A stretch of DNA of 64,000 nt, taken from the NCBI RefSeq assembly GCF_004010195.1, contig NC_057757.1, positions 7,404,942-7,468,941 on the forward strand. The letters are read 5' to 3'. Origin of the DNA: Chiloscyllium plagiosum. Taxonomy: Eukaryota. The translations under genes and the position numbers were made by a program. Within the stretch, counting starts at the first letter, position 1, and every line of letters starts with the position of its first letter. Positions 1 through 64,000 of the stretch are shown piece after piece. The notes beneath the pieces are model-generated. The model worked only from the letters and a program-made list of their open reading frames with translations. It had not been told where the DNA came from and did no database searches.

Positions 1-204
1 ACGAAGAACAGGGGGCCCATGCAGTCATTTGGGCTCTGCTGACGCGTCAGGTAATTATATGGGCATATGATCAAAGAAATGTACAGACCTGTATAAAAAT
101 GATAAGTTTTGATCTCTGTACGTAAATGTTTACATACGTATGGCATGACCAATTGTACAGACCATCAAATTATTTATGAATAAAGTATATTTTTGAAGAA
201 AAAA

Positions 205-907
205 TGGGGATGGCCACCACTGGGACCTTGGGTTCATGTCACACTACACGATATACACAGACAGACACGCAAACACACACAGACAGACAGACACACATAC
301 ACACACAACCGCACACTCACACTCACCTCTCATGGACTTATACCCCTTTACACTCACACTCACACACATACGCAAACTCTCTCACAGACACTCATAACCC
401 CCCAACCCCCGCCACCCACACATCCACATGCGCACATACACATATAAGTTTTTGGGGTGAATTTGTACTTACGGAATTACAATTTATTTTGCTCAAAAAC
501 TGCATGAATCCATGTAAGATTCTATAAATCCGCTTTTTGGTTCAGAATCAGTCTGACCATTGTCACACAGAGAGTCTCACACAGGCCAGCTCACACCTTC
601 AATGCATTCGGGGACAACATGGAACCAACTGTTAAAGTTTACTTGAGAATGTAACTTTTAATAAAGTTCTGCGATTTAAATATGAAAGAACCGAAACCAA
701 CATGTTCATTCTAAAAGACAAGAGACTTAACGAACAAACCAGGTCTTTTGCAACATATAATTTCACTTACATCACACTGTAAACTTTTGCTATAAATTCG
801 GTGTCTTACGATCTTATACTCCACAACCACCTGATGAAGAAGCAGCACTCCAAAAGCAAGTGTTTCCAAATAAAACTGTTGGACTATAAACTGGTGTGTG
901 ATTTTTA
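205..907 (+). mobile_element. Penelope-like element 3' region with CA-rich tract
   Basis: DLGFMSHY-type ORF end; degenerate CTGATGA hammerhead core near 831; terminal sequence shared with the 46871 insertion. Confidence 0.65.
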
Positions 908-3319
908 ATGAGATTCAAAGGGGTTCTTGAAATATGAGTTGCATTCACAATTCCTGGAGATGAAAATGCAGTAGTGTGTGTGTGTGGTTGTGTGGTGTGT
1001 AGTGTGTGTGTGTGTGTGTGTGTGTTGTGGAGAGGAGTGGGAGCCATCTACAACATGCTTTGTAGTAACTGTCCCAGGCACCTGACACAGCACCTTCCAA
1101 ACTCATAGCCTCTGCAAGTTTCGAAGATCAACAGCAGCAGACACATGTGAACAACAGCCCCAGAAGTTTCCCTCCAAGCCATACACAGCCCTGGCTTGGA
1201 AATATGCTGCTGTTCCTTTATTGTCACTGAGTGAACATCCAGGATTTGCACCACCCCCTGCCCATCACACGCATAGCGAAATCAGATGAATGGAAATAAG
1301 CCAGCTGACCACAATCTTCTCAAGGTGAATTCAGGATGGACTTGTCAGCATTACTTACATCTCCTTTCTCTTCCACACTATCTCTTGCGGTAGGTACCTG
1401 TCTGTCCTACTCAATCTTTGTCAGTTCTGCTCAACCCTGTCATTCCCACTCAACCCATATGTCTTCCAATCAGCCCTTGCCCTTACCACTCACTTTCTGA
1501 CAATTTCCCTCGATCTCTCTTTCCTCCCACTCAATCTCTGGCTCATAGATCCATTCTCTCTCTCTCCTACGCAGCTCCGTTCTCTACCATTCACTCTCTC
1601 ACTCCTATTCTCCCCGTCTCTTCCACTCGGCCCCTGTCACTCCCACTTACCTCCTGTCTCTTATTCAGACGCTGTCTGTCCCACCCATTCTCTGTCTGTG
1701 CCACCCATTCACTCTCTGTCCCAGTCAGCCCCTTCCTCTCCCATGTATATTTTTCTATCTGTTTCAGAGTCAGAGTTATTGAGACCGAGAGCAGAGATGA
1801 AGGTCCTTGGTGTATCACATCACGCCCATTAGAAACAACCACTTCAGCTTTCTATCCCATTTGCCTGCACTTGACCCATAGCCTTGCTTGCCTAGGCATC
1901 ACAAGTATCCATTGAATTATTTCGACAATGACATGAGGATTTCTGCCTACATCGTCCTTACAGGTAATGAGTTGCAGATTCCCAGCACCTTCTGGGTGAA
2001 AACGTTTTTTTTCCCCATCTCCTCTGAACCACCTGCCCATTACCTTAAATCAATACCATCCCCCACCCCATGATCATTGATCCCTCCATCAAGCAGAAAA
2101 TTTCCTTTTGTCTACGCTGTCTAGTCCCCTCATAATTTGAAACATCTCAATCCTGTCACCTCTCAATATGTTCTGCTCCAAGGAAACCTAATCTGATACC
2201 TTTAGGGACCGGTGGGCATACATAGCAAGGTCCATTTGATGCTTGTTGCTTCCCAGAAACCTACTGTTCATCATATATTTCCTTGCCTTGTTTGTTCTGT
2301 CCAAGTGCATCACCTCACATTTACCTCGACTGAATTCCCTTTGTCAATGGTGAGCTCTTTTGACCAACCTGTCTTGTAGTTTCAGACAATCCTCCTCACT
2401 ATTTAGCAGCTCGCCAACGTCTGTATGATATTCAAGTCGGAATCGTTTATAGAAACCATTAACAGATATGACCCAAACATTGACCCTATTGGATACAGAT
2501 TTCCAGTCAGAAAAACACCAGAACACCATCACTCAGTGTTCTGACAATTCTGTTTCCAATTTGCAAAATTTATTTGTATCCAATTGGGTCTTACATTCCC
2601 TGGTTCCAATTGACCTGCATAAAAAGCATTGTCCTCATCTACACATCTGATCAGCACGTTGAAAATTTAAATCAAGTTGGTCAGATATGGTTTACAAACC
2701 CATGTTGCCTGTTCTTGACTAATTCCTGCCTCTCCAAATGCACATTAATTCTGTCCCTTAGAATTCCTTCCAATAATTATCCCGCCAGTAAGATTAGACA
2801 GACTGACCTTTGATTTCCTAGTTTATCCCTGGCTTCCATCTTGAATAACAGCAACACATTGGCTGCTCCCCAGACCACCAACGCCATTTATAAAGCCGGA
2901 GAGGTATTGAAAATTTTTGTAAGTGCCCATGTTATTTCCTCCCATACCTCATTCATCAGCGTGTGATACCTTTCATCTGACCCTGGAAATTGATCGCTTT
3001 TACGCCTGCCAGGCCACTCAGAGCCTGACTGGGGGCACACTGGTTATCATTGTTGCCTCAGGACGCCAGGGATGTCAGTTCAAAACCGCCCTTGGTCAAA
3101 TGTCCGTGTGGAGTTTTCACAATCAACCTGTTTCTATGTGGATTTCCACCGGTAGCCCAAAAGTGTTCAGGTTAGGGTGGAGTGGTGGTGATAAATTGTC
3201 CCTTAGTACCCTGAGGCATACTCAGGCACCCCACACTCTCAAATCTCAGTGGATAAACGTATTTTATGCAATTTATAGGTTGTGTCTTTATAAGTATGAA
3301 AATGTAACTCCCATTCTTC

Positions 3320-3712
3320 ACAGCTCCCTCACCTCAGATGCCTCACCCATAATCCCAGCCTCCTGAGAGCCCTCACTCCCAGTCACCCCCATACTCCCAC
3401 CCTGATTCTCCACAGACACCTTCCCACAGCCTCCTCAAATCCCTCACTCCCACCATTCCCAGAGTCCTCATTTCCAGCTTGCCCTGACACCTCACCTCAC
3501 CTACCCTCAGCCTGCCTACAACCCTCACTCCCAGTCTTCCTACACCCTCACTCCCAACCTCCTCAGAGACCTAACTCCCAGCCTCCTCCATGCCCTCCCT
3601 ACGTCTCCTAAAACCCTCACCCTCAACCTAACCACAGCCCGCACTTCCAGGCTCCCCATTTACCTCACCCTCAGCCACCCCATAGCCCTCACTCCCAGCG
3701 TTCACAGAGCCC
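3320..3712 (+). repeat. C-rich minisatellite of about 24-nt units (CCCTCACTCCCAGTCTCCCCAGAG-like)
   Basis: Visible tandem periodicity. Confidence 0.8.
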
Positions 3713-4469
3713 CCCGTCGAGTTTGGCATCATGAGTAATCACTTTGATTCCTGTCTCCTTATTTGCCCCATCCACAGGTTAGCTGTCAGCACATGCACAT
3801 CCCCGATGCTACATAGTGAGGTTCCAGCTCTCTCTCTCTCTCTCTAACCCATCACTGGTTCTGTTTGATAACATTACTATAGTTCTTGCTCCACAGGTTT
3901 CACTATCTACCAATCAGTGTCGAGGGTAAGGGTTGGTGGTGGGTGAAATGTAAGTCCATCCCGTTTTTCAAGCTGGTGCCTGGTCAGGACTTTGATGTTG
4001 CCTGACTTTTGATACTGTATTTGTTACTATTAGTTTTGATAGTCTTCAGGCTAGATTCCCCATTTGTTACGATTCCAGATGGAAGATCTCAACCTTTAAA
4101 CTCCTGGGTGAGATGGAGGGAACTGGCTCCTTTTGATTATAAGCCTCCTCACTTCAACGGTTGCAAAATGTTTAATTTAAAATGACCTCTTCCTCCCAGA
4201 CCCAGATTGACCTTAGGATTTAAAAGGCGCTAATTTTACCAGGATTTCTTGAATCAACAAAAAGATTGAGTTTATTCATTCCTAATCACGAGAATGTATA
4301 ATGCAACATTGCACATATGCACAGATGAGAAATAAAAAGTAGGTCAAAGCAAGATAATAGGTATAACTAAGGCTAATATGGATGTGGTCTGCATGTTCAT
4401 GAATGACAGATGTTTAAATCGCATGAGCCTTGCAATGGTCAGAAATGACATTGATGTTTTCCCTGTCTC

Positions 4470-4975
4470 ACCAACTTTTGTCGATGCCCCATTGAAAGAC
4501 TTCAATCTGGATGCATCACGGTTTCATATGGCAACTGCTTGGCAGGACCATAGGAAACTACAGAGAGTTGTGAAGACAGCCTAGTCTATCATAGAAATCA
4601 GCCTTCCAGCCTTGGCCCCATCTTTAATTATCGTTGCCTCAAGAAGGCAACCAACATACGACAACTGAAACACATGCACCAACAGCTTCAAGGGCAGCTT
4701 CTTCAGCGCTGTTGTCCGATGTCTGAATGGACTTCTCAGATTTTAAACATAAATGTTAATCTTCTTCTTTGTGCACCTCCTCTGCAATCTGCAGATTTTG
4801 CTGCTGCTCCTCGGATGCTGCCTGAACTGCTGTGCTCTTCCAGCACCATTGATCCAGAATCTGGTTTCCAGCATCTGCAGTCATTGTTTTGACCTCCTCT
4901 GCAGTCATGTCCTTGTATTCTTCACTCCGTTCTATTACCCTAAAGTACTTTGTCTGGTATGGTCTGCCTGTTCCA
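4470..4975 (+). mobile_element. Rex1/Babar-type LINE 3' fragment (another fragment at 24797-24990)
   Basis: QDHRKLQRVVKTA; second piece YHPVALTSIMRTCFVRLV. Confidence 0.6.
4787..4891 (+). mobile_element. Short Penelope terminal-repeat insertion
   Basis: Family motif GATGCTGCCTGA...CAGCATCTGCAG; TSD ACCTCCTCTGCA at 4775-4786 and 4892-4903. Confidence 0.75.
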
Positions 4976-4977
4976 CA

Positions 4978-5966
4978 CGTTCATCCTGGAGTACAGTTAC
5001 TAGTGGTGCACCGCAAGGGTCTGTTTTGGGACCTCTGTTGTTTGTCATTTTTATAAATGAAATAGATGACAGCGTAGAAGGATGGGTTAGTCAATTTGTG
5101 GATGACACTAAGGTCAGTAGAGTTGTAGATAGTGCTGAAGGATGTTGGAGGTTACAGAGGGACATAGATAAGCTGTGGAGCTGGGCTGAGAGGTGGAAAA
5201 TGGAATTTGATGTGGAAAAGTGTGAAGTGATTTACTTTGGAAGGAGCAAAAGGAATAAAGAGCATTGGGCTAATTGTAAGACTTTTGGCAGTGTGGATGA
5301 GCAGAGAGATCTCGATGTCCATGTGCATAGATCCCTGAAAGTTGCCACCCAGGTTGCAAAGGTTGTTAAGAACACAGACGGTATGTTAGCTTGTATTTGG
5401 AGAGGGACTGATTTCAGGAGCCATGAGGTCATGCTACAGCTGTACAAAACTCTGGTGTGGCCGCACTTGGAGTATTGCATACAGTTTTGCTCACCGCATT
5501 ACAGGAAGGATCTGGAAGCACTGGAAAGGGTTCAGAGGAGATTTACTCGGACGTCGCTTGGTATGCAGGGAAAATCTTACAAGGAAAGGCTGAAGGACTT
5601 GAGGCTGTTTTCTTTCGAGTGAAGAAGTTTGAGAGGTATCTTAATTGAGACATACCAGATAATCAGGGCGTTAGATAGGTTGGATAGTGATGGCTAGCAC
5701 GTGGGGGGCATAAATTTAAATTGAGGGTGATAGATATAGGACAGATGTCAGATGTAGCTTCTTTACTCAGAGAGTAGTAGGGGCGTGGAATACACTGCCT
5801 GCAACAGTAGTTGACTCACCAACTTTAAGGGCATTTAAATGGTCATTGGATAAATATATGTATGTTAATGGAGTAGTGTAGGATAGATGGGCTTCAGATT
5901 GGTTCCACAGATGAATGCAACATCAAGGGCCGAATGGCCTGTACTATGCTGTAATGTTCTATGTTC
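4978..5966 (+). mobile_element. CR1/HER1-type LINE 3' fragment
   Basis: GAPQGSVLGPLLF, FVDDTK, LEYCIQF; GTTCTAT tail. Confidence 0.9.
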
Positions 5967-7654
5967 TAAAGCAAAACTTTTCACTGTGCCCAGGTACATG
6001 CTCTTAATTTATTCATTTTGTGGATTGTGGCTGTCACTGGCTGGGCCCAGCATTTATTACCCGTCACTAGTTGCCCCTTGAGAAGGTGGGGGTGAGCTGT
6101 CTTCTTGAACCGCTGCAGTCCACATGCTGCTGGTAAACCCACAATGCTGTTAGGGAAGGAATTCCAGGGTTTTGACCCAGCGACAGTGAAGTAATCGACA
6201 TATATTTCCAAGTCAGAATGGTGAGTGGCTCAGAGGGGAACTTGCAGGGAGTGGTGTTCCCACGTATCTGCTGCACTTGTCATTCTAGATAGTGGTAGTC
6301 GTGGCTTTGGAATGTGCTTTCCGAGAATCCTTGGTAAAGTTCTGCAGTGCGTCTTGTAGATAATGTACAGTAATGCTGCTGCGTGTCATTGGTTGGGGCG
6401 AGTGAAAAGTAATAGGAAGGGAGACCATGAAACTGCTGGATTAACATGAAAATCAAATCTGGTTCTCTGATGCCCTTCAAGGTGGGCTATTCTATCACCT
6501 CTCCCAGTTTGTACCGTGTGTGACTCCAGACCATCCACAAAGCAATCGACTCGTTTTCTTACTGCCCCCCTTCAATCTGCAATGGAAACATTAAACAGGA
6601 ATAAAACCAAATCCTCACCTGGGGTCAGTCCCAAAGACTGGAAATGGTGAACACTTACCTTGCACTGCCCTCCTCACTTTTACAATTACTGGCAGAGTTG
6701 TCTTATTGGACTCTTCATGCAACAGCCCGATGTACTCAGACTGTCCGAATCCTGCCTTAGAGACAATGTGCCAGGCTCCTTCATAATGCATCCTGGCAAA
6801 TCCTTTAACACCAGCCTGATAAACCCACCACTGCTGAACATGACTGTGTGTTATACAGGAGGGAGTTCACAACATTGACTCCCGATTGCATGAGCTGATA
6901 GAGTTTTGACAGCATGGCCCATCATGTCCTTTCTTTTCATCATTCAGAGGTTGTAGACGTTGCTGGGGCAGGCCAGCGTTCATTGTCCATCCCTAATTTC
7001 CCGGGGGCTGCTGAGAGCCAATTGCATTAATATCCGTCTGGACTCACATGTAAATAAGACTAGGTAAGGACAGTCGTCCCCTTCACTGCTAACATTGGAG
7101 GAAAAGATAAGTTCTTCGAACAACCAGCAATAGTTTTGTGGTTATCAGAATCTTAACAGCAAGTTCTTAGAAAGAATTGGTTCAAATTTCACTCCCTGCC
7201 ATGGTAAGATTCAAGGTTCAGACCTCAGAATATTACTTGATTGTCTGGAATGATAATCCAGAGACAGCACCAGAAGACAACCACCTCCCCTCCAGACTGG
7301 ACTGGTCATCAAACATCTATTCTCATTCAACTCTCTAACATTGTCCTGTAAGTCTGAATGCCTGGTCGCTTCAAATCCTCATCTAAGTTTTATTTGAATA
7401 GATGAAGGTGTCCCTCCTCTATCATTCTTTTAGACAATGAATTCCAGATACCCACAACGTTCTCAGTGAAAACAATTTTCCTCAAATCATCAAAACCTCC
7501 TGCTCTTTATCTTCAATTTGTGCCTCCAGGTCATTGACCACTCTATTGAAGGGAAATATTTCACCCTATGAACCGTAGCTAGAGTTTATAATGTAGATTA
7601 CATTGTAGCTCCAAATCAGACCTCTCAGCCTACTGTATTCTAACAAAATTTTTA

Positions 7655-8400
7655 GACTTACACAATTAATGGCCGGGTCCTGGGGATGTTGTCAAACAGA
7701 AAGGCCTCAGGGTTCAGGTACATAGTTCTTTGAAAGTTTCATCACAGATAGGCAGCGTGGTAAAGAGGGCATTTGACAATCTTGCCTTCATGACTCAGAC
7801 CATTGAGTACAGGATTTGGAATGACATATTATAGTTGAACAGGATGTTTGTGAGCCACGTTTGAGATACTGTGTGCTGTCCTGGTTTCCCTGGTATAGGA
7901 AGGACATTATTAAGTTGGACTGGATGCAGAAAATATCTACAAGGACATTACAGGAGCTGCAGGGTTTGAGCTATAAGGGAATGCTGAATAGGACCTTTCT
8001 CCCTGGAGAGCAGAACTGTGAGGGTTGACCACACAGAGGTCGATAAAGTCATCAGGGGCATAGATAAGGTGCAGAGCAGTGGTCTTTTGCTGAGAACACG
8101 AGCGTTCAGGACTAAGTGGAAAGGTTTAGATTTCGAGGGGAGGGATTTTAAAAGGGAATGAGAGAGCAACGACTTCACTCAGAGAGTGGTGCACGTGTGA
8201 AATGAATTGCCAATGTAAAGTTGAGAGGCAGGTACAGTTGCAACATTTAAAAGACCTTTCGAGAGGCACTTGAAATGGAAAGGTTTAGCGAGATATGGGC
8301 CAATGACAGTTACATCAGACACGTTTGTTTTTAGAAATATGGTCAGCGTAGAAGAGTTGGACTAAAGGTCTGTTTCCGTGCTGTATAGTATTGTGACTCT
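7655..8400 (+). mobile_element. Old CR1 3' fragment (paralogous to 42620-43375)
   Basis: CR1 ORF2 C-terminal and 3' UTR similarity. Confidence 0.75.
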
Positions 8401-9105
8401 ATTACTCAGCAACCAAGTGGCCTAGCATACCCCAGAATCTAACATTGCTGCGAAGCCAAGAAATACTGAGTAAAATTTCTGACACCTACTTTTAACACAA
8501 TAAACACAGTTGTATCCCGGTTTGGATCCAGTACATTGACCTGGGGAATGCAATGGTAATTCTGCCATAGATTTCGAATATTACATGCCTTGGATCTTTA
8601 AAAAATGTCATTTTCAATCAGTGTTTTCTCTCAATACCTCGTTCTCGGGACCTTATTTAACAATATAGTATCGATGTTAAAGCACACTTCCTGCTACACT
8701 CTTATTGACAAGCGGCTGTGTTAATGAGGCTGGTACGTGTTTGCCCCATTCACAAAGGTCAGTGTCTTGGTTGTCCCACATACGGTCAAGTTCAGTGCAA
8801 GTCACAATCAAAATCAATGACAAAAATTCAGAAATCTCCACCACAAAGCTAACTTCCGAATTCCAATCTCATGTTCACTGACTGCCACAGTGGGATCTAA
8901 ACTCCTGACTTTAAGGTGCCATGGTTCTGTCCAGTCAAATGACACTGCTGATGTGGCAAAGTACTTAACATCGCCACGAATCATTTGCAAGTTTATTTCA
9001 CTGTTTCTTATTTAAAACAAATACACTCAGGAATATCCAGTCCTTAACATTGTGTTGGCAAGTTCTGTCTGGTGGCTCAGTAATAATGTCATTGGGCTCG
9101 GAATG

Positions 9106-10625
9106 CAGACAAAGAACAAAGAAAATTTACAGCCCAGGAACAGGCCTTTGGCTCTCCAAGCCTGAGCCAATCCAAATCTCCTGTCTGAATCTATCGCACA
9201 ATTCTTAAACATCTGTATCCCTCTGTACCCCTTTGACTTATGCAGCTGTCCAGGCGCAACTTAAATGAATCTACTCTGCCTGCCTCTCCTACCTTTGTTA
9301 GCAACACATTCCAGGCACCTATCACCCTCTGTGTGAAGTACTTTCTGCGAGTAACCCCCTTAAACGTTTTTCCTCTAATCTTAAACACGTAACCTCTCGT
9401 TATTAAATCCCTCACCTTGGGAAAAAGCTTAGCTCAATCCACCCTGTCTATACGCTTCGTGATTTTGTAGACCTCGATCAGGACCCTCGCAACCTGCTTC
9501 TTTCTAATGAAAACAATCCTAACCTACGCAACCATGCTTCATAGCTTGCACCTTCCATTTCAGGTAACATCCTCGTAAACTCCCTCTGTACCCTCTCCAT
9601 AGCGTCCACGTCATTTTGGTAATGTGGTACCAGACCTCTACGCAGTATTCTAAATGCGGACAAACCAAAGTCTTGTAAAATTTTAAAATGACCTATCAGT
9701 TTTGGGTGGCACGGTGGCACAGTGGTTAGCACTGCTGTCTCACAGTGCCAGAGACCCGGGTTTAATTCCCGCCTCAAGCGACTGACTGTGTGGAGTATGC
9801 ACATTCTCCCCGTGTCTGCGTGGGTTTCCTCCGGGTGCTCTGGTTTCCTCCCACAGTCCAAAGATGTGTAGGTTAGGTGAATTGGCCATGCTAAATTGCC
9901 CGTAGTGTTAGGTGAAGGGGTAAATGTAGGGGTATGGGTGGGTTGCGCTTTGGCGGGTTGGTGTGGACTTGTTGGGCCGAAGGGCCTGTTTCCACTCTGT
10001 AAGTAATCTAATCAGTTCTTATACTGACTACCCCATCCGATGAAGGCACGCACACCTTGACCACTCTCTCTCCACCTGTGCAGTCACCTTCAGGAGTACA
10101 ATGGACCTGAACTCCCAGATCTCACTGCTCATCAACTTTTCCAAAGGCTGTTCCGTTTACAGTACAGTTTGCTCTAGAATTAGTCTTCCCAAAATGCATT
10201 ACCTCACATTTGCCTGGATTGAACTCCATCTGCCACTTTTCCACCCAACGCTCCAGTCTATCCACATTCTCCTGTATTCTTTGACAGTCCCCTATGCTTT
10301 ATGCTACTCCACCAGTCTTCGTGTCATCTGTAAACTTGCTGATCATACCAACAGTGCCCTCTTCCAGATCATTTATGTATATTACAAGCAACAGTGGCCT
10401 CTGCACCGATCCCTGTGGAACACCACTAGTCACCTTTCTCCATTTCGAGAAACGCCCTTCAACAACAACTCTCTGTCTCCTGTGGCTCAACCAGTTCTTT
10501 ATCCACCTAGCTAGAACACCCTACACACCATGTGACTTCACTTTCTCCATTAGTTCACCATGGAGAACCTTATCAAATGCCTTTCTAAAGTCCAAATATA
10601 TGACATCTACAGCGCTTCCTTCAAC
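9106..10625 (-). mobile_element. CR1/HER1-type LINE 3' fragment
   Basis: VTSGVPQGSV, FTDDTK; short-repeat tail near 9110. Confidence 0.9.
9704..10012 (+). mobile_element. HE1-type tRNA-derived SINE
   Basis: A/B boxes; near-identical to other copies; TAATC tail; ATCAGTT on both flanks. Confidence 0.9.
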
Positions 10626-11359
10626 TATGCAAAGAACAGATTAACCATTTGCAGAAATAGATTCAAATCTCGATGAATGCAGGCGGTAACATTTGAACTC
10701 AGCAAAATCCAGAATCAAACTTTCAGCTTCATGTTGCCCATGTCACCACTGGAATAAAAACACAATGCACTTCAGGAAATGAAATATGCCGCCTTTTCCC
10801 AGTCTGGGCTCCACGTGACTCCACACCAACTGATGTGTTGTTGAATCTGAACTGCCTTCTGAAATTGCCCGTGTGAGTCTCTCATTGTCTCATGCACAAG
10901 GCAACTCAGGCTGGGCAATAAATGTTGGCTCAGTCAGTGACGCCCACATTTAGATACAAAATAAACCTTGCCTTGCCATTGGCTGAATATCAAGGCGGGT
11001 TTGTCTGGACTGCAAGTGTTAGGTTTCTTTGCCATCCTGAATAACTGAGAGTAAATTTTATTCAAGATGTTGGAATGAGGACACAGAGTTATTACATTAT
11101 AAAGGGAAGAAACTCCACACATTGAGTCCACACTGGCTCTCTGCAAAGCAATCCAGTCAATGTTAATGACCCATTCCATACACATAGCCTGGCCAGTTTA
11201 TTTCCTTCAGGTCCCTTAAGAAACGTTTCATGATTCCTGCTTTCACCATCCATGGAGACAAGAAGCCCCATGCATTATCGCACACTACATATTTTTCTTC
11301 AAAACGTTTAATCTGTCTCACCTGGTCCTATTGTTAATGGCTGATGGAACATACTGCTG

Positions 11360-12610
11360 GAGCGAGACCTGAGTGTCTCTCGTTCATAAGTCGGTGACAC
11401 TGAGCATACAGGTGCAGCAGGTATTGATGAAGGCAAATGGGACCTTGATCCTTTTGGAGCAGAGATGTCTTGCTGCAATTAGGCAGAGCCTTGGTGAGAC
11501 TGCTCCTGGAATACTGTCTGCAGTTTCAGTCTCCTTATCACAGGAAGGATGTTCTGGTGAGAGAGGGACTGCAATGAATGGTTGCCTGACTCATCCATGG
11601 GATGACAGGACTGATGTCTGAAGAAGGACTGGATCGGTTTGGATTGTGTCCACTGGAGTTTTAAAGAATGATTTGGTACAGATTTCACACAAACCCAGGA
11701 AATCCGACCAGGACCAGAGAGGACAAACACAGGAAGGATGTTCTTGATGATGGAGGATTCCGGAAATGAGGGGTCACTGTCTCGTGACACCGGGTAGACC
11801 ATTTAGGGCTGAGCTGAGGAGAAACGTTTTCACCCAGAGATGGGGAGCCCGTGGGAAGTCTCTGCCACAGAAGGTGGATGAGGGCTCAACATTGAATATT
11901 TTTCATGAAACCTTGAAACATCGATGACAGGAGTAGGAGGAGGTAATTTGGCCCTTCAAGCCTGGCACAACATTCCTCATGAACGAGGCTAATTGTCCAA
12001 CTCTATAGTCTAATCCTGCTTTCTCCGCATAACCATTGATCCCATTGCCCCAAGTGCTATATCTAGTTGCCTTTTGAACACATTCAATGTTTTGGCACCA
12101 ACTCCTTCCTGTGGTAATGAATTCCACAGGCTCCCCACTCTTTGCGTGAAGAAATATCTCCTCATCTGCATCCTAAATAGTCCACCCTGAATCCTCATGC
12201 TGTGACCCCGAGTTCTGTATGCACCCACCATCGGGAACATCCTTCCTGCAGGACCCTTTCTAGATAAGTATCTATGCGATCCCAAGACTCATCTGAAATC
12301 TAGCGAAAAGAATCCTAATCTCCATCTCCCCTCAGCCGTCAGTCCTGTCAGCCCCAGAAACAGCCTGGGAAACCTTCACTGCACTCCCTCGAAAGCAAGA
12401 TCATCATTCATCGGAAAAGGAGACCCAACCTGCACACAGGTTTCAAGGCAAGTAAAGTGAGATATACCTTCTTCGGATCAAAGTGTCAAAGGGCATTGGG
12501 AGAAGTGGAAGCAGGGGACTAAGATGAATGATCAGCCAAGACCACATCGATTGGTAAAGCAGGTTGAAAAAGTGACAAATGTCCTCCTCCTGCTCCTGCG
12601 TTCTTTAAGG
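11360..12610. mobile_element. Nested CR1 fragments in both orientations
   Basis: FFTQRVGSLWNSLP-type C-terminus on the minus strand, inside a plus-strand copy. Confidence 0.7.
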
Positions 12611-13034
12611 TAAGGATGAGCAGCATGAGGATCACAAACAGCAAACCAGCATAGACTACAGATTCCAGCCCTCACTTGGTTCCTCTGGGATTACTGGGGG
12701 TGGTGTGGGGCTTGGAACGGGCAACATACGACTGAGTCATAATTGATATTGTTTTCCCTGTCTCTCATGATACGGAAAATGTGGTATCCCTATAATATGG
12801 ACTGTAAACCTTTAACAAAATGGCTCAGTATCCCCTAAATGATAATTCGGGAAGGACATCAATGATCTTCTTGCTATAAATGCACGTGTAAATTTACAAA
12901 GATGTGGGTGACTACTCTGGAGTGTTGTGAGGCTTATAATCGTTGATGAACATATACATCCGTGAAATAGGAGCAAGAGTATCCCCCACACCCCCAACGC
13001 CTTTTCCACCATTTGGTAAGATCATTCTTCAGGA

Positions 13035-13160
13035 CACTGAAGAAGGGTTACACCCCAAACGTCGACTTCTGCACCTCCTGATGCTGACTGGCTTGCTGTG
13101 GTCTTCCAGCCTCTTGCCTGTACATTTTGGATTCCAGCACCTGCAGTTTATTCGTCTCTA
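13035..13160 (+). mobile_element. Short Penelope terminal-repeat copy
   Basis: Degenerate hammerhead core CTGAAGAAGGG...CCC-AAACGTC plus family motif. Confidence 0.65.
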
Positions 13161-13999
13161 TTTGGGAATGTCACAGCTTATCTGTTTGTGTTTCAACTTC
13201 TGACTGCTCGATTTGCCTTTCATTTCCTTTGCTGTGAAGAAATCTATCTAACGTTTTCGAAAAATATTCAATGACAAACTCTCAGCAGCGCAATCGCCTC
13301 CTGATCAGATCCAAGTGTGCACAACCATCAGAGGGAACAAAATTTCGCCCCTCCATTAAATATTAAAACAGTGCTCCACCACAATATTATTGCTACTCTG
13401 CAAGGTAAACTGAATACAGAGACACAGATTAATTCTCTTCCTGAAGATTCCCGTTAGAACCGGAACCTAATTCTCTAAGAGCATTGACACCTGTCTCTCT
13501 GTTTGAGGACAATGTCCACTGAACTGAGCTGCAAATGCTTAGTTACATAGACCAATATACCACACGATTTGGTGGGATCTATAGAATTTAATGTGTGACA
13601 GTTGGTGAAGGAAATGTTTAGAAGCCAGTCTCGGATTTATTCGCAAGGTGAAAAATTGTTGATGTCCAAATCCTAACTCTGAAACCCAAATCCAGTGCCC
13701 ATACATGGTATTTGTGTGCAATTATTCAATTACTGCAGTACTACACGGACCTATACCCGATACAACCCCAACCCTTCACCTAACCTAACTTCACACTGAT
13801 GTCTGATTTGTACAATTAACAAAGAGATGGAGCGTACATGTTCCTTCTCTGCATCTTCATTAGCAAATTGAAATTAAGGTTCAATGTCGCCTGGGAGGCA
13901 AAGTTTTGCCACTTTGATTTTGTTGAATTCACTCTTGGGACTTGGGCACCGCTGAACGGGTGCTCAGTAATTCACCATTATCCCTAAGTGTAACTTGAG

Positions 14000-14830
14000 A
14001 AGGTTCTGGTGAGCTGGTTCCATGAACTGCTTCAGTCAATGTGCTGCAAATAGACCCATAATGTGATAAGGGGGAACGTGTAGGACTCCAACCCAGTCAC
14101 ACAGAATGAATAACCTTCTGTATGGAAGCACCATTGAATGTCAAGGGGCAGTGGTTAGATTGACCGCTATTGGAGATGGTAATTGTCCAGCCTGTGGCAT
14201 AGAGATTAGCTTCCATCTCTTAGCCTAAGTTTGGATATTGTTCAGAATTTGATGCATTGTACACCGACTGCATGAGTATCTGAGGAATCGTGAGTGATGC
14301 TGAGCATTTTGCTATCATCACCAAGCATCCCTACTTTGAACTTATGATCGATGGTAATTCATTGATGAAGCAGCTAAAAACTGTTGAGCCTAGGACATTC
14401 CCCTGAGGAACTCCTGCAGAGATATTCTGGAGCTGAAATGACAGCCCTCCAGCAACCTCAATCCATCTTCCTATGTGTCAGATATGATTCCACCCAGTGG
14501 AGAGTGTTCCCCCTGATGCCCATTGATTCCAGTTTTCCTCGGGCTCTTGTTTCCATACTCTCTCCAATACCACCTTGAGAACAAGAACAGTCACCCTCAG
14601 CTCCTTCCGCAGTGATCCGTGCTGCATATTTGTGAGCCAAAGTTGTAATGAGTTCAGGAGCTGATGGGTCCTGGTGAAACCCAAACTGGGCAGGTTATGA
14701 CTGAGTTGGTGCCGATTGATATTACGGCCATGACACCTTCCAACTCTTCAGTTATAATTGAACTGATGTGTCAGTAATTGGTTGGGCCAGATTTCCCTGC
14801 TTTTCGGGTATGGTTTATACCTGGGCAATT
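14000..14830 (-). mobile_element. Old CR1-group LINE fragment (paralogues at 56860-57900 and, inverted, 62500-63500)
   Basis: KLESMGIRGNTLHWVESYL; GVPQ motif. Confidence 0.7.
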
Positions 14831-16964
14831 TTCTAATTTGCCAGGAGTTGTACCAGTACATTTCAGATCGGAGCTGCTGCTTATCCTATTCTTTTCTTTT
14901 TAAAACCTCGACCTAATGGTGGTTTGTACCTTCACCGGATTTTTTGCCAGCTTTTCCCGGTCATGGACTGGTCAGGGATCATCAGTTTGACTTTTTTAAG
15001 GGAAGGTCAAGCCTTACAACTTTGATCGCGAAGATTGAGGCAGTGACACGGAGACTGGAGACGGTAGTGCCATGGATGCTGTACACATGTTTTTAGTAAG
15101 AATTTTGAAGAGGTCCCACATGGCAGACTGGCGAAAACTGTCAAAGCTCAAACGGGACAATTTGGATCCAAAGTTGGCTCAGTTACAGGATACCAAGGGT
15201 AATAGTCAATGGCTGCACTAAAGAATGGAGAGCTGTCTCCATTCTTCACTACTCGGCTCCCCATCCAATTAACTCTGGCAGCTCCTCCCTCATGTCTTTC
15301 TCTGTACCTTTACACAATTTCAACACCGTTACATCTGATTCAAGACTGTCCCTCATATTTTGGCCACATCCTCCCCCAGGGGGTGGGGGGGGGGTATTTG
15401 TGTTCCCTCACCTTCAACGCCTTGATCAAGTCTACTATGACATGCTGCTAAATCCAGAGTTCCCTGTTACCTCTTGGCTCTCCCACAAGCTTCTCCAAAA
15501 AATGCCATAGACATTCCATAAATTCATTTTTTTCAGATACACTGTCAACCTGATTTTCCTTGTGCAGCTGTGTACTGAAGTCCCCATGATCACTGTGCTG
15601 CTCCCTCTCTTCCCTGCCTTTCTAACTTCCTATTTATTTTCTTCCCCACACCCTGACTGCTGCTGGGAGGCCGGTATACCACTCCCATCAGAGTTATTTC
15701 TCCGTTGTATTTCCTCAATTCGATCCACCAAGATTTTAACCCACCTAAGTCCATATCACTTCTTGTTACTGATTTAACATCACCTTTAGTATCAAGGCCG
15801 CTCTACCTATCAGGCTGTCCTATCAATAATATGCATGTTCTTGAAAAATTTTATTCCCAGCCCTGATTCGCTTGCAGCCGCATTTCTGTTGTAGCCACAT
15901 TTCACTGAATAATTCCAATCTGTTCGACCATCTCATTTACCTTATTTTGTGTACTGTATGCATTTCAGTACCACAGCCTCATTTCTGGGTTGACTACATC
16001 CCTTCTCATAGCTGCCCCTGAAGTTTACTCTCTGTCCTAATACATGTTCTGTAAACGCTCCTATACACTGTTGAGCACTCCCATAATTTTCCATGCAACT
16101 GGAACCCCCTTCCCACCACTATTTAGCTTCAAGACCTATTCACAACCAAAGTGATGTGATTCGCATGGCCTCTAGTCCCAGCGTGATTCAGGTTAAGCTT
16201 TTGAGCTCGGAGGGGGGAGCACCTGATGAAATATCATAACATTCAAGACTACGGGCATCATTCAATACAAGGGGCTCAGGGAGGTACTAACGTATTTTTG
16301 GCAGTGTGGACTCGATGGGCTGAAGGGCTTTTTTATGGCTACTGTAATCTCTTTTCTATAATCTCAATCCTAAATGGCATCCTCCTTATTTTTAGAAGGT
16401 TCACCCGGTTCTAGACTCCTGAAGCAGGGGAAGCATCTTTACCCTGCATTCACCCAACAGCCTCCCCCTAATGTATTTCTTAACTATTTTGGAACTTGCA
16501 TTGAACTTATCTCACAGTCATGAAACTCTAGACAACACAGGTTTGGTTTACACAAAATCTCTTCGTAGGACATTCTCACCATCCCATGAGCAAGTCTGGT
16601 GAATGAAAAGGGGACAAGTCAAGATGGAGGGATAACTTACCTTTGCCTCAGTCACCTTGCATACCACTTGCAGCTTTTGCAAGAGCTTTTGTGTTAATAT
16701 GAGTGGGATGTGAACCTGAAGGGCTGGGGCATTTCAACACACGTGCCAGCCAAGGTTTGGGAATCGGCAAATGCCTTCAGATAATCTGAGCGATGCCGAA
16801 GAATGTGGTCATAACTTGGAATGGCAAAAAGGGCAATAAGTCATTTTAATAGAATTTCAAGAGAGAGTGGTGAAACGCAACAAGGAAAATTTATTTACAA
16901 AATCTGCAAAGATGGGAACCATGAAGAGATTTGTTTGCATCCATTTGCGAGAACACCAAGCAAA

Positions 16965-17250
16965 TGGGTGTGGTGCAATGGTTCAAGAACTAACGCTGCT
17001 CTCTCAGAGGGCCAGAGACCAAGGTTCGATCCCAGCCTGGGGGTGACTGTTTCCGTGCAGTTTGCACAGTCTCCCCGTGTCTGTGTACGTTTTCTCCCAC
17101 AGCCCAATGATGAGTGGTTCGGCGAATTGGCTTTGATTAAGTTGCCCTTGGTGTCCAGGGATGTATAGATTGGGTGCAGAGGTCATGGGATTTATTGGGT
17201 TAGAGGATCAGTCTGGGTGGAATGGTCTGTTTCCGCACTGTAGGGACTCG
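16965..17250 (+). mobile_element. Old HE1-related SINE
   Basis: Diverged match to the HE1 consensus; similar old copies at about 3030-3210, 21640-21940 and 52000-52215 (-). Confidence 0.65.
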
Positions 17251-17727
17251 ATGGTCTGCTTTAGCTCTAAATCTGTGTGTCTCCTGTGCTGAGACCAGGC
17301 TTTATCTCTCGCTCAGAGTCCCGTTATCCTGCCTTAGAGTCTTGACCCTGCCCCCTCCACCAACTCCCTCAGGGGAAATGTAGAAAGCAGATTGATTCAA
17401 AATGAGTCAAAGACATTTTTGATAAACATCAAAATACACAAGAACAATTCCAGTCTCTGCATGATTTTGATTTCTGATGGGACAGCTTACTTCTTTATTG
17501 GGCAGAGCTGGAAATTTAAACAGTGCAGGCGGAGTTGAGATTGTGACTGCTGTTCCTTGTCCTCTCCAGCAGGGGACATCGTGCTCCCATTTCCATCTAG
17601 TCCTCCAGCCAACAGCTCTTGTCCAATGGCACACTACTGTTTCACTTGTGTCTGTTGGGAGTCTGGTGTAGCTATTACATTGAAGAACTGGAAAAAAATT
17701 AAAATGGCCCCCACCGCTATGTGCCTT

Positions 17728-18638
17728 TCAGCTATTTTGCTTCTTAAGTAACTGAATGATCCAAGTAACCGGATATTTCATTGTGCTTTCGAGCTGCTCT
17801 CTGAACCTAGACTGTGTGACTGCATAAATGAATGTATTTGTGCAGCAACTCATATTCCGCAGCATAAACCCAACTTGTTGAAGTATATATTCAGAATCAT
17901 TGTAATCTCCGGGATAAGTTGCTGTTATAATATAGTATAAGAAATCTATGACATTTACTAACCAAAGAACAATGAAGCTGCCGGATATGGTGAACAGTAA
18001 AATGATAGACTTCCTTCTACTCTCTATCTCTGGGTCTCTTTGATTCTCTGCCTTGCTTTGACCCCTCAGTCCCTTACGGATCCGATTGGTCACTAAAATG
18101 TGTCTGATGGTCAAACAGTTGAATAACAAAATCAAAGCGAATGTGAGAAATGGGGTTAAAATTGTACCAAACCAGTCAAAACCCAGCCACCCAGGGTCTG
18201 TATAATAACTTGACTTTGGGTGACAGTTCCAGGATACATTATTGATTATCCATCCAGGTTGAAGGATAAAGTAGAATGGGACATTTTTTAAACAGAGTAG
18301 GATGTAGATTGTTGCTAGAACCACAGTTGCAGTTTTCCTCGTGCAATATTTTCTTTTCAGCTTTTGGCAACAAATGGCCACAAATCGATCAAAGGAGAAA
18401 GCGATGGTGAACCAGACAGAATAGTCCATTGCTGCTCGACGCATGGCATAAGTGACACTACACACAGCGGTTAGGTCCAGGAATGTTCCCGGGAAATAAT
18501 AGTATTTGATTCTCCGCAGTATTACCTCAGTGATAATGACCAGGAGATCTGCCATTGCCATGGCCACCAGATAGTGAGTAGTGCAGATCGAGAGGCCACA
18601 TGTTCTTCTCGATAGGATCACAATTGCAATCAAATTAA
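17728..18638 (-). CDS. GPR139-like GPCR gene 1, exon 2 (TM1-TM7; spliced protein 325 aa)
   Basis: Polypyrimidine tract plus AG at 18639-18640; uninterrupted frame; motifs AMAMADL, FSFDRFVAICC, ECL2 Cys, CCTNTFIY, helix-8 SRFR. Confidence 0.92.
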
Positions 18639-19387
18639 CTGCAAGGAAGAGTAGAGAAAAGAAGCTGTAAATTAATTAATCTAGCATTCTGTTTAGCCAG
18701 AGAGGGGTTCAACTCCAAAAACAATCATTATTTACAAAGTACAGTGCATGTACCAAAAATGAAAATGTGCAAACCTGATCACAGTCCCAGCTTCACTGAC
18801 AATTATGATTAATAGAGTCAGGGCACAGGGTAATTGGAAACATCTCGCACTGAGGCAGGTTTTCAATTTAAATATCTTAATCAGGTTGCATGTCTCTGAT
18901 TTAACCTTTCTTACATTTTTCACAGTGGGCTGCTGAGTTTTCCATACCTTTATAAAATGTTGGCTGGACGGAGATGAAGTGAGGTCCCCAGAGAAGATAA
19001 GCTACTTCAGAGTATCGTTTGTACTCGAGGAAAATCTCCCCATTCCTAGCCATTCCAACTCTTCCCATGGACTGTCAGACACACTGATACAGGGTACGTC
19101 GATGTTCGGTATGGAACACTCACATATTAGACAACTAGCTTCCCTCACCCTCATAAATGTCTGATAACTTAGAATTGAAAAGTTGCAAAATGGAGATATA
19201 TTTTTTTTGTTGAGATAATTAATTTTAACAATGGGAAGGGAAAAGTAATGACTTTGACCCTCATGGAATGATTGAGCACCTATAGAGTAGCAAGCATTAA
19301 ATAAGCGCACATCGACATCAGTCAGAGTAATACCAAAGCACAGTTCACAGCCCAGTTTAAACAACGTCCACAGATATAGTCACTCAC

Positions 19388-19454
19388 CAGGAACTCCAAT
19401 AACAGCAAGGATCAGGTAATATATTTCAGCAACGCTGGAAAATATTTCACGCAT
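19388..19454 (-). CDS. GPR139-like class A GPCR gene 1, coding exon 1 (MREIFSSVAEIYYLILAVIGVP, start of TM1)
   Basis: ATG at 19454; 22 codons plus 1 nt; donor G|GTGAGT at 19387; phase-1 join to exon 2 gives GVP-V-NL. Confidence 0.9.
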
Positions 19455-19537
19455 TTTCTGTGTGAGGATAAGTGTCTGTTTTGCAGCTGGTACTCTGGCT
19501 GTATTACATCTGAGACGATAGAATTCCCTTCATTCAA

Positions 19538-19618
19538 TTTATACCCTGTGGAAATATCACGGGAATGTTGAGGTTGCAACATTGGTCTAATTGAATTTGC
19601 TTTTTACTTGAGCAAATA
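19538..19618 (-). promoter_or_regulatory. Proximal promoter of GPCR gene 1: TATAAA, O/E(EBF)-like site, homeodomain TAATTG, forkhead-like motif
   Basis: TATAAA on minus at 19538-19543, 84 nt upstream of ATG; TATCACGGGA(AT) 19555-19564; TAATTG 19588-19593; GCAAATA 19612-19618; same layout as gene 2. Confidence 0.55.
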
Positions 19619-20534
19619 GATCGTGCCATCGTGTGAAGTCAATGTTGTTGTTGAACAGGTGCATTTATGAGAATCAGTGATTGGAACCCTCCAAGGGCTG
19701 GAGAGTCGTGAATCATATTAATGCAATAATGACTTGAGCTTGTTCTTTCTGTCACCAACAGTCCCATCCCTCACTCTTATAAGCCCATAGGACCAGAAGT
19801 CACAGAAGTGGAAGTAAGCCCATTTGGTACATCAAGTCCACTCCTCCATTCAACCATTGGTGATAGGCCTTTCAACTCCCCTTACCACACTCTCCCATGT
19901 CTCTTAATTCCTTGCGAGATTAAGAATTTATCAATCTGTTGTTGCATTGACATCCCACACCAGCCTGATAAGGTCGCAAGTATTAGATTAAATGGGGCAT
20001 TTGAAATACGAGTTGGATTCACAGTTGGTGGAGATGAAGATGCAGGATTATGTGTATGTGTGTGTGTGTGTGTATGTTAGGTTTTGGAGGGTGGGTTGTG
20101 GAGAGGAGTGGGAGCCAGCTACATCATGCTTTGCAGCAAATGTCCCAGGCTCCAAAATCACAACCTGTGTAACTTAGAAGATCAACAGTGACAGACACAT
20201 GGGAACAATACCCCTTGCAAGTTCCCCTCCAAGGCACACACCGTCCTGACTTGGAACTATGCTGCTGTTCCTTTACTGTCGCTGAGTGAACATCCAAAAT
20301 TAGCACCACCCATACCCCCTCACATGCCTATCTAACAATGAGATGAATGTAAATAAGGCAGCTCACCACAATCTTTTCAAGATCAATTCAGGATGGACAA
20401 TTGCAGTTCTTGTCACCATTACTTACACCTCCTTTCCCTTCCACACTCTCCCTTGCAGTATCCACCTGTCTATCCCACTCACTCTCTGTCATTTCTACTC
20501 AGCCCTGTCACTCCCACTCAGCCCATGCCTACAC

Positions 20535-22630
20535 CATCCCTACAGGCAATGAGTTCCAGATTCCCAGCACCCTCTGGGTGAAAGCGTTTTTATTCCCACA
20601 TCTCCACTGAATCGGCTGCCCCTTACATTATATCAAAGTACACACCCCCGATCATTGACCTCTCCATCAAGCAGAAAAGTTTCTTCCTGTCCACCCTGTC
20701 TAATTCCCTCATAATTGGAAACATCTCAATCCTGTCACCTCTCAATATGCGCTGATCCAAGGAATCTGATACCTTCAGGGACCGGTGGACATACACACCA
20801 AGGTCCCTTTGTTTCTTGTTGCTTCCCAGGGTCCTACTGTTCATCATGTATTTTCTTGCCTTGCCAAGGGCATCACCTCACGTTTACCTTGACTGAATTT
20901 CATTTGTCGTTGACCAGCTCATTTGACAAGCCTGTGTTGTAGTCTCAGGCAATCTTCCTCTGTATTTAGCAGCTTGCCAACGTCGGTTTCATATTCAAGT
21001 CTGAATCATTTATAGAAAACACAAACAGAAATGGCCCAGACACTGACCCCATTGGACACAGATTTCCAGGCAAAGCAACACCAGAGCTCCATCACTCCCT
21101 GCGTTCTGCCAAGTCTGTGTCCAGTTTGGTAAACTTCCTTGAAACCCTTGAGCTCTTACATTTCCTATCAGTCTCCCATGTGGGATTTTAACAAAGGCCT
21201 TGTTGATTCCAAGTAACCTACATCAAAAGCATTGCCATCATCAATCCATCCAGTCAGCACTTTGAAACATTAAATCAAGTTGGTCAGACATGACCTCCCT
21301 TTAACAAAACTCAACTCACAGTATTGGACTAATCCCTGCCTCTTCAAATGCATATTAACTCTGCCCCTTAGAATTACTTCCAATAGTTTCCCCACCACAA
21401 ACGTTAGACTGACTGGTCTGTCATTTCCTAGTTTATCGCTTGCTCCCTTATTGAACGACAGCAGCGCATTGGCTGTCCTCCAGTCCTCCAGCACCGTTTC
21501 TATGGCCAGAGAGGAATTGAACATTTTTGCAAGTGCCCATGTTATTCTGCCCCTCACCTCTTTCAGCAGCGTGGAGCACATTTCATCAGGCCCTGGAAAT
21601 CTATCTACTTTTAAGCCTGCCAGAGCACTCAGAACCTGCATAGTGGCATGATGGCTCAGTCGTTAGCACTCCTGCTTCACAGCAGCAGGGACCTGGGATC
21701 AATTCCATCCTCGCACGACTGTCTCTGTGGAGTTTTCACATTCTTCTTGTTTCTATGTGCATTCCCACCCACAGACCAAAGATGCACAGGTTTGGGTGGA
21801 TTAGCCATGCTAAATTGTCCCTTGGTATCCAAGGATGCCTAGATGGGGTGAATGAGCCATGGGAAATGCAGGGTTTTATGGTAGGAGGTTGAGTCTGGGT
21901 GGGGATGCTCTTTGGAGAGTGCGTTTGGACATGTTGATTCGATGCAAACTCCACTCTGCTTACACTGATTTCTTCATGTGATTACTCTTGGTGCCAAAAT
22001 AGAAAGGGGGTGTGCCTCTGGGGAGGCTGGGAGTGAGGGCTGTTGGGAGACTGAGGATGAGAGTCTGCATGACTGAGAGTCAGGGTTTAGGGGAGACTGA
22101 AAGTGAAGTTTGTGGGCAGGCTGAGGGTGAGGGGTCTGGGGAGGGTCTGAGTGCTGGCTCTAGGCAGGCTAGGAGTAAGGGGTCTGGGAAGGTGGGTATG
22201 GGTGAGGCAGGGAGTGAGGGCTCTGGGGAGACTGGGAATGAGGGCTGTGTGCAGGCTGAGGGGGAGGGGTCTATGGAGACTGGGAGTAAGAAGTCTGGGC
22301 AGGCTGTGGGTGAGGAGTCCAGGGAAGCTAGGAGTGAGGGCTCTGGGGAATATCACAGACTTTCTCATTAATAATTATATCCGTATCATCCCTCTCACTT
22401 GTGAACGTTGACACAACATATTCATTTTGAACAATACCTATATCCTCTGACTCCAGGCACAAATTACTACCATGGTCTATAACTGGCCTTGTTCCTTCAC
22501 TTGTTATCATTTTACCCTTAATGTCCCTGTAAAACAATTGGGGTTCTCTTTTATTTTTACCTGTGTGCATGCTTTCCTCAGCTCTTCTAATTGAAGATCG
22601 CCCTTGCATATTCTAAACTACTCCAGGGCT
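20535..22630 (-). mobile_element. Fragmented CR1 LINE (paralogue at about 1950-3010), interrupted by a SINE and a minisatellite
   Basis: PGPD, DWRTAN, RPVSLT, GRSCLTNL; continues at 22370-22630. Confidence 0.8.
21980..22350 (-). repeat. Same minisatellite, inverted
   Basis: GGGAGTGAGGG periodicity. Confidence 0.8.
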
Positions 22631-22949
22631 TTTGCTATTTTAAGTTCCAAGTTCTCTAATGGGTGAATGGACATTCACTATTTATGCCCTCTATCTCCCT
22701 CACAATACATTTGCAGTCTCAAACCTAAAAGCCTACACACAAACAGACAGATAATTGCATCTGGATCGAGACGTACACATAAATACACTAAAGAACACAC
22801 TTAATAACACACACAAACACAGACAGTGAGAGATTGGGAGAGATTTGGAGAAATTCTCACTGAGGCACTTGACATTCACAAATCTCGATGAATAAACACA
22901 TTTTCTGCCATTTGTAGGCTGTATTTCTGAAATTATAAAAATGTAACCC

Positions 22950-23267
22950 CCAGCCTTCACAGCTCCCTCACCTCAGATGCTTCACCCATAGTCAACACAA
23001 AACCCTTAATCACAGTCTCCTGAGTGCCCTCACTCCCAGTTTCCCCCATACCAACACTCCCAGCATCCCCAGATCCCTCACCCACAGCCTCCACAGACCT
23101 CTTACTCCCAGTCTCCCCAGACCCCTCCCCCTCAGCCTGCATACAACCCTCATTCCCAGTCTCCCCAGAGCCCTTACTCCCTGCCTCACCCATACCCACC
23201 TCCCCAGACCCCTCACCTCAGCCTCCCCAGAGCCCCACCCACCTTTACTTTGGCACCAAGAGTAATC
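22950..23267 (+). repeat. Same minisatellite
   Basis: Paralogue of 3320-3740. Confidence 0.8.
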
Positions 23268-23594
23268 GATTTGATTCCTGACCCCCTTTTCTGCCCAATC
23301 TACGGATTAGGCGTCAGCTCACACAGACTCCCAGTGCTACATGGTGAGTTTCTAGGTCTCTCCCTGATATATCTCGCTCACCCATCACTGGGTATATTTG
23401 ATCACACTGCAATAGTTGGTGTTCCACACACTGAAATATCTGTCAATTGGGGTCGGGGGTAACGGTTGGTGGTGGGTGAAATGTAATTCCATCCCTTTTT
23501 TCAAGCTGGTGCCTGGTCATGACATTGATGTTGCCTGACTTTTGGTAGTGCGTTTCTAAAAGTTACGACCAGTCTTCAGGCTAGATTCCCCATT

Positions 23595-24411
23595 TGTTAT
23601 AATTCTGGGTGGGAGATTTCAAGCCGTTAAACAACTGTGCGAGATGAAGTGAACTAGCTCCTTTTGATTATAAACCTAATCGTGTCAACGGTTGCAAAAA
23701 GTTTCATTTAAAATTATCCCTTTCTCCCAGACCCAAAATGATCTTAGGATTTAAAGGGCCCTAATTTTACTGGTATTCTTGAATCAACAAAAATATTGTG
23801 GTTATTCATTACTAAACTAGAATGCATAATGCGACATTTCACATATGAGCAGATTAGAAACAAAAAGTAGGATGACAATGCATGACAAAATTTATAATTA
23901 AGAATAAGATGGGTGTGGTCTGAACGTTCTTGAAGGGCAGATAGTTAAATTTCATGAGCTTTGCAATGGAGGTTACCAGTAGACATGACTTTAGTAGGTC
24001 CTGCCGAATTTGAGATTCTTGGTTTATAAGTTGATTCCAATTCTTTCGGCCTGTTCCCTTTCACAAATGGCAGACCAGCATCACTCAGAGTGAGCAAAAG
24101 CCTTTTCCTGTTTTATAACCTGCAGCGCAGGGGTGCTTAAATCACAGTTTTCAAAACTGTGACCTTCACAGTACACATTAGTCTACACACCAGGATCTCA
24201 GGTCAGTAATACGCACAGATGAATGTCACTGCCTGTATTTAACTGCATGTTTTTAAAAAATATTTCAGGAAAACTAAAATGCAAATGTTCATGAAAGATA
24301 GCTTTTGGTGAGAGAGCTATCTCTTCCTGTCACATTTCTGCTCTTGTTTCACGTTTTCCTGGCACTCTGCTGTTGCGACATTCTACTGGCCCCATAAGTG
24401 TGACTTTGTCA
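23595..24411. repeat. Probable solo LTR (truncated paralogue at 4065-4440)
   Basis: Begins TGTTA and ends near TGAC/TGTCA; duplicated; no TSD confirmed. Confidence 0.45.
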
Positions 24412-24515
24412 GATAGTGACTGAATATATGTTTGTTCTCACTTTCTGTTTTTCATTTGACTTCTTTTGAAATGTTAAAATATCTGTAAAAGTAGTTTGTG
24501 TTGGTGACCCATTAC

Positions 24516-27500
24516 CATGACATTGCCCAACGCTGACCAAAGCACAGGTCCCCATTATCTCTCCCAAACACATGACATTCGAGCGTCCAAACATTTCTCA
24601 CTATGACTCAGGTCCTCAGACATGGAAACCCTCAATCAAACATCTGTCATCGCTAAACTGTCCATGCTTTGGACCAGTCCAACAGCTCTTCATTCCGCTA
24701 AAATGAACTCATGAACTAGAAACAAGAATAGAACTCTCAGCACTTCCAGTCTGATTTGCTATTCCATAAGATCATGTTTGATATTAACCTCATCTCTTGT
24801 TCAAGAAGATCACAATCATCCTGATGCCAAAGCAAACTCTTCCAGCATTCTTTAATGTCTACCACCCAGTGGCACTGACCTCCATAATGAGGACGTGCTT
24901 TGTGAGGTTAGTCATGGCCTACATCAACTCGAGCCCCCATCCTGACTTGATCTCTTGCAATTTGCCTACTGTCGCAACAGGTCCACAGCAACGGTGGGCG
25001 GCGCGGTGGCACAGTGGTTAGCACTGCTGCCTCACAGCGCCAGAGATCCGGGTTCAATTCCCACCTCAGGCGGCTAACTGTGTGGAGTTTGCACGTTCTC
25101 CCCGTGTCTGCGTGGGTTTCCTCCGGGTGCTCCGGTTTCCTCCCACAGTCCAAAGATGTGCAGGGTCAGGTAAATTGGCCATGCTAAATTGCCCGTAGTG
25201 TTAGGTAAGGGGTAAATGTATGGGTGGGTGGCGGGGCGGTGTGGACTTGTTGGCCCGAAGGGTCTGTTTCCACACTGTAAGTAATCTAAAAACATCACTT
25301 GTGTCTCATTGTTATTTTATAGAATGGTAACTGTAACAATTGCCACGTTAGATACAAATATGCTGTGGGAGGCAAAGCCCATGTAAAGGCAGCAGATCAT
25401 TATTGGCAGCAATGATCAGATCGAGGTTTCTATATCCAGGTTAAATTTGATGCCATGTGATTTCCAAGTTTCTTTTCCTCCAGAAAGCCCATGCGTCCCA
25501 TCAGGACTGAATACATTTTCTGGGTTATTGTGGCAAATGAAGTGTGGGATTAGAGAGAGAGAGAGAGACAGACAGACATGGTAGACAGACAATTTGGGCG
25601 GTGGCTCAGTGGTTGGCACTGGTGCCTCCCAGCATGGAGGACCACATGGTATATTTAGCTGAGAGATGGGAGGAGACTGGCTGGACCATGATCACTAAAA
25701 TACACTAATTGGGCTGAGGAGCTAGTTTATCTTTGAGCATCCTCTGTAATCCAATGTGATTCCTAAAAATCAAGATGGAAAATGAAGATAATCAGTTGGC
25801 ATCTATGATTCTTTGCTGGTTAGCTTGGCCAAGGTATAAGCAATTGAGAATTAAACTCAAGCAGAAAATAGCTTATTTTAATCTTTAAAGAAAATTGTTG
25901 AAAAAAAATACTTCAATGCTTATTTTACACAGCCATCAGAATGAGGGCAATGCAAATGCGCGAGAAAAATTGCTTCTGTTAAAATGTTGCAACTCATGAA
26001 TTGAAATTTTGATATGATTCTGAGCTCTCAAGTCCTCATTGACTTGGATAACTGCCGCCTGCAAATTTTCTTCTCGTTTACTCCCCATCCTGATGTGGAA
26101 ATCGCCGTTGGATCAGTATCACTGGGTGAAAATCCTGGAACTACCTCCCAAAGGGTTATTTGGTTGTCTCTCCACTACACAGACCTCAGTGGTTCAAGAA
26201 GGCAGTTGATCTCAGGGGTAATTAGGGACGATCAATATAGGGCGGCCAAGTTACCTTTATCATATAAGAAATAAAGTAAACCTGATTCTCCTACACTACC
26301 AGGATTTTCATACCATCTGTTCTTTTCATGAGAAAATTCAGCTCATGGAGATGAAACAATTTCATTGGATGGAGTTTCCTGGCTTGTATCCCATGAGGCA
26401 CCTCTCATGAAATGAAGGTGTATAAGTACAAAATATAAACATGAAAGAGTCACTGATAGTGACAGTAGCAAATTAAAAAAAAGACGAAGGGAAACCTCAG
26501 TACTGACATCAGTAGAAAGGAATAGAAGGATATTAAGACCAGCCTGGACACTGATGAGAGTGATGAAGAGGATTTGACCCACAATGGCACGGAAGGGTAG
26601 AGTGAGTAATCCACCAGGAATTGGAGAAGATTGTCAATCGAGTTAATCAAGAAAACCAGTCTAAGAATAGGCCTCGGCCTCAGAACTCCTGACCATCCAC
26701 CTTCTCCTGAATTTTGGATCTTTGCCTCTTCCACTCACTCTTTGCCTGTCTCCCACTGAATTTTGAAGGTTGCGATTTGGGTGTCTCTAGTTGCATGAAC
26801 CATAGCTTGCAGCTCCAACTCCTCCATAATTTCTGCTGCAATCTCCAGCTTTCATTTTCTTTATCGCTTCATGCCATAGCTACCAGAACGGGATACAAGC
26901 TTTTTTTATTTAGAAAAAAAAAATCCCTTTATGGGGTGAATGCATCACTGACAGAGTCAGCATTTATTTCCCATCCCTAATTGCCCACAGAGCAGTTAAG
27001 AGTCAACTGCACTGCCGTGGGTCTGGAGTCACATGTAGCCTGAGCAGGTAAGGATGGCAGTTTCCTTCACGATAGGACATTATGGAATGTGATGGGCTTT
27101 CCCAGAACTGACAATGATTTCATAATCACCCTTTGACTCCTAATTCCAGATATTTATTGAATTTATAATCCATTATGTGCTCCGGCAGGATTTGAACCCA
27201 GGTTCACAGAACATTAGTTAGGTAGCTGGATTAACTGTCCAGCAATGATACCACTAGGCCATTACCTTCCCTTCCCTTGTGACCCCTTCTGATCTATATC
27301 TGATGTTTTGTAGTTCTTGCTACTTCAATGGTGCTCCCTGACTGGCAGACACCGTAGACATTTCTCACCATGGTCAATTGCAATACTATTCATGATGTTA
27401 AACTGCACTTTAAATTGACTCAGTTTAGTGATTTCTGGCTTGCAGAAATACAAAACAAAAATAGCTACGCTACTAAGGATCAGCTGTCACTTAACAGTCT

Positions 27501-28734
27501 CCATGAGTACATGGCAGAAGTACTGTATGCCAATGTTTCCATATTTTGGAAGTCAATAGCAATATGAGGAAGAAACAGGAAAGCAACAATATAGCAGTAG
27601 AAGTAGGTTATTCAGTAACTTGATCCTATTCTAGCATTCAATGATATCTTGGCTGACTTGTTCCTCATGTTCAGCTGCATTGGTTCTGGGTCTGTATCCT
27701 TAAATATCCTGCTCTAGCAAAAAATCCACCAATCTCAGATTTCACATCATTCAATCATTGAAGTCGTAATCACCATTTTATGTGATGGAGCCTTCTCCAG
27801 CTATCGAACACCCTTCCAGTGAAAAACATAATTTTAGGCTTCTCTCCCGGATGGCCCAGCTTTAATCCTAAGGTAACTTTCCTTTGCGATGGACCTGGAT
27901 TTCCTGCACTCTCCTATCCCACGTGGGACAGGAGCATCCATACAGGAACCGCTCAGTAATATGACGAGTGTAAGGATACATTAGAGGAAGACCCAGCCAG
28001 TGAGGCTGAGACTCTCCAAGGTTACATCAATAGTTCCAAGATTTCAAAGTTCCATATCTGAAATTTTAGAATTTTTATATCGCTGATGGCCGTGAGACCA
28101 TTTTACATGCTGAGCCTGAAGATGCAATACAGCAGCTAACTGGAAGCAGAATAATGGGCATGAGTTCATCTGCAGGACTGACAATGTCAAAGTAACATTA
28201 ACAAAAGAGGTAAGATTCAAATACATGGCAATGGCTGTCAAATGTCTAACACATCAACAAGCCATTGGTTCTTATTTTTAAATATGTTATTCGGTAAGTG
28301 GTATTCAACAATGAAATAGTGGCATTCAATGCCTGTCAATCCTGATTTGATGTTCCCATTTATCTTCTTAATGAATGACAATGGTATTTGTAACTCCACA
28401 TGCCCTCTACTCTGTAGAGGCTCCTCTGACTGTAATGAATGTATGGGTATAGTCAAAAAGGGAAATGAATTGCACTTACAATTGTCTTTGTGCTTCTCAA
28501 GCTACTTCAACTGCAGATCGACACTTGGTGTTTAGCTCTCTAATGTCTTTGGAGATTGATCAATCATCACTAAAGAGAAAATTGTGCAAATGTCAGGGAT
28601 CTGAAATAAAGACATAAAATGACAGTCTTGCATGAGTGGATCAGTCAACGAAAGACAGAGAAATTAGATGTAGATCCTTTTGTTCCAGGTTATAACAGGA
28701 GCAAGGCTCTGCTGCCAGCTAACGTCCAACACAA

Positions 28735-28770
<36 letters not shown>

Positions 28771-29332
28771 CAGCTCAGGCGGTACCTCATTCCTGACAGT
28801 CCTCCCTAAATATATTTGTCTGAATCTTCTTTATCTGGCCCGGTCTTCTTCTTTGGTCGTGTGGTAGTGCCCACTGATTTGCCACTTGCCCACATCTGGG
28901 AGATGATAGGTCTGCCTTGACGTCGACGCTGCTGAATCTCTGCAGCACTTCCTCGTTGGTGAAGCTGTCACAGCACAGGAACCACACAGAAAAGAGAAAA
29001 GCATGTGTTAATCTGAGCTGTCACCGTAGGAAAAGTGACATCAAATTTGTTAAAACAAAGTGAAGGACAGTACAGAAAGATGTCGTTGGGAATGATCCCT
29101 CGTAAGTGTCTTTTTTTTTCAGAAGATACCTCAGCGTCAGAGTAAAAGAGTAATGTTTATGTGGAAATGAGCCTTTGTTTTTATGTCTGTGTTCAGAGCT
29201 TTCTAACTGTTTCCAACATGCATGTAGATTTGTTTGATTTTTCTTCTTTCCATAATAAATTTTTGTTCTCTTGCTAAATAATATCTGCAACCTCACACAA
29301 ATGTTTCAGCGACTAACCACCAAATTAACCAA
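24516..29332 (-). pseudogene. Decayed multi-exon protein-coding gene of unknown identity
   Basis: AG/GT-bounded, phase-compatible segments 29297-29332, 28786-28964, 28480-28569, 27895-28057, 27369-27438, 26282-26403; acceptor at 25762; further segment 24516-24697; scattered in-frame stops. Confidence 0.6.
24996..25288 (+). mobile_element. HE1-type SINE
   Basis: Same consensus as 9704-10012. Confidence 0.9.
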
Positions 29333-29602
29333 CTGCAAAGGTTAACACACCACGTATCACCCCAGTTTCCATTCTAGGATCTGACATGCCTAATATGGTT
29401 ACCAGTTGAGATCATAGGACAAGGACACTTGATATATGGGAACACCATTGCTTACAAATGCTCTTCTAACCCACATCCTATTCAGACGAGGAGCTATCTT
29501 GCAGTTCATTCACTATCACCAAGTCCAAATCGTGTGTAACTCTTCCTAACAGCACTATGGATGTAGCTACACTCTGGACTGCAGTGGTTCAAGAATGCAG
29601 CT

Positions 29603-32600
29603 CAGTAGGCTCGAGGCACTGACGACTGAACCCCTCCTTCTTCAAGGATAGCAAGCTATTGAATTCTTTTCAACTGAGTTCAGGGCTTTTTTAGATATTA
29701 ATTCAGGCTCGGCCAGTAGCCCATCTATCCTTTGAGAAACAACTAAAGCCTATGCTAGGGGGTTGGTTATTTCCTATTCAGCTAGTAAGAAGCGATGGAC
29801 GGGTGAACAGCAACGCTTGCTCGAGATGCGTCTGAAAGTAGCTGAAAAGGCATATTTTGACAGGCCCTCACTGGTTAAACCGCAGGGGATCACAGGACTT
29901 TGGGCGATGCTGAAATTCGTGATCACACAGACATCCAAGAGGGAATTAACATTTGCAAGTCAAAGTCTGTTGGAGCTCGGAGATAAGCCAGGCAAGTACC
30001 TCGCATACATTGCTAGGAAAAAGAGTGTTCCTCCAACTCCCCCCACACCCCCCCCCCACCCCACCCAGACCATTACCTCGATCAGAGAGGACACTGGAAA
30101 TTTGACCCACGATTCTAAAAGGATTAATGTAGCATTCTGGAAATTTTATTCTGAATTATACCAATTTGAAAGATGTGATTGTGGGTGGGTTAGGATAGAC
30201 TGCATTTTTTAAAAGAATTTGGACTTTCCGGGAATGACCCCCGAACAAAAGTCTCTCCTCAATGCCCCATTGTCAGAGCAAGAGGTGCAGGAGGCCGTGA
30301 GGGAGCTCCAGGCTGGAAAGGCGCTGGGTCCTCACGAGCTTCCCAATAAGTTCTATAAGGTATATTGTCAGGGCCGATGCTTAGTATGTTTAATGACCCA
30401 CATAGTCGTGGCCTCCTCCCACCATGTCTAAGAGAGAGACGAACATCCCTATCATTCTTAAAAAAGGGAATGCCCCAGAGGACTGTGCTTCCTGTGGACC
30501 CATTTCACTCCTGAATGTCGACTTCAAAATCCTATCCAAGACGCGGGCATTAAGGCTAGAAACTGTACTGCCCTCCATCATTAAGGAGGACCAGATGGGG
30601 TTCATAAAAGGTCACAACTAGACAGATAATGCCAGGAGATTACTTAACATGACCTAAGTATGTCAACATTGCAGGGATTGGTGATCTCCTTCGAGGTGGT
30701 AAAGGCATTTGACAGGGTTGAGTGGCCACATCTTTTTCATACTTTGAAGTGGTTTGGCCTGGGAGGGACCTTCATCAGGTGGGTGGAGGTTTTGTGTAGT
30801 GATCCTCTTGCTGCAGTCCTCACAAATGGTGTAAGATCAAGCAATTGTAATATTTGGAGGTGCAGTCGACAGGGCTGTCCCTTGTCACCATTTTCACATT
30901 GGTGATTGAACCGCTGGTGGAGGGAATATGCAAGGACCCCAATATAGCCATTCCAAGATGTGGGGATGAAGTCACATAAGATCGCACTGTATGCGGATGA
31001 CGTTCTTGCCTTTTTCTCAAACCCAGCAGTCTCAGTGCCACACCTGATACAATGCATGAATCTATTTTGTGCCTTCTTGGGTTATAAGATCAATTTTGCA
31101 AAGTCAGAGGCCATGCCCATGGGTGGTCTCCCGAGAGTGCCTGATCCTGAGGGCGGATCTTGATTCCCTTTTAGATGGTGACAGGAGGGCTTTCTCTACT
31201 TAGGTGTATTTATTATTGCCATTTTTGATCCGCTATTTAAAGACAATTTACAATCTCTTCATTAGGTCAGATAGCCCTCATTAAAATGAACATTCTGCCC
31301 CGTTGTATCCTATTTGATTAGATTAGATTAGATTACAGTGTGGAAACAGGCCCTTCGGCCCAACAAGTCCACACCGACCCGCCGAAGCGAAACCCACCCA
31401 TACCCCTACATTTACCCCTTACCTAATACGGGCAATTTAGTATGGCCAATTCACCTAACCTGCACATCTTTGGACTGTGGGAGGAAACCGGTGCAAACTC
31501 CACACAGTCAGTCGCCTGAGGCGGGAATTGAACCCGGGTCTCTGGCGCTGTGAGGCAGCAGTGCTAACCACTGTGCCACCATGCCGCCCACCATTTGAAT
31601 GCACCCTCTGCTTTTTACTAAGAAAATATTTAGAAGACTGAGCAACTGGTTTAGTTCTTTTATTTGATATCACAAGTGGTCCCTAATTAAATCGACTAAA
31701 TTGCAGCTACCTTACAGACTACGAGGAGCAGGCCTCCAAGATATTAAAACTATCAGTTATGCTTGTTGCTGTCTTACTTGAATGATTGGGCCGGGAAAAG
31801 GGTGGGGGGGAGGGGGGAATGCTGCTCACTCACTTTGGCTGCACATTGAAGCACCTCAGGTGAGATGCCCCCTTATTAGCCTGCTGTTCATAGACAAAAT
31901 GAGAACAGCTCACGAATATTGCCATAGCCCAATGGTTATTAGTACTGTCAAGGCGTGGAGGGCAATGGGTCAGGGTGAGGGCAATATTATCAAAACATCA
32001 TTTTTGACACCCACAAATGGTATGCCAGGCTTTAAACTATGGGCATCTAGGGGCATGTGTTGTTTGAGTGATTTATTCCAAAGAGGACATACTGATGTCC
32101 TTTGACCAGTTGGTCGGGAATATGAATTGCCCAGTAGGGACCTCTTTCCTTTCTTTCAAATTAGAAACTTCATACAAAAAGGGACTACACTTCTAACTGA
32201 TCCTTATAGGTCTGACATGGAGCAGAGAGTGTTGAGTGCTGAGGAATCATTATCTGTTAGCAACGCTTACTATCTATTGGGAGAGGGTCCCTTTGACGAG
32301 ACTGAAGGACTCCGTAAGGTATGGGAGAGGGAGTTGGATGTTGAGATCTCTTCTGAAATATGGGGGTTATCTGGAAAATGCAAGAAGAATCTCAGTTTGC
32401 AACAGGACCCACACCTTGCAACTGAAGATTCAACGCCGGGTCCACCTAGTCCCAGACTGCCTTGCTAATTTTAAATTGGGAGCATCTCCAAGGTGCCCAA
32501 AATGTAAACTGAGCATGGGGACGCTTACTCAATATCTTTGGTCCTGCCACAGACTGTGGACATACTGGAACGCTGTGGTAGGCGAAAGAGCGAAGGCCTT

Positions 32601-33222
32601 GAGGGCGGAGATGGAGATGGACCTGGTATCTCTTCTGCTTGGCTTTGTTAATTCACATTCGTTAGATGCACACACAACAAAAGGCTTTTCAGTAGCCTCA
32701 CTTTTTTGTGCCAGAAAGAACATTCTTTTAGGGTGGGTGTCAAAACTTCCTCCAGGGCGGGCAGTCAGGTGTAAGCTAGTCATGGAGCACATACTCTTGG
32801 GCTTTCTGATGAGTATGGTGCACCATCAAACTGAGAATTTCTCTAAGACATGGCAGACCTTTTTGGACTACAGGGGTACAGAGTAGTCTGCCAATACCAA
32901 TAAGAGCTTTTATATAGCCATGGCAATTCTATGTAATGAATCTGGTATCCAGAGGGGAGGAACTACGAACATATGAATATGTATGAACGTATGCACTCGA
33001 TGAGCAAGGGCTATTGTTTTGTTTTGCTGAGCTGTGTTATGGTTATTATCATTATTATTATTGTTAAGACTTTTATTTTTTAGCTTAGTTATTACTTGAT
33101 ATTTATTTATGTAATTAGCAGGTTTGTTTTTTAATGTTAGTGTGAACTAATATTAGTTTTGTGTTTGTTGTAATATTGAAAAGAAAAAAAATCATTTTTT
33201 AAATAGAAATACATTTTAAAAA
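29603..33222 (+). mobile_element. 5'-truncated L1/Tx1-type LINE (ORF2 remnant, 3' UTR, A-rich tail)
   Basis: PISLLNVDFKILSK, KAFDRVEW, RQGCPLSP, LYADDVL, C-terminal CPKC knuckle; TSD AAGAAYGCAGCT at 29591-29602 and 33223-33234. Confidence 0.9.
31314..31589 (-). mobile_element. HE1-type SINE nested in the L1-type LINE (internal deletion)
   Basis: Reverse complement of the consensus; (GATTA)n tail. Confidence 0.9.
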
Positions 33223-33309
33223 AAGAACGCAGCTTACGAGCACCTTTTCAAAAACAATGAGGGATGAGCAAGAAATGCTGGAGCAACTCACAATGATAAT
33301 TTCCAATTA

Positions 33310-34460
33310 AAAAATAAGCTTTAAAAATCTCCTCCTCATACTTTAGATGTGTAGTTATTAATCCTTTCATATAAGTTCATTGGAATTTCTTTTCTGTATC
33401 TGTCTGATCTCAACCAGTCCCGATCTTGTACACCTCGACCAAATCTGTACCCAACTTCCTTTGCTCTGAGCAGAACAAGCTCAGCTTCTCCAACCTTGTT
33501 GCTGAATCCCTCATTGCTGAAATCATTCTGATAAAGCTCCCTCTGCACCATCTCAAAGACCCTCAAAACTCAATTTGAAGTCATACCAGCGCATAAATTC
33601 CATGTTTTGTATTCCATACCTCTTTTTAGAAAAGTCTATGACTTCACATACTTTGCTAACTACTCTCTCTCTCTCTCTCTCTGTTCTGTCCTCTTCAACA
33701 TTCTACACACATGAAGCTCCAGGTCCCTCTGTATCTGCCATGCTTTAGAATTGTGCCTCTAATTCTACCTTACCTCTCCTTATCTCTTCTTCCAAAATGC
33801 ATCATCGCACACTTCTCTACATTAAATTCCATCTGCCACTTGTCTGCCCATTATACTTGCTAACTGTGTCCTCATGCAGCCAATTATTATCAACCTCACT
33901 GCATACCATTGCTCCATGTTTGGCATCATCGACAAATTTTCAAATGTTATGCTGCTCTCCAATATTTAAGTCCTTTATATGTTTCAAAAATGCCAGTGGA
34001 TCTAACATGGGCTACTGTAGAACATCTCTACCCTCTCTCAGCCTGAAATAAAAATCGACAAATGTGCCACTCTCTGTCTTTCAGCCATTTACTTTAAACA
34101 ACTGACTCTCCTAATCCGTGAGCCACAATGAACAAAGGCCAGTTTATAAAAGATCTGGAGGATTCAGGAAAAGACAGGGAAGAAAGTCTGGAAGTGGAAA
34201 AGTGCAGTTATAGCATCACAAACCACAGAAACAGACCCTTTGATCCAACTCATTCATGTCGATCATGTCTGATAAAATAAACTAGTCCCCTTTATCAGCA
34301 TTTGGCGCATATCCCTCCAAACCCTTTCTATTCGCATATCCATCCAGATGCCTTTTAAATGTTGTTATGATACTGGCCTCCACCACTTCCTCTGGCAACT
34401 TGTTACTATACACGCACCACCCTCTGTGTGAAAACGTCGCCCCTTAGGTCCCTTTTATAT
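33310..34460 (-). mobile_element. Old CR1 fragments
   Basis: CR1 ORF2 C-terminal and tail similarity. Confidence 0.6.
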
Positions 34461-34552
34461 ATATCCCCCCCCTCTCATTTGTGGATTGCTTTGGGAAAGG
34501 AAGAAAAAGAATCAAACCCACAAAATAAGTTACTTTTTAAACATCCTACCCA

Positions 34553-35614
34553 AAGTTTGTGAGAAGATTTGTAGCTCGGGTGCTCGTTATTGTGGTTCCG
34601 TTCGCCGAGCTGGGAATTTGTGTTGCAGACGTTTCGTCCCCTGTCCCCTGAGGTGACATCCTCAGTGCTTGGGAGCCTCCTGTGAGGCTCTGGGTCAGAT
34701 ATGTGAATGACACCTTTGTAATCATTAAAAACACAGAAATAGGGATCACACACTCCGCATCATCAACGCCACACTCACAGGAATCCGATTCACTAGAGAG
34801 GAAGAAAAGGACAACCAACTCCCATTCCTAGACGTGATGGTACAGAGACCACCTAACGGAGAATTCACCACAAAGGTACACAGGAAAGCCACACACACAG
34901 ACCAAGTCCTGAACTATGAAAGCAACCACCCCAATACACACAAACGAAGCTGCATCAAGACACTATCAAAAGGGCCACAACACACTGCAACACACCAGGA
35001 CTGCAAAAAGAGGAAGAAGAACACCTATACAATGTATTCGCCAAAAACGGATACCCCCCGCAATTTCATCAACAGATGCCTAAGGGAAAGACAACNNNNN
35101 NNNNNNNNNNNNNNNNNNNNNNNNNNNNNNNNNNNNNNNNNNNNNNNNNNNNNNNNNNNNNNNNNNNNNNNNNNNNNNNNNNNNNNNNNNNNNNNNNNNN
35201 NNNNNNNNNNNNNNNNNNNNNNNTCCACATCCATGAACACCAACTAGCCACGAAACGACACGACCAGCTATCCTTAGTAGCCACACACTCAGGTGACAAG
35301 CAACGTGAGTTTGACTGGGACAACACTACTATTATAGGACAAGCCAAACAGAGAACAGCCAGGGAATTCCTAGAGGCATGGCACTCATCCACAGATTCAA
35401 TCAATAAGCACATCGACTTGGACCCAATATACCGGCCACTGCAGCGGACAGCTGGAACTGACAACCGGAAGCGGCAGAGACAAACCACTATAAATGCTGG
35501 AGGAAACATCACAGAAGCGCTTCACAGGAGGCTCCCAAGCACTGAGGATGTCACCTAGACAGGGGACGAAACGTCTGCAACACAAATTCCCAGCTTGGCG
35601 AACAGAACCACAAC
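34553..35614 (+). mobile_element. Penelope-like element (Poseidon-type) with inverted terminal segment
   Basis: LPFLDV and HRKATHT RT thumb; GIY-YIG C-terminus REFLEAWH; 34555-34685 is an inverted copy of the 3' end; 13-bp TSD AACATCCTACCCA. Confidence 0.85.
35096..35223. other. Assembly gap (128 N)
   Basis: Run of N. Confidence 1.
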
Positions 35615-38245
35615 AACATCCTACCCATTTAACAGATTCACTTTGACAAATGTGCATTATGATTTGATTAGTTTTTGCCAATGTGAGGAGATTGATGTCA
35701 CTATGCTGGACTTTGTGTGGAACAAAATATTGAGAAAATATCGTAAAGGTGCAGAAAATACTAGCAGGCCATTAATGGCATAGTTAATTCAGATGTATTT
35801 ACCTCAGATTCACTGTTATTGGTGTTAACAAGTTATTACGGTTTCAGATCTGTCAACCTTTGTCCTTGTTTCTTCCTGAAGAGGTTAGCAAAGTCATCTT
35901 CCAGTGGTATCCTTTCAGTTTTTAAAGGAAAAATGTCATTTTGCATTTGTTTATCATTCCGCTTTTAAAATCATTGAATCATAGCACCCCGTGGTGTAGA
36001 AACAGGCCAATCAGCCCATTGAGCACACATTGACACTCTGAAGAGCATCTCACGCAGATCCACCCCCTTCCTCCGTATTCCTGCAATGCTACATATCCCC
36101 CTAGCCAATCCACCTAATCTGCACAGAGGCTGGTGCATGAGTGGAAATGATCTGACAGCAGAATTGGCAGAGACAGGTGCAACCACAACATTTAAAAGAC
36201 ATTTGGACAGGTACGTGAATGGGAAAGGTTGAGAGGAGTATGGGAGAAAGTGAGGACTGCAGATGCTGGAGATCAGAGTCGAAAGGCGTGGCGCTCGAAA
36301 AGCACAGCAGCATCCGAGGAGAAGGAGAGTCAACGTTTCGGGCAGAAGCCCTTTATCAGAAATGTTGGGTGTGAAGGGAGAGGAATGAAGGGGGCTGAGA
36401 GATAAATTGGAGGTGGAGGTGGGAGTGTGGGTGAGGAATCTGGAAAGGTGACAGGTAGGCGTAGCTGGGGAGTGATGTTGATATGTTGGAGGGCAGGGTG
36501 GAGCATATAGGTGGGAAGGAAGATGGACATGTAGGACACTTCAAGAGGGCAGTGCTGAGTTGCAGGTTTGGATCTGGGGTGAGGTGGAGGGAGGGGAGAT
36601 GAGGAAACTGCTGAAATTGACAATGATGCCATGTGGTTGAAAGATCCCAAGGCAGAAGACAAGGTATTCTTCCTCCAGGTGTTTGGTGGCTTGGATTTGG
36701 GGTGGAGGAGGCCCAGGACTTCCATGTGCTTGGCAGAGTGGGAGGGGGAGTTGAAGCAGTCAGCCACAGCGCAGTCGGGTTATTTGGTGCATGTGCCCCA
36801 GAGATATTCTGTGAAATAATCTGAGAGTTGGCGTCCCGTCTCTGCAATGTCGAGGAGACCACACCGAGAGCAAGGGACACAGTAGATGAGGTGGCTGGAT
36901 GTGCAGGAAAATCTCTGTAGCATGTGGAAGGAACCTATGTGGCTTTGGATGGAGGCGAGGGGGAAGTTGTGGGCACATGTTTTACACCTCTTGCTGCGGC
37001 AAGGGAAGGTGCCAGGATTGGGGGGGGGGGGCAAGGGGGAGGGGGGTGCATGAACCTAACGCAGGAGTCACAGAGGGAATTCTCTCTACAGAATGTTGGT
37101 GAGCATGGGGAGGGAAACATATCTCTGGTGGTGGGGTCTGCTTGTAGGTGGTAGAAATGTAGGAGGATCATGCACTGCATCCAGAGATTCGTTCGATGGA
37201 AGGTGAGGACCAGGACAGTGCTATCCTTGTTGTGGTTGGAGGGGTGGGATTCAATGGCGGAGATGCAAGACGTCGATGAGATTCCCTACAGGGAATTGCT
37301 AATCAAGTGGGAGGGGTATTTGCAGTGTTTGAAAGAGGAGGTCATCTGGGATGTCCTGGAGTGAAATTGTTCCTCCTGGGAACAGATACGATGGAGGCAG
37401 AGGAATTGGGAGTAAGGGAATGACATTTTTACAGGAGAGGGTGTGGGAGGACGTGAAGTCCTGGTAGCTGGGGGAGTCGGTGGACTTGATGTAGATGCCT
37501 GTGCTGAGTTGATTGCCGGAGATTGAGATGAAAAGGTCCAGAAGGGGACGGAAGCATCCGAGATTGTGCAGGTGATCTTAAGGTCAGTGTGGAAGGTGCT
37601 CGTGAAATTGATGAACTGTTCAACCTCCTCGTGGGAGCACGAGGTGGCACTGATACAGTCACCAATGTAGTGAAGGAAAATGCGGGGAATGCCAATGTAA
37701 TTAAAGAAGATGGAATGTTCCAATTATCCAACGAAGAGCCAGTCAGAGCTCGGGCCCTTTGGTTTGGAGGAAATCGAAGGATTTGAACGAGAAGTTGTTG
37801 AGGGTGAGGACCATTTCCACCAATCAAATGAGTTTGTCAGTGGAGGGGTACTGGTTTGGGTCTGCAGGAGAGGAAGTAATGGAGGGCTTAGAGGCCTTTG
37901 TCATAGTGGATGGACATGTAGAGTGACTGGATGTCCATGGCACTGAATGAGGCATTCACAGCAGGGAAAACAGACATCATGGAGGAGGTGGAGGGTGTGG
38001 GCGGTGTCCTGAATGTATTTGGAGCATTCCTGGACCAAGGGGGAAAGAATGGTGTGAAGATGTTAGGAGATACGTTCGGTAGGACAGGAGCAGGTGGAGA
38101 CGATGGGTCGATCAGGACAGTAGGGTTTGTGGATTTTTAGTTAGAGATAGAACTAGACGGTGCGGGATTCCTGGACTATTAGGTCGGAGGCTGTGGATAG
38201 GAAATCCCCTGAGGTGATGATGTTGTGGATGGTCTGGGAGATGAT

Positions 38246-38564
38246 TACATTTACATTACATTACATTACAGCGTGGAAACAGGCCCTTCGGCCCAATAAG
38301 TCCACACCGACCCGCCGAAGCGCAACCCACCCATGCCCCCACATTTACTCCTTACCTAACACTACGGGCAATTGAGCATGGCCAATTCACCTGACCTGCA
38401 CATCTTTGGACTGTGGGAGGAAACCGGAGCACCCAGAGAAAACCCACGCAGACACGGGGAGAATGTACAAACTCCACACATGTCAGTCGCCTGAGGTGGG
38501 AATTGAACCCGGGTCTCAGGCGCTGTGAGGCAGCAGTGCTAACCACTGTGCCACCATGTCGCCC
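38246..38564 (-). mobile_element. HE1-type SINE nested in a Penelope element
   Basis: Reverse complement of the consensus; (TTACA)n tail. Confidence 0.9.
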
Positions 38565-38595
38565 ATAAGAAAGTAGTGGATTTCAACGGGTACAA

Positions 38596-38649
38596 CGCTG
38601 TGAGCAGAATTTGAACCTGCGTGGGGAATCCCCCATTGGATTTCGAATC
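38596..38649 (-). pseudogene. tRNA-Ser(CGA) 3' fragment
   Basis: GATTCGAAATCCAATGGGGGATTCCCCACGCAGGTTCAAATTCTGCTCACAGCG resembles the vertebrate tRNA-Ser-CGA anticodon loop, long variable arm, T arm and acceptor strand. Confidence 0.85.
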
Positions 38650-38771
38650 TTGATGATGCTTTAGTGATGCTTTAGTGATGAGAGGTGATGTAGTGGTCGA
38701 GGGAGCGGTAGAAGGATGTCTCCATGAGATGGCGCCTGGCTTCAGCGATGTAGAGTTTAGTGCACCAAACT

Positions 38772-39479
38772 ACCATGAATGTAACTGCAAACCAAACCAA
38801 AACCACTGTGGCGGCTGACCCCAGGATGGAAAAAAAGACTACACACAGGAGTAATTGTCACAAACGAATGTGGTAAATACATTGGAACAGCGATCCACAA
38901 TATGACATCAAATACAACAACAAGGGGATCAGCCACTGCTATTCCAATCAAGTAATGAGTTACACACTTGGAGAGAACGCACTTTTGGCGGGACAGGATC
39001 ATAATTGCCACCAAATTAACTGTGAGGGAAGGGCGTGAAATAGAAGGTAATATTTACAGATCAAGTCCAGTTTCAAAGAACAATGTGACAGAACCTAGGC
39101 CCAATTTGCAGGTTTACTGTTTCATGACAGGTGTAAATTGAATAATTAAGTGCTATCCTACAAATATATGTATGAAACACAGTTTACAACAGCATATTTT
39201 GGAATCCAAAGAACAAATGAATAAAATATGCCAACAAGGCTTATAGGTCATCATCAATGGTAAAATTAGTTCGCTACAAGAGTGAATGAGCAGATCTAAT
39301 AGCAACATTTAAATTCTAGGAGAGGTTGTTATTGAATCTATATAGTGGTAAATAATAAACATTAAGCAACGTAATTCGCACCATCAGGAATACTTAAAAT
39401 ATGAATTGCCAGGAACATTAATGGCAGAAAAAAGAGGAAAATAAATATCTTCTACCAGCCATACAACTGGATTTGCTAT
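38772..39479 (-). pseudogene. GPR139-like GPCR pseudogene, closest to gene 2 (exon 1 39410-39479; exon 2 remnant 38772-39019)
   Basis: ATA in place of ATG; GC in place of GT donor; +1 frameshift in a T7 run near 38830; truncated in TM3 by a Penelope element; intron aligns with the gene 2 intron. Confidence 0.9.
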
Positions 39480-42400
39480 TTAAACTTCAGTTGAATATCC
39501 TATTGGAAAATTGAACAAGCAACTTGTTTCAAATATTTTTATTAATCCAAATTTCAGAAAGAGTTACACATCCAGGCTTGGTGGTTTTAAGCAGTGCTCT
39601 TATTTTTTTTTCTTTCCCCCACACCACCGCCTAACACTAGTCGTGCTTATATTTTCCCCAGCATGCATAATGTGTGTGTGTATGTATGTGCAGGTGTGAG
39701 ACACAGTGGAAGACAACTGGTGTATATTCCTTTATTCCTTTTCCACCACCAGGAAGAAAGGAAGCACCTCAGTGGCCAGTGACAAATAATGCCCTTCACA
39801 TCTAAAGGCAATGCTGTGTGATCAGAAAAGTGAAGGGGTGGGCAGGGATGAAATCAAAATAGAGTTGGAGGGGTCAATAAAACACTCCACTCCCTGCAGT
39901 GCCCGTCTCTCCCTGAACAGCTCAAAGGTATTGGTAGACACTGCATATTCCTTCTCCAGGGACAACCGGCTCAAACGTAGCCACAGAAGAGGGAGAAGTA
40001 ATTGGTCATTACGACCCCTCCACAGCCCGCTGCCTGGACCTGTTTATAGCCATTCTGAGCAGTGTTCTATATTGGAGATGCCAGTGATTGTAATCAGCTC
40101 AGGGTTCACTTGATTTCAAAGACTTATCTTCCATACTTCCAGTTCGCTTACCCTGTTCTTGAAACCTGTTCAAACAAAAATCAAAATAAAAACATACCCA
40201 TGGTGGCTCAGAAAGAAACCCAGTGGGTTAGGAATACCCACACAACACATCTGGCCATGTACGAATTGGGAGAGATGGTTTCAAAGTGTCAACAGAATAG
40301 TTAACTGTTGAGGGGAGGAGTGGGGGGAGCAGAACCCAAGACATCAGGTGGGTTCATATCATACTTCCACGTACTCTGTTCAAAAACTGTCAAAACAAAT
40401 CTTCCAACAATCTCAAACTGGCATTTTGAATCTCAATTTCCTTAAAAAATGTTCTAGATCTTTCTTTCAACGCCACTTTCAAAATGAAACAAGTATCCTG
40501 ACAAAACATTTCTCATGACAATTTGAGGTCAAACTGGGTGTCTTGCAAAAGAGGTTTAAAGGTGTTCTGAGGACAAGCTAAACTTCTTTTGTTCACATCT
40601 TTTCTACAGTATTTATAAGAAAAAATACTATTTTTCAGCTTTGCAGTGATGCTTTCAGGCGACTCCCTATGTTAGTACTCATTTCAGCTGAAGGTGAGGG
40701 TGCTGTCATTGTAACCTGCATAGGAAATCTCTTTGAGTATGATGCAATTTTCATAGAGAGCTTCTTTCAGTTCACTAGGGGAAAGGGACTTGTGGGTCTC
40801 TTCCTCAGCTGTTCTGAAGCATTATACTTGTTTGTCCACCCGTTCCAGCTCCTGAGTGACATTACACACTGGTTTTACCTCTCTGCACTGAGGTGGAATA
40901 GTTGGGGAAACACTAACAACTCTCTTGCCTTGTTTTGCAAGATAACAGCCCCAGTTGATGGCCGCTCTCGGATTTCTCGCTCGCGTGTTGTTTGATATTC
41001 GTTAAATCAAGGGAGAAGTCCATCTCATCATCAGCCCCAACATTAACGTCCACTTGGAACAGCTGTGATACAAGAAGCATTCAGACATATTCAGAAATTC
41101 GGAAAATAACAAAATTTAAAAATGAAAATATATCCATCTATCCCACTTCAAGCAGAATGGGTTAATTAGTCCATGTACCTCTGATTCATAAAACGTATTG
41201 CATATAAAATCTAAATGCTCTGAGCTGATGCAATAGTCTTTTGGACATAATTATGTCAGCACCTCCCTCTTCCTCCTGGTGAGGAGATAAGGGCCATGTG
41301 TTATATTTGCTTTCTAGGTGAGGAAATAGTTTACTTCCTTTGTGTGAGTTTACTACTTCAAAGCCTTTTCTCAGATCTTAGCAGTTGGGGAAACACTCAA
41401 AATTCCAATTTTCCTTATCTTTCCAGAGCTCAGATACGCAAAAGAAACATTCATAGATCATACAACTTCGAACAGTCCATCGAGACTAGCCAATTGTATT
41501 ATCTGGAATTAAAGATTCACTCACAGTTTTCAAAAATATTTGGACACTCTCTCTGCCCACAGATGGCAATTTTACAAGCAGTAACCTAGTTACAAAACTC
41601 TTGAAATTTACTTTTTACTCAGGACTCTTCCCATAAACTAAATACGAGAGGAAATAAGTTCTGGCATCATTTCCTCGCTTCAATTGGATTCACACAACTG
41701 CATATAATTCCTGAGGATAGTCATACCAAGCCCTGAAGAAAGTAATTCCACGCCAATACTCCCTAGTAGGCTTTTTTGAAAAAAATATAATTTGTGGGAT
41801 GTGCTTGTCACTGGCTTGGGCAGCGTTTATTGCTCCTCCTTAGTTGTGTTTGAGAAAGTGACCAACTCTCTCCCAGGGTGAAGACATTCCTTCTCTTCCA
41901 TCATTGAGGATGGGGATATTTGTGGAGCCACCTCCTCCAATGTGGCAGGATTGGATCTGATTCGTTAGCTTTGCCCTGTCTGGTGCTGATGGCAAGTAGT
42001 CTTGTTTGGTAGATTCACCAGGTGGGCACCTAAATTTCAGGTTTGGCCGGTGCTACGCCTGGCATGCCGTGCTGCGCTCTCCATTGAACCAGAGTTGATC
42101 CCCCTAATTTGATGATTGAGTGTGAGATATGCCAGGGCATGAGGTTTCAGATTGTGCTAGTTCAGGTGACATAACCGCTGATCGTTTCTTAAAGATTGAA
42201 TTAAGGTTACCCCCTCTGAATTTACCAGAGTCTCTGGAATAATAGTTCACTAACAGCGCCACCAGACCACCTCATCCCCTCCAGTCTGGACTGGTCATCA
42301 AACATCTCGTCTAATCTCCCTTTGCAGCATCTGCTCTGAAACCATGCATGTCATGTCATTTCAAATGCTCACCTGAGTCCTTTTTAAATCTGTTACAGGG

Positions 42401-42619
42401 TCACTCTTCAGACAATGATCTCCCGCTACCCACAATCCTATTAGTGAAACCACTTTTCCGCAAATAGCTGAAATTTCCTGCTCGTTAACTTAAATCTGTG
42501 CCTCCAGGTCATTGACCCCTTTACGAGGGGGAAATCTCGACGTCACACCTCGAGACGCCCCTCGTTGTTTTGTACATCTCAATAAGAACCCCTCTGCTTT
42601 CTCGACTCCAAGGAAAATT

Positions 42620-43375
42620 ATGGACTCACGCAGTTAATGGCTGGGTCCTGGGGAATGCTGTTCAACAGCGAGACCTAAGGGTCCAGGAACCTAGTTCTTT
42701 GTAAGTTGCTTCACAGATAGACAGGGTGGTAAAGAGGCTGTTTCACACACTTGCTGTCTTTGTTCAGACCACTGAATATAGGAATTGGGACATCAGGTTG
42801 CAGTTGTACAGACATTAGTGAGGCCACTTTCGGAGTACTGTGCACAGTTCTGGTCGCCCTGCCACAGGAAGGATATTATTAAAATGGAGAGGGTGTGGAA
42901 AATATTTACAAGCACATTATCGGTTCTGCAGAATTTGAGTTATAAGGAGAAAAAACGGGAAGGCTGTGATTTCTTTCCCTGGAGCAGAGACGTTTGAGGG
43001 ATGAGCTCTTAGAGGGTTTTAAAATCATGACGGGGCATAGATAAAGTAAACAGCAAAGGTCTTTTTTCTCAAGTAGGTGAGTTCTAAACTGCAGGGCATA
43101 TGTTTAAGGAGACAGCAGAAAGTTTTTAAAGGGAACTGAAGGGCAATCTTTTAACACAGAGGGCAGTGCATATGTGTAAAGACCTCCAGAGGAAGCAGTA
43201 GAGGCAGGTACAGTAGCAACATTTAAAAGCCATTTGTACAGGTACAGGAACAGAGTGTTTAGAAGAATATGGGACAAATACAGGCAAATTGCATGAGATG
43301 ATCTTGTGAAATGTGGTTGGCATGATTGACTTGGGCCAAAGAATCTGTTTCTGTGCTGTACGGCTTGATGATTCT
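42620..43375 (+). mobile_element. CR1 3' fragment
   Basis: LVRPLSEYCAQFWSP. Confidence 0.8.
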
Positions 43376-44320
43376 CTGATGTAGTAACCCCATGGCCCTG
43401 CATATCTTGTAAACCATCATATTGCTAACGCAGGAGATACTGAGTAAAATCATAAAACTTCCCTTACATCTACATGCTGGCAGTTGTAGCTTGGGTTGCA
43501 TTCAATGTAAATTTTTTCATGACATTGACCTGGAGACTGCCCCAAGTGTAGTAATGGACAGATTTGAAACGATAAATGGTTTACATCACTTACAAATGTT
43601 TTTAATTCTCGTTTTCTCACTATATTTCACTCTCAGTACCTGATGGAATATTGAACCGATTATGTAAATGCAAACATCCTGGTGAACTCTCCTTGTCAAC
43701 TCTTCAATCTGACTGGATTGGTGAGGTAGATGAGTACTTGACCCATTCACAAAGGTCAAGGGAAATGTCCTCACACAGGGTCAAACTGGACTCAAATCAC
43801 ATCCAAATTAGTCTGCACGAATAGGATTAAAGCCCCGTGTCCTAAATTTGACCTGTGTCCTCCCAGTCAACTGATAATGCCAATGGGTCAACGCACTTCA
43901 CATCACAGCTATTATTTTGAGGGTATATTTTCTTGACTTTCATTTGAAAGTAAAAGAATATGCAATAATGAATGCAACATTCGCACTGCCGCTGCAGTGA
44001 TTTAGTTATTGGGCCAGGAATATAGAGCAGTTTGGCATTTTGCAGAGATACACTCAAATCCCATCCATTGCAGGTGGTAAAATTTGAATTCAGGAAAATC
44101 TTGAATCAAAAATCATTGGCATAAGAACCCATCTGGTTCACTGATACCCTTCAGGAAAGGAAATAGGCTACCATTACCCGGTCTAGCCTACTCATGACTC
44201 CAGACCAACAGTAATGTGGTTGACCCTTAACTGCTTCTGAAATGGCTCGATCATGTCTTCCAGTTGTCTCATACCCAGGGCAATTAAGGATTGTCTCAGA
44301 CCCAGGGACAATCACAACAC

Positions 44321-44584
44321 AGCCTGAAAAACATTAATCACTTGCCTCATTCTGTAACCCTGTTTCTTTGCAGACATTTAGTTCAGGCTAAAATCTGCAG
44401 TTTGAAATATACAAGGAACCGTTAAGAAGATTACTGAAGTTTTATGAAACTCGTGGAATTTGTTTACAATCAGCCTTGTCCTGAAAGCTGTTTCAGGCCT
44501 TTTGCCACAGTCCTGATCTATAATTCCAAAGTTGGCCATTTTTTCCCATCATGCAATGTTAAATGAAACCCACAATACCCCACA
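44321..44584 (-). repeat. ERV 3' LTR (truncated; U3 part only)
   Basis: Follows polypurine tract AAAAGGGGG (44588-44596); begins TGTGGGGTATTG; direct repeat of the 5' LTR. Confidence 0.85.
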
Positions 44585-44599
44585 TGTCCCCCTTTTGTC

Positions 44600-45840
44600 T
44601 ATTATGACAATCACTTATGTAGGCACATTGAAAATCCGATTGAAAATGCATTGGCACAAGCAAACAAGTAACACTATTCCTACTAGCATTAGTACCATGA
44701 CCGAAAAAGACTTTAAAGAAACTATCAAACAATCCGTGACCCAACCAACTCAGTGGGCTATAATCATAGAATTCCCTGCCAAGGTCTTGTATGTGGTCAG
44801 CATGTTGCTTAATATGTTCAGCTCGGTTGGTGATATTTTCAGAGGTATCTGGAATATAGGTACAGCACTCCTGACCCACAACAGCACATGCTCCCCCTTG
44901 CGAGGCTGGCAGATAATCCAAAGCCAGTCAATTCTGAAATGCCACTGTCCAAACAGCCACCAGCTCAGCTGAGACCGCAGTGCTTGTCCAGTTGCCTTGG
45001 TTTCCAAAGTTGTCTCATTGGCCAGGTGTTCCAGTGTTGAGGCTGTGTGAACCAATTCGCCGGATGCCCGGCCTATTCTTTGCAACAGAAAGCACAACAA
45101 GAGGGACTGGTCTCGCAGTTCGTGGATAGTAGTGCTTAAGGGAGTTCAGGTGATGCATATAGGGTACAACATAACCTGGACAGAGGATCCTATCCAACTG
45201 GTAGGAAGCCATGTGTACGCTTTGTTGCTGCATATAAGGTATGTGCCATTGTAAGCTGTAAAGTCATCAGCAAAAGGCATCCAAGGCTGTGTGGTGGAAT
45301 GGGCCCATGGACTATCAGATGTAATATTCCAGATCCAGGTCCAATCACAATTAAACATCCCATTTCTTGAAATATTGACTACTGGACCTTGCCAGTCAAA
45401 TGTGAGAGAATATTTGCTTTGCCCCAAGAGCATTCCTTTTCTAAAGCATTGCGATCCTGTGGCATTATTCAAATGGTCTGTAAGGGAAGGAGGAACTGAG
45501 TTGTGATTATATGTGGGCTGATACCATGTCGAAAATGTAGTCATTTCATTACCTGCCGATTTCCATAACCTCAATTCCCCATTAGACCCTGTGTGATTTT
45601 GTCGTAACATCCACTCAACTGTTTATGATATAGGAAGGGGTTGAAGAGGTATTTCTTCCATTGAATGGATGGGGATATGGATACAAACCCAACACCTACT
45701 TATATTTAATTTCTCAGCATACATACATGACATACGTAAATAGATGTTTACATGCAGTTCCTGAAGAGGCTGGTTTGTTAATATCAAATGTTCACTGTTC
45801 AAAAAGTCCAAAGAGTACCAAAATGATGTTCATGCTGTGT
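44600..45840 (-). pseudogene. env: ERV env remnant (gamma-type)
   Basis: CWVC motif in SU; RTAR cleavage-like site; ISD-like VAFQN*LALDYL; CX6CC (CAVVGQECC); stops and frameshifts. Confidence 0.85.
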
Positions 45841-46870
45841 CATCGACCGGTTGAGGAGAAATATGATTCCAATCAGATAGATGGACCCAATTGCAAAGTC
45901 CTTCAATTTTGACTGAGGTTGGGTGTTGCTAGTAGCACTTGAAAGGGGCCACTCCAGTGGTGTCCTAATTAGTTTCTTTCCCAATTCTTGACCAACACAT
46001 AATCCCCTGGGTTTACTCGTGGATACTGGGATGCGATCATGTTTTCTTCATCTGGCAATGCGATTGGTGGACCTGCAACTGAAGAAACTTCAGAGAAAGT
46101 GTTAATTGCTTTAAGTAATTCTGCAATTGCTCACCCATTACGTGGAGATCTATGGCCTTTAGGGTTTCAGTATGAACATCCCACAGAGTCCTCATTGGCA
46201 GACCATAAACTATGTCTGCAGTTGATCGTCCGGTCCGTCAATGTGGAGTCACTAGCATGTGAAAAAGTGCTAAGGGAAAAGCTTTGAGCCAATTTAACCT
46301 CTTTTCTTTGACTAATTTAGATGAGTTTTCTTTTAAGGCACTGTTAGCCCGTTCCACAGTCCCCGCTGTCTGCGGAAGATGCACGCTGCTGTTTAATTGA
46401 AAGCGTTTCAGTAATTCAGCATTGATTGTGGCCCATTGTCTGAGCTTATCATTTGATGTAACCCAAAGCAGGGAATAACTTCAGTTAGCAATATTTTTCA
46501 CTACTGTATGTGCAGAACAATTAGTGGGGAAGTCTTCAATCCATTTCCTAAATACATCGACCATCACTAAACAGTATTTATAACATTTGTACCAGGTAAT
46601 TCAATAACATTAAGATGTATACAAGCAAAAGGACCATCTCGCGGGGGGTAGTCGTGGAAGGCCAGTTAATACCTTTGCCTTACCTATGCAAATAGGGCAT
46701 CGATCTCGCCACATTTGAGCTGCTGTATTCAAATCTGGGTGCCATGAGGCTTTAAAAAAATGCTGTACCGATCCTTCCTTGCCATGTTGGGTACAATTGT
46801 GCGAGTAATCAATACGCACTGGTAACAAAGAATCAGGAATACAAACCCGACCCACCGGTGTTAGCCAGAC

Positions 46871-46947
46871 TCGGAGATGCCGGTGTTGGACTGGGCTTCC
46901 ATTTAAACCTGTTGGGACTATAACCTGGTGTTGTGTGATTTTTAACT
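46871..46947 (+). mobile_element. 77-bp Penelope-end insertion in ERV pol
   Basis: TSD GTGTTAGCCAGAC at 46858-46870 and 46948-46960; matches 865-907. Confidence 0.8.
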
Positions 46948-47780
46948 GTGTTAGCCAGACGTCTCGTGTCGAGGAATGCGAACATCCCATCCACCTCCAA
47001 AGTGCACATTCAGATTCAGAGGTGCTTCTCTGTAAAGTTTAAATTGCAGTTAGATCTTCCATGTCCTTTGTCCCTGAAGTAGCTACTTGATTTCGAGCCT
47101 GATTCCTGTTAGTTGCACCAACTAAAATGGCTGATGCAGCAGTCTCCTTAGCAGCCGAATCAGCATGGGCATTTACTCATTGTACCGGAGTGACAACTTT
47201 CGCGTGCGCAGTACATTGAATAACAGCCAATTGATGAGGAAGGCGAATAGCATTGAGGAGATTTTCAACCGAAAGAGCATCTTGAATGGGAGTCCCCGTA
47301 GAATCAAGGAAGTCTTGCGGCTGCCAGAGGCAACCAAACTCATGGACAACACCGAATCAGTATAAATGTTAGCAATTTTATCAACGAAGTGAATGCAAGC
47401 TCTAATGAGGGCAAAAACATTGGCTTTCTATGCAGATACAGGGGTCTGAAAAGCAGCAGACTCTTGAACAGCAGTGTCTGCTGCTATAACATAGCCTGGC
47501 TGCTGGACACCGTCCAGGGAAACAGAGGACATTCCCAAAAATACGAAGCATGAGTTCGAGATTTTCCAATGGGAAGACTGCCAAATCCAGGCAAGGTACA
47601 GTAAGTAAGTGAATCCTAAGCAACCAGTCATGGGGTGGGAATCAGGAAGATCGTCAGGAGGTTGCTCAAGGAATGTAGCAGGATTCAAATTGGAGCAGGA
47701 GCGAAACGATGGGTAAGGCTTCTGCAACAGTGGGATCTCAGGACTAGCTTAGCTGACGTGTTGGGTCTGCTGAGACCATG

Positions 47781-48114
47781 AAACCATAAGACATAGGAGT
47801 GGAAATAAGGCCATTCGGCCCATCGGGTCCATTCCACCATTCAATCATGGCTGATGGGCGTTTCAACACCACTTACCCGCACTCTCCCTGTTGCCCTTAA
47901 TTCCCTGCAAGATCAAGAATTTATCAATCTGTGCCTTGACGACATTTAACGTCCCGGCCTCCACTGCCCCCGTGGCAATGAATTCCACAGGCCCACCACT
48001 CTCTGGCTGAAGAAATGTCTCCTCATTTCCGTTCTAAGTTTGCCCCTTCTAATGGGTCCTAGTTTCCCCACCGAACGGAAACAAATTCCCAACATCCACC
48101 CTTTCTAAGCCATG
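47781..48114 (-). mobile_element. CR1 3' fragment inserted in ERV pol
   Basis: CR1 3' UTR; CCATG at both junctions. Confidence 0.75.
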
Positions 48115-49083
48115 CTTCGACGTGAGGAAGGTGACAACGGAGTGCGAGATGTACACCAGTACGGGCTGGTGAATGGTCAGATTAGAGGCTGCCTGTTACT
48201 AACAAGTGGGCAACGTTTCGGAGTTGAATGCGGGGAGGGAGACCACAGGCAACAGGATCCAATTGAGTGGAATAATAGGCTACTGGGCGATGACGGTCAC
48301 CGTGCTGGTCACTTAGGACACCAGTGGCTCGTTCATCTGGTACATTAACATAAAACTGAAAGGATCGGTCAAATAGCGGGCGGCCTTTGAGGGCATTAAC
48401 TGACTGCATGGCCGAGTCAGACAACTGAAATTTAAGGGGAGCCTTCGGAGAGGAATAAGGAGTTCGGAAGCCACTGCCTGCAAATTTGTCCAGCCCCAAA
48501 ATGGCTCTCATCCTTTTGGGTGAGTTGGGGCAAGATTTGTAAGATGGGGCAATCCACTCCTGAGTAAGGGAACGGTCAGTAGGACTAATTAACACACCCA
48601 AAGATTTAAGCTGTGATTGACCTTTATGAACCTTAGTGGTTGGGATCACATATTCTCACGAATGGAGATGTGTGATGAGGTAAACAGTGTTCTGCCGGTC
48701 ATTAACCAAATCAGGGCTAGCAAGAAGTATCTTTCTCAGCCCTAGCATCTTTACAGCGTTTTTGCCTGAATCACTATTCACCTTTCATCTACTCCTCCAC
48801 AGTCAGCCTTTAACTTCTCCCAGCTCCTGCACATCTGTCTGTCCATTCTCAAGTACATTATTCCTCCAACTGGCCAAAAAGGCATTTCTCTCTTCACTGT
48901 CTGCTTTTTTTTTGTCATTCTTTAATTAATAATTTCTACTTTTTCCTGTAGGTTCTGTCTTAAATTAGGCTCACTGCCTGCTCACAAACGGCTACATCAC
49001 AGGCCCCCCTACCATCCTGACCTGCACAGAGGATACAGAACACTCATTTCATACAGAGTTGCAACTTGCTTACAATAGCAATC

Positions 49084-49213
49084 GATTCCTGAAGAAGGGC
49101 TAATGCCCGAAACGTCGATTCTCCTGTTCCCTAGATGCTGCCTGACCTGCTGCGCTTTTCCAGCAACACATTTCCATCTCTGATCTCCAGCATCTGCAGA
49201 CCTCACTTTCTCC
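49084..49213 (+). mobile_element. Short Penelope terminal-repeat insertion with intact hammerhead core
   Basis: CTGAAGA-AGGGC TAAT GCCC-GAAA-CGTC; TSD TACAATAGCAATC at 49071-49083 and 49214-49226. Confidence 0.85.
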
Positions 49214-50354
49214 TACAATAGCAATCACAAGGGCAAGGGCTCCCATATTTCTTTCAACAACCGAATATCACGCAACGTCACAGTTATCAGTGTCTTCAGA
49301 TTTCTAAACTACATTTGCAAAATTTCAATCTTCACCAATTCCACGCAAAATCGTATAATCTGGAATTAAAGCTTAGACATTAAATCAGTATTTAGAAATT
49401 TACTCTGGCTGGAAAATGAAACTGCAAACATGATAATTTCAAGTCCCAAGAAAAAGTTTAACTAAGCTTTAAGACACAACCTTTTTCAATCAACCTCTCC
49501 TGGCAAATATACACTTAAATTAGTACAGCAAGTCCCTGAAAAGGAACTAACGTTAACCATACAGAATCTAAACTAAAAAAAAGCACAAACAGCAGTTTAA
49601 AATCACCATGGATTCCCAACATGCAGACCCAAAATCAAAGCATTCCCAGATCTCGAGTTCTTGGGGATAAAGAAAACAAAGATAACAGAAGAGCACATGT
49701 AACCACCAATAAACAAAGATACTTCCATCACGGAACACAGAGGTAACAGCCAGATCAGTGAGCGCAAAAACTAGCAGCCTGTTGCTTTCTCTCTCTATCT
49801 CCCTTTCTACTCGAAGTTTTTTTCTGTAATTTTTGCCAATTGTTAAATGGGATTGCAATTCTAAGTGCTATCAGGTGAAAATAACTCGCCAGTTTCCTGT
49901 GCTCATGTCACCCGTTTGCTGTTAAATTCACAGTTTTGGAATCAATTCCCTATTCTTTGGGAAGTTTCCACCACATGCACCATCGCAATTAATCAAAAAA
50001 TTCACACTGGACGTACGTTAATTCGTATATGACAATTTACCAAGTTGTCCATTTGACACAAAGAATTTACAAAAACGTTCCCTCTCTCAGAGAGGCCAGT
50101 AACCCTGTAAACATTTTCCTGATCAGGTACTTTCTCGGAGTTCCACCTTCCTAACTACATTGTCCCATTGCACGTCATCATTCCTTCCTCTGCTATGTAC
50201 AAATTTCCACCAGCAATACCAATACTACGGAGTGAGAAAGTCATGGACCCTGCCCTGTTTTAACTACTGGAGCAATATAGTATAGCCAGCATCACACTGC
50301 AGCAATCTAGAGCAATCTTGCGTGTGACTAGCCTTTGTAGTTGGCCAGGGCTAG

Positions 50355-50837
50355 TCAGAAAAGGTTAGAGAATGTTAAGGACGTCTGATTGCAGTAAGAA
50401 TCCCGGCCCTGCCTGCAAGGCAATGGACAAGCCCTGGTGTAGTGTTCCACCTTTCTACGGTTAAAGCATGCGTTACGAGATGGGGATCCTGGTGATGAAA
50501 CACAAGGGGTCAGTGGGAAATTATTCGTACCTTATAGGACAGACAGTGGACCACGACTAAACCCAGTTTTCGGGGTTTAAAGGGTTTGTCATACCTGAAT
50601 GGCCTGGTAAGTTTGGTTCTCAGCAGCAGGTCAGGGATTGATGAGTGGATAATTGGCAGGGAGTGGCTGCTCATCTGCAGGCTGAAGAGAAATATTATGA
50701 ATAGAGCTATTTGGCAGGGAGGTGGAGGGCTGTTGTTCCGATGAGGGGTCAATGCGAGATCTGGGGTGTTGTGTCAGAAGCTGTGTGGCAGCTGAAGCAA
50801 AAATAGAAGGTCAGGTCGGGGCTGGGGGAGGGGGACT
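50355..50837 (-). pseudogene. gag: ERV gag C-terminal remnant
   Basis: Degenerate CCHC knuckle CFNRRKVEHYTRAC at 50427-50468; in-frame TGA at 50355-50357. Confidence 0.7.
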
Positions 50838-51627
50838 GTTGAAACTTTATTGCTGGAACAGCACAGCAGGTCAGGCAGCATCCAGGGAACAGGAGATTCG
50901 ACGTTTCGGGCACAGGCCCTTCTTCAGGAATGAGCAGAGAGTGTTCAGCAGGAGAAGATAAAAGGTAGGGAGGAGGGACTTGGAGGAGGGGCGGGGGAAA
51001 TGTGATAGGTGGAAAGAGGCCCCACCTACGTTCGTGACACCACCCACGCCCTCCACCTCCTCCAAGGCTTCTGTTTCCCCGGCCTCCAACGCTTCATCTT
51101 CACCATGGATATCCAATCCTTCCATCCGCCATGACCAGGGCCTCCAAGCCCTCTGTTTATTCCTCTCCAGGTGTCCCCAACAGTACCCTTCCACTGACAC
51201 TCTCATTCGTTTGGCCGAACTGGTCCTCACCCTTAACAATTTCTCCTTCGAATCCTGGTTGAAACTTTATTGCTGGAACAGCACAGCAGGTCAGGCAGCA
51301 TCCAGGGAACAGGAGATTCGACGTTTCGGGCACAGGCCCTTCTTCAGGAATGAGCAGAGAGTGTTCAGCAGGAGAAGATAAAAGGTAGGGAGGAGGGACT
51401 TGGAGGAGGGGCGTTGGAAACTCCGACCTATCACCCTCACCTTGACCTCTTTCCACCTATCACATTTCCAACGCCCCTCCTCCAAGTCCCTCCTCCCTAC
51501 CTTTTATCTTCTCCTGCTGAACACTCTCTGCCCATTCCTGAAGAAGGGCCTGTGCCCGAAACGTCGAATCTCCTGTTCCCTGGATGCTGCCTGACCTGCT
51601 GTGCTGTTCCAGCAATAAAGTTTCAAC
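50838..51627. mobile_element. Young rearranged Penelope insertion: two direct terminal repeats, RT fragment, one inverted repeat
   Basis: Repeats start at 50838 and 51258; inverted copy 51465-51627; RT fragment LIRLAELVLTLNNFSF. Confidence 0.85.
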
Positions 51628-52261
51628 TTTGATACATGAATAGGCAAGGAATAGAGGGATACGGACAGCGCAGAGGCAAAAGGTTTTTAGTTTACAAAGG
51701 TGTCATGCATCAGCACAGGCTATGTGGGCCAAAGGGCCTGTTTCTGTGGTGTGCTTTGAATTATCAGGTATAAGATGGAATGTAGGTTTGAGGTTAAAAT
51801 CAGACCAGCCATGATTTGATTGAACAGGGGATCAGACTGGAATGGCAGAGTGACTCCACGGTTCCTTGTTTGTCTGTTTATAAAGAATGACAGCCCATTT
51901 ATATTGATCAGTAAGAGAATACTGACAGGATTTAACTGGTTAATAATCACACAAAATATAATGGGTGAGGTTAGAAAAAAAAATTGACACAAGGGATTGT
52001 TTAGAATTCCTACAGTGTGGAAGAAGGCCATTCAACCCATCAAGTCAACACTGACCCTCTGAAGAGCATCCCACACCATCCCTATAACCCTGCATTTTCC
52101 ACGGCCAATCCACCGAGCCTGCACATCTTTAGACTGTGAGGGGAAACCCATGTAGACACAGGGAGAACACGGAAACTCCACGCAGTCACCCGAGAGTGGG
52201 ATTGAACTCGGGTGTTACGACATGGTTAATTTAAAACCAGCAACACAAAAAACATTTATCC

Positions 52262-52400
52262 TGTGCAGTATGTCCATGGTGAAGATGAGGCGTTGGGGAC
52301 CGGGGAAGCGGAAATCCTGGAGGAGGTGGAGGGCGTGGGTGGTGTCACGAACGTAGGTGGGGAGTTCTTGGACTAATGGGGACAGGACCGTGTCGAGGTG
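52262..52400 (-). mobile_element. Penelope RT fragment
   Basis: Reverse complement resembles 51020-51110. Confidence 0.7.
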
Positions 52401-52920
52401 TTAAAGCTTCCTCATCATCTGTCTCACTGGAGTCAGGACAAATTAGCATACCAGATGATCTTGGGGGGAAACCACTCCCCTTGCCCCACCTGCCTTTTCA
52501 CTTTTAACTGCAGCCACTTTGTCTGAGTTCTGGTGTTTGAAATCCCATAGTGCACCCTCAAATTCCAAAGTCTCCCAATCTTTCATTTTACCATTTGAGT
52601 ACTCTTCAAAATCCCACTTTCATGGATTACCTCGCAAACTCATCAACTGTGAGTTCTCGTGGCGCCTAGTGGATTCCTGCATCCAATGTCAAAAGGTAGA
52701 CTTTCATTTAGCATGCTCTTATCAAATGAGCCGCCTTTCCAGAATATTTGTAATTTTCTCAATCCCAGGTGCACCAGACTGGCCAAACGTCTTGCCCCAA
52801 TTTATGGCACAATGCTATCGACAGATGACATAAGTTCCGTTCTCAGGTCTTCCTATACCCTAGCACATAGAGCTCTGTTATTGCTGGTACCAAGAACAAT
52901 CAGAGATATGGACCCAAATT
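52400..52920 (-). pseudogene. Probable ERV gag N-terminal (matrix) remnant
   Basis: Position after LTR and leader; protein-like frame with stops; weak motif support. Confidence 0.4.
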
Positions 52921-53252
52921 GAAAAGTAAAAGTCTCTCTGATTTCTTAATAAAAAAACCTCAGAAATCTTAAATAAAAAAATCCCAGTGCAGACTTCAAA
53001 GTCAAACAACAACTTGCTCCCTGCTTCACTCCGCATAATCACAGTCCACTGGAAAAAGTTTGGAATTTAGATTCCGAAACCGTCATCTTTTGGTGTCCTC
53101 TGCAACGGACGAGGAGTCACAGCAGCCGGCCATGAGAGAGAGAGAGAGAGAGACAAACCAAAACTTAAAAATAGCTCACCTTGTGGTGCCGTCCATCTCT
53201 TTACCTCAAAGCATCAACTGCAGGATATCTGGTTTTCGCTCTCAGCACCACA

Positions 53253-53803
53253 TGTCAAGTTGAATTTTAATTAGCAGTAATCCGTGAGAGCTGAAATCAC
53301 AAACTTGACAAAAAAAAATACAACAGCATGATCTGAAAACAATCAGACTTTATTGATAAGAGTACTGCAGCAGTTTGGCAAAAACTTGTAGAGGACGGAG
53401 ATACCAGTAGTTCTCAATTTCTTTTACAGGTATCACACCTTTCCAAAGAAAGAACTATATCATGTACTTTAAAATATGCTAAGGAATTTCAAATTACCAT
53501 AAAAGGTATATCACGCATAGCACTGATACTTAGCCTGAAAAACATTAATCATTTGCATCATTCCATAGCTCTGTTTCTACTGTATAGACGTTTTGTTCAA
53601 GCTACAATCTGCAATATATACAAGGAGCCGTTAAGAAGGTCACTGAAGTTTTATCAAACTTGTGGAATTTGTTTACATTCAGCCTGGTCCTGAAAGCTGT
53701 TTCTGGCCTTTTGTCGCAGTCCTGTTTAACTTGCTGATCTATCATTCGAGAGTTGGCCATTTTTTCCCATCAAGCAATGTTAAATGTTCCCCACAATACC
53801 ACA
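53253..53803 (-). repeat. ERV 5' LTR
   Basis: Starts TGTGGTATTG; 53532-53803 aligns with 44321-44584; AATAAA at 53349-53354; proposed CA end at 53253, then TGG-starting PBS-like sequence (53233-53250) and donor AAG|GTGAG near 53180. Confidence 0.75.
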
Positions 53804-54626
53804 TTACAAGGGTGCGCCCTAATATTAAAACAGTTTCCCCCTCTCCACCGCCCCACCCCCATTCTGCACTGACTCACAACAGGAAACATCCATTCCATGT
53901 GCATCCTGTCAACACTGTTTAGGATGTTAACATGTGTTGAGTGATTTGAGGAATGTTATCTATGCTCAGACAGCATCAGAAAGCAATGTGAGGGAACGAT
54001 GTTCTATTCAGCAGAGTCAGAATGGCAGTTTTGGGTTTCTCATCTTAAGAACAGGAGCTGAAGTTGGCCATGTGTGCTCTCCGAGAGGCGGAGCCACTGA
54101 TCAGGATCAGAGCTGATATTCTAACTCTGTGCCTCTAGTCTGCCCCACTTCTAATAGAACACTGCTCTGAAATTAAATCTTGATCTCACAGTAATCCAGT
54201 TTGGCTTTAAAACCCACAGGTAAATGCAGGAAAACAAGGAAATAATTCCCATTTCAGGCAGCATTGATGGGGAAAGAAACAGTCAACTTTTCAGACTGGT
54301 ACTCAGTTATCAGCATTTCATTGCGTATATTCAGATCATCACCTTATCTCTGACGGAATTGCCAGGCCCCACTCCCATTTGTGTCACACCTGAGATTGGC
54401 AGCTTCCTCCTTTTTGTTCTGTGGCCTTAAGTGGGATCTCTCTCAGCTTTTCACGTGCGCACTTTTGTTTTTGGAGATCAAAGCTCATGGATTGTCCACA
54501 CAGCAGACCTTGCAGTAAATCGATTCTTTTTTTTCGGACAGACGCAATCAGACGGAAGAATGTGCGATGCTGTGAACTTACTACTTTCCTCTGGGGGATT
54601 GGAGGGAAAGGAATGTGAAGAAGAAA

Positions 54627-55555
54627 TCAGTTCCCGGGTTTCAAGCCCTTCAACCTGTTCCATGACTTAGCGATTCGCTTGAAAGGGTATATCATGGCAT
54701 TCTTCAGCTGTTCCCTGAATTTAGCCTGAATCACAGCGTAAATGCATGTGTTGGTGCAGGAGCTGAGCAGTTGCAGCATCTTTGATGTGCGATCTGTGAT
54801 GAAGCAAGGATCTGTAAAGGAAGAGTAATCTCGGATATCAGTAATACGTGCGTAAATGTTGTAAACAACCTGGGTCACCCACAACAGCACAAAACTGCCT
54901 GATATACTGAAGAGCAAAACAATGGACTTCCATCGGTTTTCCATCTCTGCATCCTTGTGCTTCTCTCCATTTGTTTGACCACGGAGACCCCTACGGATTC
55001 GACTACTCACTAAAATACGCCTGACAGTCAGCACATTGAACAGCAAGATCAGAAAGAATGGCACACAAGGGGTTAAAATGTAGTTGATCATTTCAAACGC
55101 AGCCCACGCAGGAGAATTGAAGAAACTCGGCTTACGGGCACAGCCCCACGGAATATTGTCAATGATGTATCGTGGTTCATAGATAAAGAACCAGGGTACA
55201 GACTCCAGGGAGCCCAGCATGGTCACAGTCCCGAGAAATGCTGCTGCAGTTCTCTCGTTGCAAAATCTTGTTTTCACCTTCTCACAGCAAATGGCAATAA
55301 ATCGGTCAGCGGTGAACGTGACTGTGAGCCAGACAGAAACCACTGTGGCTGCTGATCCCAGAGCAACAACAAGACTACACACAGGAGTAATGTTCACGTA
55401 GGAACGTGGTAAATAAATTGGAATAGTGATCCTCAATATGGCATCAAAGACAACGACAAAGTGATCGGCCACTGCCATTCCAACCAAGTAATACGTTACA
55501 CACTTAGAGAGACCACACCTTCCTCGGGATAGGATCACAATTGCGACAAGGTTAA
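54627..55555 (-). CDS. GPR139-like GPCR gene 2, exon 2 (spliced protein 332 aa)
   Basis: AG acceptor at 55556-55557; open frame; motifs GMAVAD, TADRFIAICC, SCTNTCIY, AKFR; clear paralogue of gene 1. Confidence 0.92.
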
Positions 55556-55947
55556 CTGTGAAGGAAGAGAGTGAGATAGGAGCAAATATTTACACACCCT
55601 GCATAAAAGAACAATGTGACAGAACCTATGGCAAAAGTTCCAACTTTGTTGTTGCTTGATGAGTGTAAACTGAAATGTTGAATGCTTTCCTACAGATGTG
55701 TGCTTGAAACACAATTATCAATATTTTGGGGGGAATCCATAACAAAAGTGAATAAAGTAACCATGGGAGATTTATAGGTTATCATTAATGGTAAAATGAA
55801 TTACCTACAAGAGTAAAGGAGCATATACAATGGTGGCATTTGACTCCAAGAAAAGGTGGTTGATAAAATACACAGTGAGAAATAATGATCATTAAGCAAC
55901 ACGGTTCACACAGAAATGCATCAGGAACACTTGAGATAACAGCTTAC

Positions 55948-56017
55948 CTGGAACACCAATGGCTGAAATGAGAGGAAAGTAAACGTCTTCTATTTTCCAT
56001 ACAACTGGGTATGTCAT
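55948..56017 (-). CDS. GPR139-like GPCR gene 2, coding exon 1 (MTYPVVWKIEDVYFPLISAIGVP)
   Basis: ATG at 56017; 23 codons plus 1 nt; donor G|GTAAG at 55947. Confidence 0.9.
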
Positions 56018-56103
56018 TTCTGGGATTAGCAACAATGTCTGTTGTTCTGGGAGTCCACAGATCTGGCAGGAACTGTGAACTTGTCCTTCCCAATAGATCC
56101 TGA

Positions 56104-56178
56104 TTTATACAGAGGAGAAATCTCTGGTGATATAGTTACACTTGACACCATTATTAATTACACTAACTTAAACAAACA
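56104..56178 (-). promoter_or_regulatory. Proximal promoter of GPCR gene 2: TATAAA, O/E-like site, TAATTA, forkhead-like motif
   Basis: TATAAA on minus at 56104-56109, 87 nt upstream of ATG; TCTCTGGTGA 56121-56130; TAATTA 56155-56160; ACAAACA 56172-56178. Confidence 0.55.
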
Positions 56179-56713
56179 CATTGCATCAACAGCTTTGCCT
56201 CTGGTCTAAGCAATGTTGGAAAAACAGAAGCATCTCAAATTCAGGAGGTTATCTTAGTTACACCATTATGCAATGAAGCTAAAAGTACTGGCAAAAAAAA
56301 GACTGACCTCATAATCAATAAACAGCTTCATTTACAGTTTCTCTGAAAGAAAGAGCCTTTTGGGGCTCTGCAAGGTAGACTGATTCCAGAGACACAGATT
56401 CATTCTGTTCCTGCAGATTCCCAATTAAAAATGCAAACTTCAATTCTCGAAAGGACATTGGCGTTTCTCCGTCCGTTTGAGGACTTTGTCCACTGAACTG
56501 ATCTTTGGTTACATGTACAGGACATCCCACGAGGTAAAGGCATCTGTAGAGTTCAATGTCTGACAGCCAGTTGGTGCAGGAAAGATTTAGAAGTTATTTT
56601 TTAACTTAGTTTAGGATTCATATGCAAGTTGGAAATTTGCAGATGTACAAATTCTAACTCAAAAACTCAACTCCAGTGCCAGAGTATGACACTTAGAAAC
56701 AATTATTTAGTCT

Positions 56714-56790
56714 CCTAACCCTAATCCTAACCATAACCCTAACCCTAACTCAACCATGACCAAACGCTAACCCTCACCCTAACCCCAACT
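56714..56790 (+). repeat. Degenerate (CCCTAA)n telomere-like tract
   Basis: About 12 imperfect hexamers. Confidence 0.75.
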
Positions 56791-57931
56791 CAACTTGTGT
56801 GCCCTGACTGAGTCAGCAACTAAATGCCCCTAGAGAATTTGCTGATAAACTGATTCAATGAACTGCTGCAGTCAATGTGGTAGACTCAAAATGTCATAAA
56901 GGAGGGATATATAGGATTTAGACCCAGCAACCCTGAAGGAATGGCATTTGGTGTGCTAACAATATCAAGGGGCGGTGGTTAGATAAGCTTCGATTGGAGA
57001 TGTTCATTGCCTCGTGTATGGCATAAATATTCCTTGCAACGTCTTGGCCTAAGCCTGGATATTGTTCAGAATTTGTTGCATTTGTATATGGATGGCTTCA
57101 GTATCTGGGGAGTTCTGAGTGATAGTGACCATTGTGCACCTCATCATCAAATAATCCTACTTCAGACCTTATGATCGAGGGAAGGTCATTGATGAAGCAT
57201 CTGAAGAGAGTTGGGAGACTTTTCTGTGGAACTCCTGCAAAGATGTTCTGGAGCTGAGATAACTGACAATCGACCAACAACCACAACCATATTCCTATGC
57301 TGCATGAATCCTTGATAGCACACTCCACCCAACATGACACTGGTGTCAAGTGTAGTCACCATCACCTCACTCTCCATGCGCTCAGTTCAGCTATTTGTCC
57401 ATTTGTGAACCAAGGCTGTAATGAGGTCAGGAGCTGAGTGGTTCTGATGTGGAACCCAAACCGGACATGACTGCGACGGTGTCGCTTGATAGCACTGCTA
57501 TTGACACCATCCACCACTTTACTGATCATTGAGAGTAGACAGATGGGGCAGGAACTGGCCAATTGGGTTTGTCTACTTCTCTAGTATGGGATCTACCCGT
57601 CAATTTTCCACATTTTTGGGTAGGTTCCAGTGTTGTAACAACATAGGAACCGTTTGGCTGTGATGCAACATACTCTGGACCACAACATTTCAAAACTATT
57701 GGCAGGGCCTTTGCAGTATTCGATGCTTTCAGCTAAATCTACATCACTTGGAGTGAATCTAACGGTTGAAAACTGGCATCTGTGTTGTTGGGGTTCTCTG
57801 AAGGAGACTGAGACAAATTATATACCGAGCACTTCTGGCTGAAGATTGTCATGAAAGCTACATCCTTATCATTCGCAGTGTTGTGCTGGTCTCTCCCAAA
57901 AGTTGAGGACAGGATTATTTGTGAAGTCTCC

Positions 57932-58058
57932 TCCTGATGAAGGGCTTATGCCCAAAACGCTGATTCTCCTGCTCCTCGGTTGCTGCCTGACCTGCTGCAC
58001 TTTTACAGCACCACACTCTCGACTCTGATCTCCAAATTCCGCAGTCATCACTTTCTCC
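57932..58058 (+). mobile_element. Short Penelope terminal-repeat insertion
   Basis: Same family as 49084-49213. Confidence 0.8.
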
Positions 58059-59049
58059 TCCTCTGGTGAGTTGTTTTTTTTTTTGTCCATGACCATTCCC
58101 AACCGGGGCGGCAGAGCTCAGATCGTTGCAGAGCTTAAACCACTTCCTGAAGTAGTCATGTGGAAGATCAATGAATTAAAACTGCAAGATTAGCATCAGA
58201 AATGGTAGACAAGAAAAAGTTAGTTCGCAAATCAAACTTTGGCTTCTGGCATCAAGCTCAATCTGCGAGGGTTAGAAAATGGGGAAAGGAGAACTCGTTA
58301 GGCGGTTAAAGAAAAGGACATCTCATTGAAGATAGTAACGATAGTTTACCAGACGTTCAAAAAAGAAACCCCTGAGGCAGAAGAGAAGTCAATAACCTTC
58401 GATGTTTCTACTGTAAAAATGCAGGACACATGAAGTCACAATGTTGGTGAGTTTAATAAAAGAACTGGGAAGACAGATGTGATAAGCCAATGGAGTTTAT
58501 TGAAGGGGTAAAGGAGTTCACAGTGGAAGCTAGAAATCTGCAAAAGAATGTACAACCTGGTCTGGGGTCGGTTGATATGAAAGTACCAGATCTCTTGAAA
58601 GCATTAACTGGCACAGTGAAGGTTTGTGCCAAGAGGAGCAGGTAAAGAAATTAAGAGTTTAAGCGATACAGGAGCAAGTCAATCTTTGACTGTGGAAGAT
58701 GAGCAGATATATAAGTCAGTAGGAGTATTGTCAGCGGAGGTGGTGTTGTGTTGAATTCATGGTGAGAAAAGTAATGCTCCATTATATGAGATGAGTTGGG
58801 ATTGTCTGGTGAAAAGTAATGAACTGGTGGTCAGAATAATAGGGAAATTCTCTGTTCCAGAAATAAGGCTCGCCCTCAGTAATGATACAGCTGTATCACA
58901 GTTGGGAGTGATGCCTACTCTGATTTAAAAGCTAGTGGGAAGTCAAACAACTGAGGTGTTGCAGGAAGTATATCCTGTGATGTTTCCTGACATCGTGGTG
59001 TTATGGACCAGACCAGACTCCCTCAAAATATAATCAGAGATTACATAAC

Positions 59050-59185
59050 TAAAAACCAACAGAACTGTGGATGCTGGAAATCACAAACGAAAACAGAAAT
59101 TGCTGGAAAACCTCAGCAAGTCTGGGGGAATCTGTGCAGACTAATCCAAGTTAACGTTTCAGGTCCGGTGACCCTTCCTCAGAGT
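59050..59185 (-). mobile_element. Short Penelope-derived repeat
   Basis: Reverse-oriented family motif with degenerate hammerhead core. Confidence 0.65.
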
Positions 59186-59271
59186 TAAGAGACTACATAG
59201 TTGGACTATGTGTCAAATGTTAGGGAAAGGTTAAATAGAGCAGGTGAGTTGGCTCGACAGCATTTAAAAGT

Positions 59272-59410
59272 TCCATCATTCCTGATGAAGGGCTTTTGCC
59301 CGAAACTTCGATTTTCCTGCTCCTCAGATGCTGCCTGATCTGCTGTGATTTCCCAGCACCACTCTAATCTTGATCCCGATCTCCAGCATCTGCCGTACTC
59401 ACTTTCGCCG
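59272..59410 (+). mobile_element. Short Penelope terminal-repeat insertion in Gypsy integrase
   Basis: TSD AGCATTTAAAAGT at 59259-59271 and 59411-59423. Confidence 0.85.
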
Positions 59411-59689
59411 AGCATTTAAAAGTAGCACAGCATGTAATGAAACAGGAAGCAGACAAGGGATCAAAACTTCGTAGTTTCAATACTGGAGATAAAGGCCCAG
59501 TATTACTACCAGTGGAAGCTGAACATTTAAAAGCAAGTGCCTTATCAATTCAAAAGGGAATTGAATGAAGTGAATTATTTGATAAGAACTCCCAGAGTGT
59601 GTCATGTGAATATGCTCAAATGGTATTTTGACATGCAAGGGAAGCAAAATGAGAACTTGCTACCTGTTACAGTTCAGAGTCAAGAACCA

Positions 59690-61440
59690 AAGCTGGAAGA
59701 CATTGGTAAAGTGCTAAATGAGCATTTCACATCTACCCTTATTTGGGATAAGGAGGACACAAGTACAGAATTTGAGAAGAGGGTCTCTGAAGTTCTTGAA
59801 TAGATTGACATATGAGGGATTTGAGATGGATTTTAAAGTGGACAGATCCCCAGATCTGGGTGAGTTGTGTCACCAGCTGTTGTGGGTGACGAGAGAGGAA
59901 ATGCTAAGTGCACTGACCCAAAGCTTTAAAGAGTCTCTTACCAGACAGTTCGGGCCAGAAGTCTGGAGGACAGCTAATGGAGTTCATCTTACAAGAAGGC
60001 AGGTAGAGAAAAAACAAGGAATTGCAATGTGAGTTTCACATCAGTGGTGAGGAAGCTGTCGGAGGAAATATCGAGTGAGACAATTAATCTCGATTTAGAG
60101 ATGTGGGGATAATCAGTATGACTTTGTTAGAGGAAGGTCATGCCTAACACATCTGGTGGAATTTTTTTCAAGGAGAGGACCAAATATAAATCTGAGGACA
60201 CGCAAGTTGATGCAGTTTATATGGATTTGAGCATGGCCTATGACAAGGTCCCACACGGGAAACTGATAAACAAGGTAAAATCTCATGGATCTCATGGGCG
60301 GCACGGTGGCACAGTGGTTAGCACTGCTGCCTCACAGCGCCTGAGACCCGGGTTCAATTCCCACTTCAGGCGACTGACTGTGTGGAGTTTGCACGTTCTC
60401 CCCGTGTCTGCGTGGGTTTCCTCCGGGTGCTCTGGTTTCCTCCCACAGTCCAAAGATGTGCAGGTCAGGTGAATTGGCCATGCTAAATTGCCCGTAGTGT
60501 TAGGTAAGGGGTAAATGTAGGGGTATGGGTGGGTTGCGCTTCGGCGGATCGATGTGGACTTGTTGGGCCGAAGGGCCTGTTTCCACACTGTAATGTAATC
60601 TAATCTAATCCAGAGTAATTTGTGACAAGTTGGATCCAAACTTGGCGCACTAACAGAGTCAAAGGGTAGTGGGAGAAGGCTACTTGTTTGACTGGAGAAC
60701 CTTCTGCAGTGTTATACCACGGGATCAGTGATGGGTCCCTGATTGCTTCTGATATCCACTGACTGATATGGGTGACAGTGTGGGCTGTGGCAGCGGTGGT
60801 GATAAGTAAGTTTGCAGATGACTCAAAGATTGGCTAGGTGGTTGAGAGTGGGGACAAATATATGAGGTTACAGGAGGATATAGAAAGATGGGTCAGATGG
60901 CAGATAGGTAGCAGATGGAATTTCCTGTCACCACGTTACAGGAAGATTGTGGAAGCTTTGGAGAAAATGCAGAAGAGGTTTACGAGGATGCTGCCTTGAT
61001 TAGAGGGCAAGACCAATAAGGAGAAGCTTGAAAACCTTGGGTTGTTTTCTCTGAAGCGACAGAGGAGACTTGTTAGAAGTCTACATAATGATGAGATGCA
61101 CAGATAGGGTCCATGTTCAGAATCCTTTTTCCCAGAGTTGAAATGCCTACAACGAGAGGGCATGCTTTTATGGAGGGAAGGAGAAAGTTAAAAGGAGATG
61201 TGAGGGCCATTTTGTTTTACACATACAGCAGTAGGAATCCGGAACACACTGTCAGGGATGGTGGTGGAGGCAAATACGATCAGTGTATTTAAGGGACATT
61301 TAGATAAGCAGATGTGTTTGCAAGGAAAGGAGGGATGTGGACCACAGGCAGGTAGAAGTGATTAGTTTAATTTGTATCATGTTTTGCACAACATTGTGGA
61401 TTCAAGGGCCCATTCCTGTGTTGTTCTGTCCAATGCTGTA
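59690..61440 (+). mobile_element. CR1 LINE ORF2 remnant
   Basis: VDAVYMDLSMAYDKVPH, KFADD. Confidence 0.85.
60296..60610 (+). mobile_element. HE1-type SINE nested in CR1
   Basis: Same consensus; TAATC tail. Confidence 0.9.
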
Positions 61441-61903
61441 TGTGTTCTAAATGTGATTTGATGCACTTTCGAGGAAATAGCAAGACAAGGGACAACTCGA
61501 TGAATAATAAGACACTGGAAGGCTCAGAAGAACAGAGCGATTTTCGGGTGCTTGCCCACAGATCCTTGAAGACAGTATAACAAGTTAAAAGGGTACTTTA
61601 GAAGGGATATGTGATGCTTTCCTTTTTCAATCATGGCATAGATTATGTTGGAGCTTGACAAAACTTTGATTAGGCCACAGTTGGAATACTTGGAAGAAGT
61701 GCGTATGGAATTTGTTGAGGCAGGAGCATAGTGGGATGAAGGTGAGACCTTACAGAGGGCTGACCATTCATCCTCAGTGAGGGGGAGGTCTCAGGTGGAG
61801 GGAGGTGGGATAGCAAAAACCTGGCAGGGTTGGGGGCTTGGGCCTGGTGTAGAGCTTTCTTGACCAGTCTACCGTGTGGGACCTTGTCAAGTGGCTTATT
61901 AAA

Positions 61904-62035
61904 TTCATGATGAAGGGCTTTTGTCTGAAATGTCGATTTTCCTGCTCCTCAGATGCTGGCTGACCTGCTGTGCTTTTCCAGCACTACTCTAATCTAGACT
62001 CTGGTTTCCGGCATCTGCAGTCCTCACTTTTGCCG
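61904..62035 (+). mobile_element. Short Penelope terminal-repeat insertion
   Basis: Family motif; TATTAAA on both flanks. Confidence 0.8.
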
Positions 62036-62151
62036 TATTAAAATCCATTGTGTTACCCTCATCAAATCCCTGCCTCAAAGGATGCTATCAATTTTTTAAG
62101 GCTTGACCTGCCCTTTAAAAAAAACCATGTGGACAATCTCTGAATAGTCAA

Positions 62152-62445
62152 TAGAACATAGAACATTTCATAGAACATAGAACATTACAGCACAGTACAG
62201 GCCCTTCGGCCCTCAATGTTGTGCTGACCTGTCATACCAATCTGAAGCCCATCTAACCTACACTATTCCATGTACGTCCATATGCTTGTCCAATGACGAC
62301 TTAAATGTACTTAAACTTGGCGAATCTACTACAGTTACAGGCAAAGCATTCCATACCCTTACTACTCTCTGACTAAAGAAACTACCTCTGACATCTGTCC
62401 TATATTTATCACCCCTCAATTTAAAGCAATGCCACCTCGTCCTCG
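62152..62445 (-). mobile_element. CR1/HER1 3' fragment
   Basis: (ATAGAAC)n tail; reverse complement of 5700-5966. Confidence 0.85.
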
Positions 62446-64000
62446 CCATGCCAAACAGTCGATGCAACAGATGAGAGGCAGAACAAAATTATCCCAAAAC
62501 CAACGGATTAGGTCTAAGCTCTAAAGTCTTTCCACCTGCAGTTGGGAATGGTGGTGGACAAGTAAACAACTCGGTGGAGGAAAGGGGGGTCCCCAAATAT
62601 CAACGTCCTCCCTGTGAGGAGAGGGCAGCGCATCAGTGCAAAGAATGATGCTGTAGCGTTGGCTTAAGTTTACACTCAGAAGCTCAGTGTGTAATTTAGC
62701 ACGGCCTTGTCAAGAGACCCTCAGTGACATAGTTGCCAATTTTCAACCATTTGATCCCACCTCGTGATATCAAGAATCGGCTGAAAGCAACGGATGCTTC
62801 GAAGGCCCAGACAATGTGACTGAAGTCATTTGTTCCATAAAATGGTCCATCACAGCCACAGTGTCCTACACAACACCGGCATTCTACACGACAATGTGGA
62901 AAATTGCCCGGTGAGGTCACATACATGGAAAGTAAGGAAAATCAAACCCAGTCAATTACCATGCCATCAGTCTACACTCTATCATCAGTAAAGTAATAGC
63001 CTGCCACTTTGGGTACCACAGGGCCTTTCAGCTCCTGACCTTACCACTTGGGCCTTTTGGCTCCTGACCTCATTTCAGTCTTGGTTCAAAGATCGACAAA
63101 TAAGCTGAACTGAGCAAGTGGGGAGCGAGGTGAGGGTGACTGCACTTGATATCAAAGTTGTATTGGGCCAAGTGTGCTATCAAATTGGAATCCATGGCAA
63201 ACTTTTCACTCGTAGTCATACCTGGTGATTTGTGGTTTTTGGAGGTCAGTTATCTCAACTCAAGAACATCGCTGCAGGAGTTTCTCAGGGGATTGTCTTA
63301 GGCCCCACCATTTTCACCGATTTCAACAATGACATTCCCTGTCTCAGAAGGTAGGAAGTCATCATTATGATGACTGCATAATGTTCAGTATCATTCATGA
63401 CTCCTCAGAAACTGAAGTAGTCCTTGTATAAAGTTAACAAAATATGGAAAGCTTCAAGGCTTTGGCTAAGGTTTGGCAAGTAATTTTCACACCACACGGC
63501 AGCCAATGAACAACTCCAATAGGAGTGCGTGTAACCAAAGCCCTTTGAGAATCAATATTTTTTACTAGACTGAATCCTGTCCCATCTGTGTTCCTTGGTC
63601 TTAGTTCTGTACTTCCCTCTGTTATGATATTGCTGGTCTCCTTACAGCCAGTAGAGTGCAGCAGCTTAGGAAAGCTGTTCAGGAGCACCTCTTCCAGTGC
63701 AATTCAGGATGGTGATACATGTTGAGCCAACCAGCAGCTCCCATTCCCATGTGTGAATTCCAAAAATTCAAAATGGGAAAACTTTACCCCTCAGGCGAGA
63801 TTGAACTGTAATCCCAATACTGCATTTAATGAAGAGATAGAGGAAGGAGTACTGCATTCTATTAACTGAATTTCTTAGCTAATTGTACAAGTTAGACTTC
63901 AGTGTAGAGATAAAATTGTGGTTCTGGTTGGGGTTATGTTTAGAGTTAGAGCAGTAGGATATTAATTGAAAAATTGCATAAAAATGTACCTGCAGTAGAA

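Follow-up and report, generated by a model that had tools for sequence, protein, structure and literature searches.

The two intact receptor genes and the pseudogene carried by the window, the whole stretch of 64,000 nucleotides of Chiloscyllium plagiosum DNA that was analysed, belong to a family whose copies in this shark genome number well above a thousand, and this family likely makes up an extensive repertoire of chemical sensors that has so far gone unstudied. RefSeq gives its members automatic names ('probable G-protein coupled receptor 139', 'GPR15-like', 'capa receptor-like', 'vasopressin V2 receptor-like'), and no description of the family was found in a literature search. The three genes were confirmed on the minus strand where they had been predicted, two of them (G1 and G3) being intact two-exon class A GPCR genes and the middle copy a truncated pseudogene, with the following features:

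17494..17499, minus strand: G1 candidate poly(A) signal, from sequence only
17728..18638, minus strand: G1 exon 2, the rest of the 7TM receptor in an open frame; TGA at 17728-17730
19388..19454, minus strand: G1 exon 1, 22 codons + 1 nt, encoding the short N-terminus and the first half of TM1; ATG at 19454, GT donor at 19387
19537..19564, minus strand: G1 proximal promoter, O/E(EBF)-like 10-mer at 19555-19564, 11 nt before the TATA box at 19537-19543
38777..39019, minus strand: pseudogene exon 2 remnant, TM1 to TM3, 3' limit approximate; frameshift near 38825 (TM3); 82% to G3
39410..39479, minus strand: pseudogene exon 1 remnant, ATA replacing ATG, GC donor; 76% to G3 exon 1
54627..55555, minus strand: G3 exon 2, in open frame; splicing gives a product of 332 aa
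55948..56017, minus strand: G3 exon 1, 23 codons + 1 nt
56103..56130, minus strand: G3 proximal promoter, O/E(EBF)-like 10-mer at 56121-56130, 11 nt before the TATA box at 56103-56109

The introns measure 749 nt in G1 (GT-AG, phase-1; product of 325 aa) and 392 nt in G3. Both products are class A receptors, scoring 77 bits (G1) and 64 bits (G3) against Pfam 7tm_1 (cut-off 30.5), and they are the strongly diverged paralogues that the original prediction had described, with 47.7% identity over 302 aa, dN 0.40 and dS 1.9. The pseudogene is a G3 duplicate, matching it at 82% in exon 2 and at 72% in the intron, and consists of a 5' fragment only, with NVP in place of GVP; tblastn found the rest of it nowhere else in the window, where 13 of the 14 other open reading frames gave no Pfam match. 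The sequence signature announced for these receptors, namely a short N-terminus (23-24 residues ahead of N1.50), DRF, NTxxY and a TM6 without proline, is present in both G1 and G3, although the loss of P7.50 is not peculiar to them, since GPR139 itself lacks it. The expected peak of divergence in the extracellular loops was found in ECL1 (2/13 identical) and ECL3 (3/14), but ECL2 (12/28) was not unusual, about half of the helix residues being identical. The G3 exon 2 product is 79% identical to a whale shark RefSeq model, G1 has a dN/dS of 0.22 to its nearest paralogue, and G1-like and G3-like units recur beside the window.

The large, clustered birth-and-death expansion proposed from these three copies was borne out by a genome-wide count, in which a conserved family motif gave 1,700 matches in the shark genome versus 2 in the control. 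All 40 sampled matches were family members, 19 of them with an open main exon (exon 2), while 664 kb examined held 40 loci, 22 of which were open, and for 20 of these an exon 1 of phase-1 was present. Roughly every second locus is broken (18/40 in the 664 kb and 21/40 in the sample). Only 3 OR matches were found in the same genome. In RefSeq, 1,380 family proteins were retrieved at E<=1e-10, and among the best 120 every named protein was elasmobranch; no chimaera member occurred among the named family matches. The subfamilies are common to sharks and rays. Copies of one of them, C8, are dispersed, with kilobases of flank alike at about 85%, and in five out of five copies a search of 8.8 kb did not locate their exon 1. 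One DNA sequencing run gave a depth of 144,075, a figure summed over contigs that does not measure copy number.

The signalling core of the family is under purifying selection, while its pocket and loops are variable. In 16 independent close pairs, dN/dS was 0.29 for the helices and 0.96 for the loops, and it lay at 0.27-0.43 in six subfamily sets. The switch residues were invariant, and the pocket had an entropy of 2.13 bits, versus 1.19 bits at other helix sites. Positive selection was significant in two of the seven subfamily sets and not in C9, C17, G3-narrow, G1-wide (the set holding G1) or C44; with C8 removed, the remaining 38 sequences gave no significant positive selection. In C8 itself (2dlnL 222, from a gap-filtered MAFFT alignment), 16 sites were selected, all in loops or helix tops, including 11 of 37 loop sites and 3 of 28 pocket sites. 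An AlphaFold model of the G3 orthologue P0001 (pLDDT 87) has seven helices and helix 8 and predicts an ECL2 hairpin, and the best structural matches of the predicted fold were peptide and chemokine receptors, although Foldseek does not separate peptide receptors; GPR139 was absent from its best 50 matches.

The assignment as GPR139-like, and as a lineage-specific expansion, stood in part. Kinship with the GPR139/GPR142 branch was recovered, since among solved structures the family profile placed GPR139 first (66.4 bits, the next at 51 bits), the acceptor of the phase-1 intron before N1.50 has the position seen in shark GPR139, GPR142 and the type A and type B genes (a comparison of acceptors), and the family shares with GPR139/GPR142 N5.58 and the lack of W4.50 and P7.50. 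Nevertheless, these are not copies of GPR139: the true shark gene, at G000:C21:58.73 Mb, matches human GPR139 with 479 bits, against which G3 scores 26 bits, separate GPR139 and GPR142 genes were found with one copy each, and the family, at about 22% identity, forms a separate clade whose grouping with them is rejected by the AU test (p=0.005). The family also keeps C3.25, absent in GPR139/GPR142, and unlike them lacks P6.50 and mostly R6.51, E3.32 and N7.39. No one-to-one orthology with a known receptor was found in the searches, the tree or the AU test.

In the smaller, careful tree the family was sister to type C (gene P0336; support 100/99), and the two fell together with types A and B into a larger clade (92/93). 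Type C is a co-orthologue found in amphibians and a sturgeon as one protein cluster per species, so that the lineage is not confined to sharks and rays. The founder gene appears to have been kept as a single copy by frogs and salamanders, and type C, unlike the family, has P6.50-K6.51, F3.33 and N7.39 unchanged. A single orphan of GPR210 type (Rinne et al. 2019, PMC6504862) was likely the source of the expansion, the name GPR210 being a likely match by taxon pattern and tree position. The GPR139/142 branch has a common origin with the MIP, sex-peptide and FMRFamide receptors (PMC8514136), a kinship that the Atlas neighbours fit.

Other receptor classes were considered as well. Aminergic receptors carry D3.32, and no amine receptor was among the 23 family-profile matches; TAAR membership was rejected on these matches and on residue 3.32, where G1 has R and G3 has G. 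OR membership was rejected by the absence of a 7tm_4 match in G1 and G3 and by a quick tree in which the three shark ORs group apart, and V1R/ORA membership, on Pfam evidence, by the absence of a V1R match at E<=0.001. The family resembles OR, TAAR, V1R/ORA and V2R in size, clustering, turnover, short N-terminus, variable pocket and O/E-like promoter site, but it differs in ancestry and in an intron placed inside TM1. L-Trp and L-Phe activate the class A orphans GPR139 and GPR142; in GPR139 the site for them is formed by E3.32, F3.33, H5.42, W6.48, R6.51 and N7.39 (PMC7318219). G1 and G3 each keep only W6.48 of these six residues; therefore, the suggested amino-acid sensing is unsupported. A parallel is the nematode srw family (PF10324), a birth-and-death expansion out of the FMRFamide/myosuppressin-receptor branch whose ligands have been speculated to be environmental peptides (PMC2576165). 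The srw expansion is independent. G1 and G3 gave no PF10324 match at E<=0.001; 13 matches occur in the shark genome, among them 7 family loci and GPR142.

EBF is active in B cells and many other neurons as well as in the nose. In the family, an O/E-like site was found in 16 of 18 discovery promoters and 7 of 10 held-out promoters, against a rate of about 0.2 in gene flanks, which served as the control, and the element has been retained between clades whose dS is close to 2. Mouse OR expression is driven by Lhx2 and Ebf (PMC5608512); here, a homeodomain site was not replicated in the held-out promoters (3/10), and the Lhx2-Ebf composite (a homeodomain site followed by an O/E site) occurred in none of the ten. 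A single-cell library, its tissue unstated, yielded 12.96 million reads, of which 99 fitted G1 at 80% and none at 95%; a second run of the same sample gave 0 G1 reads, and the sequencing-run search listed no RNA run for G3.

The family shows two hallmarks of a chemosensory class, a large clustered birth-and-death repertoire and a constrained core with variable ligand-facing sites, and srw may serve, by analogy, as a precedent from the same peptide-receptor branch (PMC2576165). That this elasmobranch family of roughly a thousand genes is a chemosensory repertoire, with peptides as the most likely ligands, is the favoured reading and in our judgement about as likely as not. Every receptor would respond to its own external ligand, most likely a peptide, which would enter between ECL3 and the hairpin of ECL2. 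From there the signal would pass through the conserved D2.50, DRF, F6.44/W6.48 and NxxxY switches to a G protein which, by analogy, might be Go or Gq. The TATA and O/E-like promoter would drive expression in EBF-positive sensory neurons of the nose or another chemosensory epithelium, probably with one or few family genes per cell. Catshark olfactory neurons are Go/TRPC2-positive, which has been attributed to V2Rs (PMC10116579). This attribution, the few G1 reads, the activity of EBF in B cells and many other neurons, the unreplicated homeodomain motifs, positive selection in only two of seven sets and its fit to pathogen-driven evolution where strong, and the missing C8 exon 1 were counted against the chemosensory reading.

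More tentatively, sharks and rays may possess at least 800 genes of one more olfactory receptor family, which would have evolved independently of the others in vertebrates, with a neuropeptide-receptor ancestor and O/E-type promoters. If true, it would be about twenty times the known shark and ray repertoire and would overturn the view of a nose relying on a few dozen V2Rs. Despite large noses, cartilaginous fishes are reported to have the smallest vertebrate olfactory repertoire, with a mean of 43.8 olfactory receptor genes (PMC10869828), a statement that the family makes directly testable. Whatever its function, a family of such size under selection contradicts the 'relative paucity' of GPCRs reported for these fishes (PMC8455134). 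Furthermore, because the amphibian sister gene retains the ancestral pocket, it gives clean access to the original ligand and allows a fixed receptor to be compared with a diversified one.

The main rival of the chemosensory reading is immune or barrier sensing, which we regard as unlikely. Leukocytes, or skin, gill and gut cells, would detect microbial or damage-derived peptides, as mammalian formyl-peptide and Mas-related receptors do, with loops racing against pathogens. Strong positive selection on the loops, located in C8 on the outer surface and not deep in the pocket, means that pathogen-driven evolution also fits, and EBF is a B-cell factor. A stranded pile of C9 reads in the single-cell library of unstated tissue, whose strand direction needs the library chemistry, is also in its favour, as is a conserved OR-clade gene reported as immune-cell specific (PMC13113109). 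Nevertheless, five of the seven subfamily sets lack positive selection, and ETS and octamer motifs were not enriched in 20 promoters (2 versus 2.2 expected and 1 versus 0.3 expected, respectively).

Genomic drift, in which segmental duplication on fast-evolving chromosomes would have multiplied a small two-exon gene into copies that are mostly weakly expressed and redundant and whose number has no sensory meaning, is improbable. The broken half of the loci, the units repeated beside the window, the dispersed C8 copies with their similar flanks and the lack of G1 reads at 95% would agree with it, but the low dN/dS in six subfamily sets, subfamilies common to sharks and rays, the persistent promoter element and the site-specific positive selection in C8 argue against it. 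Still less probable is endogenous or reproductive signalling, with self peptides or seminal and oviducal cues acting in brain, gonad or sperm in a role near that of the MIP, sex-peptide and FMRFamide receptors: it would suit the surface positive selection, which is common in reproductive proteins, the common origin with these receptors (PMC8514136) and the expression of catshark v2r genes in testis too (PMC11979771), but receptors for endogenous peptides keep a steady copy number, in contrast to expansions of the srw type (PMC2576165), and the shark genome still has the conserved single paralogues type A, type B, GPR139 and GPR142.

Six-frame translation and tblastn searches found one gene type in the window (G000:C48:7.40-7.47 Mb of the 3.56-Gb genome), in three minus-strand copies, which are given here with two repeat remnants:

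4753-5619: reverse transcriptase fragment (RVT_1), which we take to be CR1-like
17728-19454, minus strand: G1, intact receptor gene, product of 325 aa (length computed from coordinates)
between G1 and G3, minus strand: pseudogene, a duplicate from the G3 lineage present as a 5' fragment, with start lost, GC donor and frameshift
44407-53803: probable remnant of an LTR retroelement, lying between pseudogene and G3
54627-56017, minus strand: G3, intact receptor gene, product of 332 aa

In both intact genes a GT-AG phase-1 intron within TM1 separates a short exon 1 from a long exon 2 with an open frame. Being 47.7% identical and accompanied by a broken middle copy, they bear out the original prediction of two intact, diverged paralogues and one pseudogene, and all the motifs named there are found in their sequences. 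Both match 7tm_1 in Pfam, G1 with an additional borderline match to Srx, and the nearest database proteins come from carpet sharks. At G000:C48:7.36-7.46 Mb a unit of an intact G1-like gene and an adjoining G3-like pseudogene is present three times, suggesting segmental tandem duplication; a C2H2 zinc-finger array (G000:C48:7332532-7333341) stands within the receptor cluster, 70 kb off the window.

The family is genuinely and very strongly expanded, and it is under selection. The G1 protein gave at least 130 matches in the genome (130/130 scored at 57% identity or more) and G3 at least 128 (128/128 at 45% or more), while the TM3 and TM7 motifs occur 1,700 and 638 times, against 2 and 3 for their controls. 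In a sample of 40 places out of the first 100 TM3-motif occurrences listed, on contigs C2-C8 only, all 40 were family members and 19 had an open exon 2, which scales up to some 800 open copies (95% interval 536-1,086); the counts may include haplotype duplicates, many matches lying on small unplaced contigs. Four clusters picked for holding matches (664 kb of contiguous sequence) contained 40 loci, 22 of them open, and 20 of these 22 had a phase-1 exon 1 within 9 kb. The TM3 motif is present in only 10 of the 22, and the extrapolated figure is therefore likelier an underestimate than an overestimate. A large expansion with birth and death, as had been proposed, is thus upheld by the motif counts and the open fraction in clusters. 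ORs gave 3 matches among 109 scored candidates in the same genome. Database relatives numbered 1,380 at E<=1e-10; in the best 120 of these all named proteins are from sharks or rays, most commonly under the automatically assigned name 'probable G-protein coupled receptor 139'.

Literature searches returned no description of the expansion, though one may exist in subscription journals or in supplements outside the reading. Papers listed for 'GPR139' with 'shark', PMC8514136 among these, did not concern the family as judged by the listings, and term look-ups found no mention in the shark genome papers PMC10620051, PMC11979771 (without its supplement), PMC8455134 and PMC7677710. One of them refers to a 'relative paucity' of GPCRs (PMC8455134), and a presumed V2R co-receptor is reported to label 5.9 neurons per mm, called moderate frequency (PMC10116579).

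As to orthology, the GPR139 label is incorrect. G3 alone scored 26 bits against human GPR139 and 29 against PRLHR, and the family profile ranked GPR139 top among solved structures (66 bits, 51 for the next). The idea that these genes are GPR139 copies fails, since the shark has a separate GPR139 on C21 (one found, 479 bits to the human protein) and a forced grouping of the family with GPR139/142 was rejected (AU p=0.005); one GPR142 was found, on C24. When 1.84 billion representatives were searched with a profile and the hits looked up by name, the relatives that came next were an amphibian gene, genes of coelacanth, teleosts, bichir and amphioxus, and peptide-type receptors of invertebrates. 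The amphibian gene (type C; P0336, P0404-P0423), found in frogs, salamanders and a caecilian and joined by a single sturgeon relative, forms one protein cluster per species, and no amniote or teleost is among the matches listed; its S1.50 and N2.50 replace the usual N and D. Shark orthologues of two further orphan types, A and B, were found in one copy each (L035, G000:C26:36.6 Mb; L036, G000:C98156). In a careful tree of 33 sequences, with a single GPR139 and three long invertebrate branches, support was 97/91 for the family, 100/99 with type C added and 92/93 with types A and B, GPR139/142 standing apart; a quick tree of 70 sequences, likewise with a single GPR139, gave the same picture, ORs falling outside. 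In GPR139, GPR142, type A and type B of the shark (4/4) a splice acceptor lies at the family's phase and place. Types A, B and C likely match the orphans that Rinne et al. (PMC6504862) call 'GPR210' and name near GPR139/142; 'shark' is absent from the searched text of that survey.

In every genomic respect that could be tested, the family looks, from its sequences, like a chemoreceptor family. A chemosensory role, where class membership rests on expression and ligands, has about an even chance, and such a role specifically in the nose is a tentative proposal. The 28 pocket positions averaged 2.13 bits of entropy and the outer loops 2.1-2.7, against 1.19 for the remaining helix positions, while D2.50, D3.49, R3.50, N5.58, F6.44, N7.49 and Y7.53 are invariant in 52 open copies of this genome. 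Whereas GPR139, GPR142, types B and C and amphioxus receptors combine P6.50 with R, K or H at 6.51, just 3 of the 52 copies have P6.50, and the six commonest residues at 6.51 are all non-basic; R or K is kept there in 29 of 94 database members from other species. Amino-acid sensing as in GPR139 is not borne out, G1 and G3 retaining, out of six residues that are reported to make up the Trp/Phe site (PMC7318219), W6.48 alone. The AlphaFold model of a G3 orthologue (pLDDT 87) starts TM1 at residue 5 and predicts an ECL2 hairpin; in Foldseek it falls among peptide and chemokine receptors, none clearly best. Immune or barrier sensing by the family is rather unlikely.

Not all members have the short N-terminus: exon 1 of the C8 subfamily's sister runs to about 60 codons. 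One branch (G000:C48:7350069-7350944, P0271, P0286) differs from the rest in its N-terminus of 60-90 residues, which contains short motif repeats and an N-glycosylation sequon. Several C9 cluster members are without C3.25 and the ECL2 cysteine, and 3/9 have P6.50. A somatostatin-receptor-like frame (L012, G000:C9:94.39 Mb), its ECL2 extended by a long tandem-repeat insertion, stays open over 599 codons.

Over 16 independent close pairs the overall dN/dS was 0.44, with 0.29 for helices against 0.96 for outer loops; the proposed check on pocket residues gave 0.41, above the helices, and G1 against its nearest paralogue gave 0.22. In our own M8/M8a implementation on fixed trees, whose one-ratio likelihood agrees with IQ-TREE, positive selection was significant in two of seven subfamily sets. 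The signal was strong in C8 (2dlnL 222 after gap filtering of the alignment, with omega about 6 at 8% of sites), where 11 of 37 loop sites were selected and the remaining five selected sites lay at helix tops, and it persisted with separate trees for three segments, the one control for gene conversion. It was weak in the wide G3 set (2dlnL 17, omega 1.5) and not significant in the C9, C17, narrow G3, wide G1 and C44 sets. C8 consists at most of putatively complete genes, exon 1 not being found within 8.8 kb in 5/5 copies. Its members (G000:C8, L088-L120, L210-L213) are scattered in both orientations along a 108-Mb contig, over its first 40 Mb or more, and have kilobases of flank in common at about 85%. 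That the expansion is mostly drift is improbable.

A chemosensory role can also be considered from the promoters, for which paralogues are non-independent samples. A TATA-like box, mostly 68-108 nt upstream of the ATG, was found in 12/20 (5.3 in shuffled sequence). It is adjoined by a 10-mer resembling the O/E(EBF) consensus; EBF has roles beyond smell. With up to one mismatch the motif occurred in 16 of 18 discovery promoters (flank rate 0.22) and, after 20 newly fetched regions had yielded exon 1 in 11 and 10 usable promoters, in 7 of these 10 held-out promoters (flank rate 0.20, p about 0.001), with exact matches in 3 (against 0.02). It lies 11 nt before the TATA box in both G1 and G3, despite a dS of 1.9. 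A homeodomain site and the composite were not replicated in the held-out promoters. In the mouse, Lhx2 and Ebf sites are reported to govern OR expression (PMC5608512).

In a single-cell run of 12.96 million reads, tissue unstated, 99 matched G1 at 80% likeness and none at 95% or more; a second run of the sample gave 0 reads on G1. The main read pile shows a strand bias (18.7 vs 1.5) and comes from a C9 cluster with 38 near-identical copies, the young cluster at G000:C9:86.03-86.45 Mb (L124-L137) being the source of most reads in run X5. C8-type reads were likewise present, and some family members are therefore probably transcribed, a conclusion that does not extend to G1. Endogenous or reproductive signalling is a still less probable role than drift is an explanation.

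Two repeat pairs about 90% identical and 9.2 kb apart (window 44407-44582 and 53616-53803) bound the putative LTR retroelement; between them lie broken minus-strand frames, env-like and pol-like by eye, with no Pfam match. Further LINE-, Penelope- and SINE-like remnants occur throughout the window.

What the first reader, a model, noticed from the sequence alone, without database searches (positions are those of the whole stretch)
19538..19618. Spacing-conserved TATA / O/E-like / homeodomain promoter module shared by both intact receptors
Seen: TATAAA lies 84 and 87 nt upstream of the two ATGs. An O/E-like decamer starts at the same offset from it in both genes (TATCACGGGA at 19555; TCTCTGGTGA at 56121; each 8/10 against TCCCNNGGGA). 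TAATTR follows 33 and 34 nt further (19588; 56155), then an RYAAAYA forkhead-like motif. I could not align the two introns or other flanks. Established: paired O/E (EBF) and Lhx2-type TAATTR sites are typical of vertebrate olfactory receptor promoters. Inference: olfactory-neuron-type regulation, which independently supports a chemoreceptor role. The O/E matches are degenerate and there are only two examples.
Basis: partly seen in the sequence, partly recalled or inferred. Interest (0 to 1): 0.8.

Follow-up and report, generated by a model that had tools for sequence, protein, structure and literature searches.

The report
Smell-gene-like promoter of shark receptors
Two shark receptor genes carry worn copies of a short promoter shared across a very large, little-studied receptor family; its main word likely binds the factor that switches on smell-receptor genes, so the family may be overlooked smell receptors, but expression in the nose is untested.

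Summary
Alone they are weak: g1 has 3 and g2 has 2 mismatches to the published O/E consensus. The family test rescues the module. An exon-1 pattern hits 1,458 places in this genome (control 0). In 24 of 48 TATA-anchored promoters an O/E-like site starts 17-27 nt before the TATA box, peaking at 21-23 (background 3%). The consensus departs from O/E at one position, and 0 of 67 promoters match exactly. A forkhead-like word near -70 is also positioned (12 of 37). Shark V2R promoters are also O/E-enriched (7 of 18 within one mismatch); protocadherin promoters are not (0 of 16). EBF is not nose-specific, and no start site, binding or tissue was shown. Olfactory-neuron expression is about even odds. 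The scan noted this family and promoter idea before on other DNA of this genome.

The parts
19538..19543 (-). g1 TATA box (TATAAA), starting 89 nt before the ATG
   Evidence: family TATA-ATG distance median 84, quartiles 75-91
19554..19565 (-). g1 O/E-like element in family register, -22 from the TATA start; decayed (3 mismatches to the published consensus)
   Evidence: 13 of 67 promoters vs 7 of 767 background windows
19588..19593 (+). g1 homeodomain-type TAATTG, -50 from the TATA start, on the strand opposite to the gene
19608..19619 (-). g1 forkhead-like word, variant of the family word TGTTTGTTCA
19388..19454 (-). g1 coding exon 1 (22 codons plus one base, GT donor)
17728..18638 (-). g1 coding exon 2; predicted spliced product 325 aa, rhodopsin-family 7TM
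56104..56109 (-). g2 TATA box, starting 92 nt before the ATG
56120..56131 (-). g2 O/E-like element, -21 from the TATA start (2 mismatches to the published consensus)
56133..56138 (-). g2 decayed homeodomain site (TAACTA) directly beside the O/E element; TAATTA in the close paralog L052
56155..56160 (.). g2 homeodomain-type TAATTA, -51 from the TATA start
56168..56179 (-). g2 forkhead-like word
55948..56017 (-). g2 coding exon 1 (23 codons plus one base)
54627..55555 (-). g2 coding exon 2; predicted spliced product 332 aa; 48% identical to g1 over exon 2
38777..39481 (-). third, broken copy of the g2 type: exon 1 lacks its ATG and GT donor, exon 2 is cut short, and no TATA or O/E module is recognisable

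Best explanation
This stretch is likely the proximal promoter of a very large shark GPR139-like receptor family, inherited by gene duplication and likely kept by selection, with a predicted EBF (O/E) site placed about 22 nt before a TATA box. Shown: the word order (forkhead-like near -70, TAAT core near -50, in some clades a TAATTR beside the O/E site, O/E-like at -23..-21, TATA) recurs in clades whose proteins are 40-74% identical. Inferred: EBF binds next to the basal machinery, helped by forkhead and homeodomain factors, and transcription starts about 25-30 nt after the TATA box. Inferred, about even odds: the cells are olfactory sensory neurons, probably microvillous, each using few family members. 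g1 and g2 carry weakened copies and would be expressed at low frequency.
For: Family size: 1,458 exon-1 pattern hits vs 0 control; the best 120 of 1,949 homologues that were listed are all from sharks and rays. Position: 24 of 48 TATA-anchored promoters have at most 2 mismatches to the published O/E consensus at -27..-17, vs 3.1% of 3,308 background windows; 0 of 300 permuted consensuses reach 24 (mean 2.3, max 14). The top de novo motif is a pyrimidine run followed by GRR, median -107 from the ATG, LL 132 vs 29-39 in 3 shuffled sets. Rival motifs fit worse: Ikaros 2, RP58 2, RBPJ 2, STAT 0, NF-kB 14 of 48. Motif-first searches retrieve the family: 20 of 30 listed loci and 16 of 20 have a family exon 1 downstream; the adjacent homeodomain-O/E word occurs 370 times vs 1 control. 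Controls in the same genome, -200..-40 from the ATG, at most 1 mismatch: family 12 of 67 (shuffle mean 1.6), V2R 7 of 18 (0.3), protocadherin 0 of 16 (0.4).
Against: 0 of 67 promoters match TCCCNNGGGA exactly, and the family has T instead of G at position 7 in 24 of 38 aligned sites. g1's site (3 mismatches) is no better than 17% of background windows. TAATTR at -56..-45 is found in only 4 of 37. A composite-plus-TATA pattern gave 4 hits vs 10 control. Whole promoters of random family pairs barely align (mean z 0.60 vs 0.34 upstream). Promoters share descent, so the p-values are inflated. V2R promoters lack the family's TGTTTGYY word (0 of 18 vs 19 of 67) and carry their O/E site further from the TATA box. 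No read at 95% or more identity to g1 in RNA runs X5 or X6, whose tissue is not on record. The catshark top-50 'brain and olfactory epithelium' genes include no GPCR (PMC11979771, passage).
Confidence: 0.6

Rival explanations
1. The module is a real EBF-forkhead promoter, but it drives expression outside the nose: brain or other sensory neurons (as for GPR139), gut or skin sensory cells, or immune and stromal cells.
For: GPR139 is expressed in habenula, striatum and hypothalamus (PMC12208981, abstract start). EBF acts in B cells, fat cells and many neurons (own knowledge). The forkhead-like and TGTTGYAA words are absent from V2R promoters, and no forkhead or C/EBP term occurs in the main text of the mouse OR promoter study. 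Single-cell run X5, tissue not on record, holds 99 reads like family paralogs.
Against: A family of over a thousand copies in clusters with many broken copies resembles chemoreceptor repertoires (inference). An adjacent homeodomain-O/E word recurs in several clades. V2Rs share the O/E enrichment. The X5 reads are few and were not shown to be spliced.
Confidence: 0.27
2. The -22 element is functional but is bound by a factor other than EBF; its likeness to O/E comes from a pyrimidine-purine palindrome.
For: No exact O/E match in 67 promoters. Systematic T at position 7 and a consensus that also reads TCYC-NNT-GGAGA. An NF-kB-like pattern fits 14 of 48.
Against: 10 of 11 consensus positions agree with the published O/E consensus. 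One clade has near-canonical sites. Permuted consensuses fail.
Confidence: 0.08
3. The shared words are inherited leftovers of duplication with no current function, at least in g1 and g2.
For: Both window sites are decayed, and g1's two closest paralogs share the decayed form. The 370-copy word comes largely from one recent expansion.
Against: The words keep their place across clades with a median 52% protein identity, while flanks do not align. The broken copy in the window lacks the module (one case).
Confidence: 0.05

Closest known systems
Mouse odorant-receptor promoters (Young et al. 2011, PMC3247239; passages and a Table 1 row seen)
   Same: O/E sites enriched near the start, homeodomain words, TATA boxes in a subset.
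   Different: The shark O/E site sits at a near-fixed -23..-21 from the TATA box, departs at position 7, and comes with a forkhead-like word. The genes are not ORs (Pfam 7tm_1 and Srx only).
Greek Island Lhx2/Ebf composite motif (Monahan et al. 2017, PMC5608512; passages and supplements 2 and 7 seen; J element, PMC7804114, passages)
   Same: TAATTR directly beside a degenerate O/E site at constant spacing in several shark clades.
   Different: In mouse it marks distal enhancers rather than promoters. The one published probe I saw has a 1-nt gap; the clearest shark clade reads with a 2-nt gap. It is absent in g1 and decayed in g2. The logo itself could not be seen.
Shark V2R/OlfC promoters (this genome, C13 cluster; olfactory expression shown in catshark, PMC10116579, passages and sections 7 and 13 read)
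   Same: TATA box and O/E-like enrichment within 200 nt of the ATG.
   Different: Their site keeps the GGGA half, mostly lies further from the TATA box, and has no TGTTTGYY word.
GPR139 (PDB 7vug, 9m42)
   Same: Best solved-structure match, E 6.6e-11; NCBI gives the family this name.
   Different: The match is distant (45 bits). [quoted passage not shown]

Membership tests
OR-type promoter (O/E + homeodomain) | O/E-like site enriched near the start | tested here: met
   24 of 48 vs 3.1% background; 12 of 67 within one mismatch vs shuffle mean 1.6
OR-type promoter (O/E + homeodomain) | Canonical O/E sequence TCCCNNGGGA | tested here: not met
   0 of 67 exact; 9 of 48 within one mismatch
OR-type promoter (O/E + homeodomain) | TAATTR homeodomain site enriched | tested here: inconclusive
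OR-type promoter (O/E + homeodomain) | Start site just downstream of the TATA box | not tested
   No reads on g1 itself in the RNA runs laid; no 5' end data obtained
OR-type promoter (O/E + homeodomain) | EBF and Lhx2 binding; activity in olfactory neurons | not testable with these tools
   Needs gel shift, CUT&Tag, reporter or in situ data
Greek Island composite motif | TAATTR adjacent to O/E at fixed spacing, in g1 and g2 | tested here: not met
   Absent in g1, TAACTA in g2
Greek Island composite motif | The same in other clades, with the mouse spacing | tested here: inconclusive
   TAATTR-N7-GGAG-like spacing in 13 of 14 listed cases (search limited to 6-9 nt); compared with only one mouse probe
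Greek Island composite motif | Lies in an intergenic enhancer | tested here: not met
   Lies 274-531 nt before the exon-1 donor in 16 of 20 loci
Odorant receptors (OR) | OR-specific Pfam family and MAYDRY motif (motif recalled) | tested here: not met
   Only 7tm_1 and Srx; FSFDRF and FTADRF
GPR139 orthologues | One-to-one orthology in a tree with GPR139 and GPR142 | not tested
   My tree held only family members; best PDB match at 45 bits

The most novel reading that the evidence does not exclude
Sharks have an unrecognised olfactory receptor family of over a thousand GPR139-related genes that was recruited into smell neurons through an EBF/homeodomain/forkhead promoter, overturning the view that sharks smell with a few dozen V2Rs.
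Probability: 0.4. Interest if true: 0.93.

Novelty: new variant of a known kind. Interest (0 to 1): 0.7.

Why it matters
Cartilaginous fishes are reported to have very few olfactory receptor genes despite a keen sense of smell (PMC10116579; 34 V2R/OlfC genes and 4-9 in each other family in catshark). A family with at least 1,458 exon-1 hits and an O/E-type promoter gives a direct test: probe shark olfactory epithelium for it. If positive, it adds a vertebrate smell-receptor family and shows the same promoter logic recruited to an unrelated receptor lineage. If negative, a huge receptor family with a defined promoter still needs a tissue and a ligand.

Tried and rejected
RNA: no RNA holder was listed for g1; this blank is no evidence either way. 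Laying X5, X6, X7 and X1 on g1 gave 99 paralog-like reads in X5 (none at 95% or more), 0 in X6 and 31 contigs in X7. One read end matched 22 copies of a subfamily whose mapped copies lie on C9. Splicing, start site and tissue of these reads stay open. The catshark tissue tables could not be read and may bear directly on expression. A Cell 2014 enhancer paper that I recall naming forkhead and C/EBP motifs in OR enhancers is not held, and a search for it found nothing, so that link is unverified. The composite-plus-TATA pattern was not enriched (4 vs 10). An octamer-plus-TATA pattern meant as an immunoglobulin control was too loose (4,604 vs 787) and was dropped; it shows that the reversed control can run about six-fold low, so the 126 vs 12 rests on the locus check. 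Three motif-first hits (L165-L167) lie in retroelement sequence and are chance. Ikaros, RP58, RBPJ and STAT were rejected as the -22 factor (RBPJ, STAT and NF-kB patterns recalled). Literature: searches listed no paper describing this family; most subscription papers are not in the library. One search gave no useful EBF paper.

Full report
Observation. The finding concerns two minus-strand genes, g1 (ATG 19454) and g2 (ATG 56017). Each has a short coding exon 1 and a long exon 2; the predicted spliced products are 325 and 332 aa. On the gene strand the order is forkhead-like word, TAATTR, O/E-like site, TATA, ATG. The forkhead spacing differs by 6 nt between the genes. An 8/10 match to TCCCNNGGGA occurs at 0.34% of window positions, so the pair alone is weak evidence.

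The genes. Both are rhodopsin-family receptors (Pfam 7tm_1; no OR family hit). The best solved-structure match is GPR139 at E 6.6e-11. A protein search found 1,949 homologues; the 120 listed are all from sharks and rays, mostly named 'probable G-protein coupled receptor 139', the closest from Chiloscyllium punctatum at 96%. In the window's own genome an exon-1 donor pattern hits 1,458 places against 0 for the control. This is not a gene count: it may include broken copies and assembly duplicates, and it misses variants such as g2.

Family sample. I found 176 exon-1 donors in 259 loci, and none in the reversed sequences. Of these, 122 have the short N-terminus of g1 and g2 and at least 300 nt upstream. 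I dropped 16 that had been found by the motif itself and reduced the other 106 to 67 representatives. That filter removes only near-duplicates. The 46 of 67 with exon 2 in hand are 40-74% identical in protein, median 52%. All share descent, so p-values overstate the case.

O/E test. A soft TATA anchor was found in 48 of 67 promoters; a few anchors are probably wrong. Against the O/E consensus printed in PMC3247239 (TCCCyngrgar), 24 of 48 have at most 2 mismatches starting at -27..-17, peaking at -23..-21. The background rate is 3.1% of 3,308 windows, and none of 300 permuted consensuses reaches 24. A rough de novo search put the same element first. The family consensus is T-C-Y-C-N-N-T-G-G-A-G-A from 38 of 48 aligned sites, with T at position 7 in 24; 0 of 67 match the canonical decamer. 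g2 has 2 mismatches and g1 has 3, a level that 17% of background windows reach. The window genes are thus decayed members.

Other words. TATAWA occurs in 34 of 67 against 78 of 767 background windows. The forkhead-like word lies at -82..-62 in 12 of 37 strictly anchored promoters against 31 of 2,411; the forkhead label is recalled, not from a matrix search. The loose pattern TRTTTRY is also in 5 of 16 protocadherin promoters, so only its position is telling. A second homeodomain site directly beside the O/E element, with 7 nt between TAATTR and the GGAG core, is seen in a C44/C12 clade, in the large long-N-terminus class and in g2's paralog L052. The long class shows the forkhead-to-O/E module in 21 of 48 examined. 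One exact form of the adjacent word occurs 370 times against 1 control, and 16 of the 20 loci cut have a family exon 1 downstream. g2 has TAACTA at that place and g1 has nothing. The one mouse composite probe I could read has a 1-nt gap (PMC5608512 supplement 7); the clearest shark clade reads with 2. A composite-plus-TATA pattern was not enriched (4 vs 10).

Controls in the same genome. I fetched 20 V2R-type and 20 protocadherin starts and located the ATG in 18 and 16. In -200..-40 from the ATG, promoters within one mismatch of O/E number 12 of 67 for this family (shuffle mean 1.6, max 6), 7 of 18 for V2R (0.3, max 2; 4 of 11 after removing near-duplicates) and 0 of 16 for protocadherins (0.4). 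So the shark's established smell-receptor family shares the O/E enrichment and another clustered neuronal family does not. The match is not complete: V2R sites keep the GGGA half, mostly lie further from the TATA box and lack TGTTTGYY (0 of 18 vs 19 of 67). One negative control family is a thin base.

Expression. No RNA holder was listed for g1. Single-cell run X5, tissue not on record, gave 99 reads like paralogs and none at 95% or more; X6 gave none. One read end traced to a 22-copy subfamily whose promoters also carry the forkhead-like word, a TAAT word and a TATA-like box. These reads were not shown to be spliced. Start site, binding and tissue remain untested.

Mechanism. Shown: the recurring words and their positions. 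Inferred: EBF binds at -22, forkhead and homeodomain factors help, and transcription starts shortly after the TATA box. Inferred at about even odds: expression in olfactory neurons. In catshark nearly all of these are microvillous, and known receptors label 0.45-5.94 cells per mm each (PMC10116579, passages and sections 7 and 13); the total neuron density was not in what I read. The main rival is EBF-driven expression elsewhere, since EBF factors are widely used (own knowledge) and GPR139 is a brain receptor (PMC12208981).

Papers seen. PMC3247239, PMC7804114, PMC3247230, PMC11979771, PMC12208981 and PMC12294341: passages from term searches. PMC11643329: one passage. PMC5608512: passages and supplements 2 and 7. 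PMC10116579: passages and two sections. All others: search listings only. Searches listed no description of this family; unseen supplements, above all the catshark tissue tables, may bear on expression.

Earlier notes. The scan reported this family and an olfactory-like promoter on other pieces of this genome. They agree with my reading, which I had recorded before looking, and are not independent support. The eight short notes listed mention neither the V2R and protocadherin controls nor the forkhead-like word.

Verdict. This is a new variant of a known promoter type on a very large, apparently undescribed receptor family. Interest 0.70.

Noticed in passing
window 38777-39481 (-): A third, broken receptor copy of the g2 type; it keeps a TTGTTCAA word upstream but no TATA or O/E module.
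   Followed up: partly
loci L081-L110 (G000 C1, C3-C5, C7): The largest class of the family has a longer N-terminus with tandem 14-residue repeats (MDQNLRTLDWNVPT-like) of varying number, and weak or variant TATA boxes.
   Followed up: partly
loci L319-L338 (G000 C13 V2R cluster): Shark V2R promoters have a TATA box about 50-80 nt before the ATG and a recurring YYYY-NN-GGGA word (9 of 18 vs 10 of 287 background windows).
   Followed up: partly
loci L260-L283 (G000 C9, about 86.0-86.4 Mb): One subfamily accounts for the largest pile of family-like reads in single-cell run X5; a 30-letter read end matches 22 copies.
   Followed up: partly
window 44559-48655 (-): Broken reading frames that look like envelope and pol pieces of an endogenous retrovirus (likeness judged by eye).
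   Followed up: no
window 4753-5622, 21270-21662, 29736-32886, 34729-35558, 36356-37836: Fragments that look like LINE and Penelope-type retroelement reading frames, plus one 128-base assembly gap at 35096-35223.
   Followed up: no
G000 C48, 21 kb and 45 kb beside g1 (L002, L003): Two recent g1 paralogs (93% and 90% protein identity) lie just outside the window and share g1's decayed O/E form.
   Followed up: yes
locus L269: A duplicated exon 1 without its promoter lies inside the intron of one C9 family member.
   Followed up: no
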